Below, in pieces: positions 1 to 64,000 of a stretch of DNA of 64,000 nt. Source of the DNA: Dictyostelium discoideum (taxonomy: Eukaryota); contig CM000154.2 in the NCBI GenBank assembly GCA_000004695.1, positions 3,552,001 to 3,616,000 of the forward strand, written 5' to 3'. The notes beneath the pieces are model-generated. The model worked only from the letters and a program-made list of their open reading frames with translations, made no database searches and had not been told where the DNA came from. The translations under genes were made by a program, and so were the position numbers. The first letter of the stretch is position 1, and the number at the start of each line of letters is the position of its first letter.

Positions 1-103
1 AAATAAAAATTAAAAAAATAAAAAAATATAAAAAAATAAAAAACAAAAAATAAAAAATAATAATAAAGTAATAATAATAATAATTAAAAAAATAAATAAA
101 TAA

Positions 104-134
<31 letters not shown>

Positions 135-301
135 TAATTTTTTTTTTTATTTAATTTTTCTATTTTTAATATCTTTTATTTTTTTTTTTAATTTAATTTT
201 TTTTTATTTAGTTTTTTTTTTTTTAAATTCATTTTTTTTTTTTTTTTTTTAAATTCATTTTTTTTTTTTTTTTAAATTCATTTATTTTTAAATAATTAAA
301 A

Positions 302-1313
302 ATGAGTAAAGTTTTAGCAATTGTTACAGGTGCAAGTAAAGGATTTGGAAAAGCAATTGCACAAGAAATTGTTAAATGTAATCCAAATAAAAATCAATTA
401 ATTGATTTAGTTTTATTTGCAAGATCATTAGATGGATTAAAATCAACTAAAGAATCAATTGAAACAATTTCAACCAATGCCAAAGTTATTGATTTACAAA
501 GTTTAGATATGTCAAATATTCCAGATGTTGAATTAAAATTTAAATCTGTTTTAGAAAATGTAATAATAATAATAATATTTATAATTATTAAATAATAATA
601 ATAATAATAATCAAAACTATTATTAATTTTTTTATTATTTATTATTATTATTTTAGATTAAATGGGAAGAATATTCAAAGATTTGTTTTTTTAATAATCA
701 TGGTACATTATATCATTTAGGTCGTATTGAAGATTTTTCAGATTTTAAAAATATTCAAAAAGATAATGATACCAATACAACATCATTTGTAGTTACAACA
801 TCATTATTAGTAAAGAAATTAAAAGAACTTGGTTCACAATATTCATCAGAAGTAACAATTGTAAATTCTTCATCACTTTGTGCAATTAAAGCTTTTCCAA
901 CTTGGAGTTTATATTGTTCTTCAAGAGCATATCGTGATATGTTTTTCCAAGCACTTTCTTTAGAATATGTAATTATTATTTTTTTTTTTGGTTTAAACAA
1001 TAATCAATAATCAATAATAATTATTAAAATAAAATATTAATATTATTTTTTTATTTTTATTTATTTGAATTTTTTGAAGAAATTAAATGATAAATTTAAA
1101 GTTTTAAATTATTCATTAGGTGTATTAGATACTGATATGCAAAGTCAAGTTAGAGAAGAATGTTCAGAAGATGATAAATCATTTTATGTTGGTTTAAAAA
1201 ATGATGGTAAATTAATTAATCCAAATAGATCTGCTTCAATTTGTTCAAATTTAGTTTATTCTCATAAATTTGAAACTGGTTCTCATTTAGATTATTATGA
1301 TTTAGATAAATAA
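302..1313 (+). CDS. sprA: Sepiapterin reductase (SDR family), 3 exons: 302..559, 657..968, 1080..1313
   Basis: N-terminal Rossmann motif [14 protein letters not shown]. The spliced product aligns along its whole length with human SPR (VNxSSLCA...WxLYCxxxAxRDM...VLNYxPGxLDTDMQ...FxxGxHxDYYD). Introns are GTAATA...TTTTAG and GTAATT...TTGAAG, both phase 0. Exons 2 and 3 are visible in the ORF track only as the antisense of 755..1000 and as 1065..1313. Confidence 0.85.
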
Positions 1314-1376
1314 ATCATAAAAAATAAATAAAAAAAATAAACTATTTTTAAAATAAAAATTATTATTTTTATTTTT

Positions 1377-3794
1377 TTATTTATTTATTATACTTATTTT
1401 TCTTTCTTCTTCTAATAAATTTAAATTTGAAATCCAAGTATCTTTAACTTTTTGACTTTCACATTCAAAAGTAAAGATTAAAGGATTTTTACCTTCAGGA
1501 TCTGAAATGAATCTAAATTTAGTTGGACTACCAGGAATTTCTTTAAATTCACTATTTTCTAAATTGATTTCAGCAAAATATTCCATTTTCTTTGATCTAA
1601 AACCAGAATGTTGTTTACCCAATACAATTAAATCATTGAATAGGTAAACTTTGAATTGACCATTATATTTCTTATTAGTACAAGTTGTGATTAGAATACC
1701 CTCTTTAATCCATCTTCTTGATGATTTCAATAGAGAATGCGGACATCCTTTTAATTCATTGGATATGGTTACAACTCTATCTTTATTCTCTCTAAGACGT
1801 TTATTATTATTAATGTATTCATTGATTGTGTGAATTGATTTTTGAGCTTCTTCCAATTTATTATAATTATCAATACCACCATCATTGGTTTTATCAGTAT
1901 ACTTTAGTATCTCTCTAAAGAGTAATTCGTAACGTGGAATACGTTGAACTGGCATAATTAACAATGATCCGATATCCAATGAATATTTATATCTACTTTG
2001 ACATTCTTTGAAAAACTTTGGTTGTAATGTATCAATCTTTTTTAATGTTGTCATTGCATTTTCATAGTTGTTTATATAGGCAACATATAATTTCATCTCT
2101 TTGGTTTTTTCAATATATAAATCACCAATACGTTGTTGATCTTCTGGTAAACTAAATTCATATTTTAATTTTATTAATAAATCTTTACTAATTACTAATA
2201 ATGCTTCAATATTACCAAATAATGAATTAATATCTGATTGTGTTATAATACTATCTTCTTTATCTTTATCTTTATCTTTACTACTACTACCAATACCAAT
2301 ACTACTATGATGATGATGTTTTTGTTCTGAATTTTTTACTAATTCTTGTAATGGTAATTTATAATATAATATTAATTTCTCCAATGAATCTGAATAACTT
2401 TCTTCTGTTGATAATAATTCATTTAAACTATTATTTCTTTTTCTACTTCTTAAATCAGAATTTTCATTTGATTTTAACATTGTTGTTGTTGATGTAGCTA
2501 CTCCTCCTCCTCTATTCATTGAATATTCATTTGCTGTTTTAATTTCTTTTTTTATTTGAGGTTGAGATTGTTCCAATGGTTCTAATGATTTTCTTGGGAA
2601 ACTAACCTTTTCTTTAGGAATTAGTTGTTGAACAACTTTTTTTGGTTGTACCATTTGATTTTGTTCTAATGGTTCTAATGATTTTCTTAATTCTCTTTGT
2701 TGTTGTATTCTTTGTTGTTGTTGTTGTTGTTGTTCCATTTGTTGCTGTCTTTGTTGTTGCTCCATTTGTTGTTGTCTTTGTTGTTGTTCCATTTGTTGTT
2801 GTCTTTGCTGTTGCTCCATTTGTTGTTGTCTTTGTTGTTGCTCCATTTGTTGTTGTCTTTGTTGTTGTTCTCTTTGTTGCTGTTCTCTTTGTTGTTGTTC
2901 TCTTTGTTGCTGTTCTCTTTGCTGTTGTTCTCTTTGTTGTTGTTCTCTTTGCTGTTGTCTATGTAGTTGATCTCTTTGTTGTTGTTCTCTTTGTTGTTGT
3001 TCTCTTTGCTGTTGTTCTCTTTGTTGTTGTTCTCTTTGTTGTTGTTCTCTTTGCTGTTGTCTATGTAGTTGTTCTCTTTGTTGTTGTTCTCTTTGTTGTT
3101 GTTCTCTTTGTTGTTGTTCTCTTTGTTGTTGTTCTCTTTGTTGTTGTCTATGTAGTTGTTGTTCCCTTTGTTGTTGTTCCCTTTGTTGTTGTTCCCTTTG
3201 CTGTTGTTCTCTTTGTTGTTGGTTTATTTGTTGTTGTTGATTTATTTGTTGTTGATTTATTTGTTGTTGATTTATTTGTTGTTGATTTATTTGTTGTTGA
3301 TATTGTGGAGGTGGAAAAGATTGACTTCTTTTTAATGGTGATGATTGTTGTTGTGGTTTATCCCAAAGATTTGGCGAGGGTGGTGGTATGGCATCTCCAA
3401 AGAATTCATTATTAAAATTATAACCATATTGTGGAGGTTGATAATTAATTGGTGTGTCAACATAATGTGGTATAGCCGATGGTGCTGATGATACAATTCT
3501 ATATTGTCCAGTAGATGGATCAAAGATAACTTGTGAACCTGGTAATGATTTTACAATTTGTGCTTGATGCTGAACAGTTGGCACTTGCATAACACCTGCA
3601 GGTGGGTAAGTTGCTGGAATTGAATGAGCTCCCGTATATTCTCCACCATTAACTTGAACTGGAACACCATTGACATATACAATCTGTTGTTGTGGAGGTA
3701 ATTGAAAATTACCATTACTTGGTATTGAATCTCTACTATGAATTGAACGTGATGTAAATCCTGGAAATAATTTAAGTTTATATGGATCTCCCAT
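1377..3794 (-). CDS. Rho/Rac guanine-nucleotide exchange factor, DH (Dbl-homology) + PH domains, Pro/Gln-rich N-terminus, single exon
   Basis: Uninterrupted 805-aa ORF. The DH-domain signature (LxELLxTEESYxxxLxxL ... MPVQRIPRYELLFREILKYT) is followed by a PH-like C-terminus. The N-terminal half carries the QQQREQQQRE coding repeat. Confidence 0.8.
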   Translation of the reverse strand: MGDPYKLKLFPGFTSRSIHSRDSIPSNGNFQLPPQQQIVYVNGVPVQVNGGEYTGAHSIPATYPPAGVMQVPTVQHQAQIVKSLPGSQVIFDPSTGQYRIVSSAPSAIPHYVDTPINYQPPQYGYNFNNEFFGDAIPPPSPNLWDKPQQQSSPLKRSQSFPPPQYQQQINQQQINQQQINQQQINQQQQINQQQREQQQREQQQREQQQREQQLHRQQQREQQQREQQQREQQQREQQQREQLHRQQQREQQQREQQQREQQQREQQQREQQQRDQLHRQQQREQQQREQQQREQQQREQQQREQQQREQQQRQQQMEQQQRQQQMEQQQRQQQMEQQQRQQQMEQQQRQQQMEQQQQQQQRIQQQRELRKSLEPLEQNQMVQPKKVVQQLIPKEKVSFPRKSLEPLEQSQPQIKKEIKTANEYSMNRGGGVATSTTTMLKSNENSDLRSRKRNNSLNELLSTEESYSDSLEKLILYYKLPLQELVKNSEQKHHHHSSIGIGSSSKDKDKDKEDSIITQSDINSLFGNIEALLVISKDLLIKLKYEFSLPEDQQRIGDLYIEKTKEMKLYVAYINNYENAMTTLKKIDTLQPKFFKECQSRYKYSLDIGSLLIMPVQRIPRYELLFREILKYTDKTNDGGIDNYNKLEEAQKSIHTINEYINNNKRLRENKDRVVTISNELKGCPHSLLKSSRRWIKEGILITTCTNKKYNGQFKVYLFNDLIVLGKQHSGFRSKKMEYFAEINLENSEFKEIPGSPTKFRFISDPEGKNPLIFTFECESQKVKDTWISNLNLLEEERKISIINK
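2697..3300 (-). repeat. In-frame 30-nt tandem coding repeat (QQQREQQQRE)n punctuated by QLHRQ, then (QQINQ)n, inside the RhoGEF CDS
   Basis: Direct reading shows about 20 near-identical 30-nt units (caacaaagagaacaacaacaaagagaacaa and variants). The plus-strand poly-V/F and poly-L ORFs 2642..3415 and 2697..2966 are antisense artefacts of this repeat. Confidence 0.8.
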
Positions 3795-3978
3795 TATTTA
3801 TTTAATTATTTATTTAATTTTTTTTTATTTTTATTTTTATTTTTATTTTTTTTATTTATTTAATTATAATCCTCTCTCTACTAATAAAATTTTTAATATG
3901 TTAAAACATTCTTCAATTTCACATCTTCTTTTTTTTTTTTTTTTATTTATTTTTTTTTTTTTTTTTGCAGATAATAGA

Positions 3979-4018
<40 letters not shown>

Positions 4019-4263
4019 CTAAATTAAACCCCAAAATTATAAAAATAAAAATAAAAATAAAAAAATATAAAAAAAAAAAAATAAAATAAAAATAAAAATA
4101 TTTTTTTTCATATGACGTAAATAAAATTAATATTTTTTTTTTTTTTTTTTTAATTTTTTTTTTTTTTTAATTTTATTGTTTTTAAATTAATTTAATACCA
4201 ATGGTAAATTAATGCTTTTACTAAATTTATTTTGAGACACAAAAAAATACAATATTTTTTACC

Positions 4264-4297
<34 letters not shown>

Positions 4298-4462
4298 AAA
4301 AAAATTTTCAAATTTTTACCAATCACCCAATTTCGCCCTTTTTTCTTTTTTTTTTTTTTTTTTTTTTTTTTATTTTTTAATTTAGTTTTGATTTGATATC
4401 ATTGTGCGAAAATACAAATAGATATAAATAAAAAAAAAAATGGTAAATATGAATTTTTTAAA

Positions 4463-4522
<60 letters not shown>

Positions 4523-4607
4523 TACATATAATTAATTATTTAAATTCATTTTCAAAAAATAATAGTATAGATTACCAGCAGATCAAAAATTAAAATGTAC
4601 AGAATTT
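3795..4607. promoter_or_regulatory. Divergent intergenic region between the RhoGEF (minus) and the DCN1-like gene (plus); long oligo(dT)/oligo(dA) tracts typical of Dictyostelium promoters
   Basis: Both genes start outward from this interval. It contains homopolymer runs of 20 to 60 nt and no ORFs. Confidence 0.3.
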
Positions 4608-5443
4608 ATGAGTATTACTGAAGCAACAGAAGCTAAAGCAATTCAATATTTAAAAGATGCATCTTGGAGAACTGATGCAGCAGTTGATAATTTCTATTCA
4701 AATCCATCAAATTTTGCAAATAAATTTGATAAGAAAGCTATTGAAACAATATTTAATAAATATAAAGGTAAGTAAATATAAATTTATCATCTCTATCTAT
4801 CTATCTATATATATAATATATAAATATAAATATATTAATTATTATTATTATTTTTTTATTTTTTTTATTTTTTTATTTTTTTATTTTTTTATTTTTAGAT
4901 TCAGGAGAAGAACAAATTTCAGAGAAATTACCAGAATTTGTAAAAGATATAAATATTAATGATGAAATGATGGAATTAGCAGTTCTTTGGAAATTTAAAA
5001 CTAAACAAATGGGTGTTATTACAAAGAATGAATTTATGGAAACAATGGAGAGATTAAGATGTGATAATATTTCATCATTAGAGAAACAAATGGAAACAGT
5101 AAGACAACAATTAAGCTCAAAGGATTTAAATAACAATAGTGCATTCAAAGAGTTTTATATGTTTGTTTTCGATCTTGGTAAAGCAGAGAATCAAAAGAAT
5201 GTTAGTTTACAAATGTGTATCGAATTATGGACCATCGTTTTAAAATCAAAGTTTGATAATTTACAAATTTGGTTCGACTTTTTAAATAAACATCATAAAT
5301 TAGCAATTAGTAAAGATACTTGGAATTTATTTTTAGATTTTGTGAAAATTGCAAATGATTCAATCACAAAGTATGACTCTGAAGGTGCTTGGCCAGTTTT
5401 AATCGATGAATTTGTTGAATACTATAAAGAAAATTGTAAATAA
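4608..5443 (+). CDS. DCN1-like protein (defective in cullin neddylation; UBA-like N-terminus + PONY/DCUN1 domain), 2 exons: 4608..4767, 4899..5443
   Basis: Exon 1 ([32 protein letters not shown]...) is a UBA-like segment. A phase-1 GTAAGT...TTTTAG intron follows. Exon 2 carries the DCUN1/PONY signature ([22 protein letters not shown]...[11 protein letters not shown]). Confidence 0.8.
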
Positions 5444-5445
5444 AT

Positions 5446-5476
<31 letters not shown>

Positions 5477-5709
5477 TAATAATAATAATTACTCAAAATC
5501 AATTTATCTTTTTCCTTCACCCCTCCTCCAATCTTTCAATAAGATATCTTTCGAATAAGATTTACCAAAAATAAAAATAAAACTAAAATAATATTATTTA
5601 ATAAAAAAAAAAATAAAAAAAATAAAAAAAAATAAAAAACAAATACTTTTATTTAATTATAAATTTTTTTTTTTTTTTTTATTTCCCAATGATAAAGTTA
5701 TTTTTAATT

Positions 5710-5749
<40 letters not shown>

Positions 5750-5817
5750 CTGAAATTATTTTTTATTTTTTTTTTTTTTTTTTTTTTTTTTCTTCGAGAA
5801 CAAATATATAAAACATA

Positions 5818-6180
5818 ATGGTTAGCGTTGAAGATATTGAAAAACGTTTAAAATTAAAGTTTTCATCAGAGGATGATAAAATTGTATGTAAAACTTTACA
5901 ATATTATTATTATTATTTTTGTTGTTTGGTGGTGTGAAATACTTAATTTATTTTCATTAATCAATAATAATAATATATGCAGAAAATTATTGATGAATCA
6001 GGTGGTTGTGGTGCAAAATTTTTAGTGGCAATAGGTTCCTCACAATTTGATGGTGTTTCATTACTTGAAAGACATAGAATTGTAAATGAACTTTTAAAAG
6101 AAGAAATTTCACAAATTCATGCAATTACTCTAAAAACTTGGACCTTAAAACAATATGAAGAAAAAATAAATACAATTTAA
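5818..6180 (+). CDS. BolA-like protein, 2 exons: 5818..5883, 5983..6180 (about 88 aa)
   Basis: Exon 1 is MVSVEDIEKRLKLKFSSEDDKI, followed by a GTATGT...TATGCAG intron. Exon 2 (KIIDESGGCGAKFLVAIGSSQFDGVSLLERHRIVNELL...IHAITLKTWT) matches the BolA core (SGGCG...F.V.IvS..F.G......RHR.V...L...IHA). Confidence 0.7.
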
Positions 6181-6197
6181 ATAAAATCATGTATATA

Positions 6198-6330
<133 letters not shown>

Positions 6331-6601
6331 AAAAAAATAAAAATAATAATAATAAAAAAAAATTAATAAAAAATAAAAATAATAATAATAATATTATTAT
6401 TAATTAATAAAAAATAATAAAGTTTTAATAATAATAATAATAATAATAATATTTTTTTATTTTTTTTTTTATTATTATTTAAGTGAAATTTGTCTTTTTT
6501 GTTATTTTTGGTTTATTTATTATATACTTGTTTATAATCATGTTAACAAAAAATATTTTTTGTTTTTCCAAAATTTTTTTAACACATTTCAACTCCATAT
6601 T

Positions 6602-6634
<33 letters not shown>

Positions 6635-6779
6635 CTTCAAAAAAAAATAACAAATAAATAATGTAAAATTAAAAATAAATAAATAAATAAATAAATATAA
6701 ATAAATATAAATAAATAAAAAATACTAATAAATTTTTTTTTTATTTTTTTATTTAGAATTAATCAACGTTAATCCTGGC

Positions 6780-7060
6780 AGAAGTTTTTTGTAGAGATAT
6801 AATTTGGGCTCTCCTAATAAACCAGATAATCCTTGGCTTGAAAAATGTAATGGCTCTTTAGAATATATTAAATATGTCCCAGGAAATGGTAATAAAAGAG
6901 TCCATAATTTTGATGGTTGTGATGGTCAAGAGAACCTATTCAAGTTCTCAAGTTTTGTTTATTTTGTGGATCAGGTGATTATAGTCATACCGATTGTCTG
7001 GGACCAAAGTTATACGCCCAAAAAAAAGATCGTACACTCACACCGGCGAAATTAGAACAA
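6780..7060 (+). other. GC-richer island with a short zinc-knuckle-like reading frame (C-x2-C-x6-H-x2-C); possible degenerate retroelement gag remnant
   Basis: Local G+C is clearly above the intergenic background. One frame reads ...FCGSGDYSHTDCLGPKLYAQKKDRTLTPAKLEQFKRETLLIQKYY*. There are no splice signals and no intact long ORF. A second GC-richer patch lies at 7490..7700. Confidence 0.25.
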
Positions 7061-8512
7061 TTCAAAAGAGAAACATTATTAATTCAAAAATATTATTAAT
7101 GTTTTTTTCTTTAATATTAATAATTCAAAAATAAAAATAAAACAAAAAATAAAATAAAAAAATAAAAAAATAATTACAGAAATCCTGGTTTTAATTTAGG
7201 TATACATTGGATAGAAATAATACATACACAGTTAATTTTAAAAAATAATTATAAATAAAATAAATTTTTTATGTTAATATTATTAAAGATAAACAATCAC
7301 AATAATAAAATAAAAAAATAAAAAAATAAAAAAATAAAAAAGTAATAAATTAAATAATATTAATACTAAAATTTGCATTAATTAATTTTTAAAAAAAAAA
7401 AAAAAAAAAAAAATCTATACAAATAATTAAATAAGAGTAAAAAAAGGAAATAAAAAAAAAAAAAAAAAAAAAAAAAAAACTAGAACGATTAGAACTCTGC
7501 AGTCATTTCTACTGGAAAAAAAATAAACCTAAAGCAATAGCATTTGAAATGATTTTAGGTCCACCATGCAATATGGGCAAATATACCACAAATGCAAATC
7601 AAAAATGGTGAAGGCTCCAATTTCAATGCAAAATTCAAGTCTTCAACTTGATTAGAATATGAATCCCTTATCAACTGGTTGCGACAATACAAACTTGAAT
7701 GATATAGAAATTTACAGAATTAAAACCTAATATTTATAATTACCAAGTTCAATGAGGATAAAATTAATTTAAAAATAAAAAAAATATATAATTTTTTTTA
7801 AAAAATATCTTCCCTATATTATACCTCAAAAAAAGGCAATTACAATAAATAATTAAAATCCAAAAATAAAATTTAAATTAAAAAAAAAATAAAAATAAAA
7901 AAAAAAAGGTAAAAATAAATCCAAGTTCGATATTCTATAAATAAATAACATGAAAAACATGTAAATGATGATAAATAATAGAGGACTTTCAATTAAATTC
8001 AATTTAATTTAAATTATTACATTCAAAATAATTAATAAAAAAAACAATAATTGGTTTTGGTGTAATTCAAATTATTTAAACTTATTCATAGATATAGCCA
8101 TTCACAAATTAATAAGATTACTCTTTCAATTATATTTGGGCAATAAACCATCAAAATTGGAGTTAATGAAAATAAAATAAAATAAAATAAAATAAAATAA
8201 AATAAAACCAAAGATTTCAACGAGAAAAAAAAAAAAAAAAAAAAAAAAAATATTGGGAAATTTTGGATTTGGAATTGGGTAATAACAAAAGTAATATAAT
8301 TGGCAAGGAAATGAAAAGGAGACAGTAGATTGATATTAATATTTATTATTTATTTATTTTTTGTTAAATTTGGATTTTTTTTTTTTTTTATATTACAAAT
8401 TCACTAAATGAAATGTAATAATGAGCATAGATGGAATTCTTTCGTCCAGGCCAGCTTATTGGACCAAAAGTTGGTTTTTGTAAAATCTTTTGTGTATTTA
8501 AAGGGTTTAATG

Positions 8513-9703
8513 TTAATATTTATTTCTAGAGTATAATATATATAGGTAATGATTGAAGGAGGTAAGTATACGAACCTTTGGGTATTTTTCTTCATTCCAA
8601 CTTTTAATTCTAAAATCTTTGTACGTTTAGTAAACTTCTTATCTAATTCGTATGCAGTTTTTGGAGCTTCGTGCCAACCCAATTGTTTATATTGACCGAC
8701 GACACCACGAAGGAATTCTTCTCTTCTATTAACTGGAGCATATTTTTGTTTATAGTAAACTGCATAATCACGATGACCAATTGTTGTACCATCAGCAAAT
8801 GTAATTTCATGAGTTGAAACGGTAATCTCTGGTTTATAAGCAACCAATTCACCATTTTCATCGGTAACAGCACCATCTCTCTTGGAATAATCGTAAAATT
8901 CAATAATTTCATCTTCACCATCTTCAGTATCTGTATTTATTTTACAATGACCCATATCTCTCATATGTGTTTGAGTTGCATCTTTACTTTGACAAACTTT
9001 ACCTTTACCATTACAATATAAACAAACATTACCAATTGAAACTTTATCAAGTAAATAACGTAACAATCCTTCTAAATCTGCTAAATATTCAATATCTGGC
9101 ACAAAGAATGAATGTTCTTTTGCCATATGTTTTAAATTACTATAATTTAATAAATAATAAATATTAATATTTGTTTGTATATATATATATATATGAATAT
9201 TAATTTTAAAATTTTTTTAATAATTATTACTCTTCAACTGTTTTACCAAGATTATTACAGAATAAACAATTTTCTAATGGTAATTTAATAGAGTTTTTAA
9301 TTTTCTCTTCCAAGATTGCTTCAGCTTCTTCAATGGTTTCTGGTAATTTCTTTTCTTCTTTTGGTTTTCTATTTCTAATAACTTCTTTAGCACCAGATGA
9401 AACCATTTCTTTATGTTTCTTTGATGTTAAATGTTGTTGATAAGTACCATCGGAATTGAATTCTTTATCACAAATTCTACATTCAAATTTTGCTGGTGTT
9501 TTTGATTTTGATTCCTCTTGTTTTAATGCTTCAACTTTATTTTTAAAAGTTTGTTCATTCACTGGTGGTAAGTCGAATGCTTTTCTTTTTAAATTGAATC
9601 TATGTAATTCAGATTTATAATGGTCTCTTTGTTCCTCACTATTTTCAAATTGAATTCTACAACTTATACATGTGAATATAATTTTTTCATCATAATCTGA
9701 CAT
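8513..9703 (-). CDS. ZNF622/REI1-like cytoplasmic 60S subunit biogenesis factor (C2H2 zinc fingers), exons 9703..9231 and 9139..about 8571, plus an uncertain tiny terminal exon
   Basis: The N-terminal exon has U1-type C2H2 fingers (FTCISCRIQFENSEEQRDHYKSELHRFNLKRK and FECRICDKEFNSDGTYQQHLTSKKHKE). A phase-2 GTAATA...TTATAG intron joins ...CLFCNNLGKTVE to DNLKHMAKEHSFFVPDIEYLADLEGLLRYL...CLYCNGKGK...HCKI...YAVYYKQKY...GMKKNTQRF. These are collinear with human ZNF622 (HMTKDHSFFIPDIEYLSDIKGLIKYL). The 3' end after ...QRF has two possible short splices (ending 8520 or 8513). Confidence 0.75.
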
Positions 9704-10514
9704 TTTTATTTCTTTAAAAAAAATTAATTAAATATTCTTAATATATTTAATTTAAATTTGACAAATTTTTTTTTTTTTGTGTGTATTTATTTTTTTTTTT
9801 TTTTTTTTTTTATTTATTTTTTAAAAATAAAAAATAATATCTATATATATATATTAAATAATTTTTTATTATTTAAATTATTTAATTATTATTTTAAGGT
9901 TTTGGAAAGTTTAAATAATATTTTTTTTTTTTTTTTTTTTTTTTTTATTTTTTTGAATTTAAAAAAAAGGAACTGTTGGAGAAAAAAAAAAAAAGAATGA
10001 AAAACGAGAGTCTCGATTTTTATTTTGGAAATTTTATTTTTTTTTAATTTTTATTTTATTTTTTTTTTTTTTTAATTTTTTTTTTTTTTAATTTTTTTTT
10101 TATTTTAATTTTTTTTTTATTTTAATTTTTTTTGTCGACAAAAAAAAAAAACGAGTGAAAAACCAATAACAAATAATCAAATCTTTTTTTTTTATTTTTT
10201 ATTTTTTATTTTTTTATTTTTATTTTATTTTATTTTTTTTAGTAAAATCAAATCAAATAAAATCAAATAAATATTAAAATAAAAAAAAATAAAAAACTCA
10301 AAATTAACATTATACAATAACTCTGTAAATAGTCATACTCAATTCTTTGTATAATACAAAAAATCAGTTTTAATCAAAACTTTTTTTTTTTTTTCTTTTA
10401 AAAAAAAAAATCAACAAAAATAAAATAAAATAAATAAAATAATTATTTAATAATTAATAAATAAACAAACAAATAAATAAACCCTTTACACACACATATA
10501 TATATATATAAACA

Positions 10515-11475
10515 ATGCCTCAAGGTGATCACATTGAATTGCACCAAAAAAGATTTGGTAGACGTCTTGATCATTATGAAAAAGTGTAAGTAATTTTTTA
10601 AAAAAATAAATTAAATAAAATAATTATTTTATTTTTAAAAAAATAAATTAAATAAAATAATTATTTAATGATTATATAATCATTATAATATATAATCTAT
10701 ATATATTATAAATTTTATTAATTTTTATTAATTTTTAATTTTTTAATTTTTTTTTTAAAATAGACGTAAGAAGACAGCACGTGCTGCTCATAAAAGATCA
10801 GCAATAGCACAAAAAGTAACAGGTTTAAAAGCTAAATTATATAATAAGAAACGTTATTCAGAAAAAGCTGAAATGAAGAAAACCATTGCTATGCATCAAG
10901 AGAGAACAAATAAGAAAGCATCAGATGATAAAGTTAAAGAGGGTGCAGTACCAGCCTATCTTTTGGATAGAGAGGGAGTTAGTAGAGCAAAGGTACTCTC
11001 AAATATGGTTAAACAAAAGAGAAAAGAGAAAGCAGGTAAATGGGATGTACCATTACCAAAAGTTAGAGCCATTAGTGAGGATGAAATGTTTAAAGTTGTT
11101 AAATCTGGTAAACGTCAAAAGAAAGCATGGAAACGTTTTGTTACAAAAGTCACCTTTGTTGGTGAAGGTTTCACTCGTAAACCACCCAAGTATGAACGTT
11201 TTATTCGTCCAACTGGTTTACGTTTCAAAAAGGCTCATGTAACTCATCCAGAGTTAAAATCAACTTTTTATCTCGATATTTTATCAGTTAAAAAGAATCC
11301 ACAATCTCCAACCTATACTCAATTGGGTGTTATCACTAAAGGTACTATCCTTGAAGTTAATGTTTCCGATCTTGGTTTAGTAACTCAAACTGGTAAAGTA
11401 GTTTGGGGTAAAATGGCTCAAGTAACTAATAATCCTGAAAATGATGGTTGTATTAATGCAGTTTTATTAGTTTAA
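10515..11475 (+). CDS. Ribosome biogenesis protein NSA2 (TINP1) homolog, 2 exons: 10515..10585, 10764..11475
   Basis: Exon 1 [23 protein letters not shown](V) is followed by a phase-2 GTAAGT...AAATAG intron. Exon 2 ([39 protein letters not shown]...[12 protein letters not shown]...[11 protein letters not shown]...THPELK...[13 protein letters not shown]) is collinear with human NSA2. Confidence 0.85.
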
Positions 11476-11503
11476 AAAATATATATTTTTTTTTTATTAA
11501 AAT

Positions 11504-11547
<44 letters not shown>

Positions 11548-11839
11548 AATAAAAAAAAAGAAATAAAAAAAAAAAAATTAAAAATTAAAAAAAAAAAAAA
11601 AAAAAATTCTTTGTAAAGTTACATATGTTAATTCTAGATTATATTTTAATAAAATTGATTGCCATCTTAAAACAAATTGTACCAAAATTTTGATTTCTTT
11701 AATACAAATGATTCTACAAATTCTGATACTATAGTTTTTTAAAATAAAAGTATAAAAATAGAAATTTTTTTTTTTTTTGCATATCATATTTATTGATAAA
11801 TTATGAATAGCATTTCTTGGTGGAATATTCTGCGAGTAA

Positions 11840-11854
11840 GGGGGGGGGGGGGGG
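11840..11854. repeat. 15-nt poly(G) run, highly atypical for this A+T-rich genome
   Basis: Seen directly. It sits at the junction between a duplicated TMEM170-gene fragment (11640..11740) and an FNIP-repeat fragment (11880..12000). Confidence 0.9.
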
Positions 11855-11995
11855 TTGAATTAAATATTAATTTTTGTTTTACAATCACCTCTTTGCAACA
11901 CTTTCTGGTATTAAACCTGGAGCTAATTTTTGATTTAATCCACCAAATAAATGAACAGTTGTTACAGTGTTAGGAATAAGATGCATTTCATACCT

Positions 11996-13978
11996 TTAAT
12001 CTTTATTTAATTTATAAACTGTTACAGTATCGGGAATTGGGCCAATTATTAGTTCTTGTTTTTTGTCCCAAATATACAATTTTTTAACACTTTCAGGTAT
12101 AATACTTTTTGTTAAATTTTTATTGAATCCTTCAAATAAACAAACAGTTGTTACACTATAAGGAATTGAATCAATTATTAATTCTTGTTTAATATCACCT
12201 AAACGTAACTCTTTAACACTTTCTGGTATTATACCTTTGGTTAATTTTTGATTGAATCCACCCCATAAAGTAACAGTTGTTACAGTATTAGGAATTGAAT
12301 CAATAATTAATTCTTGTTTTATATCACCTATATACAACTCTTTAACACCTTCTGGTATTATACCTTTGGTTAATTTTTGATTGAATCCATCACATAAAGT
12401 AACAGTTGTTACAGTATTAGGAATTGAATCAATTATTAATTCTTGTTTTATATCATCTATATACAACTCTTTAACACCTTCTGGTATTATACCTTTGGTC
12501 AATTATTAATTCTTGTTTAATATCACCTAAACGTAACTCTTTAACACTTTCTGGTATTATACCTTTGGTTAATTTTTGATTGAATCCACCCCATAAAGTA
12601 ACAGTTGTTACAGTATTAGGAATTGAATCAATAATTAATTCTTGTTTTATATCACATATATGTAACTCTTTAACACCTTCAGGTATTATACCTTTGGTCA
12701 ATTTTTGATTGAATCCATCCAATAACTTAACAGTTGTTACAGTATTAGGAATTGAATCAATTATTAATTCTTGTTTTATATCATCTATATACAACTCTTT
12801 AACACCTTCTGGTATTATACCTTTGGTTAATTTTTGATTGAATCCATCCCATAACCAAACAGTTGTTACAGTATTAGGAATTGAATCAATAATTAATTCT
12901 TGTTTTATATTACCTAAACGTAACTCTTTAACACTTTCTGGTATTATACCTTTGGTCAATTTTTGATTGAATCCATCCAATAACTTAACAGTTGTTACAG
13001 TATTAGGAATTGAATCAATTATTAATTCTTGTTTTATATCACATATATGTAACTCTTTAACACCTTCAGGTATTATACCTTTGGTCAATTTTTGATTGAA
13101 TCCATCCAATAACTTAACAGTTGTTACAGTATTAGGAATTGAATCAATAATTAATTCTTGTTTTATATCACATATATGTAACTCTTTAACACCTTCTGGT
13201 ATTATACCTTTGGTTAATTTTTGATTGAATCCATCCAATAACCAAATAGTTGTTACAGTATTAGGAATTGAATCAATAGTTAATTCTTGTTTTATATTAC
13301 CCAAACGTAACTCTTTAATTCCTTCTGGTATTATACCTTTGGTTAATTTTTGATTGAATCCATCAAGAAGCAAAACATTTTTTGGTAATATTTTTAATTT
13401 TGATATGATATTACAATTATCTTTTAATGCGAAATTACTGTAACCTTCAAGCTTAAAAATTGATTCATCACCTGAAAATATATAAAATTTATATCCATCC
13501 ACTAAAATTAATAAATGTAAAGAATTAGTATTTTATTAGAGGCACCTATTAGTTTTTAATTTAGGCTCTTTTACTTACTTTCTATAAATTTATTTTCATT
13601 ATTTTCATTATTTTCATTATTTTCTTGAATTTGATTATTTTTAGTTGAATTAAATAATGAGTTTGTTGTTGTCGTTAAATAAGAAGAGGAAGAAAGAGGA
13701 GGATTAACTGGTAAAACAACATCTTTAACATGATTCAAAGTTGTAAATAAAGGATATAAACTACAAAATACATTACGAGAAGTACATCGTTTACAACATG
13801 GTATTAATTCACAATCCAAACAAAAATTTATTAAATTATCATTTGGATGAAGTGTGCATTTATTATTTTTATTATTTTTATTATTATTATTAATATTATT
13901 ATTGATTTTTATAATTTGATTTTCGTCACTGACGATCATTTTAGAAATTTTTGGTTTACTAAAAAAAATAAATACCAA
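11996..13978 (-). CDS. B-box zinc finger + FNIP-repeat protein (copy A), exons 13978..13579 and 13501..11996; the second exon carries a 59-nt repeat-unit deletion near 12471..12502 that shifts the frame (possible pseudogene or assembly collapse)
   Basis: Exon 1 has a B-box-like motif CTLHPNDNLINFCLDCELIPCCKRC and ends ...ENKFIES(K). A phase-1 GTAAGT...TTTTAG intron is placed identically to the one in copy B. Exon 2 is made of 44-aa FNIP repeats ([44 protein letters not shown]). At 12480..12500 one 132-nt repeat unit is truncated by 59 nt, splitting the frame into ORFs 12471..13502 and 11996..12502. Confidence 0.55.
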
Positions 13979-14207
13979 AATTGCTTTAAAAAAAAACCTT
14001 AATGTGTTAATAATAAAAAAAATAAAAATAAACCAAAATTGCTTTAAAAAATAAAAATTTCAAAAAAAAAAAAAAAAATTAAATATTTTTTAATCAAAAT
14101 CTTAAGATTTTAAGAAAAAAAAAAAAAAAAAAAAAAATAAAATAAACAAAATTATTAAAATTCTTTAAAAAAAAAAATTAGATAGTGAGATTTATAATAA
14201 TTTGTTA

Positions 14208-14590
14208 TTACAGTATTAGGAATAAAAGGTGCATTTCATGCTTTTAATTTTTATTTAATTATTTTAGAATAAATGAACAAATGAAAGTTATAAATTAGAA
14301 AATTGAAATTATATATTAATTAATCGCAGAGGGGGAGATTTATTAATCTATGTAATCTTGTTTTTTTCGAGTTGTTAGTAATTTATATTATGTACAATTG
14401 TGATAATAGCAAACATTATATTTTATCATTATTATTTTTTAGCTGTTACAGTATTAGGAATTGAATCAATAATTAATTCTTGTTTTATATTACCTATATA
14501 CAACACTTTAACACCTTCTGGTATTATACCTTTGGTTAATTTTTGATTGAATCCATCAAATAACCTAACAGTTGTTACGGTATTATTAAA
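14208..14590 (-). other. Orphan FNIP-repeat gene fragments (a 3'-end-like piece at 14208..14260 and one repeat unit at 14443..14580)
   Basis: Strong nucleotide similarity to the repeat units of copy A. The segment 14213..14260 matches 11975..12010. There is no intact ORF. Confidence 0.4.
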
Positions 14591-14839
14591 AACTTAAAAT
14601 ATTGATATTACAAGATAAACTATATCATAAAAAAAAAAAAAAAAACAACAAACAAAAATAAAATATGTTTCCTATTATTTTCCTATTATAATAATAATTT
14701 TAATTTTCTTCTAATACATTTTCCAAAAAAAAAAAAAAAGATTTTAAACCTTTGAATATTATAATTTATTTACATGTGACATTACTTAAAATGTTTTTTT
14801 ATTTTTTTTATTTTTTTTATTTTTATTTTTTTTTTTACA

Positions 14840-14852
14840 ATTATTATTATTA

Positions 14853-14945
<93 letters not shown>

Positions 14946-15000
14946 CATCTATCTCTATTTATCTATCTATCCATCTATCTATTATCTATTATCTATTATT
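14840..15000. repeat. (ATT)n microsatellite followed by (TCTA)n
   Basis: Seen directly. It produces the artefactual poly-I ORF 14752..15003. Confidence 0.9.
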
Positions 15001-15511
15001 TAAACTTGTAATTTTCCTTGAGTAAAAGCGAATAAGAGATGTACTATCGCCAAACCAACACCACAAATGATACCTTGATACCAAGATAATAAAAAACTAC
15101 CTGAAACGTAGATTGCACTTAAAATAAGTGCTGAAATACCACCATAACATATACCAATTGCCATACCATACATTGCAGTAAAAATTGGTATAAAAGGTGA
15201 AAATTTTGATTTCTTTAATACAAATGATGCTACAAACCCTGATATTAAATATGAAATTGTTGTAACTACTGTACACCAAAATGTAATTGCTAACCAAATA
15301 TCTATAGATTTATTTATTTTTTTAAAAAAATATAAATTTATAAAATATAAAATAAAAATTAATATAAAATAAAAATAAAAATAAAAATAAAAATAAAAAT
15401 ATAAATAAATTTTATAAAATAGTTACCTCCATATTGATAAAAATAACCATGAAATAATGAACCATCAGTTAAATAACGAGTATCCGGTTGAAGACTATCT
15501 CTAAATGGCAT
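15000..15511 (-). CDS. TMEM170-like small multi-pass membrane protein (about 128 aa), 2 exons: 15511..15427, 15301..15000
   Basis: Exon 1 is [28 protein letters not shown], followed by a phase-1 GTAACT...CTATAG intron. Exon 2 ([68 protein letters not shown]...) has three predicted TM helices and aligns with human TMEM170A (MWYGVFLWALVSS...FTLRHHKYGRF...LLMGIVGPITAGILTSAAIAGVY). The ORF track misses it and shows only antisense junk at 15097..15297. Confidence 0.55.
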
Positions 15512-15775
15512 ATCATATATAAATATATTAACTTTTTATTTTTATAATGGGATGTTTATATTACTGCGCGAAAAAAAAAAAAAAAAAAAAAAAATAATAA
15601 AAAAAAAGTGAATAAAAAAAAAAAAAAACAAAAATAAAAATAAAAATAAAAATAAAAATAAAATTAAATAAAAAAAAAAAAAAAAATCCAAAACACCCCA
15701 ACACCCAACCATCACAAATCTAGATTTGATTTCATTAATATTTTTTTTTTTTTTTTTTAATAATAACGATAAATG

Positions 15776-15811
<36 letters not shown>

Positions 15812-15892
15812 ACAAATGAGGAAATTTTTTTTTTTTTTTTATACAATTTAATTTTTATTTAATATATATTATTTATTTATTTAATTATTTAT

Positions 15893-17481
15893 TTAATTAT
15901 TTAAATTTTGATTAATTTCAATTGGTAAAATAAAAGTTTTATCATTAACAAAATTTTTTAAATTTTCACCATTTAAAGAAACTAAAGGTGATACTTCACA
16001 AATTGTTGAATTTGAAGAATCTATTTTACCACCAGAATTTTCAATAAAACTTTTATGAAGATTTGAGATATCACGTAAACAAGTTTCAGGTGAATCTGGT
16101 AAATTCATTCCACCACAATTTTTAAGTGGTGAAAATTCTTTTGAACGTTCAATTTCTAAACAAACCATTTTCTTTGAGAATGGGAAAACATCGAAAATGA
16201 ATTTCTCCAATTTCCAACCATTTGGAGAGGATGGTGATTGACGTTCACCACTAATTGGATGAGCTGAAGGTATTTTTTTGAAGGCAACATGATATTTCAA
16301 ATGGTCCAAATGATTCTTTGCAATTCTATCCAAGAAATCAAAAGAGAAAGCATTGATACAAATATGAGCATAATTGAAAACCAATTGACCATTTTGATCT
16401 TTTTTGAATTTAGATTGTTCATCGATTTCGCTATACTCTAATACGAATGGTTTACCATCGCCATTGAGTGCCATAACGCCAACTGGTTCTTTTGGGTCGC
16501 TTTTCGACACGACCTTTGCACCGCAATCCGCTGATTGATCGTGCATGTATCCGACAAAGACGGGGTCTGCCATATTGATAAGGATGTTATCCACACAATA
16601 TTGAGTGACGTATTTGATACCCTTTTTACGCATATCGTCGATTGCACCACTTGTGGAGAGTGCTTTAAACAAGCCACCATTTCCATTAGGTGATAGGGAT
16701 AACTTTGAGCCACTCTCTGATATGATTTTACCATCCTCTGGTGTTATACATGGTATCATTGCTTGTGAGAAGAAAAAGAAAGCACTCTTTTTCAAACCAA
16801 AATAATTCTTATTCTCAAAGAATTTAATTGTCTCTGAATGTGTTGCTTCACTTGTCATTATATACCATTGAATTGGTTTAGAATCTTGATCATAGCTACC
16901 ATTATATCTCTCACTAACCAATTGTTGTAATCTATAGATTCTTTCAGCTTGTAATTGAAATAATGATTTCTTTGATGGTAATCCAACATCATAAAATCCT
17001 TTTGGAAATGTTGTACCTAATCTAGTTGCTTGTCCACCCGCTAATAATAATACTGCAACTTCACCTTTACTAATTAATTCATATCCAATATCTTCCCATT
17101 TCTTTTTATCTTGTTCTTTAATTTTATTTAATGTCATAACATTTTCAAAATGTTCATATTTCATAATTTTTTGTTCATCTTTTAAAAAAAAAAAATAAAA
17201 AAAAAAAAAATTATAATAATAATAAAAAATTAATATATATATATATACAATTATAATAATAATAATAAAAATTAATATATTTATTTTTTTATTTTAAATT
17301 TACCTTTATTTAAAAGAACATTTTTATAATCTTTATTGACTTCTTTAACATTAATTTTTCTAATATCATTTTCAAAATTTAATTTCTCTTCATTTGATAA
17401 TTTATCAAACCAATTAAATACATGACCTTGTCCTTGTTCAATCCATTCGTTTCTAATATCTTCAAAATTTGTTGTATCCAT
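15893..17481 (-). CDS. UDP-N-acetylglucosamine pyrophosphorylase (UAP1/AGX1 family), 2 exons: 17481..17304, 17178..15893
   Basis: A phase-1 GTAAAT...TAAAAG intron joins ...DYKNVLLNK to DEQKIMKYEHFENV.... Motifs AVLLLAGGQATRLG, KGFYDVGLPS, LFQLQAERI, WYIMTS, PNGNGG, DCGAKVV and EYSEI are collinear with human UAP1. Confidence 0.85.
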
Positions 17482-17786
17482 ATTTATTATTATTATTATA
17501 TTTTTGTAATAGTATATTTGTAATGGTATATGATTTTATATATATTTTATTTTTGATCAAATAATTAAAAGCTACAATATTAAATAAATAATAAATAAGG
17601 TGTGTGTATTTTTATTTTTTTTTTTTTTTTAAAAAAAATAATAATTTAATTTAAAATTTTTTTTTTTTTTTTTTTAAATATATATTGATTTTAAATTATT
17701 TAATAAGCTTATTTGTATACAAGTAATTTATAAAATATGTATTATTATTATTATTATTATTTATTATTTATTATTATTTTTTTAAT

Positions 17787-17807
17787 GTGTGTGTGTGTGT
17801 GTGTGTG
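17787..17807. repeat. (GT)10 dinucleotide repeat
   Basis: Seen directly. Confidence 0.9.
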
Positions 17808-17998
17808 GTAATATGGTTGTAACTACACAAATAATAAATTTTATTTTTATTTTTTTATTTTTATTTTTTTTTTTTTCAAATTTTATTTTTAATTTTAGTT
17901 GTTGTTTGTTTTAAAAAAACTGAACGAAATCATTTTTTTTTTTTTTTTTTTTTTATTTTTAAAAAATCTAACTTCGTCAGGTCAAATTTATTTTTTTT

Positions 17999-18062
<64 letters not shown>

Positions 18063-18444
18063 CAAAAAGAAGTTGGAGATTATTGGTCCTATATTGCAAT
18101 AAATGGAAATTAACGAATTTTAATTTTTTAATTTTTTAATTTCAAATCCCTTTGAATAAGTTAGTTAAAATAAAATAATTGACAAATTATTATCATTATT
18201 ATTTTTTTTTTTTTTCCACAAGATTTTTAAAAATAATACTTTTTTGTTTAGGGAAAAAAAAAAAATGTGAAAATAAAAAAAAAAAAAATATATTGGTTTA
18301 GAAAAAAATAATAATAATAATATTAATAAAAATATAATTAATAAATCTTAATTTTCAACCAAATAAAAAAAAAAAATATTCAATTAATTAATTAATTAAT
18401 TTATTTATTTATTTTGTTTTTGTTTTTTTTTTTTATTTTTCATT

Positions 18445-20064
18445 TTATTTTAAATAATATTTAAAATTATTTTTACCACCAATATTAACAGAAACCCAAT
18501 CATTTTCATTATATTGATGAACACCAATTTCTTGAAATTTCATTAAATCAAATTTAAAAGATTCAAATTTATTAAAAATATTAGTAATTGAAAGTTCATA
18601 TTTTTCAGTTGAAAGACCATCAATTTGATCATTAATTAAATCTTTTAAATTATTTTTTCTATAATTTAAATCAATGAATTGGATAATTTCCTTTTTTGAT
18701 TTTTTTGTAATTTTATTACGTTCATCCCAACATTGATTTAAAAGTGTGAATATATCTTGATTGAAATTCCATAACTGTTGATTAAAACTCAATGGTTTGT
18801 ATTCCTCTATAGAGTCTGATGGATCCCAACCTTTTGCATTTGGATCATTTAAATATTCGATTAAATCATTTTTATGAAACCTATTTGATGGTCCTTGAAA
18901 AAGATTCCATTTACTCCAAACAATGTAATTAATTCTACCAATATCTTGTTTATAAATATCTGCTAATAATTGATTAATTTTATTAACTTCAATTGATAAA
19001 AAGAATAAAAAATCTTGGTATCCTGCTGGAACAATATGATGATACGAAAATTGAATACCAGTTTTATTATTATCATTTGCTTTTGGGCCTGGAAAGTTAC
19101 CCCTAGTTACCATTATTCTTTTTTCAAAATTTTCAATATTATAATCATCTTCACTATCACCACCATCATCAATACTTGGTGGAATTACATTAATTGGAGT
19201 ATATTCACCATTTGGAAATATTAATTTTAATAATTGACTTTTTTCATAAATTGATGAAATATTAATTAAATTAATTTCATTTTCATCATCATTATTTTCA
19301 ATTACATTTAAAATTGATAAAACTCTACTTGAACTATCAATTAAAACACCACCACTTGAACCATACCCTTCTTCACCTTTTAATGAGTTGGAATGTGTTT
19401 TTTGATCAAAATCAAATGTAACTTTCTTTGGACCACTTGATGGATGACTAAATAAAAAATGTTCATTTGATTTTAATTTATTGGATTCATTGGTATCGGA
19501 TTTTAAAAATAATTTTAATTTTGAATTGAATTCATATGATTCCGGTACACTATGTTCTAATTCTAAAATACAATAACCAATTTCATTATTTCTTTCATAA
19601 ATTCTTTTAACTTTTATATTTTCACCTAAATCAATTGTTGGTGTAACTGAATTATTACCTTGAATTTTGATAAAAGTTTTTTGATAATCAATTCTTACTG
19701 ATACCATATTTAAAAATTGTTTTTTAATTGAATAAGATGTTGTTAAAACATATTTTGGATGAATTAATAAACCAGTTGCAAATGGTGATCCTGGTCCAAA
19801 TGTTAATGCAACAATACTTTTTTCAAAATGTTTAACTAAATCTTTTAATTCAATTGAATATTTTGATGATAATAAAATATCAATAATATCTTTTTTTATT
19901 AAAATATTTTCATTATTACTACTACTACTAAAACTGGTGAAACTACTACTACCAACAACACTACTACTATTAATTGATTCAATATTTGATTTAATATTAT
20001 TAAAATTTACTTTTTGATTATTTTCAAAATAATTTAAAATTCCATTAAAATTTATTAATGTCAT
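18445..20064 (-). CDS. Hypothetical 539-aa protein with a possible trypsin-like (chymotrypsin-fold) peptidase segment; single exon
   Basis: Long uninterrupted ORF with coding-like composition. Weak motifs (ALTFGPGSPFATGLLIHPKYVLTT ... GYGSSGGVLIDSSSRVL) resemble Trypsin_2-family serine peptidases. I do not recognise the C-terminal half. Confidence 0.55.
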   Translation of the reverse strand: MTLINFNGILNYFENNQKVNFNNIKSNIESINSSSVVGSSSFTSFSSSSNNENILIKKDIIDILLSSKYSIELKDLVKHFEKSIVALTFGPGSPFATGLLIHPKYVLTTSYSIKKQFLNMVSVRIDYQKTFIKIQGNNSVTPTIDLGENIKVKRIYERNNEIGYCILELEHSVPESYEFNSKLKLFLKSDTNESNKLKSNEHFLFSHPSSGPKKVTFDFDQKTHSNSLKGEEGYGSSGGVLIDSSSRVLSILNVIENNDDENEINLINISSIYEKSQLLKLIFPNGEYTPINVIPPSIDDGGDSEDDYNIENFEKRIMVTRGNFPGPKANDNNKTGIQFSYHHIVPAGYQDFLFFLSIEVNKINQLLADIYKQDIGRINYIVWSKWNLFQGPSNRFHKNDLIEYLNDPNAKGWDPSDSIEEYKPLSFNQQLWNFNQDIFTLLNQCWDERNKITKKSKKEIIQFIDLNYRKNNLKDLINDQIDGLSTEKYELSITNIFNKFESFKFDLMKFQEIGVHQYNENDWVSVNIGGKNNFKYYLK

Positions 20065-20150
20065 TTTTTTTTTTAATTCTTTTATTATTTTCTTATTATT
20101 ATTATTAAAATTAATATGAGTTAAATTATTTATGTTTTTTAATGTGGAAG

Positions 20151-20185
<35 letters not shown>

Positions 20186-20750
20186 GTTATCTCACCCCAT
20201 TTAGATTTAGATTAAAAATATCCCAGTGGTTTATTTTTTTTTTATTTTTTAAAAAAAAATAAAAAAATAAAAAAATAAAAAAATAAAAAAATAATGTTAT
20301 TTAAAAGACAATTAATTTCCAAATACATAAGTAAATTGTTTTTTTTTTTTATTTTATTTTTTTCAAAATTTTTATAAAAAATGAAAATTAAAAACTAATG
20401 TATATGTATATATCTCATTTATTTTTAGATATTCCGAAATACTATTAATATATAAATAATTTTTAAAAAAACCCCTTTTTAAATTTTTTTTTTTTCACAA
20501 ATTTTAAAAATAAAAAAAAAAAAAAAAAAAATTATTTTTGATTTCAAAAAAAAAAAAAAAAAAAAAAAACGATTTATTTTTTTTTTTTTTAATGTTTGTT
20601 AATAATATTAAACAACAATTTTATTTAAACATCATTAAGAATCAACCATTTAAAAGTAGTTGTAAAATCATTAATAGTTGTAATAATAATAATAATAGTA
20701 ATAGTATTTATAGTTGTAGTAATAATAATAGTTTAATATTTAAAAGAAAA
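20065..20750. promoter_or_regulatory. Divergent promoter region between the 18445..20064 gene (minus) and the IPP isomerase gene (plus)
   Basis: Both genes start outward from this A/T-homopolymer-rich interval. Confidence 0.3.
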
Positions 20751-21560
20751 ATGGCAACAAAATCAAATGAAGAGAATATTGCAGAATTTAAAGGTCATAA
20801 TGAAATTCAAATTGAATTAATGAAAGAAGAATGTATTGTAGTTGATAATGATGATAAACCAATTAGACCAGGATCAAAGAAAGAAACTCATTTAATGGTT
20901 AATATTAATAATGGCTTACTTCATCGTGCATTCAGTATTTTCTTATTCAATGGTGAAGGTAAATTATTACTTCAACAAAGAGCATTAGAGAAAATCACTT
21001 TCCCAGGCTATTGGACAAACACTGTTTGTTCTCATCCACTTTGGATTGTTGGTTCTGAATTAGTTGAAGAGAATGCTCAAGGTGTTAAAATAGCTGCAAA
21101 AAGAAAATTAAATCATGAATTAGGTGTACCATTAGATCAAGTCAATATCGATGATTTCACTTTTATGACTAAAATTCATTACAAATCTGAATCAAAAGAA
21201 GATCCACAATGGGGTGAACATGAAAGTATGTTTTTTTCAACTCTATATTAAATATATATATTAATACTAATAACTACTTGTATATATATATATATATATA
21301 TTATTTACATTTTAGTTGATCATATTTTAATTATGCAAAAAGATGGTATTACAATTAATGCTGAACCAAATGAAGTTATGGACTATAAATATGTATCACA
21401 AGAAGAATTAGATCAATTATTTAAAGATGAAGATGAAGGTAAAGTTAAAGTAACACCTTGGTTTAGATTAATTGCATTAAATCATTTAAAACCATGGTGG
21501 AATAATTTAAATAATTTAAAACCATTAGTTGAACCAACAAATACAATTCATAGATATTAA
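20751..21560 (+). CDS. Isopentenyl-diphosphate delta-isomerase (type 1, Nudix fold), 2 exons: 20751..21225, 21316..21560
   Basis: MATKSNEEN...LLHRAFSIFLFNGEGKLLLQQRALEKITFPGYWTNTVCSHPL...WGEHE(I)DHILIM...TPWFRLIA is collinear with human IDI1 ([56 protein letters not shown]). The intron is phase-1 GTATGT...TTTTAG. The upstream extension of ORF 20538 (poly-K/N) is not part of the gene. Confidence 0.85.
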
Positions 21561-21620
21561 TAAAATAAAATAAAAATAAAATAAACTTTTTTTTAAATAA
21601 TTTTTTTAAATAATTTTTTT

Positions 21621-22420
21621 TTATTCTAATTTAGCAATTGAAGTTAATTGAATTTTTTTAAATTCAGAATCAAAGATTGAAGAGATTTCATTTGAAATTT
21701 CATCTATTGATCTATTTGCATTTATAATTTTCCATTGATCATCAACTAATTTCTCTTCATAGATTTGTTTAATCTTTTTTTGAAATTCTAATTTTTCATA
21801 TCTTTCACCACCATATTCACCACGTTTAGTTGCATCTTCTGAACTCATTGATAAATAAAATATTAAATCTGGTTTTGGTAATCCTTTTTCACATGCATAA
21901 CACCAATCGAAATCAATTCCTTTTGCTGCACTATATGCAACACCACTATATGAATATCTATCAACAACTATATTTGTACCATTATTTAATAATTCTAAAA
22001 TTGAATCTCTATATTTATATATAAAAAATAAAAAATAAAAATAAAATAAAATAAAATAAAAAATAAATAAAAAAAAACTATTATTAGAATTATTTAATTT
22101 TATTTAATTTTATTTTTGTTTTATTTTATTTTATTTTACCTTGCTTCCCAACGATTTGAAGAAAATAATAAATGTAATGCTCTATCATCCATATTTGTTG
22201 CATTTTGAAGATATTGATTTATAATTTGACCAATTGGTGTTGTACGGTCTGGAAATCTTAATGATTTTGTTGGTAATTTTTGTACATTTGAAATATGATT
22301 GGTTAATGATTGAACTTGAGTTGATTTTCCAACTCTATCAACACCTTCAAATAATATAAATAATCCTCTTTTAATCATTGTTTTTTCTTCTTCTCCTTCT
22401 TCTTTTTTTGTATTAATCAT
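21621..22420 (-). CDS. Thymidylate (dTMP) kinase, 2 exons: 22420..22140, 22008..21621
   Basis: P-loop FILFEGVDRVGKSTQ, then RFPDRTTPIGQII and LLFSSNRWEA(R) in exon 1. A phase-2 GTAAAA...AATATAG intron follows. Exon 2 (DSILELLNNGTNIVVDRYSYSGVAYSAAKG...LPKPDLIFYLSMS...RGEYGGERYE) is collinear with human DTYMK. Confidence 0.8.
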
Positions 22421-22814
22421 ATCCTTTTTTTTTTTTTTTTTTTTTTTAATTTAATAATAATTTGGAATATAAAAAAAAAAAAAAAAAAAAAAAATCTGTT
22501 TGAAAATAAAAAAAAAAAAAAAAAAAAATTAAATTTTTTAGCGCACTTATTACCTGTTACAATCTTTTTTTTTTTTTTTTTTTTTTTATTAAATTTATTT
22601 TTTTTATTTTTATTCTTTTCATTTAAATAATTATATTTTAAAATTAGTTTAGAAAAAAAAAAAAAAAATAAATAAAAAAGGAAAAATAAAAAAATAATTA
22701 ATTAAAAATAAATTAAAAAAAATAAATTGGAAAAAAAAAAAACGAAACCGAACTGAAAAGTTTTTATTTTTATTTTTATTTTTATTTCCTACAAAAACCA
22801 ATAAATAGTCAACA

Positions 22815-26312
<3,498 letters not shown>

Positions 26313-26348
26313 TGTGTGTTTATAGATTAGGTTTTAATTATTATTTAT

Positions 26349-29300
26349 TTATTTATTTAAACTATTCATTTTATTATTTATTTGTTGCAACAAACGCTTA
26401 TCTTTTTTATTTTTAACAATAAAATAAGTGGTGGCAATAACTATTACAGCAGCGAAAGCGATTGAACCAACAATTATACCAGCTAATTGAGCAGTTGTTA
26501 AACCAGAATTATTTTTTGTACAAACTGAATCATCTTCATCAGAGGCTGATTTACTATCAACAAGCACTGAGAAATCTGGATCAACAACTATTGAGTTTTT
26601 ATAATTTGGAATTGTAATACCAATAAATGATTGTAATGATGATGATGAACTATCAATTACATTCAATGATGAATCTAATAAAACATTACTTATACTTTTA
26701 ACAGTATTATCAATAATAGCACGTTTAATGAATCTACCATAAAGTGAATGGTTTTCAATTTGAATCTTTAAATAATTTGAATTATCACCTGTTGATGTAT
26801 TACCAAATTGATTTGATGTGCAAATATCATTTGAGTTTGTTGTTAATGATGCTTCCATTACTAATTGAAGTTGATTTAATGAACTTTTAAATTGATATTC
26901 TGTAATTTCAATTGTATATTTAATACTAGATGGATTCATTGTTAAATTTTGATTTGCGAATTGAATTGGTGTACTTTGATTAAACCATTCTAAAGTTGCT
27001 GTTATATTTGTATTTGATACTGTTGTAAAGTATTGATTTTTAAATTCGTTAATTGGTGTAAATATCCATTGATCGAATTTATAATTATTTACTTCTTTAT
27101 TATTAAAATCTAATTCTCTTAATGATACTAATGATATTAATGATTTAAATATCATTTTTTGAGATTCTTCACTATTTGTTTCTGATGATTGACCATTATT
27201 ATCTGTTGGTATTTCAACATCTGGTTTTGTTGTATTAATTGATGGTTGTGGTACAATAATAATTTGAGAAGTACAAGTTACTCCAATCCATGGTGAATAA
27301 CAAATACAACCTGTAGATGAACAATAACCTTGATTTTTACCACCACATTGTGGATTACCAAGACATTTTTGTGGTGGATTGGTTGGAATTGGTGTTACAG
27401 TTGGTATTGGTGTTTCAGTTGGAGTAGTTGTAGGTGATTCAGTAGGTATTGGTTTTAATGAACGATCGAAATAGATTGGTTGTATTGGGAATTCATTTGA
27501 TGTGAATCCACCAGCTGTTGAAACTTTAATTTTGAATAATTTATTTGTTTTTTTAATACCTGAAAATTTAATTGCTGATGATCCATAAAATAATGCTGTG
27601 GTTGCTGAATTTGGTGACAATCCACTATCACTATAAGTAATTGTTACTAAATTAACATTTATAAAACCTCTACCATATATAATTATTTCACCATTATCAT
27701 CTGAATAATATTTATCACTTGATGTGATTACTGGTAAATTACTTGAATATGTTGTATCTAAATAATAGTTTGAATTTAAAACCATTTGAATATCTGATGT
27801 AGAATAACCGTAATAATAACCACCATTATTTACAATACCATACATTGATAATGCTATAATACCTGGATAACCAAATTCTAATGGTAATTCTGTTGAGCAA
27901 TTATAAACTGCATTATTTGCGCTATAGAATATTAATTTAGAATTACATTTTGAAATTTCTGTGTGAACTGTTGTTAAGTAAATAATTGGTAATTGATCTT
28001 GTTTTATTCCATTTGTACCTGGATCGATTGAAAAATCAAATGAAATTATTCTATTTGGTGAGCCTACATCAATTGTGGCTGCTGATGTTTTAAATGATAA
28101 TAATGTTGGTTTTGAATCAAGCATTGTTGAACCTGAACATGTAAATGGTAAAATTGTATTATCTATACCTTTATCTAATAAATTAATAAATGGATTAAGT
28201 ATTGAATATGGACCACCATTTAAAATAAACTTTGAAGCTATTTTATTTGTATCATATAATAAAACTTTAACTATTCTATATTCTTGTGATATACATGGTT
28301 GAGTAATATTAATTAAAATTTGATATTGGCAATTGAATTTATCACCAATTACATCATCGATATTAAAATTGAAATGATAAGTTGAACTATCAATTGAACC
28401 CATTACTTTAATATAACCACTTTCAAACCCATTTAAATCATCTGTAATATTAAATTTCCAACCAATTGTACCTGTTGTTGAAACTACTAAACCATTTCCA
28501 ATTTTTTCAAATGAATTAAAAATTGGGCCTTGATAGTCAAGAACTATAATTTTAAATAAAATCAAAAATTAATAAGAGTTTATTCTTTAGTGAATTGAAA
28601 ATTTTTTAATTATTTAAATATATATATTACCTGTTTTATTAACTACTAGTAATTCTTTCATTATACTATTGCTATAAATTGATAATTGTCCAACGAAAAT
28701 TGAAAATGGAATCATTCCAAACATATTATTCTTTTGTAAAATGAATTTACATTCAAATAATCCTGATGTTGTATTATAAATAAATGGGATTTTCTGAAAA
28801 GAAACCGATTCAATGTCTCTTTCTATTGGATGTGAGACAAGATCTAGTAAATTGAATAATATCGGAGCATCTTTAGGTATTTCTGTAGAATTTAAATATG
28901 CAATATTATATTGTTCACTTTCATAACTTAAATCTAAATTATTTTTTAAAAATGATAAATCTATAAAGTCTTTAAAGTTATAATCTATATTAAAAAAAAA
29001 AAAAGAATAATTTGTTAATAAAACAAAAATTTAAATTAAATCAATTTAAATTATATATAGATATATTTATATAATACAAACTATAATTCAATGGTTGAGG
29101 AATTTCAAAAACTATTAATGGATTTAATGATATTGGTGAACCATTTTCATAAGAAACCACATTCCAAATTAAATCAAAAAGATTTATTATTTTAATATCA
29201 CCTAAACCAACAACATATTCGAATGTTCCATTATAAATTGTACCAGAAACCAATATGTATTTTAAAAAATCATTTGAATCCGAAAATTTTGCACCTTTAA

Positions 29301-29706
29301 AACCATTAACAGATTCAACATTGATTGATAATAAATAGTTCATGCTTGTAATTTTAGTGAAACTATATGATTTTAAAATTGGTGGTATCCCATTTGATAT
29401 TTCAAAAGGGTCTATATCAGTATGTAGTACTTTTGACAATGTAAAACAATCATATGAAAGTTGAGTAACTGGAGATTTTTTCAATAATCTTGGGAAATTA
29501 ACTCTATGTGTGAATTTTGAATTGGTACCATAATAAAATCCAAATGGCCACTCTTGAACAGAAGAAGTTACATATTGATATTCAAAGGGTGAAAACTGAT
29601 AATCAAATGAATTATTAAATGATACTTGGAAAAAATTTTTAACTATATCAATATAATCAATTGAGGGGGATAGAAAAATAAAATTTGGCATTGGTGTAAC
29701 TATTAA

Positions 29707-29749
<43 letters not shown>

Positions 29750-29773
29750 TCTCTTTTGAATACCAACAACAAC

Positions 29774-29828
<55 letters not shown>

Positions 29829-30203
29829 TAATACAAACTATTCATTTTTGTTGTAAATGTTTTTAAATCTACTGTTGATCCATTTCCAGTGGTTAAAGTA
29901 CTATTGATTAATACACCAGAATTGATTGGATCTTTAGTTGTATCAATTGCACCTATAAATGTCATATTTCCTTTATAACCTTTAAGTGGAATTGTAGGTA
30001 CATAACTATTAAATACTTGATAAGGTTTCATAATATTTGTATTAAGAGTTGATGTAAATAATGGTTGATAACCATAACTCATTTGAGTATAATTTGAATT
30101 AATTGATAAAATATTTGATGGGAAAAATGTTTCAAAATGAGTTGTTGGTAAATCATTCTCAACTAAAAAAAAAAAATAAATAAAATAAAATAAAATTGAT
30201 ATT

Positions 30204-30298
<95 letters not shown>

Positions 30299-31122
30299 AC
30301 ACTATGACATATATAATTAAAAAAAAAGAAGGGGACCTACAAAAAGAATAATATGAATTGAGTTTGAAAGAAAATGATTTTCCTCCTACAAAATTCATTG
30401 TAATTTCATTTTCTTGAGTTAGATTTTGATTAATCTGATTCATATAAACTATATAATTATATGTATCTAAAAAGTTACTACTATCAATAGCACCAACATT
30501 AATTGAAATTGAATCATAACCTTTAACAAAAAGTTCCAATCCTCCTAAATAAATGTAGTAAATAAAATAATTTGAATAACTAATTGGTTTTGTTGATCTT
30601 TCAATTTTTAGTTTACTAATATCAATATCTATTATCAAATAAATAAAGCACAAATCAATTAATAATTTATTTTTATATTTAAATAATTATTTATAAAAAA
30701 AAAAAAATAAAAAAAAAATAAAAAAAAAACTTACCTAAACATGTTGTGTTTAGTTGATAGGTTTGTTGAAAATTATCACTAGTTGTAAATGTTAATGTTT
30801 GGGATACTAATCCTAATTGAGGGCTATTTTGTATATTGGAAAACATATAATAATTATCTTTATTGAATATTATATTAAAAGGAACACCACCTATGTCAGA
30901 CTGAAAATTTGAAACAGTTATTCCAACTGGTACCTCAACTAAAATTTTATTATTAAAATTGCAATAATTATTAAAAGAATAGGATGGGTACATTGAAAAA
31001 ATTGGTTCAATAATAGTTGCTTTAATAGATGTTTCATCTGTTAATGCTTTAAATTGTCCATTATTAATTTTTATTATTGATAAATTAATTATAATAAATA
31101 AAAAAATTGAAAACCTATTCAT
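26349..31122 (-). CDS. Paralog 1 of a tandem family of about 1390-aa type-I membrane glycoproteins (IPT/TIG-like + EGF-like Cys module + Pro/Thr stalk + TM); 6 exons: 31122..30735, 30628..30341, 30162..29839, 29699..29082, 28984..28631, 28543..26349
   Basis: Signal peptide MNRFSIFLFIIINLSII. All five introns are phase 1, and the exon lengths sum to 4167 nt, a multiple of 3. Exon 5 (28984..28631, ...FECKFILQKNNMFG...) has no Met and is absent from the ORF track but has no stops. The last exon has a TIG-like PVITSSDKYYSDDNGEIIIYGRGF segment, an EGF-like CLGNPQCGGKNQGYCSSTGCICYSPWIGVTC, a TM helix AGIIVGSIAFAAVIVIATTYFIV and a short basic tail. Confidence 0.7.
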
Positions 31123-31639
31123 TTAAATTTATTTTTTATTTTAAAATAAAATAAAATAAAATAGAATAAAAATGAATTAAAATAAAATAAAAATAAAATA
31201 AAATCCAACAAAAAAAAAAAAAAAAAATATCATAAAAGTAAAAAAAAAAAATAATAAAAAAAAATTAAAAAAAAAATTAAAGAAAACTGAATGTATTTTT
31301 ATCAAAAACCAGTTCATGTAATCAATAATATCTTTTCAGAAACCAAAAAACGCCTCGTAAAAATTAAAAACCATGCATTTTTTTTTTCCCAGAAAAAATA
31401 TCTATCAATTCGTTTTTTTGATATTTTTTTGATATTTTTTTTTATTTTTTTTTATTTTTTTTTATTTTTTTTTTTTTTGGGCGAATAAAGTAAAGTGATT
31501 GGGCGAAAAAAAAAGTTAAGCGATTGCCGAGTCAATCTTGATCAAAAAAATTCCAAAATTCCAAACAAAAAAAAAAAAAAAGTTAAAGATAATTTCCAAC
31601 ACTTTTTTTTTGTTAACCAAGCAAAAATTCTTTTTTTAT

Positions 31640-34600
31640 TTATTTATTATTATTCATTTCAGTAATTTTTTTATTTACAGCCACAATGAATTTCTTTTGT
31701 TTATTTCTTTTAATGATAAAATAGACAATAGTGATAACTATTACAGCAGCGAAAGCGATTGAACCAACAATAATACCAGCTAATTGAGCAGTTGTTAAAC
31801 CAGAATTATTTTTTGTACAAACTGAATCATCTTCATCAGAGGCTGATTTACTATCAACAAGCACTGAGAAATCCGGATCAACTATTATTGAGTTTCTATA
31901 ATTTGGAATTGTAATACCAATAAATGATTGTAATGATGATGATGAACTATCAATTACATTTAATGATGAATCTAATAAAACATTACTTATACTTTTAACG
32001 TTATTATCAATAATAGCACGTTTAATGAATCTACCATAAAGTGAATGATTTTCAATTTGAATCTTTAAATAATTTGAATCATCACCTGTTGATGTATTAC
32101 CAAATTGGTTTAATGTGCAAATATCATTTGAATTTGTTGTTAATGATGCTGCCATTACTAATTGAAGTTGATTTAATGAACTTTTAAATTGATATTCTGT
32201 AATTTCAATTGTATATTTAATACTAGATGGATTCATTGTTAAATTTTGATTTGCAAATTGAATTGGTGTACTTTGATTAAACCATTCTAAAGCTGCTGTT
32301 ATATTTGTATTTGATACTGTTGTAAAGTACTGATTTTTAAATTCGTTAATTGGTGTATATATCCATTGATCGAATTTATAATTATTTACTTCTTTATTAT
32401 TAAAATCTAATTCTCTTAATGATACTAATGATATTAATGATTTAAATATCATTTTTTGAGATTCTTCACTATTTGTTTCTGATGATTGACCATTATTATC
32501 TGTTGGTATTTCAACATCTGGTTTTGTTGTATTAATTGATGGTTGTGGTACAATAATAATTTGAGAAGTACAAGTTACTCCAATCCATGGTGAATAACAA
32601 ATACAACCTGTAGATGAAAAATAACCTTGATTTTTACCACCACATTGTGGATTACCAAGACATTTTTGTGGTGGATTGGTTGGAATTGGTGTTGTGGTTG
32701 GTATTGCTGTTGTGGTTGGTATTGGAGTTGTAGTTGGTGTTTCAGTTGGAGTAGTTGTAGGTGTTGGTGTTTCAGTTGGTATTGGTTTTAATGAACTATC
32801 AAAATAGATTGGTTGTATTGAGAATTCATTTGATGTGAATCCACCAGCTGTTGAAACTTTAATTTTGAATAATTTATTTGTTTTTTTAATACCTGAAAAT
32901 TTAATTGCTGATGATCCATAAAATAATGCTGTGGTTGCTGAATTTGGTGACAATCCACTATCACTATAAGTAATTGTTACTAAATTAACATTTATAAAAC
33001 CTCTACCATATATAATTATTTCACCATTATCATCTGAATAATATTTATCACTTGATGTGATTACTGGTAAATTACTTGAATATGTTGTATCTAAATAATA
33101 GTTTGAATTTAAAACCATTTGAATATCTGATGTAGAATAACCATAATAATAACCACCATTATTTACAATACCATACATTGATATTGTTATAATGCCTGGA
33201 TAACCAAAACCCAATGGTAATTCTGTTGAGCAATTATAAACTGCATTATTTGCGCTGTAAGATATTAATTTAGAATTACATTTTGAAATTTCTGTGTAAA
33301 CTGTTGTCAAATAAATAATTGGTAATTGGTCTTGTTTTATTCCATTTGCACCAGGATTGATTGAAAAATCAAATGAAATTATTCTATCAGGTGAACCTAC
33401 ATCAATTGTGGTTGTTGGTGTTGTAAATGATAATAATATTGGTTTTGAATCAAACATTGTTGAACCTGAACATGTAAATGGTAAAATTGTATTATCTATA
33501 CCTTTATCTAATAAATTAATAAATGGATTAATTATTGAATATGGATCGCCATTTAAAATAAATTTTGAAGATATTTTATTTGTATCAAATAATAAAACTT
33601 TAACGATTCTATATTCTTGTGATATACATGGTTGAGTAATATTAATTAAAATTTGATATTGGCAATTGAATTTATCACCAATTACATCATCGATTGTAAA
33701 ATTGAAATGATAAGTTGAACTATCAATTGAACCCATTACTTTAATATAACCACTTTCAAACCCATTTAAATCATCTGTAATATTAAATTTCCAACCAATT
33801 GTACCTGTTGTTGAAATTACTAAACCATTTCCAATTTTTTCAAGATAACTAAAAATTGGACCTTGATAGTCAAGAACTTTAAAAATAAAAATAAAAATAA
33901 AAATGTTAATTATTAATAATGACAATTAATTAAATTTTCAAACTTACCAGTATTATTTACTATTAATCTTTCATTCATTAAACTATTATCGAATAAATTA
34001 ACATTACCAACATGAATTTGAAATGGAATCATTCCAAACATATTATTCTTTGGTAATATGAATTTACATTCAAATAATCCAGATGTTGAATTAAAAATGA
34101 ACTGATTGTTGGTTAAAGAAAAGTCTTCAGGATTTCTCTCGAATGGAGATGATACAATATCTAGTAAACTAAAATATAACGGAATATCTTGAGGGATATT
34201 TGGTGAATTTAAATAAATGATATTGTAAGATTCACTTTCAATATTTAAATCTAAATTATTTTTTAAAAATGAGATACTAGTAAAATCATTAAAGTTAAAT
34301 TCTATTAAAATTATAAAAAAAAAAAAAAAATTATTAATATTAGAATTGAAAAAAAAATTAATTATTAATTAAAATAAAATTTAATAATTACCATAATCAT
34401 ATGACTGAGGATAATTAAAAACATTTAAAGGATTAGCAGAAAATGGTGTGCCAACATTAAAAACTAAAGAATTTAAAAGGGTATCTTTGATTTCAAATTT
34501 ATCAATACCAACAAATGAAATAATTAATTCAAATGAACCATTATAAATTGTACCACTAATCACTGAAAATTGAATTGGTTGCCCTCCAGAATAGACTGAA

Positions 34601-35891
34601 ATACTTTTTACACCATTAACAGATTCAATATCCAATGAAAATAAATAATTGAAATTTGTTATTCTAGTGAAATTATATGATTTAAGAATTGGTGGAATTG
34701 AATCTGAACCTGAACTTGATTCAGGAATTATATATTCATCAAATCTTTCTTGATTTTTTATAAAATAATATTTTAAATAAATTACTGGAGAAAGAAATTG
34801 GGGTCTTGGGAAAGAAACTTGATGTGAAAAATTGGAATTGGTGCCAGAAATAAATCCATACGGCCAATCTTCATTAAAATTAGATATAAAAAAATATTGG
34901 AATTGGGAAAACTGGTAATCATATGAATTTCTAAATGATGCATAGAATAAAGAAACTGTACCAACTGTGGTATAACCAATGAATGGAGATTCAATTCCTA
35001 GTATTGGGATTGGTGTGACTATTTTTGATATTGAAAAGTTTGAAAAAAAAAAATTAGTAAAAAAAATAATAATATAAAAAAAAAACAATAATACCATACC
35101 ATTAATTTTTGTTGTAAATGTTATTAAATCTACTGATACTCCAATTTCACTCATTAAAGTACTATTGATTAATACACCAGAATTGATTGGATCTTTAGTT
35201 GTATCAATTGCACCTATAAATGTCATATTTCCTTTATAACCTTTAAGTGGAATTGTAGGTACATAACTATTAAATACTTGATAAGGTTTCATAATATTTG
35301 TATTAAGAGTTGATGTAAATAATGGTTGATAACCATAACTCATTTGAGTATAATTTGAATTAATTGATAATATATTTGATGGGAAAAATGTTTCAAAATG
35401 AGTTGTTGGTAAATCTTTCTCTTTAACTAAAAAAAAAAATATTAAAAAAAAAATAATAATAATATATTATTAATAAAATTTATAAAAATCCAATATTATT
35501 TTATTAAAAAAAAAAAAAAAGGTAATAAAAACTTACATAAAGAATAATAAGTATCGAGCTTGAAAGAAAATGATTTACCATCATTAAAATTCATTGTAAT
35601 TTCATATTCTTTAGTTAAATTTAAACCATAAGAAATTTGATTTATCAATATACAATAGTTGAATGAATTTGAAAAGTAAGTATATTGAATGATAGCAGTA
35701 GTGCTTGGAATTGTTTCATAATAATAACCAGGTTCTAAACCTTCTAAAATAATATAGTACAAAAAATAATTTGAAAAACTAATTGGTTTTGTTGAATTTA
35801 CAACTTTTACTTTATCAATATCAATATCTAAAAAGTAATAAATAAACCACAAAAAAATTTAATATATTAATAAATTATATTTTCCATATTC

Positions 35892-35941
<50 letters not shown>

Positions 35942-36326
35942 TACCTAAACAATTTGTATTAAGTTGATATGTTTGTTGAAAATTATCACTAGTTGTAAAT
36001 GTTAATACTTGAGAATTTGTTCCAATTTTTTGATTACCTTGAATATTTGTAAATATATAATAATTATTATTGTTTAATATTTGATAGAATGAAACATCGT
36101 TATTTAAATCGCTTGAAAAACTTGTGATAGTTTTACCAACTGGAATTTCAATTAAAATTTTAATTTCAAAGCTACACTCATAATTATTTTTTGGATATTT
36201 TGAGAATGTTGAGTTTATTGATTGGGCTAAAATAGATTGTTGTGGAGTTAAAGGTGTTAATTGCGATTCATTTAATTTTATGAAAAAAAAAATTATAAAT
36301 ATCGATAAAACATAAAATTTATTCAT
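31640..36326 (-). CDS. Paralog 2 of the same family; 6 exons: 36326..35945, 35827..35537, 35426..35100, 35018..34392, 34301..33948, 33876..31640
   Basis: Same phase-1 architecture; lengths sum to 4218 nt. Exon 3 and most of the last exon are 97 to 100% identical to paralog 1, while exons 1, 2 and 4 are strongly diverged. Exon 5 (34301..33948) is hidden from the ORF track. Confidence 0.7.
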
Positions 36327-36987
36327 ATTTTTTTTAATTCTTAAAAAAAAAAAAAAAAATAAAAATAAAAGAATATGTGGATAAAAAAAAAAAAAAAAAA
36401 AACTAAAAAAAAAAAACCACGTACTTTTGTGAGGATATGAATTGATTTATTCGATTAATTGAAAACAAATTATGAAACTCGAAAAAAATTGATTAAATAA
36501 CCAAGAGTTTAAAAATTTTTACGTGCTTTAACTTGTTCCCATTTCTATTTTTTTTTTTTCGTGCATTTTATAAAATTTATTTTTACCCAGGTAAAAAAAA
36601 AATAAAATAAAAAAAAAATAAAATAAAAACAAATATCTAAAACAAAAAAAAAAAATAAAATAAAAAAAATAAAAAAAAGATATTTTTTTTTTTGGGTAAC
36701 AATAAATGTAAAAATAAATTTGCATTTAAAAAAAAATAAAAAAAAATAAAAAAAAATTAAATAGATAATTAATAAGTTTTTTGTAAGGGTGGTTGGATGT
36801 AAAAATTTAAGCGTTAAAGTGGTGAAAAGTAATTTTTCGGGCTGTGGGTCTTTTTTTTTTTTTTTTTTTTTTTTATTTTTTTATTTTCTATGCGACCCCC
36901 CTTAATAATTAATGCTCAAAAAAAAAAGTTAGATTGTGCAGATAATTTCCAACACTACTTTTTCATAAAGTAAAAAAAGATAGATTT

Positions 36988-39900
36988 TTAATTTTTATTC
37001 ATTTCAGCCATTTTTCTATTCACAGAATCTACGAATTTCTTTTGTTTGTTCTTTTTAATGATTATATAAATAACACCAATAATTATTACAGCAGCGAAAG
37101 CGATTGAACCAACAATAATACCAGCTAATTGAGCAGTTGTTAAACCAGAATTACTTTTTGTACAAACTGAGTTATCTTCATCAGAGGCTGATTTGCTATC
37201 GATAAGCACTGAGAAATCTGGATCAACTATTATTGAGTTTCTATAATTTGGAATTGTAATACCAATAAATGATTGTAATGATGATGATGAACTATCAATT
37301 ACATTTAATGATGAATCTAATAAAACATTACTTATACTTTTAACAGTATTATCAATAATAGCACGTTTAATGAATCTACCATAAAGTGAATGATTTTCAA
37401 TTTGAATCTTTAAATAATTTGAATCATCACCTGTTGATGTATTACCAAATTGATTTGATGTGCAAATATCATTTGAGTTTGTTGTTAATGATGCTTCCAT
37501 TACTAATTGAAGTTGATTTAATGAACTTTTAAATTGATATTCTGTAATTTCAATTGTATATTTAATACTAGATGGATTCATTGTTAAATTTTGATTTGCG
37601 AATTGAATTGGTGTACTTTGATTAAACCATTCTAAAGTTGCTGTTATATTTGTATTTGATACTGTTGTAAAGTACTGATTTTTAAATTCGTTAATTGGTG
37701 TATATATCCATTGATCGAATTTATAATTATTTACTTCTTTATTATTAAAATCTAATTCTCTTAATGATACTAATGATATTAATGATTTAAATATCATTTT
37801 TTGAGATTCTTCACTATTTGTTTCTGATGATTGACCATTATTATCTGTTGGTATTTCAACATCTGGTTTTGTTGTATTAATTGATGGTTGTGGTACAATA
37901 ATAATTTGAGAAGTACAAGTTACTCCAATCCATGGTGAATAACAAATACAACCTGTTGATGAACAATAACCTTGATTTTTACCACCACATTCTGGATTAC
38001 CTAGACATTTTTGTGGTGGATTGGTTGGAATTGGTGTTATTGTTGGTATTGGTGTTGTGGTTGGTATTGGTGTTGGAGTTGGTATTATAGTAGAATTAAA
38101 ATAAACTGGATTAACAATAAATTCATTTGATATGAAACCATCAATTGTTAAAGCTTTAATATAGAATGGGCTCTTAGTATTTTTAATTCTTCCCACTCTA
38201 ATTGCTGATGATCCATGAATTAACATTAAACTTGCTGAATTTGGCGTCAAACTACTATCGCTGTAAACAAAATCAATTCTGGAAACTTTTGAAAAACCTC
38301 TACCATATATAACCAATTCACCATTATCATCTGAATAATATCGATCTGTTGATTTGATTACTGGTTGGTTAATTGTAAATGTTGTATTAATATAATAGTT
38401 TGAGAGTGGTACTCTTTGAATATCATCACTTGAATAACCATAATAATAACCACCATTATTTACAATACCATATACTGAAAATATTAAAGCATTTGGGAAA
38501 CCAAAACCCAATGGTAATTCAGTTGCACAGGAATAAGAAACATTTGTTATATTATACGATACTAATTTTGATTTACATTCTACCAATCCATTAAATAATG
38601 AAGTTATATAAATTATTGGTAATTGATCGATTTTAATAATCGGTACACCACTATCAATTGAAAAATCAAATGAAATGGTTCTATTGGTCGCACCTACATC
38701 AATGGTTGTTGCTGATGTTGTAAATGATAATAATGTTGGTTTTATATTTTCTATTACTTGTAATATTGAACATGTAAATGGTAAAACTGTAATACCAATA
38801 CCTCTTTCTAAGAAATTAATAAATGGATTAATTATTGAAGCAGTAAGTAATGAAGGTGTATATAAATTAAATCTTGAAGCTATTTTATTTGTATCAAACA
38901 ATATAACTCTAACGATTCTATATTCTTGTGATATACATGGTTGAGTAATATTAATTAAAATTTGATATTGGCAATTGAATTTATCACCAATTACATCATC
39001 GATTGTAAAATTGAAATGATAAGTTGAACTATCAATTGAACCCATTACTTTAATATAACCACTTTCAAACCCATTTAAATCATCTGTAATATTAAATTTC
39101 CAACCAATTGTACCTGTTGTTGAAATTACTAAACCATTTCCAATTTTTTCAAAAGAACTAAAAATTGGACCTTGATTGTCAAGTTCTATAATTTATAAAA
39201 AAAGAAATTAGTTTTTTTTTTTTTATGATTATTTAATTTTTTCATTCAAATAAATAATTACCAGTCTTATCTACAAAGAGTTCATTAACTATATCAGTAC
39301 TATAAAATCCTGATTCTGGTGAATGTTCAATCATATATTGAATATTTCCAAACATATTATTCTTTGGTAATATGAATTTACATTCAAATATTCCTGTGCT
39401 GGCATTGTAAATGAATGGATTTCTATATAACATATTGGCAACATCAGTCATATCTCTTTCTATTGGAAATGATATTATATCCAATAAAACAAGTGCCATT
39501 GTTTTATATGGTGGAATATCGCTTGAATTTACATACAAAATATTATAAGAATCTTCCTCTAAGCTTAAATTATTCTTTAAAAATCTAATATTATTGTTTT
39601 GAAAATTTGAAATATTTAATTCTAAATTATTATTTTAAAATAAAGGAAAGTATTCATTAGTTAAAGTAAAATTATTTTATTTAATAAAAAAAAAAAATCA
39701 AAAAATCAATATTTAATATAATACATACTATAACTTATTTCTTGTGGTAATTGGAATATAACTAATGGATCTATTGAAACTATATCACCTGGATTATAAA
39801 TAGAACTATAACCATATAAATCAAACATTATAACATATTTTACACCATGAAAACCTGTAATTAATTCAAATGTACCATTGTAAATTGTGCCACTAACTAA

Positions 39901-40750
39901 AGTGTCAATACTGACATATAATTGTTCTGTAGCCATAAAATTTCTAATTCCATTAACACTTTCGATTGTTAACCTTAATATATATTTTTGACTTGAAACT
40001 CTTGTGAATTGATATGATAATAATTTGGGAGGTGAATTAGATTGATCAAGAGTCAATGGCGAAAATTGAACACTAAACTCACCTCCATCAGTGATGCCAA
40101 AACTATAATAATCAGATTTTGAATATTCCAAAAGTTGAACTAATGAAACTTTATGTGTATAATAATTATTATTACCTGAATAAAACCCATATGGCCAACC
40201 TCTAATTTCACTACTAAAATAACCATATGTAAAATCAGTAAACTGGTATGGCTCAGTTACATTGATTGTTACAGAATATACTGGAATTGGATTAATATAT
40301 AAAGTTTCACAACTATTTGTAGTTGAGTAGATTTTTGGTAAAATTATATCTATATATATATATATATTTATTTTAAAAAAATAAAAATTAATATTATTAG
40401 AAATTAGAAAAAAAAAAAAAAAAAAAAGAAAATTAATACAAACCTTGAATATTTACTGATATACTTGAATTATTAATCGAAAATCCATCTTCATTAATAA
40501 AAGTGGAATTTCCATTAACAACAAAACCAATAAATGTCATATTACCCTTTTTTCCTTTTAATGGGAGAGTGTATTTTTCACCAGAATTAGTTCGAATTAA
40601 TTGATATGGTCTCATAATGTTTGTGTTTAATATTGATTGGAATACTGGACCACAAAAATAACTAAATTGTGTGAAATTAAGTCCTGGTGATAATATATTT
40701 GGTGGATAAAATGTATCTATATGACTTGTCGCTAAATCTTGTTCGTCAAC

Positions 40751-40800
<50 letters not shown>

Positions 40801-41673
40801 ATTAATAATTATTATTAAATTTAAATAATATAAATAATGATATTAAAATGATATTGTTACATTGAGAGAAATATGATCCAATACTAATAGGAAATAACCT
40901 ATTGTTACTAAATTTTAAATTAAAGTTTATATCTTGAGATAAATTTTGTAAAGCACCTAAACTCAACTGTATTACATAATTATAAATTGGATCACCTGAA
41001 TGGAGGATGTTGACACCGGAAACATAATCTGTATATATTTCTATAGGAAAATGTGGTTTTATTCCAGATATTTTGAGGTAGTAATAATAAGATGAAGCCA
41101 TATGAAAAGGTTTTGTTTCACTTATTACAAAAAGATCATCAATATTTAAATCTTTAAAAAAATAAAAATAAAAATAAAAAAAAAATTTATTATTAATATG
41201 TATTATTTTATAATTATTATTGTTATTATTATTATTATTATTATTATAAATATATACATATTATTTTAAATAATAAAATAAAATATCTTACCACTACATG
41301 TTGTCATAAATTGATATGTATGATTATTATTATCGTTTGTTGTAAATGTTAATTCTTGATAATAAATTCCATATTCTAAACTTCCATATGAAATAAGATT
41401 ATACAAATATTTATCATTGGTTTGAAATTTTTGATTAAGTTTAAAGTTTGTATTATTAGTTGATGCACTTGTTATGGAAACACCTTTAGCTTCTATTTGA
41501 ATATTATATGAATTTTGGTTGCAATATCTACTATCTGATGAATATGGAGTTCGAGAGAAAATTGGATTTACCACTGATGCTAATAAGGTTGTTTCTGGTG
41601 TTATTGGTGTAAATTGAGAATTATTAACTCTTAAAAAAAAAATTAATAAAAACAAAATTATTAATATTTTCAT
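36988..41673 (-). CDS. Paralog 3 of the same family; 6 exons: 41673..41292, 41151..40861, 40749..40444, 40349..39729, 39621..39262, 39185..36988
   Basis: Signal peptide MKILIILFLLIFFLRVNNSQ. The same six phase-1 exons sum to 4158 nt. The N-terminal exons and the first half of the last exon diverge from paralogs 1 and 2. The last roughly 1 kb, from IPTNPPQKCLGNPECGGK through the TM and tail, is near-identical to them. Confidence 0.65.
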
Positions 41674-41690
41674 CTCCACTTTAAACAATT

Positions 41691-41743
<53 letters not shown>

Positions 41744-41876
41744 CAGAACACAAAAAAAATTTATTCGTTCTTTAGTGGTGATCGAAAATTGATGTTTGCA
41801 TTCTTTTGAAACGCCAAAAAAAAAAATGATTGTTTTTAGTTTTTTTTTTAGATTTTTTAAAATATCTAAAATTTTG

Positions 41877-41910
<34 letters not shown>

Positions 41911-42379
41911 CGGTATTCAAAAAAAAAAAATACTAATACCGTTTTTTAACAAAAAAATTAAAACATTTCACTATTTTATTTTTTTTCAGTAACCAACCAA
42001 TTTCCAAAGGGTGCATAAATAAAATAATAAATAAATAATATTAATATTTTTTTTTTTTTATAATATTTTAATTATTTTCATTTTTTATTTTATTTTTTTT
42101 ACGGGAACTAGGATATTTTATTATTTTTAAGGTGGGAACTAAGATATTTTTTTTTTTGGTTGAAATGAAATACTTATTTTTGTTTTTTATTTTTATTAAA
42201 TGAGTTTAACCTTCAATTTTTTTTCGAGTTTTTTTTTTTTTTGCAACTGACATTTTTTTAATTAAAATTTTATATGAGAAAAAAAATAATTTATTTATTT
42301 ATTATTATTTATTAATATTGGAGATTAATCAATTTCAGAGATTTTGTTTGAATTCTGTTGATTTATTGTACTATCATGA

Positions 42380-43330
42380 ATGGCCTTTAATTTTTTAGTA
42401 TATTTTTTTCTTGGTTGGCCATTTTTGTTAAGTTTTAACACAGGTGATGAAAAGTCGGTAACTGGTATATTAAAATTGTTTTGGATATTGACATTTAAAA
42501 CATTTACAGTTGAATTAATAGTAACCTTTGATGGTCTACCTCTTTTTTTTGGTGCTTCATCTATTTTTATTGTATTTCTGTGATTTTAAAATTAAAAAAT
42601 TAGTATATAATAATAGTAATTTATAGATTTTATTTTTTCTTACCTACCCTACACCCAAACTGTTAATTTGGAACCCAATCTTTCTTGCATCTGCTATTTG
42701 GGTTGAAGAGGGTTTTTCATTTATAACTAAAGTATTGGAAACACATGCCAAAGATTTATCGTCATTATTTTCCAATTCATCCAAATAAGATGCTTTTATC
42801 AATTTCCAATCAATTTCCAATCTATTTTAATCATTTCAAAAGCATTCTTAATAGTAATTGGTGAAGCAGTAGCATCCCATGATGTTTCTATTACGTCCGA
42901 TAATTCCTCAAATGATAATTTGCTTGTTTTGGGTATATCCTTTTTGGATTTAACCCTTTTTAAATTATTAATGGTCTGGTTCAACTTTCTTTTGAAAATA
43001 CCGAAAACCAATAAATCCAATGGTTGCAATAAGTGAGTTGAGTTAGCTGGAAACGTATAACAATGAATATTATATTCATTCAAGGCATCTGCAACTTCGT
43101 ACCTCATGTATCTAAATTACCATTATAATTATATTTTAATTAAAAAAAATTTTATAATACAATATTAAAATTAAAATATTAATCGTACCTCTTTAATATT
43201 TAGATGACTATATTGCGGTGTTTCAATAATATATTTAATAAAGTTTTTCACCATAAAATTTTTATTTTTTTTTTCAGCTTCAAAAAAAATTTGAAGTTTA
43301 TTTATTAACCTTATGTTTGATGGTTTTTTT
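42380..43330 (-). mobile_element. Degenerate pogo/Tigger-like (Tc1/mariner superfamily, DDE_1) transposase remnant inserted between paralogs 3 and 4
   Basis: ORF 42799..43107 reads ...YNIHCYTFPANSTHLLQPLDLLVFGIFKRKL..., the hallmark NIxxxFLPPNTTxxLQPLDxGV block around the third catalytic acidic residue of pogo-type transposases. Flanking frames (KKRGRPSKV...) look coding but are broken by stops and frameshifts. I could not identify clear terminal inverted repeats. Confidence 0.5.
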
Positions 43331-43489
43331 GTCTCCATTTCAAATTGTTTTTATTGTAATCGAACCATAAAGTAAAAAAAAAAATTTTTTTTATTTTTAA
43401 ATTTTTCATATTATTTTTTTAATTTAATTAAAAAAAAAGCGCCAGTTGCGAAAAAAAAAAAAAACCTCAAAAAAAATTGTAGGTAAATA

Positions 43490-43520
<31 letters not shown>

Positions 43521-43528
43521 ACCATTTT

Positions 43529-43569
<41 letters not shown>

Positions 43570-43857
43570 TAGGTTAAAATATTTTTTATTTTTTATTTTT
43601 TTTTTTAAATTAAATTATTTATATTTATTCTTTATTTGTGTTAGGGAATAAAAAAAAATAAAATAGGAAATAGTTGGATATACCAAAGTTTATTAAAAAA
43701 AAATTGAGAAATTGAAAAATTTAAAAGAAATATACAATTTATTCCTTCCCTGCCCCAATTTTTTACTTTACAAATCTATCAAATAATGAACTAATAATAG
43801 AGTATTCAAAGAATATCTTTAAAAAAAAAAACAATAATTCGGATTTATTTTATTTAT

Positions 43858-46560
43858 TTATTTATTATTATTCAATTTATTCAATTTATTATTGATTGAC
43901 ATTTCGAATTTCTTTTGTTTTTTGCTTTTTGTGATAGCATAGACAGTAGCGATAACTATTACAGCAGCGAAAGCGATTGAACCAACAATAATACCAGCTA
44001 ATTGAGCAGTTGTTAAACCAGAATTATTTTTTGTACAAACTGAATCATCTTCATCAGAGGCTGATTTACTATCGATAAGTACTGAGAAATCTGGATCAAC
44101 AACTATTGAGTTTTTATAATTTGGAATTGTAATACCAATAAATGATTGTAATGATGATGATGAACTATCAATTACATTTAATGATGAATCTAATAAAACA
44201 TTGCTTATACTTTTAACAGTATTATCAATAATAGCACGTTTAATGAATCTACCGTAAAGTGAATGATTTTCAATTTGAATCTTTAAATAATTTGAATCAT
44301 CACCTGTTGATGTATTGCCAAATTGGTTTAATGTGCAAATATCATTTGAGTTTGTTGTTAATGATGCTGCCATTACTAATTGAAGTTGATTTAATGAACT
44401 TTTAAATTGATATTCTGTAATTTCAATTGTATATTTAATACTTGACGGATTCATTGTTAAATTTTGATTTGCAAATTGAATTGGAGTACTTTGATTAAAC
44501 CATTCTAAAGTTGCTGTTATATTTGTATTTGATACTGTTGTAAAGTATTGATTTTTAAATTCGTTAATTGGTGTATATATCCATTGATCGAATTTATAAT
44601 TATTTACTTCTTTATTATTAAAATCTAATTCTCTTAATGATACTAATGATATTAATGATTTAAATATCATTTTTTGAGATTCTTCACTATTTGTTTCTGA
44701 TGATTGACCAATATTATCTGTTGGTATTTCAACATTTGGGTTTGTTGTATTAATTGATGGTTGTGGTACAATAATAATTTGAGAAGTACAAGTTGTTCCA
44801 ATCCAAGGTGAATAACAGATACAACCTGTTGGTGAACAAAAACCTTGAGTTTTACCACCACATTCTGGATTACCAAGACATTTTTGTGGTGGGTTGGTTG
44901 GAATTGGTGTTGTTGTAGGTATTGGTGTTGTGGTTGGTGTTGTGGTTGTGGTTGGTGTTGGTGAAGGAGATTCAGTAGGTGTTGGTGGGATAGTTGCATT
45001 AAAATAAATTGGATTAACAGTATATATGTTTGATGTTAATGTATCACTTGTTGAAAATGTAATATCAAAAGGTTTATTAGTTGATTTAATTCCAGATATT
45101 TTAATTGCTGATGATTCATAAACTACTAAAGGTGGGAATGAATGAGGTGCTAATGTACCATCTCTATAAACAATATTAACTTGAATAACATTTGAAAAAC
45201 CTCTACCATATAGAACCAAATCATTATCATCTGAATAAAATCTATCAGTTGATTTAATAGTAGGTTGATTAAATGAGTATGTAGTATTTGCGTAATAACC
45301 AGAAGTAACTGTAGATAAATCCTTTGGAGTATAACCATAAAAGTAACCACCATTATTTACAATACCATATATTGAAAAAATCAATTGATTTGGATAACCA
45401 AAGCCAATTGGTAATTCTGTTGAACATTTATAAACAACCTCAACATTATTATATGATATTAATATTGTATCTCTACATTCAACTAAACCAGAAAATAATG
45501 AATTTATATAAACAATTGGTAATTGATCTTGTTTTATTGTAGATGTACTTGTACCAAATGAAAAATCAAATGAGATTGTTCTATTTGTTGCACCTACGTC
45601 AATGACTGATGTTGATGGTGTAAATGATAATAAGCTTGGTTTTGAATCTACTAATGTTGAATCTGAGCATTCAAATGGTACAATTGTAATATCAATACCT
45701 TTATTTAATAAATTGAGGAATGGATTAAGTATTGCTGCGTTTGCAAGTATAGGTGTATATAAATAAAATCTTGAAGCTATTTTATTTGTATCAAATAATA
45801 TAACCTTAATAATTCTATATTCTTGTGATATACATGGTTGAGTAATATTAATTAAAATTTGATATTGGCAATTGAATTTATCACCAATTACATCATCAAT
45901 TGTAAAATTGAAATGATAAGTTGAACTATCAATCGAACCCATTACTTTAATATAACCACTTTCAAACCCATTTAAATCATCTGTAATATTAAATCTCCAG
46001 CCAATTGTACCTGTTGTTGAAATTATTGAACCATTTCCAATTTTTTCAAATGAACTAAATAATGGACCTTGATTATCAAGTACTATAATTTACAATAACA
46101 AAAAATTAGTTTCTTTTTTTTTTATTATTAGATATATTAAAAAAATTATTATTAAAAAGGTAAAAACTTACTTGTATTATTTGCAATTAAAGGTTCAATT
46201 AATTCATTACTATGTATACCCAATAGATTTCCATAGAATACTGTATATAGAATTTTTCCAAACATATTATTCTTTGGTACAATGAATTTGCATTCATACT
46301 TTTTAGTTTGAGCATTGTATTTAAATGGAAGCTTAACAATCATTCCATCGGAATCACTACTATCTCTTTCAACTGGGAATGAAATAATATCAATTAATAA
46401 TAAAGATAATGATTTTTTAATTGGAACATAATCATTAAAATCAATATACATAATATTATAAGAATTATCTGTCAAATCTAAATTATTCTTTAAAAATGTT
46501 ATGTTAAAGTTTGTAATATTTAATACTAAAATTAAAAAATTAATAATTAATAAATGACAT

Positions 46561-46613
<53 letters not shown>

Positions 46614-47670
46614 TTAAATGATACTTACCAAATTTGATTTCTAGTGGTAAATCGAAAATAACTAAAGGATCTATAGAAATTACATCACCTGGGTTATAAT
46701 CTTTACCATTTCCCAATTGATCATAAATTGAAACATAAAGAAGTTGATCGGGTGTACCAACTATTTCAAAAACACCATCGTAAATTGTACCACTAACTAA
46801 TGTTCCTGAACCAAAAGCATTTAAAGGTGAGTAAGTATTAATGGATCTAACACCAGAAGAACTTTCAATTTTTAAACTTAATATATACATATAATCTGAT
46901 ACCTTGGTATATCTATATGATATTAATTGAGGTGGTGTAGAAACTTTAGTTGGAAATGTTAAACTTTGATAAATTTCAATATTCGATGAGGAAGAGCCTA
47001 TATAAAAATAATTTGAAGCAGTTGGAGAAGTTTCCTTTAATCTATTAAATGAAGTTTTGAATTCATAATTTGCGTTATTACCTGAATAAAAACCATATGG
47101 CCAACTTTGATATACAGTAACCCCATATATATATAAAAATAAATCAGTACCTTGATATTGATATCCATTGTAAAAACTAAGAGAATTTATTAGAGCTTCA
47201 GTATTTTCTTGAGATAAATAAGTTGAAGTTGGTCCCATCATTGGTATATTTAAATCTTTAATTATTATTATTTATTTTTTATTTATTTTAAAATTAATAA
47301 TTAATAATTAATAATTAATAGTTAATAGTTAATAATTAATAATTAATAATAATTTATAATACAAACCTGTGATATTTGGGTTATATACTGTTGAATCAAT
47401 AGAGCTATATCCATTTGCAGTTACAAGTGTACTACCTCCCATAATTGAACCAATATATGTCATATTTCCTTTTGTACCTTTAATTGGAAGACTATATATA
47501 GGAGAATACATAAAGAAATAATATTGATATGGTCTCGCTATATTTGTATTGATTGTTGATTGAACTACTGGATTACAACTAGACCCAAATTGATTAAAAT
47601 TATATTCTGTTGATAATATTTCTGGTGGATAAAATGTTTCTATATGACTTGTTGGTAAATCAACTTGATT

Positions 47671-47716
<46 letters not shown>

Positions 47717-48601
47717 TATATATGGAAATAAATTAATAACTATTAAATTATAATTTTAATTTTAATAATAAACACTTACATTGACTATAATATGATTTTA
47801 ATTTAAAAGAAATATTTCTATCATTACCAAAATCAAATGTTACATCTAAATCATCAGTAATATTTTGTTGATTGAATTGATAAATTTGCAGCAAATAATT
47901 AAAACGCGATTCACCTGTTACTATTACAGAACCATAGGAATTCTTTAATCTTATTCCAACTGCTTGGTCAGATTTTTCAAGTCCAGTAAGTGAAATGTAG
48001 TATAAGAAAGAACTATAAAGGTAAATTGGAGTTAAATATTCACTAATATTTAATTTATCGAATTGGAAATCTTTTTTTTTTTTTAAATAATATTAAAATT
48101 AATATTTGAACTTAATAAATTACACCAAATCAATTTTTTTTTTTTTTTATTTTTTTTTTTTTTTTATTTTTTTTTTTTTTTTATAATAAATTATAATAAC
48201 TTACCATTACAAGTTAATGTTAATTGATATGTGTGGTCAATTGTATCATTTGTTGAAAATGTTATTACTTGATAATTAATTCCAAAGTTTTGATTATATT
48301 GTGTTGCAAGAATAAACATATAGGAATTTTCTTTTTGAAATTCTTTTTCAATAGAAAAATTTGTATTATTAGTGATTGCACCTGTAATTGAAAAACCACT
48401 TTGAGCTGTTATATAAATTTGGTAACTTTTATATTGGCAATAAGAGTGTTCACTCGAAGCTGGAGAATAAACATAAGTTGGGTTAATATTAACTACTGAA
48501 GCTTGTATGGTTGACTCGGGTGATAATGGCGCGAATTGGGAATTACTGAAATTTCCAAAATAAAAAATAAATAAAAATAAAATTGTTGTTAATATTTTCA
48601 T
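43858..48601 (-). CDS. Paralog 4 of the same family; 6 exons: 48601..48205, 48070..47780, 47672..47367, 47255..46629, 46525..46172, 46082..43858
   Basis: Signal peptide MKILTTILFLFIFYFGNFSNSQ. Exon 2 (48070..47780, no Met) is hidden from the ORF track. Phase-1 introns throughout; lengths sum to 4200 nt. The 3'-terminal roughly 1 kb is near-identical to paralogs 1 to 3. Confidence 0.65.
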
Positions 48602-49277
48602 TTTTTAGATTTTTAAATTATAATAATTAATTAAAATGATTAATAAAAAAAAAAATAAAAAAAGAAAAGTTTTTTTTTTTTATGTTTTTTTATGTTTTTT
48701 ATGTTTTTTTTTTTTTTTTTATGTTTTTTTTTTTTTTTAATCGTTGTGACGTGATATTTAAGATATTTTGCTATGGTAATAATTTTTTTAATACACACGA
48801 AACAATAAATATCTTTTTTTTTTTTTTTTTTTTTTTTTTTTGATTTTTTTTTTTTTTTTGATTTTTTCATTATCAATTTTTTTTTTTTTTTTGGTTGATT
48901 TCCCAATCTATAAAATGGAATCGTGATTTCCAAAAATATCTTTAAAAACCATTTCTTTAATTATTTTTTAATTTGAATTTTTATTTTTTTTTAAGATATT
49001 TTTAAGAATTCTTTTATTCTTTTAAAATTTTTTTTTATATTTCCATATTTTATAAATATATAAATTAATTTATATTTTAATATAAAAAATATTAAAATAT
49101 TAAAATATTAAAATATTAAAATTAAAATATTGAAATATTAAAATTAAAAAATTAAAAATTAAATTAAAAATTAAATAAAAAAATTGTTTTTGGTTATTTG
49201 AAATCTTTTTAGATATTTTTTTTTTTTATGATGGTGAGAAAAAAAAAAACAAAAACGCTGTGATGTTCTTGATATTT

Positions 49278-49310
<33 letters not shown>

Positions 49311-49420
49311 TTTAAATTAAGCTTTTTTAATAAAAATAATTATTGTCAAATTATGTTCCCATAAATAATATTAAAAATTTAATTATTTTTGATAAAAAAA
49401 AAGGAAATAAACATATGATT

Positions 49421-49583
49421 AAGGGCTTCTTACCGCAAATAACAATCAAATTAGGTATAGAATAGGTGGGAGACGCAAGTCGATAGTGAAATACCACCAC
49501 TAAAGTGATTCGGGGTGGACTGAAAAGTCCCGTACTATTGCATTACAGCCCCCTTCCTTAAATGGAAGTTCTTCTAAGCCCTG
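49421..49583 (+). ncRNA. Candidate structured non-coding RNA (about 160 nt), GC-richer island closed by a terminal stem; class unknown
   Basis: The 5' end AAGGGCTT (49421..49428) pairs with the 3' end AAGCCCT (49576..49582). Inside are three hairpins: GGTGG-N24-CCACC (49466..49500), CGGG-N14-CCCG (49511..49532) and CTTCC-N6-GGAAG (49552..49567). Local G+C is about 45% against an AT-rich flank. There is no ORF, and the strand is uncertain. Confidence 0.3.
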
Positions 49584-49687
49584 TTTTTATTTTTATTTTT
49601 TTTTATTTTTATTTTTTTTTTTTATATTTTATATAAATATACATATTTTTATTTATTTTATTTTATTTGAATTTAATTTATTTGGTT

Positions 49688-49996
49688 TTATTTATTTGTA
49701 TTTATTTTTTTTAAAATTTTTTGAATATATAAAAAAGTAGAATTTTGATATTTTAAATTTTCTTTATCATTGTTTGGGAAAGTGATTGATTTAATTTCCA
49801 TTAATTCAGAAGTTGAAATTGATATTAAATTATTTCTAAAAAAATATTTAATAATCTCTAAATAATTAAATTTTAAACAAACTTTAATTAAACTCCAATC
49901 AACTGATGGGAAATTTTCCTTATAATTATCAAATATGAATTTAATAACTTTTAAATTTCCAAATTGAACAGATTCTTTAATAATTATTTCTAATAA

Positions 49997-50052
<56 letters not shown>

Positions 50053-51884
50053 AATTATGTTGAAGATATTTTTTAATGAAATTTAAATCACCATTTTTTA
50101 AAGATAACCATAATACAGATTTCAATTGTGATGAATTATTATCATTATTATTATTATTTAATGAATCTATATAATCTTGTAATTTACCAACACAATATTT
50201 TAATAAGTTTAAAGTATCAGTTGGAAGTGAAAACTTATTAATATTGATTAATATCCAATGGAATAGTTTTAAAATTATTCGATTAAATGGTAAATCATTT
50301 ATAGATGGTGGTAAAAATGAATATTTCTTATTTGTTGGATAATTTTCTATAACAAATTTAAAATTTTCAAAATCTGTTTCAGTAATTTCATCATTAAAAT
50401 AAATATATATAATTTCATTTTCATTTAGCATTATTGTTTCTTTTTCACTATATTTATCATTATTAACTGTTGTTGATGTTGCTTCTGTTGTTTCTGCTGT
50501 TTCTGTTGGTGTTGGTGTTGTTGGTGTTGTTGGTGTTGTTTCTGTTGTTGGTGTTGGTGTAGTTGTTGATATTGGTTCAATTTCTTTTTCAATTTGATAA
50601 ATATTTGGATTTTCAATAATACGTTTGACATTTTTTAAATTAATAATATCAATTTCAGGTTCTATTGAAGTTGCTAATAAATTATTTTGTCTAATTAATT
50701 GTTCACATTTTTCTAATAATGGGATATTTGATTTTGATTGAATTTCATCTAAATCCAAGATACCTTTTCTACCTTCAATATTTAAAGCATAAATATAATC
50801 TAAAACTATTGGTGATTCTACAAATGAATAGATATTATTAAATCTTTCTACAATAAATGATAATACACCAAATCTATTATCTATACCAGTAGTGGAATAT
50901 TCATTTTCATCATTATTTAAATAATCTTCATCTTCATTTTCATTATTATTATTATTATCATCTTCACTAATATTATCATCTACTTTTCTTCTTTTTGTTT
51001 GTCTTTTAAATTTTCTACAATAGTTTACTTTAATTTTCAATTTATCAGATGCCATCTTTATTAAATCTATTTGATCATATTCAACAATTAAACAAAATAA
51101 AATCCATGGATCAATTAATGAACATTCAGACATTTTTGATATGAAATTCTTTTTTCTAGTTTTATCATTAATACAGTTTTCAAATAAAAATGATTTTGGT
51201 TGTTGTTGTTGTTGTTGTTGTTGTTCTTTTATCAGCTTTTGTTTTTTTTGATAATAATAAAATTCTTGTAATAAAAACCTCATTGGATTGGTTTCTGGTA
51301 TTGAATGATCAATATATTTTAACATTAAAATTAACATTTCATAATTTCCAAATTTAAATGCATCAATTAAGCTCATACCACTAAAATTTAAATTTACACT
51401 TGTTGGTGGTGCTCCAAATTTACAATAATAAACTAAACTTTTATGTTCCGATAATGCTACTGATAAAGATTGTTGTTGTTGCTGTTGTTGTTGCTGTGAT
51501 TTACTTTTATCTAGTAAATTTGATTCTGGATGCATACAATTATATGCTGTACCACTACTAATGATATAATAAAATTCTAATAATTTTTTAAATTTTAAAT
51601 TTGATGAATCGAAAAGTTGTAATGGTGTTTCTAATTCTTGTTGGCTAAAATTCATTACATTAATTTGTTTCTCTACTAGATATTGATTTGTTGATAGTGA
51701 TGTTATATTATTACTATTATTATTAATAGTTGGTGTTGTTGATGATTTTTTATATAATTTTAATTTGTTAAATATTAATGCTGATGTTATTAATGTTTTT
51801 AATTTAATATTTAATTTTATTGGACATTCTCTAAAAAGTGTAAATGTAATTTGTTTTTTAAAATCTTTAATACTATTTTGATTT

Positions 51885-51970
<86 letters not shown>

Positions 51971-52550
51971 TTTTGATTTTATTTTTTTATTTTCAAATTT
52001 ATCAGAATCTATTGGTTTTTGAATGAATTGTGAACAATCTGAAAGTAAGAAATTTATAAAATCTAAATAACCTTCAAACTGATCTCTATTTAATGAACCA
52101 TTGAAACTACTTAATGATTTTAATAAACAATTCCAAATTTTATTTGAAGTGATTGATTTTTGAATTTCTTCATTATCATTATTATTATTACCATCTTTAT
52201 CAATAGTAGTGGTTGTTGTGGTTGTTGTTGTTGTCTTTGTTGAATATAGTTGATTAAAATCATCTTCAAAACCAGTTGTATTATTATGATTTATAATTAT
52301 CCATTTTGAAATATCAAAATTTTCAAAGAAAATAGATTGAAAAAGGTTTGAATAAGTTGGTTGATAATTAAATTTCTTACAAATTGATTTCAATGAATAT
52401 TGATTATTTGATAATATCGATGAATTAACAAGTGTATATCCAATATTCTTTTTTTTAAAATATTTTAATTTTGAATATCGCTTTAATAATGATTTATAAA
52501 ATTCTTGATCTTGTTCGTCTTTAAAATATTTAAATATATTTAAAAATTCA

Positions 52551-52582
<32 letters not shown>

Positions 52583-52966
52583 TATTATATTATTTTTAAA
52601 ATTTGTATAAAATTTAAATAATTTATCATCTAATGATTGATTATTGTTATTATTATCTTGTTCTTCATTTATTAATCTTTTTTGTTCATCTAATTCTATT
52701 AATTTATAAAATTGAATTTGGTTATCACTTTTTTGTAATTCTAATGATGTTGATGGTGTATTACTATCTAAAACTAAATAACAATGACTCTTCATTAATT
52801 TATATTTTAATGTCGCTCTATAATTATTGTTGATTAACCATTTAATTGAATGTTTATTTTCAGTGGGTGATAATATATTATCATCTTGTATTTCGTAGGA
52901 TAAATATTTTATAATCTTTTTAAATATAGTTTTATTATGTATTACTTTATAAAATAATATATCCAT
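49688..52966 (-). CDS. Hypothetical 1092-aa low-complexity protein (poly-Asn, poly-Gln, Thr/Pro repeats); N-terminus related to the 59605..62136 gene
   Basis: Uninterrupted ORF with coding-like composition outside the homopolymer tracts. The N-terminus is MDILFYKVIHNKTIFKKIIKYL... I recognise no domain. Confidence 0.55.
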
Positions 52967-53104
52967 CTTTAATTTTTTGAAAAAAAAAAAAAAAAAAAAA
53001 AGAAAATGAAAATGTAAAAAAAAAAAAAATTAAAAAAAAAAAGAAAATAAAAAAAAAATAAAAAAAAATAAAAATAAAAAAAAAATTGTTTGAAATTAAC
53101 CAAT

Positions 53105-53488
53105 TTATTTAAAAATGTTTTGAAGATTTAATTTTCTTTCTACAAATAAAGGTTAATTTAGTATGAAAAATTTAAAGGATTTTAATATGGGTTTTACCTA
53201 TATTGCACAAGGTTAATTTTCCTCTAACATCCATCATTTTGGTTTGAGTGCTGTGAGGTAAAATATCAAGTGTTTCTTGAATGTTGCCATTAAGATTTAA
53301 TTCACATCTTGCTAATTCATCTCCTTCATTTTCAAGAATAAATGTTGAAATTTCTTCACCTTTTGTTGGAACTATATAAAAAAAAAAAAAAAAAAAATGA
53401 AAAAAATAATTTAATATTTTTTTTTTTTTTTTAGAATCTTAAATAAATATTTACCAATGTAGTGACCTCCTGGTTTAATAATTGCCAT
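53105..53488 (-). CDS. Small spliced gene of unknown function (about 82 aa), 3 exons: 53488..53453, 53371..53198, 53139..53105
   Basis: MAIIKPGGHYIG / VPTKGEEISTFILENEGDELARCELNLNGNIQETLDILPHSTQTKMMDVRGKLTLCNI / ERKLNLQNIFK*. The introns are GTAAAT...TATATAG and GTAAAA...TTTGTAG, both phase 1. It is not in the ORF track because each exon is short. Confidence 0.4.
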
Positions 53489-53574
53489 TTTTAGTTATTT
53501 GTTTTTAATAAATGAAATATATTGTAAAAATAAAAAAAAAAATTTTTAAGTTGGTATAAATAATAAAAAAAAAA

Positions 53575-53615
<41 letters not shown>

Positions 53616-53965
53616 TTTTTAGGAAAAAAAAAAAAAAAAAATCCTTATTTCTCAGTAACACAAAATATTTTTTTTAATTTTTGTTTTTGTTTTTATTTTT
53701 TACTTTTTATTTTTAATTAATTTTTATAAATTGGGGTGTGTGCTTTTAGTAAATAAAAAACCCCAAAAAAGGAAAAAATTTATTTTTTAAAAAAATGTTT
53801 TTCTTGGGAAGTTTATCAGGATACTTTAAAATATATAAAAATAAAAAATTATTAAAAAAAAAAAAAAAAAAAAAAAAATTTACCATTTATGAAAAAACAC
53901 TTGGGAACCTCTGATATTTTAACTTTTTTATTAAATGGATTTTTTTTTTTTTATTTGTTTACTAT

Positions 53966-55078
53966 TCAATAACCTATAATTTTTACATTTTTAGGAACAA
54001 AAGATTCAATTAATTTTTTACAACTTTTCAAAATATAGACATTGTTTAATGTATTAGGAATTGAACCAATCATCAAATCATGTTTTATACCACCAAAAAG
54101 TAACTCTTTAACACTTTCTGGTATTATACCTTTGGTTAATTTTTGATTGAATCCATCACATAAAGTAAGAGTTTTTACAGTATTAGGAATTGAATCAATT
54201 ATTAATTCTTGTTTTATATTACCTATTAACAACTCTTTAACACCTTCTGGTATTATACCTTTGGTTAATTTTTGATTGAATCCATCACATAAAGAAACAG
54301 TTGTTACAGTATTAGGAATTGAATCAATTATTAATTCTTGTTTTATATCACCCAAAACCAACACTTTAACACTTTCTGGTATTATACCTTTGGTTAATTT
54401 TTGATTGAATCCATTACATAAAGTAACAGTTGTTACAGTATTAGGAATTGAATCAATATTTAATTCTTGTTTTATATCACCTATATGTAACTCTTTAATA
54501 CCCACTGGTATTATACCTTTGGTTAATTTTTGATTGAATCCATTAAGAAGCATAACATTGTTTGGTAATTTTTTTACTTTTGATAAGATGTCACAATTGT
54601 CTTTGAATGCTAAACTTTCGAAATCTCCAGACAATATAGATGATTCATCATTCTCTGAATATATAAAAAAATCGTGATTCCATACTAAAAACAAAGAATT
54701 AGTTTTTTTTTTTTTTTTTTTTTTTTAGACTTTTTTATTTGGGTCTAACTTACTGTTGATGAATTTATTTTCATTGATTGAGTTATTTAAATTATTATTA
54801 TTATTATTATTATCAACAAAAGAGTATATTGATTTAAAACTATTTTTAATATTATTAATTGTGTGATTATCGAATTTTAAGATTTGATTATTATATTCTT
54901 TTAGTTTATTAAAATTATTGATATTATTATTATTATTTAATATTAATAATGATTGTTGATATTGTTTAATTAATTCAATAGTATATGTATCAATTTGATA
55001 GTCATCATCATCATCATTGTTGTCATTGTCTTGTTGATTATAAATTTGTGAAAAATGATTTAATTTATCAAAAATTGA

Positions 55079-55137
<59 letters not shown>

Positions 55138-55140
55138 TAC

Positions 55141-55171
<31 letters not shown>

Positions 55172-55651
55172 GTTTAAGATTATTGAAACTATTTTATCAT
55201 CATTGTCGATTGAAGAAGTTATAATTGTATTCACTAATATATTTTTATCTAAGTTTGTTGATAGTTGTCTTTCAATATCGAATTCAACTAATGAAAGTAT
55301 ATTGTGAATTTTTTTAAATTCATTTTTTAACAAATTATTATTATTATCATATTGTGATTGAATTTGTTTGAAAGTATCATTTGATTCTTTTAATAATATT
55401 TGATCATTTTCTTTTCTTTCAATTAATTTTGGATAAACGTTATTTTTAAAATCATTAATCAATGAATGAATATTTGATGCTGATGATTCTAATAAATCAG
55501 TTTTATGACCATGATGTTCACCTTTACGAGAAATACAAAGACTACAACATGGCATAAATTTACAATCCAAACATAAAAATTCTAAATTTTTATTTGAATG
55601 AAGTGTACATTTATTTTGATTATTTGTAATTATATCTTCACTTTCTATCAT
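53966..55651 (-). CDS. B-box zinc finger + FNIP-repeat protein (copy B, apparently intact), 2 exons: 55651..54754, 54684..53966
   Basis: Exon 1 has the B-box-like motif [37 protein letters not shown], a coiled-coil-like segment and poly-Asn tracts, and ends ...ENKFINS(K). The intron is phase-1 GTAAGT...TTTTTAG. Exon 2 ([15 protein letters not shown]...) is followed by five FNIP repeats ([42 protein letters not shown]). Confidence 0.75.
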
Positions 55652-56004
55652 TTTATGTGCTGTTTTGGTTTGTTTAAAAAAAAAAAAAAAAAAAAAAAAT
55701 TTTGATAACTTAAAATTTTAAAATAAAGAAAATAAAAAAAAAAATTAATCTTTTTATTTTGAATAAAAAACAAAAAAAAAGTTTATCAAATTATTATATT
55801 GGAAAAATGAAAAAAAAAAAAAAAAAATGAAAAAAAAAAAAAAAAAAATAATAAAATTAAAAAATATATAAAAAATAAATCTTAGTTGGAATTTTTTTTT
55901 TTTTTTCTTTAGTAATCAATTATTAAACAAAAAAAAAGTTTATCAAATTACTATTATATTGTTTTCCAATATTTAGATGAATAAATAAATAAATTTTTTC
56001 ATTA

Positions 56005-56215
56005 ATCGATAAAGCAGGTTTAGCAAATGGAGTTTTATTTTTAATATTTTAGATGTATCATTATTAGCAATTTAGGAACAGCATCATTGCTTGATAAAGC
56101 AGGTTTGGCAAATGAAGTTTTATTTTTAAAATTTTTATGTGTATCATTATCGATATTGGGACTTGCAACATTGGGAACCAATGTTCAAGTTATCGATAAA
56201 GGTCAAATAGTAGAG
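56005..56215. repeat. About 86-bp unit tandemly duplicated about 2.5 times (unit begins GATAAAGCAGGTTTRGCAAATGRAGTTTTATTTTTAA...)
   Basis: Seen directly; units are roughly 80% identical. Stops in all frames. A GTAAGT donor-like site at 56410 is followed by (AAT)n at 56413..56500. Confidence 0.5.
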
Positions 56216-56414
56216 AAAGAGAATCAAACTAAGTTTATTATTATTCAAAGATAGACCAATTCGATTACAAGTGGTACCATTACTTTATAGTGGTGTTTTT
56301 TTGGTGTATTCCCTCAACTACTTTGTAAAGAATGGATTGGTTATCGCTGTATGGTAGTTATATCGGTGGTGCTTCACTTGGGTAAAGGCAAACAAGCTGC
56401 AATGAATGTAAGTA

Positions 56415-56504
<90 letters not shown>

Positions 56505-56935
56505 TAATAAATAATTATTTAAATAAATTAATAAATAAAAAAATAAAAAAGTAAATAAATAAATAAATAGTCCCTTTATTTTTGGAAATAATTGGTTTTT
56601 TTTTTTTTTTTTTTTTAGCGATGAAACTTTTTTTTTTTTCTTATGTTTTTTGGTCATTTAAACTACTATTATTTTGTTTATTAATTGTTGGAATAAATTT
56701 AACATAGGAAAAAACCTCGACACTCTAGAAATTTATTTATTTATTTATATATTTATTTATTATTATTTTTATTTGATTATTTACATTCTCTTGAAACTTA
56801 TTTAATTGTATCACGACAAGTCATTTCCAAACATTAAATAAAAAAAAAATAAAAAAAAAAAAAATTATAAACTCAAAAATTGGATTGGATAATACAAATT
56901 TTTTTCTTTTTATTATTATTATTATTATTATTATA

Positions 56936-57021
<86 letters not shown>

Positions 57022-57149
57022 CATCTTTTTTTTTTATTCCCTTTGGGACTTTTTTCACTATCATGGGTATACCTATAGGGAAAAAAAGGGCTACAACAAT
57101 TCTCACAAAATAATTATGGTGTAGTAAAAATACAAAGATTTTTTTTATT

Positions 57150-57940
57150 TTTTTTTTATTTGTGCACTATTTTGACATTTTCTGGAACAAAGGGCCAATT
57201 AATTTTTTACAACTTTTATAAATATTGACATTGTTTAATGTATTGGGAATTGAATCAATCATCAAATCTTGTTTTATATCACCTATGTGCAAATCTTTAA
57301 TGTTATCAGGTATTGTAGCTGGTGTTAATTTTTGATTGAATCCATCACATAACCAAACAGTTGTTACAGTATTAGGAATTGAATCAATTATTAATTCTTG
57401 TTATATATCACCTATAAACAACTCTTTAACACCTTCTGGTATTATACCTTTGGTTAATTTTTGATTGAATCCATTTTGTTGATAGTTGTTTTTCAATATC
57501 CAATTCAACAAATGAAAGTATATTGTGAATTTTTTTAAATTCATTTTTTAATAAACTATTACAATTATCATTTTGTGATTGAATTTGTTTGAAAGTATCA
57601 TTTGATTGTTTTAATAATATTTGATCATTTTCTTTCAATTAATTTTGGATAAATATTATCTTTAAAATCATTAATTAATGAATATTTGATGCTGATGATT
57701 CTAATAAATCAGTTTTATGACCATGATGTTCACCTTTACGAGAAATACAAAGACTACAACATGGCATAAAACTGATTTATGCCATGTTGTAGTCTTTGTA
57801 TTTCTCCATGGAATAAATTTACAATCCAAACATAAAAATTCTAAATTTTTATTTGGATGTAGTGTACATTCATTTTTATTATTTGTAATTATATCTTCAC
57901 TTTCTATCATTTTATGTGCTGATTTTGTTTGTTTTTAAAA
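57150..57940 (-). pseudogene. Rearranged pseudogene of the B-box/FNIP family: FNIP repeats fused directly to an internally deleted B-box N-terminal segment
   Basis: The 57170..57470 stretch (minus) encodes 2.5 FNIP repeat units that abut, at about 57470, sequence homologous to the middle of copy-B exon 1 (ORFs 57426..57638 and 57701..57910), with the poly-Asn region missing. It contains the 57742..57804 palindrome. Confidence 0.6.
57742..57804. repeat. Perfect inverted repeat: 29-bp arms (gaaatacaaagactacaacatggcataaa / tttatgccatgttgtagtctttgtatttc) around a 5-nt spacer, inserted in the B-box coding remnant
   Basis: Seen directly. The left arm is the native B-box coding sequence (compare copy B at about 55540..55570), and the right arm is its exact reverse complement. 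Confidence 0.85.
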
Positions 57941-58141
57941 AAAAAAAAAGAAAATATTTTGGACACCGAAATTTTTTTTTTCCTTTTTTTACTTTTTTAT
58001 TTTTTTTTTATTTAGATAATTAATTCAAAAATCATTCAATTTTTAAATCCAACAACAATAATAATAATAATAATATCATCACAAAATTTTTATTTTTTTT
58101 TTTTTTTATTTTTTTTTTATTTTTTTTTTTTTTTATTTTTT

Positions 58142-58997
58142 TTATATGTTTACTATTTTGACATTTTCAGGAACGAAGGGATTAATTATTTTTTTACAAC
58201 TTTTATAAATATGGACATTGCTTAATGTGTTAGGAATTGAATCAATAATTAAATCTTGTTTTATATCACCTATATGCAAATCTTTAATGGTATCAGGTAT
58301 TATACCTTTGGTTAGTTTTTGATTGAATCCATCACATAAAGTAACAGTTGTTACAGTATTAGGAATTGAACCGATTATTAATTCTTGTTTTATATCACCC
58401 AAATACAACACTTTAACACCTTCTGGTATAGTACCTTTGGTTAATTTTTGATTGAATCCATCCCATAAAGTAACAGCTGTTACAGTATTAGGAATTGAAT
58501 CAATTATTAATTCTTGTTTTATATTACCTAAACGTAACACTTTAACACTTTCTGGTATTATATCTTTGGTTAATTTTTGATTGAATCCATCCAAAAAGCC
58601 AACATTTGTTACAGTATTAGGAATTGAATCAATAATTAATTCTTGTTTTATATCACCTATACACAACTCTTNNNNNNNNNNNNNNNNNNNNNNNNNNNNN
58701 NNNNNNNNNNNNNNNNNNNNNNNNNNNNNNNNNNNNNNNNNNNNNNNNNNNNNNNNNNNNNNNNNNNNNNNTATCATTTTGTGATTGAATTTGTTTGAAA
58801 GTATCATTTGATTCTTTTAACAATATTTGATCATTTTCTTTTCTTTCAATTAATTTTAGATAAATATTTTTATTAAAATCATTAATTAATGAAAGAATAT
58901 TTGATTCTGATGATTCTAATGAATCAGTTTTATGACCATGATGTTCACCCTTACTGGAAATACAAAGACTGCAACACGGAATTAATTTACACTCCAA
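58142..58997 (-). pseudogene. B-box/FNIP family copy C, 5'-truncated (lacks the first half of the B-box) and interrupted by a 100-N assembly gap
   Basis: ORF 58653..58997 begins inside the B-box ([23 protein letters not shown]...). ORF 58142..58807 carries four FNIP repeats and the family C-terminus (...VPENVKIVNI). Confidence 0.5.
58672..58771. other. Assembly gap (100 N)
   Basis: Seen directly. Confidence 1.
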
Positions 58998-59056
58998 ACA
59001 TAAAATTATGATAACTTAAATTTTTAAAAAAAAAAAAAGATAATCAAAATTCAAAT

Positions 59057-59091
<35 letters not shown>

Positions 59092-59236
59092 TTATAACTT
59101 TGTTTTTTATATTTAAATAAAAAATAAAAAATAAAAAATTTTTATTGCTTGGTGTCGTAAAAAAAAAATTGACCAGATATTTTTATTTTTTTTTTTTTCT
59201 TTTTTTTTTCTGGTTTTGAAAAAAAAAATTGACCAG

Positions 59237-59296
<60 letters not shown>

Positions 59297-59604
59297 AAAA
59301 ATAATTAATTTTATTAAAAAAATGAATGTAACCATCCTGTTTTGAATTTTTTTAAATCAAAAATTTTTATTTTTAAAATTTATATATTTACCAATTTTTT
59401 GAAATTGTTTTTTTTATTTAAAAATAATACAAACGGAAAAAATTTAAAAAATAAAATTGGAAACAAACCAAAATACGTTTCGCAGTCAAAAAAATAAAAT
59501 AAAATCAATTGAAAAAACTTTTTTTCACTTGCGACATTATAGTTGACCTATTAATACACTATTATTTTTTTTTTAAAAAAATTCCACACTCAAAAAAACA
59601 AATA

Positions 59605-60043
59605 ATGGACAGAAATAAAAATGAAATATTATTTTGGAAAATTTTTAGAAATTCATATTTAAATAAAATAATATTTGAAAAAATTAAATGTAAATGTAGA
59701 TTACTTTGTTATTCATATGATAAAATCTTTTTTTGTGAATGGATGATAATAAATAATTATTTAGAATTATTGAAATATAAAGTAAGAAGAGGTGATAAAT
59801 TAATATTTAATAATACATGGGTGAATGTATTCTATAATTATGAAAAATTAACTAGAACCCAACCAGAATCATTAAAACGTTCAAATTCAAGATTTAAATA
59901 CGATCAATTAGAAGATGATTATTCTTTAATTACTTCAAAAAAAGGAATTTATGAAGTTAATTCAATTTTTAATTGGTTTAAAGATGATTATGATTTTTAT
60001 TTAAATTTATTTAAAAATTATTCAAATTATTTTAAAGTTAATA

Positions 60044-60126
<83 letters not shown>

Positions 60127-62136
60127 GATTATGAAAATCAAGAAAATAATAAAATAAAAAAATTACGAATGTGTCAATCAGAAAGTAGAACGTCAGTTCA
60201 TCCATTATCATTAAAACAAATTATAAATCTTATAATTGTTTTTGATAATGTTTCTGCAATGAAAGTTTTAGTTGGACAAGGTTATTATATTAGAGATGAC
60301 GAACAAATTTTTAAAGATTTTATAAAATCATTTGAAATTGGTTCATTAAAATTAGCAGAATTTATTTATAATAATTATTTAAATTTAGAATTTACAAAAG
60401 AAAAAGAAAAGATTCAATCACTTTGGAATTTAGCTATTTTTACTGAAACAAACTTTATAGATATTCAAAAAGAAGATGGATTAGAATTATTTTTAAATAA
60501 ATTTTATTTAATGAAGAAATTAAAAAGCAACGACAACAACAATAATAATAATAAAATAATTTCAAATTGTGATAGTGAAATAATATTTAAAAATATTCAA
60601 TCAATATTAAGAATGAATATTTTTAAAATTAAATTTAATATTTTAATTGGTTATGCAGAAGTGATATCAATTTTAAATGATCAATTTGATTTTCAAAATA
60701 ATATAATTAAAAATTATAAAGCAAATACAAATAATAAAGATATTAATGAAAGTTTAGAAGAAGATAAAAATGAAATTTCAATTCTATCAATTAAAGAAAT
60801 TAATGAATTAAAATTAAAACTAATTGAAAAAAACATTATAAATGAAATTAAACCATTGAATCAAAATGATTGGAATTCATTAAAGCAAGATTTAGAAGGG
60901 CTATATAAAATGTTAATAATATTTACAGGTTTCTCAATTCCTGAAAATTATTTCATTTTTAAATTAAAATTTAATAAAATATTAAATTTTAAATCAATGA
61001 ATTTCATAACCAATAATCCAAATGATTACTTTTTATATAATTTAAAAGATGGTGGTAAACAGTTGATTTATAACCCAGTATTTTCAAATTATAAAAATGA
61101 AAAGATTCAAATAAAATCATTTTTAGAAAATTGTCTTTTAGATTTAAATTTAAGAGATGATAAATATCAATCAAATAATTTATTTTCATTAATTATTAGA
61201 GATAATCAAAATGATGATGATCATGAAATCATTGAATATGGTATAAATAATCTTTTATTTAAAGGTGAATTACCAATTGATTATAATTCATTTAAAAATA
61301 TAAAATCAATTAAAACATTTGATTTTATTTTTAAATCAATTCAATTAAAATATCCAAACAATCTTTCAACTAATTTATTATCCTCAATTATTGATAATTT
61401 CCAACTTGCCACTCATTTCAAAGAAAACTATCCAAATCAATATAAATCATCATTAAAAACAATTAAATTCAGTGATATTAGTGAATTTAAAAATTTTACT
61501 CAACTCAAATTTATAATTCACAATTGGTTAGATTTTAAAAATATAATCATAAAAAGTAAAGGTAAAAATTGGGCCCAAGATATTGTAAGGTATAAAAAAG
61601 AATTTAATATAAATGAATTTAAAACTTTTGTTTCATGTTTTGATAATCTTCAAAATACCGACACTAGAAATAATAACGATGTCAAAGAAGAAGATGATGA
61701 TGATAATGATGATAGTGATAATAAATCACTTTATTATGCAAATGATACAGAAGAATCATTTTATGTTTACCAAAATAGACCAGAACATTTAAAATCTGGT
61801 ATATGTGAACCTATCAGAATTGAATTCATGAACACCATTAATTACATTAATGGTAAGTTTGATTTCTCTTCTTTAAATTTTGAAAAAGAATCTAAATATG
61901 GTGACTTATTTAAACATATCGTTCAAAGATGTGATTTTAATGCTATTGATCAATGTATTTCAATTTTAGGTCAACCAAGCCAAGAGGAAATTGATCTGGA
62001 TTATAAAAATTTAGATGTCATCATACATATTCTATCTCGAGAAGCTTTTGAAAATGGAAATACTATTGTTTTCGATTATTTACAAAATAAAAGTAGTAAG
62101 GGCTTCATTGAAATAAATGATTGTTATCCTTGGTAA
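59605..62136 (+). CDS. Hypothetical 843-aa low-complexity protein (poly-Asn), N-terminus related to the 49688..52966 gene; probable start is the internal Met of ORF 59509..62136
   Basis: MDRNKNEILFWKIFRNSYLNKIIFEKIK... shares the ILF[YW]K[VI]..N......IF..I N-terminal pattern with the 49688..52966 product. Upstream of 59605 the frame is poly-F junk. Confidence 0.5.
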
Positions 62137-62347
62137 ATAAAAGGTTTTATTTAAATATTAAAATAAAAAAAATAAAAAAAAAGTTTTTTATATTTGATTA
62201 CGTTTACTAATCATTTAGTAAATGTTTAAAGTTTTAGTTTATTATTTCTAAATATTTAGATTATTATTATTATTTATTATTTATTATTTATTATTATTAT
62301 TATTTATTATTTATTATTTATTATTTATTATTTATTATTATTATTTT

Positions 62348-64000
62348 TTATATTATTTGTTTATCAGATTGATCTTTACCACTGGTAATACCATATTTAA
62401 AACATCTTTTACAAAGTACACCATTGGTTAACATCATCCAAGGTCTTTGGCATTCTAAACATTGATGATTATTTGGTTGATATTTTTGAGTTCTACTTCT
62501 TGATAAACAAATTGAACAAAATTCTAAATTGACAGATTTTGTTTTTCTAGCTTTACCACTAATACACCATTTGGTGCAAATATTTGGCTCGGAGCCATCG
62601 GTATGAACTAATGCATAAGGTCTAACTTGTTGACAAGCTGAGCATTCTTGATTTTTTTCGGTGGCAATTGCACAATATGGTACACACCTGTTGGAAGGTA
62701 TTGAAGATGATGATAGTAAAATCGTATTGGCAGATGCTGATAGTAGAGTTGAAGATTTTTTTGATTTTTTAGTTGGAGTAGATGGTGCAGATGATTGAAG
62801 TGGATTTGATAAATTAGTATTATTATTATTATTGATTGATGATATAATTGGTGAAGATGATGATGAAGATGGTGATGTAATCGGATTATTAAATGCATTA
62901 GTTGCTAAATTTACTTGTTGTAAATAAATTGATGATGGTGGTTTAATTTGTATTGGTAAACTAGAAATGGTTGGAATGAATTGATTTTGAAATGGATTAC
63001 TATGAATTATTTGATGTTGTTGTTGTTGTTGTTGTAATGGTTGTTGAAGGAATTGTGGTTGTTGAATTGGTAATGGACTTTGTAATGGTGTTGAAATTGG
63101 TGAACTTACTACTGATGATGTTTCTGAATCATTTTCAATTTTAATTTCTTTTTTTTTTTTTTTTTTTTTAGAAAATAAAAAAATAAAAAATTAATAAATT
63201 ATAAAATAAAACTAATAAAATATAAATTTATAATATATACTTTTTGAATCTCTATCATCAATTTCATGTTCTAATTTTAATTGAGTATTATGATTTGATA
63301 AATCATCAAAGTTTGTATTTGTTAAATCTAAGCTTGTATCAACTAACATACTATCCAATTTGAAATTATTATCTTCATCATCTAAATCATCGTCATCATT
63401 ATTTAAAAAGTTTTTAGTGATTTGAATTTCAAGTTGTTCTTGAGTTACTGCTGTAACTGTAGCTAAATCTTTTGCATCTAACAATTGCTTAGATTGGTCT
63501 GCTGCTGCTCCTGTTGCCCCTCCTCCTAATAGGGTGCTATCATGTTCTTGTGGTGTTGAAGCTGATGATGTTGTCAATGAAGTTTTAATTGATGGCGATA
63601 ATGGTAATGATTGTGGTGGTGGTTGTGTTATTTGTAATTGTGGTTGTGATTGTGATTGTGATTGTGATTGTGATTGTGATTGTGATTGTGATTGTGATAA
63701 GTTTACATTATATACATTAAATTTGGGAATAATGATATGAATTGGATCCATATCATTTAGTAATTCAAATACATTACAAGTTTCGGATAAATCGTTATTT
63801 AAACGATCTTGTAATTTACAACGTTCAAAATTTTGTGGATGTAATGGATTTGAAGTTGCTATATTAGTTTTAAATAAACCATTGAATTCATTAAAAATTC
63901 TAATCTTTAAATTTTTAATTACAATTTGATTTGGTGAGAAAATAATAAATTCTAAACCACCAGATACAACTCTTAATCTATAAACAGAGTTTATTGATGA
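62348..64000 (-). CDS. 5'-partial gene (continues beyond the window end) encoding a Gln/Ser-rich protein with a C-terminal multi-CxxC zinc-binding domain; exons >64000..about 63243 and about 63147..62348
   Basis: The reading frame is open from the window edge (...GGLEFIIFSPNQIVIKNLKIRIFNEFNG...MDPIHIII...(SQ)9...). A phase-1 GTATAT...AAAAAG intron follows. Exon 2 ends with CVPYCAIATEKNQECSACQQ...CTKWC...CSICLS...CLECQ...CKRCFKY. Coordinates are +/-2 nt because the ORF-track stop position and my count disagree by 1. Confidence 0.5.
63647..63706 (-). repeat. (TCACAA)n / (TGTGAT)n hexanucleotide repeat encoding (SQ)9 within the 5'-partial gene
   Basis: Seen directly. Confidence 0.8.

Follow-up and report, generated by a model that had tools for sequence, protein, structure and literature searches.

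How can neighbouring genes be almost identical in some of their segments and widely diverged in the segments between? The question is raised by a tandem array of four head-to-tail six-exon genes on the minus strand of Dictyostelium discoideum chromosome 5 (26349-48601; positions are those of the window, the whole stretch of 64,000 nucleotides that was analysed). An original prediction had described four head-to-tail minus-strand genes of ~4.7 kb with an identical six-exon layout, and this was confirmed: self-BLAST of the window returned four tandem units, six-exon GT-AG models were built independently for each gene (g1-g4), the five introns of all four fall in identical alignment columns, and three of the products are exact matches to database proteins. 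The genes are 4.69-4.77 kb long each and encode products of 1385-1405 aa. They lie, with their exons and the tracts described below, on the minus strand. The first, g1 (DDB_G0290059, Q54GN0; 31122-26349; 1388 aa), has exons at 31122-30735, 30628-30341, 30162-29839, 29699-29082, 28984-28631 and 28543-26349; its model product is exactly ACTFIT_001333, and the AX4 RefSeq model of the gene gives 1348 aa with a different exon-2 acceptor. The product of g2 (XP_635933 / Q54GM9; 36326-31640; exons 36326-35945, 35827-35537, 35426-35100, 35018-34392, 34301-33948 and 33876-31640) is 100% identical to XP_635933 (P0003) across 1405 aa, and that of g3 (DDB_G0290061, Q54GM8; 41673-36988; exons 41673-41292, 41151-40861, 40749-40444, 40349-39729, 39621-39262 and 39185-36988; 1385 aa) is 100% identical to ACTFIT_001335 (P0008). 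The exact product of g4 (48601-43858; exons 48601-48205, 48070-47780, 47672-47367, 47255-46629, 46525-46172 and 46082-43858; 1399 aa) had no match in the protein collection searched; its reading frame is intact, and its GT-AG introns match those of g1-g3 in position. The four genes are presumably expressed and spliced, and their products glycosylated.

Each product, of ~1390 aa, begins with an N-terminal hydrophobic leader and continues with a distal ectodomain that evolves fast (exons 1-5). Three beta-sandwich domains are present per protein (DUF7035, DUF7034 and the IPT-like DUF8390), and the membrane-proximal order is a Pro/Thr stalk, a single EGF-like module with six cysteines (DUF7949), a ComC-type supersandwich domain and one TM helix, with a tail of ~25 aa behind it. 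There is one hydrophobic 19-mer near each C-terminus, and each protein carries 24-29 N-x-S/T sequons. In profile searches the whole proteins matched DUF7035, DUF7034, DUF7949 and ComC_SSD, with DUF7743 in g3 and g4 only; no match to PF01833 (TIG) or to an EGF family exceeded the threshold. The predicted IPT/TIG and EGF domains thus stand as an IPT-like fold and an EGF-like module, but not as PF01833 or EGF profile matches on whole proteins. The 'TIG-like' segment of g1 (residues 917-1021, PVITSSDKYYSDDNGEIIIYGRGF...; 27453-27767, minus strand) is a seven-strand beta-sandwich that newer Pfam releases call DUF8390. Scanned alone against PF01833 it reached 14.1 bits (E 0.048, cut-off 20.9), and in P0015, a distant paralog, the homologous segment scored 22.4 bits against TIG. 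The AF2 model of the segment (pLDDT 79.7) has as its best Foldseek matches the NFAT1 RHD C-terminal domain, NF-kB p65 and plexin C1 (E 3e-4 to 2e-3, TM 0.53-0.64). The score below the cut-off and the matches of the modelled structure to IPT domains argue that the fold is IPT-like and divergent, and that the segment is not a Pfam TIG member.

The mosaic of identity between the four genes is made of several blocks. The first 95 codons of exon 6, encoding the N-terminal part of DUF7035, form a 285-nt tract (tract A; g1 28254-28538, g2 33587-33871, g3 38896-39180, g4 45793-46077) homogenised in all four genes, with pairwise nucleotide identities of 93.0-97.9%; the adjoining intron 5 is not homogenised. 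The prediction that g3 and g4 diverge through the whole ectodomain therefore fails at this point, where all four genes are 93-98% identical. The following segment (tract B; g1 27414-28253), which encodes the remaining part of DUF7035 together with DUF7034, the IPT-like DUF8390 and the stalk, is homogenised between g1 and g2 (32711-33586) only, at 94.6% nucleotide identity, and is diverged in g3 (38056-38895) and g4 (44929-45792), other pairs standing at 71.6-73.8%. Also confined to g1 and g2 is an exon-3 tract (g1 29840-30157, g2 35101-35418), with 12 differences in 318 sites (96.2%, pS 0.01-0.04) against 62-68% identity in other pairs. The longest tract shared by all four (tract C, 981 nt; g1 residues 1035-1361, 26433-27413; g2 31730-32710, g3 37075-38055, g4 43948-44928) begins at the end of the Pro/Thr stalk, takes in the EGF-like module (DUF7949), the ComC-type supersandwich and the juxtamembrane segment, and breaks off halfway along the TM helix. 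Its pairwise identities are 96.2-97.7% (23-37 differences), and the similarity extends to synonymous sites, as had been predicted (pS 0-0.17 per 50-codon window among g1-g4). An 18-bp tandem repeat encoding the stalk (Tandem Repeats Finder, period 18, 3.4-3.8 copies) lies at the 5' edge of tract C at 32677-32738, and also at 38022-38086 in g3 and 44895-44963 in g4; stalk length varies between the paralogs.

Outside these tracts the genes are diverged. The second half of the TM helix and the cytoplasmic tail (g1 26352-26432, g2 31643-31729, g3 36991-37074, g4 43861-43947) are not homogenised, the last 27-29 codons being 58-79% identical between paralogs at the nucleotide level, so that the near-identity predicted for the final ~1 kb holds for the 981 nt of tract C and stops in mid-TM. 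Exons 1, 2, 4 and 5 show 24-62% protein identity between paralogs, and introns and UTRs show 46-74%, the AT-rich background level (shuffled sequences, 62 +/- 2%). For g1 and g2, the expected figure of ~50% for exons 1, 2 and 4 is right at the protein level (55, 56 and 42% aa identity); that of 97-100% for exon 3 and most of the last exon, which the two genes do share, is slightly high (exon 3 96.2% in nucleotides and 92% aa; exon 6 95% and 92%).

To place this mosaic in time, other species can be compared. Syntenic arrays are present in D. citrinum (five genes) and D. firmibasis (at least three genes), adjoining the same convergent Aminotran_5/PP-loop gene, and the orthologue order in D. citrinum is that of the window. 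Trees of exons 1, 2, 4 and 5 recover each orthology group with 100% bootstrap support, pairing g1-C1, g2-C2, g3-C3 and g4-C4. Such comparative evidence shows the paralogs to be older than the D. discoideum/D. citrinum split, and probably older than the D. firmibasis split too. In the tree of the EGF-to-TM tract, by contrast, the orthology groups all fall to 0%; the D. discoideum-clade copies cluster together (bootstrap 99%), as do the D. citrinum copies (100%). The tails track orthology again (pN 0.04-0.05 for D4-C4 and 0.09-0.11 for D2-C2), with 100% bootstrap for a clade of g4 and Dcit8356. Among the tracts limited to two genes, the tract B tree has a g1+g2 clade and, independently, a D. citrinum C1+C2 clade (bootstrap 100% each), and the exon-3 tree unites g1 and g2 (98%). 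Exon 3 of g1 is 74% identical to the D. citrinum orthologue of g2 versus 63% to its own orthologue, and the donor of the exon-3 tract was likely the g2 lineage. The conversion-tract check is positive for this pair: a Sawyer-type runs test on g1-g2 gives p = 0.0002 (134 consecutive concordant polymorphic sites). It is weak for the other pairs (p 0.005-0.3) because the tracts common to all four hold few polymorphic sites, and the case for those tracts rests on the between-species comparison. GC3 is 7-9% in converted tracts versus 11-14% elsewhere and gives no hint of a GC bias in the conversion.

Judged from these sequence comparisons, recurrent interlocus gene conversion produces the mosaic, and as a whole we consider a four-paralog array under such conversion, with a putative surface-receptor role, to be very probably the best explanation. 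Short internal segments are copied repeatedly between paralogs by non-reciprocal recombination, which keeps two tracts uniform across the copies of each genome (the 285-nt tract A and the 981-nt tract C); exchange of exon 3 and of the rest of exon 6 is confined to g1 and g2, the adjacent and most similar genes. The tract edges may be set by divergence outside the tracts, which would block heteroduplex extension, and by selection, which would purge converted distal exons and converted tails; the tails stay specific to each paralog and orthologous across species.

Repeated unequal crossing-over, in a birth-and-death turnover, might instead be the main homogeniser, and we regard this as improbable. 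Unequal exchange or deletion does happen in these arrays, for g2 is missing from the wild D. discoideum isolate L003 and D. citrinum has an extra copy, C5, that is a near-copy of C3 (tract B pS 0.03); a transposon fragment in one spacer is a further mark of structural turnover. A single crossover, however, would homogenise one whole side of its breakpoint and alter copy number, whereas the identical tracts are internal, 0.3-1 kb long, and have diverged coding sequence, introns and UTRs of their own gene on either side. Internal tracts with diverged flanks, together with distal exons and tails whose orthologous order is kept between species, argue for conversion over single unequal crossovers. 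The absence of g2 from one isolate and the additional D. citrinum copy indicate that unequal exchange also acts on the array.

Much less probable still is that no conversion took place and that extreme purifying selection on the protein, perhaps on the mRNA, keeps the membrane-proximal 1 kb near-identical. Tract C does carry recognisable domains (DUF7949, ComC_SSD), and between AX4 and a wild isolate its pN/pS is low (0.19, against 0.38 in tract B and 0.80 in the distal exons; Fisher's test of distal exons versus tract C, p = 1.4e-8). Selection on protein, however, cannot bring pre-speciation paralogs closer at silent sites than orthologues are. Within species, tract C pS is 0.05-0.10 in D. 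discoideum, 0.03-0.09 in D. citrinum and 0.04-0.05 in D. firmibasis (0.03-0.10 within a genome over the three), versus 0.19-0.33 for every pair between species (0.19-0.26 for D. discoideum against the other two); for tract A the figures are 0.02-0.14 within D. discoideum versus 0.20-0.48 between species. Orthologous tract B sequences of D. discoideum and D. citrinum have pS 0.24-0.32, so the silent rate of tract C is not unusually low. The tract is also free to change, ~9% of its nucleotides (83-101/981) differing between these two species, and it clusters by species with bootstraps of 99-100%. Recent independent duplications in the other species, which this account would call for, are excluded by the orthology of the distal exons. 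The incongruence between species and orthology trees and the synonymous sites, over three species, strongly support the predicted reading, in which recurrent conversion fixes the membrane-proximal part and the distal ectodomain goes on diversifying; the pN/pS gradient from distal exons to tract C also counts in its favour. For the distal exons, the pN/pS of 0.80 is not significantly different from 1 (p = 0.13) and fits relaxed constraint and diversifying selection alike.

Recent whole-gene duplication in each species, with very fast divergence of the distal exons and with the conserved tracts as the part not yet diverged, has an equally slight probability. Copy number is labile, as g2 and C5 illustrate, but distal exons form cross-species orthology groups at 100% bootstrap, the array order is common to the window and D. 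citrinum, the flanking genes are common to D. firmibasis as well, the tails also track orthology, and distal-exon pS between paralogs is 0.3-0.8, near saturation. An assembly artefact, by collapse or mis-polishing of repeats, can be set aside almost entirely: short-read cross-mapping of close paralogs is documented in Dictyostelium gene families (bioRxiv 10.1101/2025.10.22.684067), but the copies are not identical, the proteins of the AX2-214 annotation (ACTFIT locus tags) equal the translations of g1, g2 and g3 in the window, and the same arrangement of tracts, with sequence particular to each species, is seen in the assemblies of the wild isolate, D. citrinum and D. firmibasis; because the pattern is shared by these assemblies, AX4 and AX2-214, collapse is an unlikely source of the low within-genome pS. 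Gene conversion, the preferred reading, is ongoing, since paralogs within a strain are as close in tract C as alleles across two strains, or closer (F1-F3 19 sites and D1-D3 23 within strains; D1-F1 30 and D3-F3 25 between them).

The genes belong to a large Dictyostelia-wide DUF7035-DUF7034-DUF8390-DUF7949-ComC_SSD family and not to Tgr. The family has 1294 representatives at 50% identity (E <= 1e-3); ten that were looked up are all dictyostelid or metagenome proteins, and those among the ten named in UniRef are called only 'EGF-like domain-containing protein'. Members with the DUF7743/DUF7035/DUF7034/DUF8390/DUF7949/ComC_SSD composition include D. discoideum Q55CD8 and DDB_G0288317, D. purpureum F0Z8P0, Tieghemostelium lacteum DLAC_02370 and Heterostelium album PPL_11382, which have the domain order of g1-g4, their length of about 1350-1400 aa and one TM at the C-terminus; a profile of the window genes matches these members end to end. 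Our literature search found no publication on this family or described function of any member, and no earlier description of domain-restricted concerted evolution of the array; the gene conversion seen here is clear but of a conventional kind, in a previously unstudied family. At low confidence, g1-g4 may be surface receptors or adhesins, in which a variable ligand-binding outer part would sit on a common membrane-proximal module; the module might need to be interchangeable between paralogs, for instance to engage a single common partner, and paralog-specific tails could give different outputs.

The suggested resemblance to Tgr was not sustained at the level of family: the genes have neither a tgr annotation nor the multi-TIG architecture. 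Tgr proteins (TgrB1/TgrC1 allorecognition) have several bona fide TIG/IPT domains as their defining feature (PMC12745789), whereas g1-g4 have no whole-protein PF01833 match and carry DUF7035, DUF7034 and ComC_SSD, absent from the Tgr description (PMC12745789). Both are type I surface proteins with Ig-like beta-sandwich domains (one IPT-like fold in g1-g4), and both form clusters with copy-number variation, fast ectodomains and signs of interlocus conversion, reported for tgrB1/B2 (bioRxiv 10.1101/2025.10.22.684067; PMC12745789). Conversion of tgr has been proposed to generate diversity (bioRxiv 10.1101/2025.10.22.684067), whereas in g1-g4 it keeps a module constant. ComC ('communication mutant C') and the ComC-like P0017 resemble g1-g4 in having a PF22933 supersandwich beside EGF-like modules and a TM, but P0017 carries two supersandwich domains, together with an LRR domain, numerous EGF repeats and true TIG domains, and lacks DUF7035 and DUF7034; no relation was detected between a profile of the window-family IPT-like domain and the TIG repeats of P0017. 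A possible parallel from other tandem receptor clusters is the domain-restricted gene conversion in parts of clustered protocadherin variable exons and in KIR/LILR and MHC genes, where some segments are homogenised within species and ligand-binding segments are distinct or diversifying. As in g1-g4, trees there would follow species in one part of the gene and orthology in another. Protein family and organism are unrelated, and in g1-g4 homogenisation covers the membrane-proximal ectodomain and half of the TM but not the short cytoplasmic tail.

The 2.1-kb spacer between g4 and g3 holds no remnant of a family gene. It contains a degenerate DDE_1 transposase fragment (42644-43338, minus strand; PF03184, 35.9 bits, C-terminal half of the profile only), which is an insertion in the array and no member of the gene family, and the spacer is ~1.4 kb shorter in isolate L003.

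Self-BLAST of the window, which has a G+C content of ~20% and lies on D. discoideum chromosome 5, separates four tandem units on the minus strand between 25 and 50 kb: g1 (DDB_G0290059, 26349-31122), g2 (Q54GM9, 31640-36326), g3 (DDB_G0290061, 36988-41673) and g4 (43858-48601). We derived gene models solely from the sequence, combining open frames with GT-AG introns and taking frame continuity, donor consensus and AT content as criteria, and each unit resolved into six exons over 4.69-4.77 kb with a product of 1385-1405 aa. Three of the four models are exact matches to independently annotated proteins (g1 to ACTFIT_001333, 1388 aa; g2 to XP_635933/Q54GM9; g3 to ACTFIT_001335), and in the protein alignment of g1-g4 the five introns fall at identical columns. 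Self-BLAST, independent models and shared intron columns together bear out the original prediction of four tandem six-exon genes on the minus strand. The AX4 RefSeq models deviate from this architecture in DDB_G0290059 (1348 aa; the difference lies in g1 exon 2, 30341-30628) and DDB_G0290061 (1469 aa; g3, 36988-41673). Conservation among the paralogs and the AX2-214 annotation both back the six-exon models, and these two reference models are probably in need of correction.

To describe how similarity is distributed along the genes, we measured identity per exon and synonymous (pS) and non-synonymous (pN) differences in 50-codon windows. Exons 1, 2, 4 and 5, here called the distal exons, are diverged in all pairs (24-62% amino acid identity, pS 0.23-0.80). 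Exon 3 is nearly identical only between g1 and g2 (96.2% of nucleotides, pS 0.01-0.04), and other pairs share 62-68%. Exon 6 is itself a composite. Its first 95 codons (tract A) show 93-98% identity across g1-g4; the next ~280-290 codons (tract B) are similar only in g1/g2, with 94.6% identity against 72-74% in other pairs; and a 981-nt tract (tract C) that starts where the Pro/Thr stalk ends and stops midway through the transmembrane helix has 96.2-97.7% identity in all six pairs. The last 27-29 codons, encoding the cytoplasmic tail, show only 58-79% identity, and introns, 5' flanks and 3' UTRs have no identity beyond the AT-rich DNA background. The block-wise divergence originally described is thus present, but the tract shared by all four genes at the start of exon 6 had been overlooked, and the tail, which had been placed inside the homogenised part, lies outside it.

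The mosaic is real and far beyond chance. A runs test on polymorphic sites, which was our own permutation implementation of the Sawyer/GENECONV type rather than GENECONV itself, shows a concordant run of 134 sites between g1 and g2 (p = 0.0002) and weaker signals for g2-g3 (p = 0.009) and g1-g3 (p = 0.016). The 5' edge of the 981-nt tract coincides with an 18-bp tandem repeat encoding the Pro/Thr stalk (32677-32738, 38022-38086 and 44895-44963), which is present in 3.4-3.8 copies and varies in length among paralogs; this minisatellite may be a point at which recombination initiates or terminates.

We compared the array with genomes from a 2025 study on tgr evolution (PMC12745789). D. citrinum carries a syntenic five-gene array (C1-C5) beside the same convergent Aminotran_5/PP-loop gene, and D. 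firmibasis has at least three array genes. A wild D. discoideum isolate (GCA_054859355.1) has g4, g3 and g1 in order and lacks g2 (site at 9309-9740 of its array locus, L003), which points to a presence/absence polymorphism or an assembly gap; g2 has a clear D. citrinum orthologue. Trees of the distal exons recover the orthology groups g1-C1, g2-C2, g3-C3 and g4-C4, each with 100% bootstrap support, whereas in the tract from the EGF-like module to the transmembrane segment (tract C) the orthology groups receive 0% and the species groups 99-100%. The identity matrices agree with this grouping, by species inside tract C and by orthology outside it. Within species, pS in tract C is 0.05-0.10 in D. 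discoideum, 0.03-0.09 in D. citrinum and 0.04-0.05 in D. firmibasis, while between species it is 0.19-0.33 for all pairs, orthologous or not. Because the paralogs are older than the species and are nevertheless closer to each other at silent sites of this tract than orthologues are, we conclude that sequence has been copied between paralogs. In tract B, pS between the g1 and g2 lineages is 0.09-0.10 within D. discoideum and within D. citrinum and 0.24-0.29 between them, and this part of g1/g2 is homogenised independently in the two species. The exon 3 of g1 is nearer to the g2 lineage than to its own orthologue.

Single unequal crossovers are the strongest alternative for moving sequence between these genes, and copy-number differences show that unequal exchange also happens in the array. 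The homogenised tracts, however, span 0.3-1 kb inside a gene, with diverged sequence of that gene on either side, and the order of orthologous genes and their tails is kept between species, so that short-tract gene conversion accounts for the pattern better than single unequal crossovers do. The between-species evidence speaks against purifying selection alone, against recent duplication and against an assembly artefact, and all three are rejected. The reading as interlocus gene conversion is correct and now has comparative data behind it, and the recurrence proposed at the outset agrees with the species grouping in tract C and with the range of pS there (0.03-0.10 within against 0.19-0.33 between species). 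Conversion is also still active, since in tract C the 19-23 sites that separate paralogs within one strain are no more than the 25-30 between two strains' alleles of the same gene. No GC3 enrichment, as a sign of GC-biased conversion, was found in the converted tracts.

Selection was measured by comparing the window with its counterpart in the wild D. discoideum isolate; two flanking genes give pS of 0.03-0.05 in this comparison. The ratio pN/pS falls from 0.80 in the distal exons, a value that does not differ from 1 (p = 0.13), through 0.38 in tract B to 0.19 in tract C, and the distal exons and tract C differ with p = 1.4e-8; in g1 exon 4, pN (0.096) exceeds pS (0.058). The outer part is thus near-neutral or under diversifying selection, and the membrane-proximal part is constrained. 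The tails track orthology across species (for g4 and its D. citrinum orthologue pN is 0.04-0.05), which indicates that they are conserved per paralog.

Each of the four proteins has an N-terminal hydrophobic leader, 24-29 N-x-S/T sequons and, close to the C-terminus, a single strongly hydrophobic stretch with a basic tail of ~25 residues behind it, features consistent with type I membrane glycoproteins of predicted topology and glycosylation. All four contain, in order and above the gathering score, DUF7035 (122-126 bits), DUF7034 (109-114), DUF7949 (52-58) and ComC_SSD (60-66), and g3 and g4 also contain DUF7743. In the whole-protein Pfam scan of g1-g4 no TIG or EGF family rises above threshold, and PF01833 (IPT/TIG) has no match at E <= 10. 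The segment originally called TIG-like corresponds to DUF8390, which newer precomputed Pfam annotation of orthologues places between DUF7034 and DUF7949. Searched in isolation against PF01833 (cut-off 20.9 bits), this segment scores 14.1 bits in g1, which is near-identical to g2 here, and 17.1 and 15.3 bits in the D. citrinum and D. firmibasis orthologues, and is without a match in g3 and g4; the sub-threshold alignment spans its full length, and the homologous segment of a distant paralog (P0015) passes the threshold with 22.4 bits. An AF2 model of the segment is a seven-strand sandwich (pLDDT 79.7, pTM 0.71), whose best PDB matches are the C-terminal domain of the NFAT1 RHD (E 3.4e-4, TM 0.59), NFAT/FOXP complexes, NF-kB p65, plexin C1 (TM 0.64) and CGTase. 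These matches, which include the IPT domains of NFAT1, NF-kB p65 and plexin C1, are of modest significance. The original suggestion of a TIG-like fold was thus a sensible one for this segment, but g1-g4 are not multi-TIG proteins. A profile of the IPT-like domain did not detect the TIG repeats of a ComC-like protein (P0017).

The EGF-like module has the pattern C-x4-C-x8-C-x5-C-x-C-x9-C with all six cysteines in g1, g3 and g4, and corresponds to the 35 residues of DUF7949, and the proteins bear the UniRef name 'EGF-like'; PF07974 (EGF_2) gives only 7-8 bits against a cut-off of 22.1, whereas DUF7949 scores 52-58. In g2, at about 32600 (residues ~1077-1083, ..NQGYFSSTGCIC..), Phe occupies the position of the third conserved Cys, leaving an odd cysteine count in a module otherwise made uniform by conversion. 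A structure model of the whole of exon 6 (pLDDT 56.5) is good for residues 1-355 and poor for the EGF/supersandwich part; in it DUF7035 and DUF7034 are also beta-sandwiches. Its Foldseek matches to LILRB, KIR and filamin are generic for tandem Ig arrays and not diagnostic, and the family profile has no match at E <= 10 among all PDB sequences.

An exhaustive profile search retrieved, at 50% identity, 1294 representatives with E <= 1e-3, of which 507 reach E <= 1e-30; word-indexed homologue searches had returned only 17 and 4 proteins, a strong underestimate of the family. The best matches are ~1350 aa long and aligned end to end, and the top 150 are mostly of 1200-1450 aa and cover most of the profile. 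We looked up ten representatives, from D. discoideum (including other chromosomes), D. cf. discoideum, D. citrinum, D. purpureum, Tieghemostelium lacteum, Heterostelium album and one JGI/IMG metagenome entry: those with a UniRef name are all just 'EGF-like domain-containing protein', and none of the ten is named Tgr. The source names of g1-g4 are 'hypothetical protein' or 'EGF-like domain-containing protein', and no tgr-named protein is among the homologues found. From their domain content, and in place of the Tgr and IPT/TIG + EGF label, g1-g4 are assigned to an uncharacterised dictyostelid DUF7035-DUF7034-DUF8390-DUF7949-ComC_SSD family with one IPT-like and one EGF-like module. What defines a Tgr protein is its TIG/IPT domains (PMC12745789), several of which lie in the ectodomain, whereas g1-g4 have one IPT-like domain each, below the PF01833 threshold; the suggested resemblance to Tgr proteins is thus not upheld, as both domains and annotation set the two apart. 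With ComC-like proteins, g1-g4 have only the supersandwich and EGF-like elements in common; Glöckner et al. list comC among the EGF-domain proteins confined to group 4 (PMC4931340). For tgrB1/B2, a preprint has suggested interlocus conversion (bioRxiv 10.1101/2025.10.22.684067). Literature searches on the gene identifiers, the family and gene conversion in Dictyostelium arrays returned tgr work only and nothing on g1-g4.

Domain-restricted concerted evolution in tandem receptor genes is well known, and the array adds a clean new case of it, not a new principle. What makes it interesting is that the tract edges are sharp and conserved across three species, that the tails escape, and that it points to a large, unstudied family of surface proteins in a model for self-recognition. 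For aggregative multicellularity and kin recognition, Dictyostelium serves as the main model, with the tgr genes in focus so far. Here another large and unstudied surface-protein family evolves in a style like that of the tgr genes, with tandem clusters, presence/absence polymorphism, active interlocus recombination and, in this array, near-neutral or diversifying change of the outer domains. Our best guess is that g1-g4 would act as receptors or adhesins in which a common membrane-proximal module carries variable outer domains. A wider reading, which we consider unlikely, takes the array, with or without the whole family (~1300 sequence clusters), as a second recognition/adhesion system of social amoebae independent of Tgr. 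In this view the outer domains, which evolve fast and vary in copy number, would serve to read partners, prey or pathogens, and the EGF/supersandwich/TM module would be kept constant by conversion because every paralog has to dock on the same cis-partner or signalling machine. The tails, specific to each paralog, would encode differing outputs, and the sharp tract edges in three species would be upheld by selection instead of being a by-product of divergence. The module pattern offers a natural map of functional units to guide knock-outs and domain swaps, consisting of a variable outer part, a membrane-proximal part that conversion keeps uniform in three species at least, and a paralog-specific orthologous tail. 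The near-identical 1-kb tracts will mislead short-read mapping and expression counts.

The convergent neighbour of the array (22815-26312, plus strand) is a single 1165-aa ORF in which a class-V aminotransferase (NifS-like) is fused to a PP-loop ATPase domain, with a long poly-Asn tract inside. It also lies beside the array in the wild D. discoideum isolate, and in D. citrinum and D. firmibasis its place is taken by a convergent gene of comparable length. Long triplet arrays of the (AAT)n/(TAT)n type in g1 intron 3 (29774-29833) and intron 2 (30200-30297) are 92-100% identical to the poly-Asn-coding repeat of this neighbour (25013-25313), a likeness that is simple-sequence similarity and not homology. 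Directly upstream of the array, a 1092-aa ORF (49688-52966, minus strand) has no Pfam match at E <= 1. The spacer between g4 and g3 (41674-43857), where D. citrinum has the whole extra paralog C5, was searched for the remnant of a fifth family gene and yielded only part of the C-terminal region of a DDE_1 (pogo/Tc1-like) transposase, degenerate and frameshifted (42644-43338, minus strand); the spacer is ~1.4 kb shorter in the wild isolate. In the D. citrinum array (locus L001), exon 6 of C4 carries a frameshift at about 2957-2973 that may reflect a pseudogene or a fault in the assembly, and in C2 (~17954-20809) the intron-5 region is open and in frame with exons 5 and 6.

Follow-up and report, generated by a model that had tools for sequence, protein, structure and literature searches.

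The analysed stretch of Dictyostelium discoideum DNA (64,000 nucleotides; hereafter the window) contains four tandem ComC-like genes, g1 to g4, which are arranged head to tail on the minus strand of a Dictyostelium locus with a G + C content of about 20%. Two separate tracts in the last exon of these genes, designated A and D, are very probably kept nearly identical by regional interlocus gene conversion within the array. The genes, and an insert between two of them, were located as follows.

26349..31122, minus strand: g1, whole gene (ComC-like, 1388 aa; gene call at 13535..18308 of assembly L003 mapped to the window; ORFs)
31640..36326, minus strand: g2, whole gene (L003 gene call of 1405 aa, truncated where the locus ends; ORFs; Pfam)
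36988..41673, minus strand: g3, whole gene (ORFs; Pfam; start placed by alignment to the P0003 start of L001, window position 41673 aligning with L001 position 10001)
43858..48601, minus strand: g4, whole gene (ORFs; Pfam; start placed by the signal-peptide-like ORF MKILTTILFLF)
41924..43569, no strand: intergenic insert of about 1.6 kb between g3 and g4 (blastn of the window against L001, which has 234 nt there instead)
42799..43107, minus strand: DDE_1 transposase fragment inside this insert (Pfam DDE_1, E = 7e-9)

The window was compared with the syntenic array of a divergent D. discoideum isolate (L001; copies c1 to c5), the only other array of the D. discoideum clade in the comparison, with a D. 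firmibasis locus (L002) as closest outgroup, and with an independent, near-identical assembly (L003, GCA_054883475.1) that covers g1 and g2. The D. firmibasis locus has flanks unlike those of the window, so that its copies may be paralogous. Orthologous pairs between the window and L001 are g1 and c4, g3 and c2, and g4 and c1; c3 is also of the g3 type by its tail. Matches in D. citrinum (L004) and D. dimigraforme (L005) were single family members at other locations and not a syntenic array. A self-blast of the window, which was run unmasked and gave many low-complexity matches, revealed no fifth copy. For a neighboring gene coding for a NifS/PP-loop fusion protein, the best matches in the homologue search were 59–67% identical, with no close Dictyostelium proteins, in a database that apparently does not contain the clusters of the window itself, and an exact-sequence cluster look-up of this protein gave no match. 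The look-up of a 1092-aa ORF beside g4 in the second assembly returned no record.

Their domain content assigns the four genes to the ComC-like family, an assignment that does not extend to comC itself. All four carry the ComC supersandwich domain (ComC_SSD, PF22933; 61–67 bits, Pfam gathering cut-off 24), DUF7949 (53–59 bits, cut-off 27), and DUF7034 (111–115 bits). DUF7035 scored 125–127 bits in g1 to g3 and 63 bits in the g4 ORF, which starts inside the domain, and DUF7743 was found in an upstream exon; the complete set in g1 comprises DUF7743, DUF7035, DUF7034, DUF7949, and ComC_SSD. Features of a type I topology could be read from the genes, namely hydrophobic signal-like first exons, an ectodomain, one transmembrane (TM) helix and a short tail, with the hydrophobic stretch AGIIVGSIAFAAVIVIATTYFIV being followed by a basic tail. 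A low-confidence AF2 model of the last exon of g1 (pLDDT 59.8, pTM 0.36) predicts an all-beta ectodomain and a single helix at residues 691–737. The PDB sequence search gave no significant match (the single one had E = 0.9), and the nearest named AX4 protein among the returned matches, DDB_G0278531, is only 43% identical. The comC gene encodes EGF domains, a signal peptide, and a TM segment, and is restricted to group 4 dictyostelids (PMC4931340); the comC mutant aggregates aberrantly (PMC2873529). In g1 to g4, the likeness to Dictyostelium ComC lies in the supersandwich domain and DUF7949/DUF7035/DUF7034/DUF7743 together with a signal-peptide-like N-terminus and one TM helix. The literature on a role in developmental cell-cell communication concerns comC itself, whose product is required for normal aggregation.

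Tract D, the repeat at its 5′ edge, and the private gene ends beyond its 3′ edge have the following coordinates.

26442..27409, minus strand: tract D of g1 (968 nt; variable-site density, column map, dS, grouping by genome)
31739..32706, minus strand: tract D of g2 (variable-site density, column map, dS, tree)
37084..38051, minus strand: tract D of g3 (variable-site density, column map, dS, tree)
43957..44924, minus strand: tract D of g4 (pairwise distances, column map)
27382..27423, minus strand: Pro/Thr-linker 18-nt tandem repeat of g1 at the 5′ edge of tract D (Tandem Repeats Finder; boundary alignment)
32677..32752, minus strand: equivalent repeat of g2
38022..38086, minus strand: equivalent repeat of g3
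44895..44963, minus strand: equivalent repeat of g4
26349..26441, minus strand: private end of g1 (last 30 codons, i.e., TM-helix end and cytoplasmic tail, plus stop; not homogenised)
31640..31738, minus strand: private end of g2 (TM end, tail, stop; sequence alignment)
36988..37083, minus strand: private end of g3 (TM end, tail, stop; 0–2.2% from c2/c3, 24–42% from paralogs)
43858..43956, minus strand: private end of g4 (TM end, tail, stop; 3.3% from c1, 25–38% from paralogs)

An earlier note on this DNA had described four near-identical 3′ blocks that resemble each other much more closely than the remaining parts of the genes do, and the alignment bears this out, with the blocks lying where that note had placed them: over 948 aligned nt (from IPTNPPQ to the codon AAVI) the copies are 96.6–98.1% identical, with no gaps. 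With 18–32 differences per pair, the “handful” of differing nucleotides mentioned in that note was an understatement. Together with 20 nt of linker the tract measures 968 nt and has 50 columns that vary among the four copies, the longest run identical in all of them being 134 nt. It encodes the end of the Pro/Thr linker, an EGF-like Cys module (DUF7949), the ComC_SSD domain of about 210 aa, an acidic/Ser juxtamembrane segment, and the TM helix except for its last third. The copy number of the Pro/Thr-linker repeat differs among the paralogs, and the limits of the tract are identical in the second genome (L001). The least homogenised copy is that of g4, which is 3.3–3.4% from the other three and at several sites keeps the state of the other genome where g1 to g3 share a derived base. 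The statement that short reads cannot be placed uniquely is partly true: 21–33% of the 150-mers of tract D have an exact match in another copy for g1 to g3, whereas the figure for g4 is only 2%. The tract was also considered as a possible mobile element, an origin that was rejected because within the window it is present only inside these four genes (self-blast).

The similarity does not reach through the stop codon, as had been claimed, but ends within the TM helix. Over the last 89–90 coding nt (30 codons) the paralogs are only 58–76% identical; these codons hold 41–67% of all differences in the block as originally delimited, depending on the pair, and the 3′ UTRs of the four genes do not align. 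The private end of g1 is 58–62% identical to those of the other paralogs versus 97.8% to that of its orthologue c4. Few parts of the genes are as specific to each paralogue, or as conserved between orthologues, as the cytoplasmic tail and the end of the TM helix.

The 5′ portion of the last exon contains the second tract, which is followed by a variable part of the ectodomain (region B).

28240..28510, minus strand: tract A of g1 (about 270 nt, within DUF7035, near the 5′ end of the last exon)
33573..33843, minus strand: tract A of g2
38882..39152, minus strand: tract A of g3
45779..46049, minus strand: tract A of g4
27424..28239, minus strand: variable ectodomain region B of g1 (rest of DUF7035, DUF7034, a further beta region, and the start of the Pro/Thr linker)
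32753..33572, minus strand: region B of g2
38087..38881, minus strand: region B of g3
44964..45778, minus strand: region B of g4

In tract A the sliding identity is 0.91–1.0 in all pairs and 16 of 272 columns vary; dS is 0–0.13 within the window versus 0.69–1.0 to D. firmibasis. Tract A had been missed when conversion was described as confined to the 3′ block, and g1 and g2 exchange sequence over nearly the whole exon. The supposed restriction to the stalk, TM, and tail-encoding part also needs to be redrawn, tract D comprising the EGF-like, supersandwich, and juxtamembrane segments with two thirds of the TM helix and excluding the tail. High divergence of the upstream sequence, as stated in the earlier note, applies to comparisons among g1/g2, g3, and g4, but not to g1 versus g2, which are 91–100% identical across the whole last exon (dS 0.086).

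Between paralogs, dS (Nei–Gojobori) is 0.05–0.09 in tract D, compared with 0.40–0.49 in region B (g1/g3/g4) and 0.24–2.1 in the tail. Fisher tests on the synonymous differences in tract D versus region B gave p = 1e-10 to 2e-13. The near-identity thus includes synonymous positions, as the earlier note had stated, and synonymous divergence in region B is not comparable to that of the tract. Paralog dN amounts to 0.011–0.020 in tract D and to about 0.3 in region B.

Comparison with L001 separates the history of the tract from that of its flanks. Window and L001 orthologues differ by 4–5% in region B and paralogs by 26–29%; in the tail the corresponding values are 0–3% and 23–42%. Because g1, g3, and g4 each have an L001 orthologue that is only 4–5% (region B) and 0–3% (tail) away, the paralog lineages g1/2, g3, and g4 predate the split of the window genome from the L001 isolate. 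In tract D any pair of window and L001 copies is 2.3–5.0% apart whatever the orthology (orthologue pairs 2.7–3.0%), and copies within one genome are 0.4–3.4% apart (1.9–2.0% for g1 to g3 and 0.4–1.8% for c1 to c4 of L001). Neighbor-joining bootstrap support for orthologue pairs is 100% in region B and the tail versus 0–6% in tract D, where the window copies (80%), g1 to g3 (89%), and c1 to c3 of L001 (80%) group instead. Sites supporting orthology and sites fixed by genome (g1/g3/g4 versus c4/c2/c1) number 213 and 0 in region B, 36 and 0 in the tail, and 2 and 4 in tract D. The old orthology signal in tract D has been erased and genome-specific similarity has taken its place. Conversion after the split is timed here relative to this locus only.

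The 13 parsimony-informative sites within tract D support all three splits (4, 5, and 4 sites) and fall in six spatial runs, a clustering that with four copies is of modest significance (permutation p = 0.026). Derived states, polarised by L001 and L002, are common to g1 and g2, g1 and g3, g2 and g4, g2 and g3, and g1 and g4. New mutations are common to changing pairs of copies in short patches, and the clustered sites for all three splits point to many short conversion events. The recent or ongoing conversion that had been proposed is therefore well founded, given the synonymous contrast, a tract grouped by genome with flanks grouped by orthologue, and the mosaic of derived variants. The converted tract has no raised GC3 (0.073–0.089 in tract D versus 0.070–0.105 in region B), and GC-biased conversion, whose signature has served as support in vertebrates, thus receives no support from GC3. 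Raised GC3 is a common accompaniment of gene conversion, not a defining feature.

Homogenisation could instead have proceeded mainly by repeated unequal crossing-over with duplication and deletion, i.e., by birth-and-death with chimeric genes and not by non-reciprocal patches, but we regard this as unlikely. Copy content does differ between genomes, with L001 having at least five copies including the truncated extra copy c3 with its g3-type tail, one fragment of D. firmibasis has tract A fused directly to tract D, and g1/g2 and c4/c5 pair inside each genome in the region B tree. However, the homogenising effect of a crossover extends over all sequence to one side of its breakpoint, whereas here conserved tract A, old region B, conserved tract D, and the old tail alternate in one exon. 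Moreover, orthologous heads and tails keep the same order in both genomes, and short conversion tracts would readily account for the small, interleaved patches in which derived bases are shared. The two processes are not fully separable on nucleotide data of this kind, and unequal crossing-over probably has its share in the array as well, given that the genomes differ in copy number.

The tract might also remain identical without any exchange if its DNA or RNA were itself under purifying selection, for instance as an antisense transcript, a structured RNA, or an embedded regulatory element, and the tract is indeed coding with a conserved protein, as the low paralog dN indicates. This explanation is nevertheless very improbable. 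The rate of synonymous change between genomes is normal (orthologue dS of 0.08 in tract D and 0.09–0.11 in region B), tract D of the window has diverged by 11–12.6% from D. firmibasis (dS 0.23–0.30, dN 0.10–0.11, dN/dS about 0.4), and constraint cannot make copies group by genome. By orthologue dS and the divergence from D. firmibasis, tract D is free of unusual constraint; an Rfam scan gave no match. There is equally little probability that the four genes are very recent duplicates whose ectodomain and tail diverged fast under positive selection. Paralog dN/dS in region B is fairly high (0.59–0.76), but dS is also high there and not dN alone, orthologue dN/dS in the same region is only 0.2–0.44, and g1, g3, and g4 have the close L001 orthologues described above. 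Near-identical kilobase repeats are a classic site of assembly errors, but an artefact of repeat collapse or consensus polishing can practically be dismissed, since L003 reproduces g1 and g2 with their copy-specific differences at one mismatch in 18.3 kb and L001 has the same architecture with its own variants.

Gene conversion in this array would have acted on old tandem paralogs for ComC-like single-pass surface proteins, with short tracts being exchanged repeatedly between loci (non-allelic conversion). Dictyostelium is a haploid organism with efficient homologous recombination. In such an organism heteroduplex would form where copies misalign, either within a chromatid or across sister chromatids, and the copied patches would probably be tens to a few hundred bases long. 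Tracts would stop where identity collapses, which may be the length-variable 18-nt Pro/Thr repeat on the 5′ side and the paralogue-specific TM end and tail on the 3′ side. The edges could persist if selection removed variants in which the variable head or the private tail had been converted; alternatively, dense mismatches could block strand exchange and thereby render the edges self-reinforcing.

The process itself is textbook knowledge and familiar from other tandem arrays of genes, which makes the finding real but ordinary; the literature search found no paper on conversion in ComC-like genes. Regional gene conversion is known in the variable exons of the clustered protocadherins of fugu, zebrafish, and human (PMC1852091, and Noonan et al. 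2004 as cited there). As in the array studied here, the clustered protocadherins are tandem arrays of single-pass cell-surface proteins in which neighbors are near-identical, also at synonymous sites, in the membrane-proximal 3′ part of a large exon, whereas the membrane-distal ectodomain encoded on the 5′ side is diverged and carries the orthology signal, and homogenisation is lineage-specific. They differ in having cadherin repeats, none of which were found by Pfam scans of the amoeba genes, and shared constant exons, whereas each amoeba gene is complete with its own stop codon and 3′ UTR. Furthermore, GC3 is raised in the converted tract of fugu (PMC1852091) but not in that of the amoeba, and the amoeba array is set apart by a cytoplasmic tail outside the tract and by another, smaller converted tract at the exon's 5′ end. 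The resemblance is one of evolutionary process only. Classical concerted evolution with selection-limited tracts, as in exon 5 of the red/green opsins (reviewed in PMC3924837), offers a second parallel in that paralogs are homogenised save for short segments keeping paralogue-specific differences; in the amoeba, selection would be what maintains the unconverted segments (variable head and private tail).

Within the same organism, the tgrB1/tgrC1 allorecognition locus (PMC12745789; bioRxiv 10.1101/2025.10.22.684067) is comparable. Both loci are clusters of fast-evolving surface-protein genes, shaped by intralocus recombination, duplication, and loss, with paralogs to which short reads map poorly. 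The tgr genes, however, encode IPT/TIG domains, whereas Pfam scans of all large exons in the present array return only ComC-family DUFs; they form divergent ligand-receptor pairs and not a head-to-tail array; and recombination is reported to generate diversity there but removes it here. With one other genome compared, region B orthologues 4–5% apart (dN/dS 0.2–0.44) versus 2.4–3.3% in tract D give no sign of extreme polymorphism.

In practice, family trees and duplication dates must omit both converted tracts, since paralogs would otherwise appear about five to ten times too young, and variants called from short reads within the tract cannot be relied upon in g1 to g3. For assigning orthology within the array, the variable head and the 30 final codons are the best markers. 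The array provides a clean example, from outside the vertebrates, of concerted evolution restricted to particular regions of tandem surface-protein genes, and is distinctive in that tract edges are conserved across two genomes, with one edge inside the TM helix, and without a rise in GC. It may therefore serve as a test case for deciding between selection and a mismatch barrier as the factor that limits such tracts.

A speculative and rather unlikely interpretation would be that of a modular recognition or signalling locus, in which conversion maintains a membrane-proximal module (EGF-like, supersandwich, and outer TM segments) between a diversified distal head and a private tail. As a similarly tentative part of this interpretation, the shared module might serve, e.g., the binding of one common partner or oligomerisation of the paralogs. 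Selection might likewise, though this is just as doubtful, hold apart the distal head for ligand specificity and the tail for paralogue-specific output. If this modular interpretation were true, the tract edge that falls sharply at mid-helix in the TM segment of both genomes would be a selected and not a passive boundary, and Dictyostelium would possess, besides tgr and independently of it, a second system of diversified surface receptors.

The window has a G + C content of ~20% and contains introns, homopolymer tracts and genes of the Dictyostelium type. It harbors an array of four head-to-tail tandem genes, and no fifth copy was found in the window:

26349..31122, minus strand, g1
31640..36326, minus strand, g2
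36988..41673, minus strand, g3
43858..48601, minus strand, g4

Each gene begins with a signal-peptide-like exon 1 and, after several short exons, ends in a last exon of ~2.2 kb. In Pfam searches, an upstream exon matched DUF7743 and the last exon matched DUF7035, DUF7034, DUF7949 (an EGF-like module of 35 residues, rich in Cys), and the ComC supersandwich domain, each scoring above its gathering threshold. C-terminal to these domains, a hydrophobic helix precedes a tail that is short and basic, and g1–g4 therefore code for ComC-like surface proteins. The product of comC itself has EGF domains, a signal peptide and a transmembrane (TM) segment, and the gene occurs only in group 4 dictyostelids (PMC4931340); its mutant shows aberrant aggregation (PMC2873529). 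Convergent with g1, its stop codon only 36 nt from that of g1, lies a single 1165-aa ORF (22815..26312, plus strand) in which a class-V aminotransferase (cysteine desulfurase-like) is fused to a PP-loop ATPase (TilS/TtcA-like); according to the list of homologs, such fusions are widespread in eukaryotes. The window also contains at least three FNIP-repeat genes (12020..13502, 53966..54694, 57225..57474, 58142..58807), one of which adjoins a B-box zinc-finger ORF (54725..55651). Their repeat units of ~129 nt share 85–95% DNA identity between loci >40 kb apart and may represent another case of repeat homogenization.

Aligned at the nucleotide level, the last exons of g1–g4 form a mosaic of the following segments:

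28510..28240, minus strand, tract A of g1: ~270 nt from the splice acceptor, 91–100% identity in every pair
Region B, ~0.8 kb 3' of tract A: variable ectodomain, with g1/g2, g3 and g4 26–29% apart
27382..27423, 32677..32752, 38022..38086 and 44895..44963: minisatellite of the Pro/Thr linker between region B and tract D, 18-nt tandem unit in 2.3 to 4.1 copies
27409..26442, minus strand, tract D of g1
32706..31739, minus strand, tract D of g2
38051..37084, minus strand, tract D of g3
44924..43957, minus strand, tract D of g4

The minisatellite, whose copy number and thus linker length varies between paralogs and between genomes, forms the 5' edge of tract D, which comprises 968 nt with 50 variable columns among the four copies. 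An earlier note had described a 3' kilobase encoding stalk, TM segment and tail, in which the paralogs differ by a handful of nucleotides through the stop codon. The near-identical blocks are real, as the 948 nt from IPTNPPQ to the TM-helix edge within the blocks it delimited are 96.6–98.1% identical, but each pair has 18–32 differences, and the similarity ends before the stop codon. The 3' edge is sharp and lies inside the TM helix after ...FAAVI, where variable sites per 30 nt rise from 0–4 to 13–24; the final 89–90 coding nt are only 58–76% identical and hold 41–67% of the block's differences, depending on the pair, and the 3' UTRs cannot be aligned. The cytoplasmic tail is outside tract D and private to each paralog. 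Rather than a simple stalk, tract D encodes DUF7949, an acidic/Ser-rich linker, the ComC supersandwich domain (all-beta, ~210 residues), a Ser/Asp segment next to the membrane, and roughly two thirds of the TM helix; this is consistent with an AF2 model of low confidence, in which the ectodomain is all-beta and residues 691–737 form a helix. The upstream divergence that had been claimed holds for g1/g2, g3 and g4 in region B, but g1 and g2 are alike across the entire last exon (dS in region B 0.086), and tract A had been missed. Unique placement of short reads is indeed hampered in g1–g3, where 21–33% of the 150-mers of the tract have an exact match in another copy, but in g4 only 2% do.

A protein of another D. 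discoideum isolate (P0003; locus tags ACTFIR) led to a syntenic array, L001 (GCA_054859385.1), with 90–93% identity to the window. Its source is a genome set that includes divergent tropical isolates (PMC12745789). At least five copies are present:

c1, L001: g4-type
c2, L001: g3-type
c3 (P0003), L001 10001..13787: extra truncated copy with g3 tail
c4, L001: g1-type
c5, L001: g1/g2-type, cut by the locus end

Tract limits in L001 equal those in the window, and g4/c1, g3/c2 and g1/c4 served as orthologue pairs. The closest outgroup copies were f1 and f2 of D. firmibasis (L002), whose flanks are unlike those of the window and whose synteny is unproven. The large protein database lacks proteins identical or nearly identical to the window genes although these are present in GCA_054883475.1, and null results for close relatives do not equal absence.

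Divergence by segment (nucleotide distances; sites counted in the trios g1/g3/g4 and c4/c2/c1; Nei–Gojobori dS and dN among g1, g3 and g4)
Region B: orthologues 4.2–5.3%, paralogs 26–29%; 213 orthology-supporting and 0 genome-fixed sites; dS 0.40–0.49, dN about 0.3
Tract D: orthologues 2.7–3.0%, paralogs within a genome 0.4–3.4%; 2 orthology-supporting and 4 genome-fixed sites; dS 0.05–0.09, dN 0.011–0.020
Tail (last 30 codons): orthologues 0–3.3%, paralogs 23–42%; 36 orthology-supporting and 0 genome-fixed sites; dS 0.24–2.1, dN 0.23–0.59 (also valid for g1–g2)

The conversion proposed in the earlier note is supported by these values and by the grouping of tract D by genome and of its flanks by orthologue. 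Comparable synonymous divergence of the 3' blocks and the rest of the genes, which it had named as refuting, was not seen: synonymous differences are significantly fewer in D than in B (p = 1e-10 to 2e-13). In NJ trees, bootstrap support for the orthologue pairs reached 100% for region B as well as for the tail and was 0–6% for tract D, in which separate groups were formed by the window copies (80%), g1–g3 (89%), and c1–c3 of L001 (80%). Any window–L001 pair, orthologous or not, differed by 2.3–5.0% in tract D, and all copies were 11–12.6% apart from D. firmibasis. The tails are well conserved among orthologues (dN 0–0.04). Region B pairs g1 with g2 as sisters in the window and c4 with c5 in L001 (26349..36326 vs L001 14116..23787; distances 4–7.5%). 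The tails of g1 and g2 are entirely different (40% apart), and c4 has a g1-type tail; either each genome exchanged the g1/g2-type head among its own copies or the array underwent rearrangement, L001 being cut at its end.

Unequal crossing-over within the array also acts, because copy number differs between the genomes, the truncated c3 retains ~15 codons at the start of the last exon and continues in tract D, with tract A and region B missing, and fragment f3 of D. firmibasis (L002 21118..22146) has tract A fused directly to tract D without region B. The conserved tracts may be deletion or recombination end points. Alone, however, unequal crossing-over cannot yield converted and old segments alternating in one exon. 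Nucleotide-level constraint on tract D is excluded because synonymous sites evolve normally between genomes, with an orthologue dS of 0.08 in D and 0.09–0.11 in B, and a dS of 0.23–0.30 to D. firmibasis (dN 0.10–0.11; dN/dS about 0.4); Rfam gave no match. Recent duplication with fast divergence is excluded because orthologues pair both in region B and in the tail. An assembly artefact is excluded for g1 and g2, because both copies recur in an independent chromosome-scale assembly (GCA_054883475.1) matching window 12754..36325 (1 mismatch and 3 gaps in an 18.3-kb piece, gaps only in a 5.3-kb piece) and L001 shares the architecture while carrying variants of its own.

Of the 50 columns that vary in tract D, 13 are parsimony-informative and back all three possible splits (g1g2/g3g4, 4 sites; g1g3/g2g4, 5; g1g4/g2g3, 4), falling into 6 spatial runs (permutation p = 0.026). 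When polarized with L001 and L002, derived bases common to g1+g2, g1+g3, g2+g4, g2+g3, and g1+g4 occur in separate patches, and several "g4-only" differences are new bases common to g1–g3, with g4 retaining the L001 state. New mutations have thus spread among the copies after the two genomes separated. The least homogenized window copy is g4 (3.3–3.4%); its orthologue c1 is 0.9% from c2. The g3–g4 spacer contains ~1.6 kb of extra sequence (41924..43569) where L001 has 234 nt, and this looks like a decayed DNA-transposon insertion because a 102-aa ORF (42799..43107, minus strand) matches the C-terminal part of a DDE_1 transposase. One may speculate that the wider spacing lowers exchange with g4.

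The array thus displays region-restricted concerted evolution with conserved limits. The underlying process would be non-allelic gene conversion, with tandem copies misaligning in the haploid genome and patches ranging from tens to a few hundred bases being converted. The tracts would stop 5' at the length-variable 18-nt repeat and 3' where the paralogue-specific end of the TM helix and the tail begin. These edges could be kept either by selection that removes converted heads and tails or by a self-reinforcing mismatch barrier.

The closest described case is that of the protocadherin variable exons of fugu, zebrafish and human, in which the 3' part is regionally converted and adjacent paralogs are likewise near-identical membrane-proximally and distinguished by 5' sequence (PMC1852091). 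The GC-biased signature of the vertebrate cases is absent in the ComC-like array, because GC3 is no higher in the converted tracts. Theory and examples of selection-limited conversion have been reviewed (PMC3924837). Recombination-driven dynamics are known from the tgr allorecognition genes of Dictyostelium (PMC12745789; bioRxiv 10.1101/2025.10.22.684067), but their domains and arrangement are unlike those of the ComC-like array, and recombination at tgr is reported to create diversity. The variable heads of orthologues are 4–5% apart (dN/dS 0.2–0.44), with no sign of tgr-like hyperpolymorphism in this single comparison without a genome-wide baseline. Literature searches yielded no account of ComC-like genes undergoing conversion or concerted evolution. 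What the earlier note identified is a real feature with a well-supported cause, and the coordinates and functional description given there need correction. Although of modest general interest, this new example of a well-known process helps annotation, phylogeny, and read mapping.

Follow-up and report, generated by a model that had tools for sequence, protein, structure and literature searches.

A G+C-rich island on the forward strand of a 64,000-nucleotide stretch of Dictyostelium discoideum DNA (hereafter the window) is probably an independent Class I RNA gene: an unlisted, extra-long (~162 nt) paralogue of DdR-66 and DdR-67, which bear a copy of the L1 stalk of large-subunit (LSU) ribosomal RNA. 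Judging from its sequence, we put the probability of this identity at roughly 0.8; the figure refers to what the gene is and not to how its product might act, and its expression is a prediction. Class I RNAs, which occur only in dictyostelids as discrete, mainly cytoplasmic small RNAs, are abundant and developmentally regulated, and they are implicated in early multicellular development. The locus would be a new member of this already known class, and covariance-model screening geared to ~60-nt RNAs would pass it over; the Class I family may be larger and more varied than listed. An earlier note on this DNA had proposed a small structured non-coding RNA on the + strand, possibly of another Dictyostelium small RNA class, and the Class I signature and homology to DdR-66/67 described here agree with it.

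Composition and coding potential

The island (49421-49584, + strand) is 44% G+C and lies amid DNA of 14-17% G+C. Measured over 49423-49584, its G+C is 0.44, compared with 0.14 and 0.17 in the two 1-kb flanks and 0.215 in the 64-kb window, and it stands at the 99.8th percentile among 160-nt windows of the stretch. The 13 other segments with G+C of at least 0.38 each overlap a frame that stays free of stops for 80 codons or more, so the earlier observation that nothing of like composition occurs elsewhere in the intergenic DNA holds, and no other G+C-rich segment of the window lacks an open reading frame. Stop codons in six of six frames confirm that it has no coding potential, and the view that it is not a tRNA is borne out by ARAGORN, which finds no tRNA or tmRNA gene in the whole window.

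The neighbouring genes are lineage-specific (ComC/DUF7034, B-box and FNIP-like). A search for an orthologous locus via the adjoining 1092-aa ORF found none, whether by exact look-up, by full-length homology search or with a 221-aa piece free of low complexity. Scanning metagenomes with a 28-mer from the L1 arm gave no exact matches, and a motif-plus-L1 pattern returned three loci, none of them a Class I relative (one, L003, is a bacterial 23S-type sequence). The island sequence had no matches as a text string in the literature and none in the supplement of a D. discoideum rRNA methylation paper.

Promoter, transcript ends and terminal stem

The hallmarks of Class I genes are a DUSE, an AAG/G start, a short 5'/3' stem, an 11-nt motif immediately behind the 5' strand of that stem, a CUGU end and a T-run (PMC7919456). 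The DUSE at its proper distance, the AAG and CUGU ends, the terminal stem and the 11-nt motif all occur at the locus, in the following arrangement:

49357..49364, + strand: DUSE promoter motif TCCCATAA, its end 58 nt upstream of G49423, where the RNA would start
49421..49584, + strand: predicted mature Class I-type RNA of about 161-164 nt, with an AAG start (or G49423) and a CUGU end
49423..49428, + strand: 5' strand of the terminal stem P1, GGGCUU, with six standard pairs to 49576-49581; identical in DdR-66 and DdR-67
49428..49438, + strand: Class I 11-nt motif UCUUACCGCAA, 10/11 identical to the family variant UCUUACAGCAA, with one A-to-C change
49576..49584, + strand: 3' strand of P1, AAGCCC, overlapping the CUGU end (49581-49584), whose C pairs with the 5' G
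49584..49612, + strand: T-run (TTTTT A TTTTT A TTTTTTTTT...), by its sequence a Pol III-type terminator signal

The published classifier accepts a DUSE ([AT]CCCA[CT]AA) that lies 56-64 nt upstream either of the start or of a TGTG box, and TCCCATAA is the top-scoring DUSE variant in the published table, with a FIMO score of 13.88 (PMC7919456). A check for an upstream DUSE had been suggested in the earlier note; the motif is present, and its 58-nt distance, measured as in the published script, falls within the accepted range. There is no strong TGTG box at the locus. The window contains four DUSE matches, and this is the sole intergenic one; those at 12847, 47437 and 58461 lie in coding repeats and have no G+C island downstream. 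From the rate in shuffled sequence, the chance of a DUSE on the right strand within the 9-nt window is ~7e-4.

The ends of the RNA are predicted by family rules, not mapped. A G start is usual in D. discoideum Class I RNAs (PMC7919456), and position 1 of our covariance model R1 (see below) aligns exactly at 49423. T-runs are ubiquitous in this genome, so the one downstream is weak evidence.

The complementary ends reported earlier, AAGGGCTT (49421-49428) and AAGCCCTG (49576-49583), do face each other, with six Watson-Crick pairs from G49423-C49581 to U49428-A49576 plus a possible A49422-U49582. Pairing of the 5' G with the C of the CUGU end is a Class I rule (PMC7919456). In the D. purpureum relatives introduced below, P1 is GGAUUC/GAAUCC, which means that compensatory changes separate the species at pairs 3, 4 and 6; the P1 pairs were counted directly by script, and a MAFFT alignment of the joined ends misregistered two D. 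purpureum sequences. The candidate's P1 is perfect, whereas that of DdR-67, an expressed gene, has one mismatch.

Closing stems can have other origins. A miniature transposable element, for example, could mimic one with its short terminal inverted repeats, and the ends here would supply 7-8 nt of these. However, the locus is single-copy in the 64 kb (by R1 and motif scans for a Class I-type locus with an L1 stalk), its flanks (ATGATT before, TTTTTA after) hold no target-site duplication, and the 'inverted repeat' is a covarying Class I stem, so the chance of such an element is negligible.

A snoRNA-like RNA had been offered as one possibility, and a closed terminal stem would suit a box C/D or H/ACA snoRNA as well as a vault- or Y-type Pol III RNA with a panhandle stem. 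There is an AUGAUUA just upstream (49415-49421) and an internal CUGA (49520-49523). However, that sole CUGA (49520-23) sits in a hairpin loop, the 3' end is CUGU and not CUGA (AAGCCCUGU), no ACA is found 3 nt from that end, and no Rfam family, snoRNAs included, matches at gathering or relaxed thresholds. The snoRNA suggestion is not supported, since the 3' end has neither a D box nor an ACA box. Vaults and a homologue of TEP1 are present in Dictyostelium, for which a 2026 vault paper names TEP1 and PARPs and no vault RNA; the candidate contains no box B-like GGTTCGANNCC, and nothing ties the locus to vaults. Since kinship with Class I (by R1) accounts for the locus in full, we consider this whole group of alternatives highly improbable.

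The 11-nt motif, searched with up to one mismatch, has a single match in the 64 kb, which is this one. It begins at nucleotide 6 of the candidate RNA, as recorded for DdR-66 and DdR-67. Every position that is invariant in our own 26-sequence alignment is retained, and the A-to-C change falls where other species vary between A and U.

Relationship to DdR-66, DdR-67 and the D. purpureum RNAs

Sequences of the relatives were taken from the supplementary code files of Kjellin et al. 2021, Genome Res 31:436 (PMC7919456). The L1-stalk insert of the candidate is also present in the published Class I RNAs DdR-66, DdR-67 and D. purpureum DpuR-27 to -30. We built a covariance model, R1, from DdR-66, DdR-67 and DpuR-27/28/29, leaving the candidate out. 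It has one real match in the window, 49423-49505, which is full length (model 1-82) and scores 78.7 bits (E 1.8e-13). The order and spacing of the 5' stem strand, motif, A/U-rich linker and L1 module are the same in the candidate and this subfamily. On its sequence, we regard the candidate as an unambiguous homologue of the curated DdR-66 and DdR-67.

The likeness extends beyond the region covered by R1. The relatives share the same promoter element at a spacing of 56-58 nt, and they also have the A/U-rich linker, the L1 module, a 3' hairpin and a ...CCCUG(U) end. The GGGCUU 5' strand is shared with DdR-66 and DdR-67, whose motif at nucleotide 6 is the variant UCUUACAGCAA, from which the candidate differs by one change. 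The candidate is longer, at 161 nt in the relatives' register compared with 98-141, and includes an extra 41-nt domain, P3 (49512-49552). DdR-66 and DdR-67 lie ~400 bp apart on one chromosome, whereas the candidate lies at another locus, with only one copy in the window.

Canonical Class I RNAs (DdR-21 and others, 42-65 nt) resemble the candidate in their DUSE at ~60 nt, stem, motif, ends and T-run, but the candidate is ~3 times their length, and its interior is structured and derives from rRNA. [quoted passage not shown] Length is typical of Class I without strictly defining it, because the curated family includes members of 98-141 nt.

The candidate sequence is in neither the curated list nor any supplementary file of the 2021 survey (PMC7919456). 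For comparison we rebuilt a canonical model, R2, from 26 Class I sequences; it is our own and not the authors' model. R2 gives no match at the locus at E up to 10, so the blindness of a canonical covariance model to this locus can explain its absence from the published list. The best R2 match, 51233-51278 (- strand), is inside an ORF without a DUSE and is a false positive. The published cut-offs are a covariance-model score of at least 15 bits and a classifier score of at least 32 (PMC7919456); given any covariance-model score of at least 15, the candidate's classifier score would be at least 33.9.

Alternatively, the locus could be a duplicated DdR-66/67-type gene that has fallen silent or is decaying, having kept its signatures but lost transcription or function. 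Its absence from the 2021 list and files fits this, as do the substitution in the 11-nt motif, the extra 41-nt P3 insertion relative to the relatives, and the existence of several classifier-positive loci without reads: DdR-57, DdR-64 and r54 have a good DUSE at the right distance yet zero reads (PMC7919456). However, the candidate has the best-scoring DUSE variant at an accepted distance, a perfect terminal stem (better than that of the expressed DdR-67), intact invariant motif positions and both T-loops, and its absence from the list is explained by screening with a model that does not see it. A silent duplicate is therefore unlikely, and an independent Class I gene is the reading that we carry forward.

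DdR-66 and DdR-67 are validated by RNA-seq coverage, with DdR-66 rising from ~95 reads at 0 h to ~790 at 8 h (PMC7919456). Read counts of the L1-bearing relatives are roughly 1000-fold below those of abundant Class I members (PMC7919456).

The L1-stalk module

The central part of the candidate carries the following features:

49444..49510, + strand: L1 arm, a base helix AAUCA/UGAUU (49444-48 with 49506-10) bearing the L1-stalk module; from a constrained fold, the base helix being a prediction from the single sequence only
49451..49503, + strand: copy of the LSU rRNA L1 stalk (helices 76-78), from Rfam, covariation and T-loops
49451-55 with 49499-503, + strand: outer stem
49456-64, + strand: loop A UAUAGAAUA (9 nt)
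49465-69 with 49494-98, + strand: helix 77, GGUGG/CCACC
49472-81, + strand: helix 78 hairpin, GAC-GCAA-GUC
49482-93, + strand: loop B GAUAGUGAAAUA (12 nt)

The earlier note had seen the hairpins and the ends, both of which stand, but it had overlooked the L1-stalk copy and the defining Class I stem. It had also suggested an Rfam search, and the outcome depends on how much sequence is searched. With the whole window and gathering thresholds there is no match, and a relaxed search of 49300-49700 returns only A/T-driven noise and misses the L1 stalk. When 71 nt are searched alone, and only then, 49451-49503 aligns to positions 2454-2506 of LSU_rRNA_eukarya with 36.3 bits, E 5.4e-8 and no penalised pair; scaled to the whole window, this E value becomes roughly 5e-5.

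Comparison among relatives supports the same structure. The L1 covariation set is a small sample of eight sequences: six Class I modules, the D. discoideum 26S rRNA and the Rfam consensus. In it, 89.4% of cells pair under the L1 fold, a level reached by 0/500 shuffles and compared with 37-64% in slid controls, and 7/13 pairs show double changes. Judged by published definitions (PMC3664808), the two T-loops, AGAA(U)A and UGAAA, are both complete. Conservation is greatest in their unpaired cores: invariant columns make up 6/9 and 7/12 of the T-loop loops but 0/4 of the helix 78 loop. The candidate's identity to 26S rRNA follows this pattern, at 30/33 in the core and 11/20 in the stem and loop (Fisher p = 0.005). 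None of the six family members has lost either T-loop or A2169, and the platform residue equivalent to G2112 is A in the candidate, as it is in DpuR-28.

The candidate module and the rRNA L1 stalk are alike in secondary structure, in the 9- and 12-nt loops, in the GGUGG/CCACC helix 77, in the GA linker, in both T-loops and in having a short, eukaryote-type helix 78. The differences are that the candidate module is free-standing in a small RNA and not within 26S rRNA, that its helix 78 and outer-stem sequences differ from those of D. discoideum 26S with compensation, that the base of its outer stem is G.A instead of G-C and that residue 2112 is A.

Dictyostelium chromosomes carry rDNA-derived pieces, which, with the 53 nt that match LSU rRNA, raises the question of whether the island is an inert fragment of rDNA (or another rRNA source) in intergenic DNA, with promoter-like and stem features arising by coincidence. 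But the rRNA match is confined to 49451-49503: the universal flanks GACCCUGUUGAGCUUGAC (upstream) and GGGGAGUUUGGCUGGGGCGG (downstream) are missing, and the 3' half of the island has no Rfam match. Furthermore, the stems differ from D. discoideum 26S with compensation, and the same Class I frame surrounds the module in five published expressed or curated genes. From the covariation and the R1 match, we consider the rDNA-fragment reading effectively refuted.

In the searchable literature, we found no paper pairing 'Class I RNA' with 'L1 stalk', so the presence of a conserved, covarying L1-stalk copy with a double T-loop head in some published Class I RNAs is apparently undescribed.

Possible function

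The L1-stalk surface stacks on the tRNA elbow in the ribosome. The L1-stalk copy provides the first concrete binding hypothesis for these Class I members, with uL1, the tRNA elbow or L1-stalk-binding factors as candidate ligands; uL1 or tRNA-elbow binding is inferred from resemblance only.

A mechanism can be proposed as follows. The RNA would start at AAG/G49423 and end in CUGU before the T-run, with its ends pairing into the 6-bp Class I stem. This stem and the single-stranded motif would form the common Class I 'handle', which the RRM protein Rnp1A is reported to bind in another Class I RNA. The L1 arm would offer, off the ribosome, a surface normally bound by ribosomal protein uL1 (Rpl10a). 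As a cytoplasmic decoy or adaptor, the RNA could then capture free uL1 and tie a Class I RNP to the translation machinery. If the RNA is functional, we regard such a uL1 role as a reasonable possibility, short of an even chance. More broadly, and only tentatively, the subfamily (this locus, DdR-66/67 and DpuR-27 to -30) may consist of free-standing cytoplasmic L1-stalk copies, selected since before the split of D. discoideum and D. purpureum, with a trans-acting role, as decoy or adaptor, towards uL1, deacylated tRNA elbows or other L1-stalk ligands.

There is a precedent in prokaryotes. L1 sites in bacterial and archaeal mRNAs mimic the L1 binding site of 23S rRNA and can titrate free L1 (as in the L1/L11 operon). 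The likeness is by analogy, in that both would work as off-ribosome copies of an L1 site. The mRNA sites are cis-acting partial copies, whereas the candidate would be a trans-acting eukaryotic small RNA with the whole double T-loop head, and no regulatory link between the candidate and the uL1 gene is known. To our knowledge, mimicry of the L1 stalk by a trans-acting small RNA has not been described in any eukaryote.

Alternatively, the L1 arm of a functional RNA could be a tRNA-elbow docking module, comparable to the T-box stem I apex or the RNase P specificity domain, and not a uL1 site. Both T-loops and A2169 persist in six of six family members, and other Class I RNAs carry tRNA T-arm-like hairpins (PMC7919456), which hint at a link between the family and tRNA. 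The candidate is related directly, by sequence, to the L1 stalk of rRNA; the T-box and RNase P modules are without helix 78 and are not rRNA sequence homologues. The A at the residue 2112 equivalent in the candidate and DpuR-28, in place of G, could weaken elbow stacking; moreover, stacking is weak unless a second contact adds specificity, and the candidate shows no sign of such a contact or of any anticodon- or acceptor-reading element. Given a functional RNA, elbow docking would come next after uL1 capture but is doubtful, and as an account of the locus in place of a uL1 site it is rather unlikely.

If the subfamily does act through its L1-stalk copies, eukaryotes would have, in trans-acting form, an equivalent of the L1 mimics in bacterial and archaeal mRNAs, and an RNA class implicated in early multicellular development would be linked to translation control or ribosome assembly. 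If the L1 hypothesis fails, the locus would be a routine addition to a known gene family.

Other hairpins and folding energy

All three clean hairpins described earlier are present: GAC-GCAA-GUC at 49472-49481, which is helix 78, GGACU-GAAA-AGUCC at 49517-49530 and CUUCC-UUAAAU-GGAAG at 49553-49568. The latter two belong to the 3' half of the island, where folding gives two features:

49512..49552, + strand: P3 domain, a GGGGU/GCCCC stem with the hairpin GGACU-GAAA-AGUCC (49517-49530) and a 17-nt unpaired loop
49553..49568, + strand: P4 hairpin, CUUCC-UUAAAU-GGAAG

P3 is not found in DdR-66, DdR-67 or DpuR-27 to -30 and has no Rfam match. P4 has a likely counterpart in the DdR-66 hairpin CUUCU-GAAA-AGAAG, which has the same CUUC...GAAG stem at the same position relative to the 3' end; this homology was inferred by eye. 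Resemblances to the RNase P/MRP CR-I element (GAAAAGUCCCG) and the SRP Alu domain were dropped, the hairpin concerned being self-contained and without an Rfam match.

The + strand folds at -44.5 kcal/mol (z = -2.3), with 5/200 shuffles as good, and the - strand gives z = -1.1. This is only modestly better than chance and would not settle RNA status alone, which is why we decided that question by sequence and structure signatures. The minimum free energy (MFE) structure pairs UCUUACC of the 11-nt motif with GGUGGGA of the L1 strand, at -43.0 kcal/mol compared with -39.7 kcal/mol for the L1 fold, so the motif is paired in the MFE structure but free in the L1-constrained one. A second copy of the motif core, UUACAGC, lies at 49543-49549 in the loop of P3.

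A G+C-rich, non-coding island with paired ends

At a G+C of 0.215 the window as a whole is extremely rich in A/T, and its genes are of Dictyostelium type. The candidate (49421-49584, + strand) is a G+C-rich island, with G+C of 0.44 for 49423-49584 vs 0.14 and 0.17 in the adjoining kilobases. Across the whole window, 14 segments of 160 nt reach a G+C of at least 0.38, and all but the candidate overlap a stop-free frame of at least 80 codons. No open frame runs through it, as stops interrupt all six, and its complementary termini (AAGGGCTT and AAGCCCTG) enclose three clean hairpins. An earlier note, made from the sequence alone, had described the island as G+C-rich, closed by paired ends around three hairpins, unique in composition among the window's intergenic DNA and non-coding, all of which we recovered. 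Folding energy by itself does not stand out (+ strand, z = -2.3; - strand, z = -1.1), and the case for function is built on other signals.

Just upstream lies a tandem ComC-family surface-protein gene pair: two paralogous - strand ORFs (36988-39045, 685 aa; 43858-45942, 694 aa) with identical domain order (DUF7035 / DUF7034 / DUF7949 / ComC supersandwich). An imperfect A/T microsatellite of ~90 nt (49085-49175; units such as TATTAAAA and ATTAAAA; G+C down to 0.02) sits ~200 nt upstream of the intergenic promoter element listed below.

Class I gene signals

[quoted passage not shown] 2021, PMC7919456; Sucgang et al. 2011, PMC3188802). The candidate starts AAG-GGCUU and ends AAGCC-CUGU, with six standard terminal pairs. 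TTTTT follows directly, a weak gene signal in an A/T-rich genome.

Gene signals at the candidate
49357-49364 (+), DUSE, TCCCATAA, intergenic match
49428-49438 (+), Class I 11-nt motif, UCUUACCGCAA

All four DUSE matches in the window are on the + strand, three within coding repeats and one intergenic. The latter, the upstream DUSE that the earlier note had proposed to look for, is the best-scoring variant of the published table. The published Class I classifier script counts bases from the DUSE end to the RNA's first G and accepts 56-64; by this measure the distance is 58. From the shuffle rate, the chance of a DUSE on the correct strand in a 9-nt window is ~7e-4. TCCCATAA also occurs at 12847 and 58461, within ~120-nt FNIP-repeat-like coding tandem repeats (12800-13100 and 58420-58670); we rejected both as promoters, as they are chance matches in ORFs with no G+C island downstream. 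A run of N from 58673 onward, an assembly gap, breaks one of these FNIP-repeat-like genes.

UCUUACCGCAA is the sole motif match at up to one mismatch in the 64 kb and starts at nucleotide 6 of the candidate, the same place as the published UCUUACAGCAA in DdR-66 and DdR-67. In an alignment with canonical Class I RNAs (26 sequences, six species), it retains all invariant and near-invariant positions, and its one change falls at an A/U-variable position. In the terminal stem (P1), pairs 3, 4 and 6 differ with compensation between D. discoideum and D. purpureum members. A miniature transposon could also have paired ends, but this is unlikely: there is one copy only in the 64 kb, and the "inverted repeat" covaries.

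An L1-stalk copy in the interior

The interior segment GGUAUAGAAUAGGUGGGAG...GUGAAAUACCACC was spotted by eye as L1-stalk-like and then confirmed with Rfam: 49451-49503 matches LSU_rRNA_eukarya 2454-2506 end to end (36.3 bits, E 5.4e-8, zero penalised pairs). This match emerged from a search with the isolated segment and was filtered out of a larger relaxed search. Residues are defined as in Lehmann et al. 2013 (PMC3664808).

L1-stalk elements in the candidate (+ strand)
Helix 76 9-nt loop: present; T-loop 1 is AGAA plus an extra U, then A
Helix 77: present, GGUGG/CCACC, with GA linker
Helix 78: short, GCAA tetraloop closure
12-nt loop: present; T-loop 2 is UGAAA

Platform residue A2169 is retained, and its partner 2112 is A, not G. 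Rfam searches found no rRNA likeness beyond these 53 nt, and the module lacks the universal segments that border the stalk in the 26S gene of D. discoideum.

Published relatives and covariation

Six curated Class I RNAs of Kjellin et al. (supplementary code, PMC7919456) share this build.

Published L1-stalk-bearing Class I RNAs
DdR-66: 141 nt, D. discoideum
DdR-67: 104 nt, D. discoideum
DpuR-27, -28, -29, -30: 98-118 nt, D. purpureum

In each, the Class I stem and motif are followed by an A/U-rich linker, the L1-stalk module and a closing strand with CUG, in most cases preceded by a 3' hairpin. The candidate, DdR-66 and DdR-67 have the GGGCUU strand and motif variant in common. That the locus is a silent duplicate is an unlikely but possible reading.

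A covariance model built from the 5' parts of five distinct relatives (DdR-66/67 and DpuR-27/28/29), with the candidate excluded, gave a single real match in the window, at 49423-49505, spanning the whole model (78.7 bits, E 1.8e-13). Compensatory changes, which the earlier note had suggested seeking in orthologous regions, were found among the L1 modules of the family: in an alignment of the six Class I modules, the Rfam consensus and the 26S rRNA of D. discoideum, 89.4% of cells were paired and 7/13 pairs had changed on both sides (e.g., GGUGG/CCACC vs GCUGG/CCAGC in DpuR-27). None of 500 shuffles reached these values, and slid controls were 37-64% paired. This covariation and the five-relative match contradict the view that the island is an inert rDNA fragment.

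Conservation is higher in the unpaired T-loop cores than in the hairpin loop of helix 78. Against 26S rRNA, the candidate's core is identical at 30/33 positions vs 11/20 for the outer stem and helix 78 (Fisher p = 0.005), a pattern that fits an old capture whose L1 tertiary core has been kept by selection and not a recent rDNA insertion.

At the sequence level, these comparisons establish a Class I-type gene architecture and an L1-stalk module under structural constraint. We judge the finding genuine and the candidate a new and unusually long representative of an established class of dictyostelid RNAs; the earlier reading as a small structured ncRNA was correct in outline. The defining features of snoRNAs, tRNAs and vault/Y-type RNAs fail in the candidate; with no Rfam snoRNA match, the suggested snoRNA-like identity is not supported, and the view that it is not a tRNA stands. 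What is added is the recognition of a conserved L1-stalk copy in the candidate and its published relatives, a resemblance of which we found no mention in the literature searched.

Predicted structure and an alternative fold

With P1 and L1 pairs enforced, the predicted fold is a multi-arm junction (-39.7 kcal/mol).

Features of the constrained fold (+ strand)
49423-49428 with 49576-49581, P1, enforced
49429-49443, motif and linker, unpaired
49444-49510, L1 arm, lengthened by AAUCA/UGAUU
49512-49552, P3, GGGGU/GCCCC stem around GGACU-GAAA-AGUCC and a 17-nt loop
49553-49568, P4, hairpin

The unconstrained minimum (-43.0 kcal/mol) instead pairs motif UCUUACC (49429-49436) with L1 strand GGUGGGA (49467-49473) over 7 bp, two of them G-U, and the motif's A-to-C change adds one more G-C pair. 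We favour the L1 fold because nearest-neighbour energies ignore T-loop tertiary contacts. A switch between the two is possible, in which the alternative would mask the motif along with the L1 fold.

P4 and the hairpin of DdR-66 correspond in stem and position. P3 is missing from DdR-66/67 and DpuR-27 to -30. The predicted unpaired 17-nt P3 loop holds a second motif core, UUACAGC (49543-49549; chance roughly ~0.01, a post hoc estimate). The canonical copy at 49428-49438, unlike this core, bears the A-to-C change.

Why the locus appears to have gone unlisted

The candidate is apparently absent from published Class I lists. Among the entries listed, its diagnostic strings occur in 0/57 supplementary files, including curated FASTA and cmsearch outputs (PMC7919456); no listed table row of that supplement has a length of 160-163 nt; and in the score table for D. 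discoideum, TCCCATAA and a distance of 58 do not occur together in any unnamed candidate listed (PMC7919456). Lengths of the 40 loci published before that survey all fall within 32-94 nt (PMC7919456). We attribute this to the screening method, because a canonical Class I model is blind to the locus: our rebuild from 26 Class I RNAs, with filters off, did not report it at E up to 10. The authors' own search gave DdR-66 20.7 bits and DdR-67 17.9 bits (PMC7919456).

The top canonical-model match was 51233-51278 (- strand; 19.9 bits, E 0.01), which we rejected as a false positive (inside a 1092-aa ORF, G+C 0.17, on a strand without DUSE). Metagenome contig Ga0222742_1015399 (L003, 958-1075) was picked up by the family pattern because of a chance UUACCGCAA ~45 nt upstream of its stalk; it is a bacterial 23S-type L1 stalk region and was rejected as a relative.

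Proposed function

Class I RNAs reside mostly in the cytoplasm; Rnp1A binds one of them, and early development is disturbed when DdR-21 is lost (PMC7919456). Expression of DdR-66 and DdR-67 is low, with DdR-66 up about eight-fold by 8 h (PMC7919456). The candidate's L1 arm would display the surface that binds uL1 on the ribosome, where the same surface stacks on the E-site tRNA elbow. If the RNA is functional, a uL1 decoy or adaptor is the most likely mechanism, at a probability of about 0.35. Docking to the tRNA elbow ranks second and is improbable, being mildly disfavoured because of the G2112A change.

The variable regions of the published Class I RNAs asu_can_20, ppa_can_99 and DpuR-22 (PMC7919456) contain hairpins that fit the tRNA T-arm / box B consensus, with sequences GGUUCGAUCC, GGUUCGAAUCC and GGGGUUCGAAUCCCC. 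Together with the L1-stalk members, these T-arm hairpins suggest that the Class I frame repeatedly houses modules derived from the translation apparatus.
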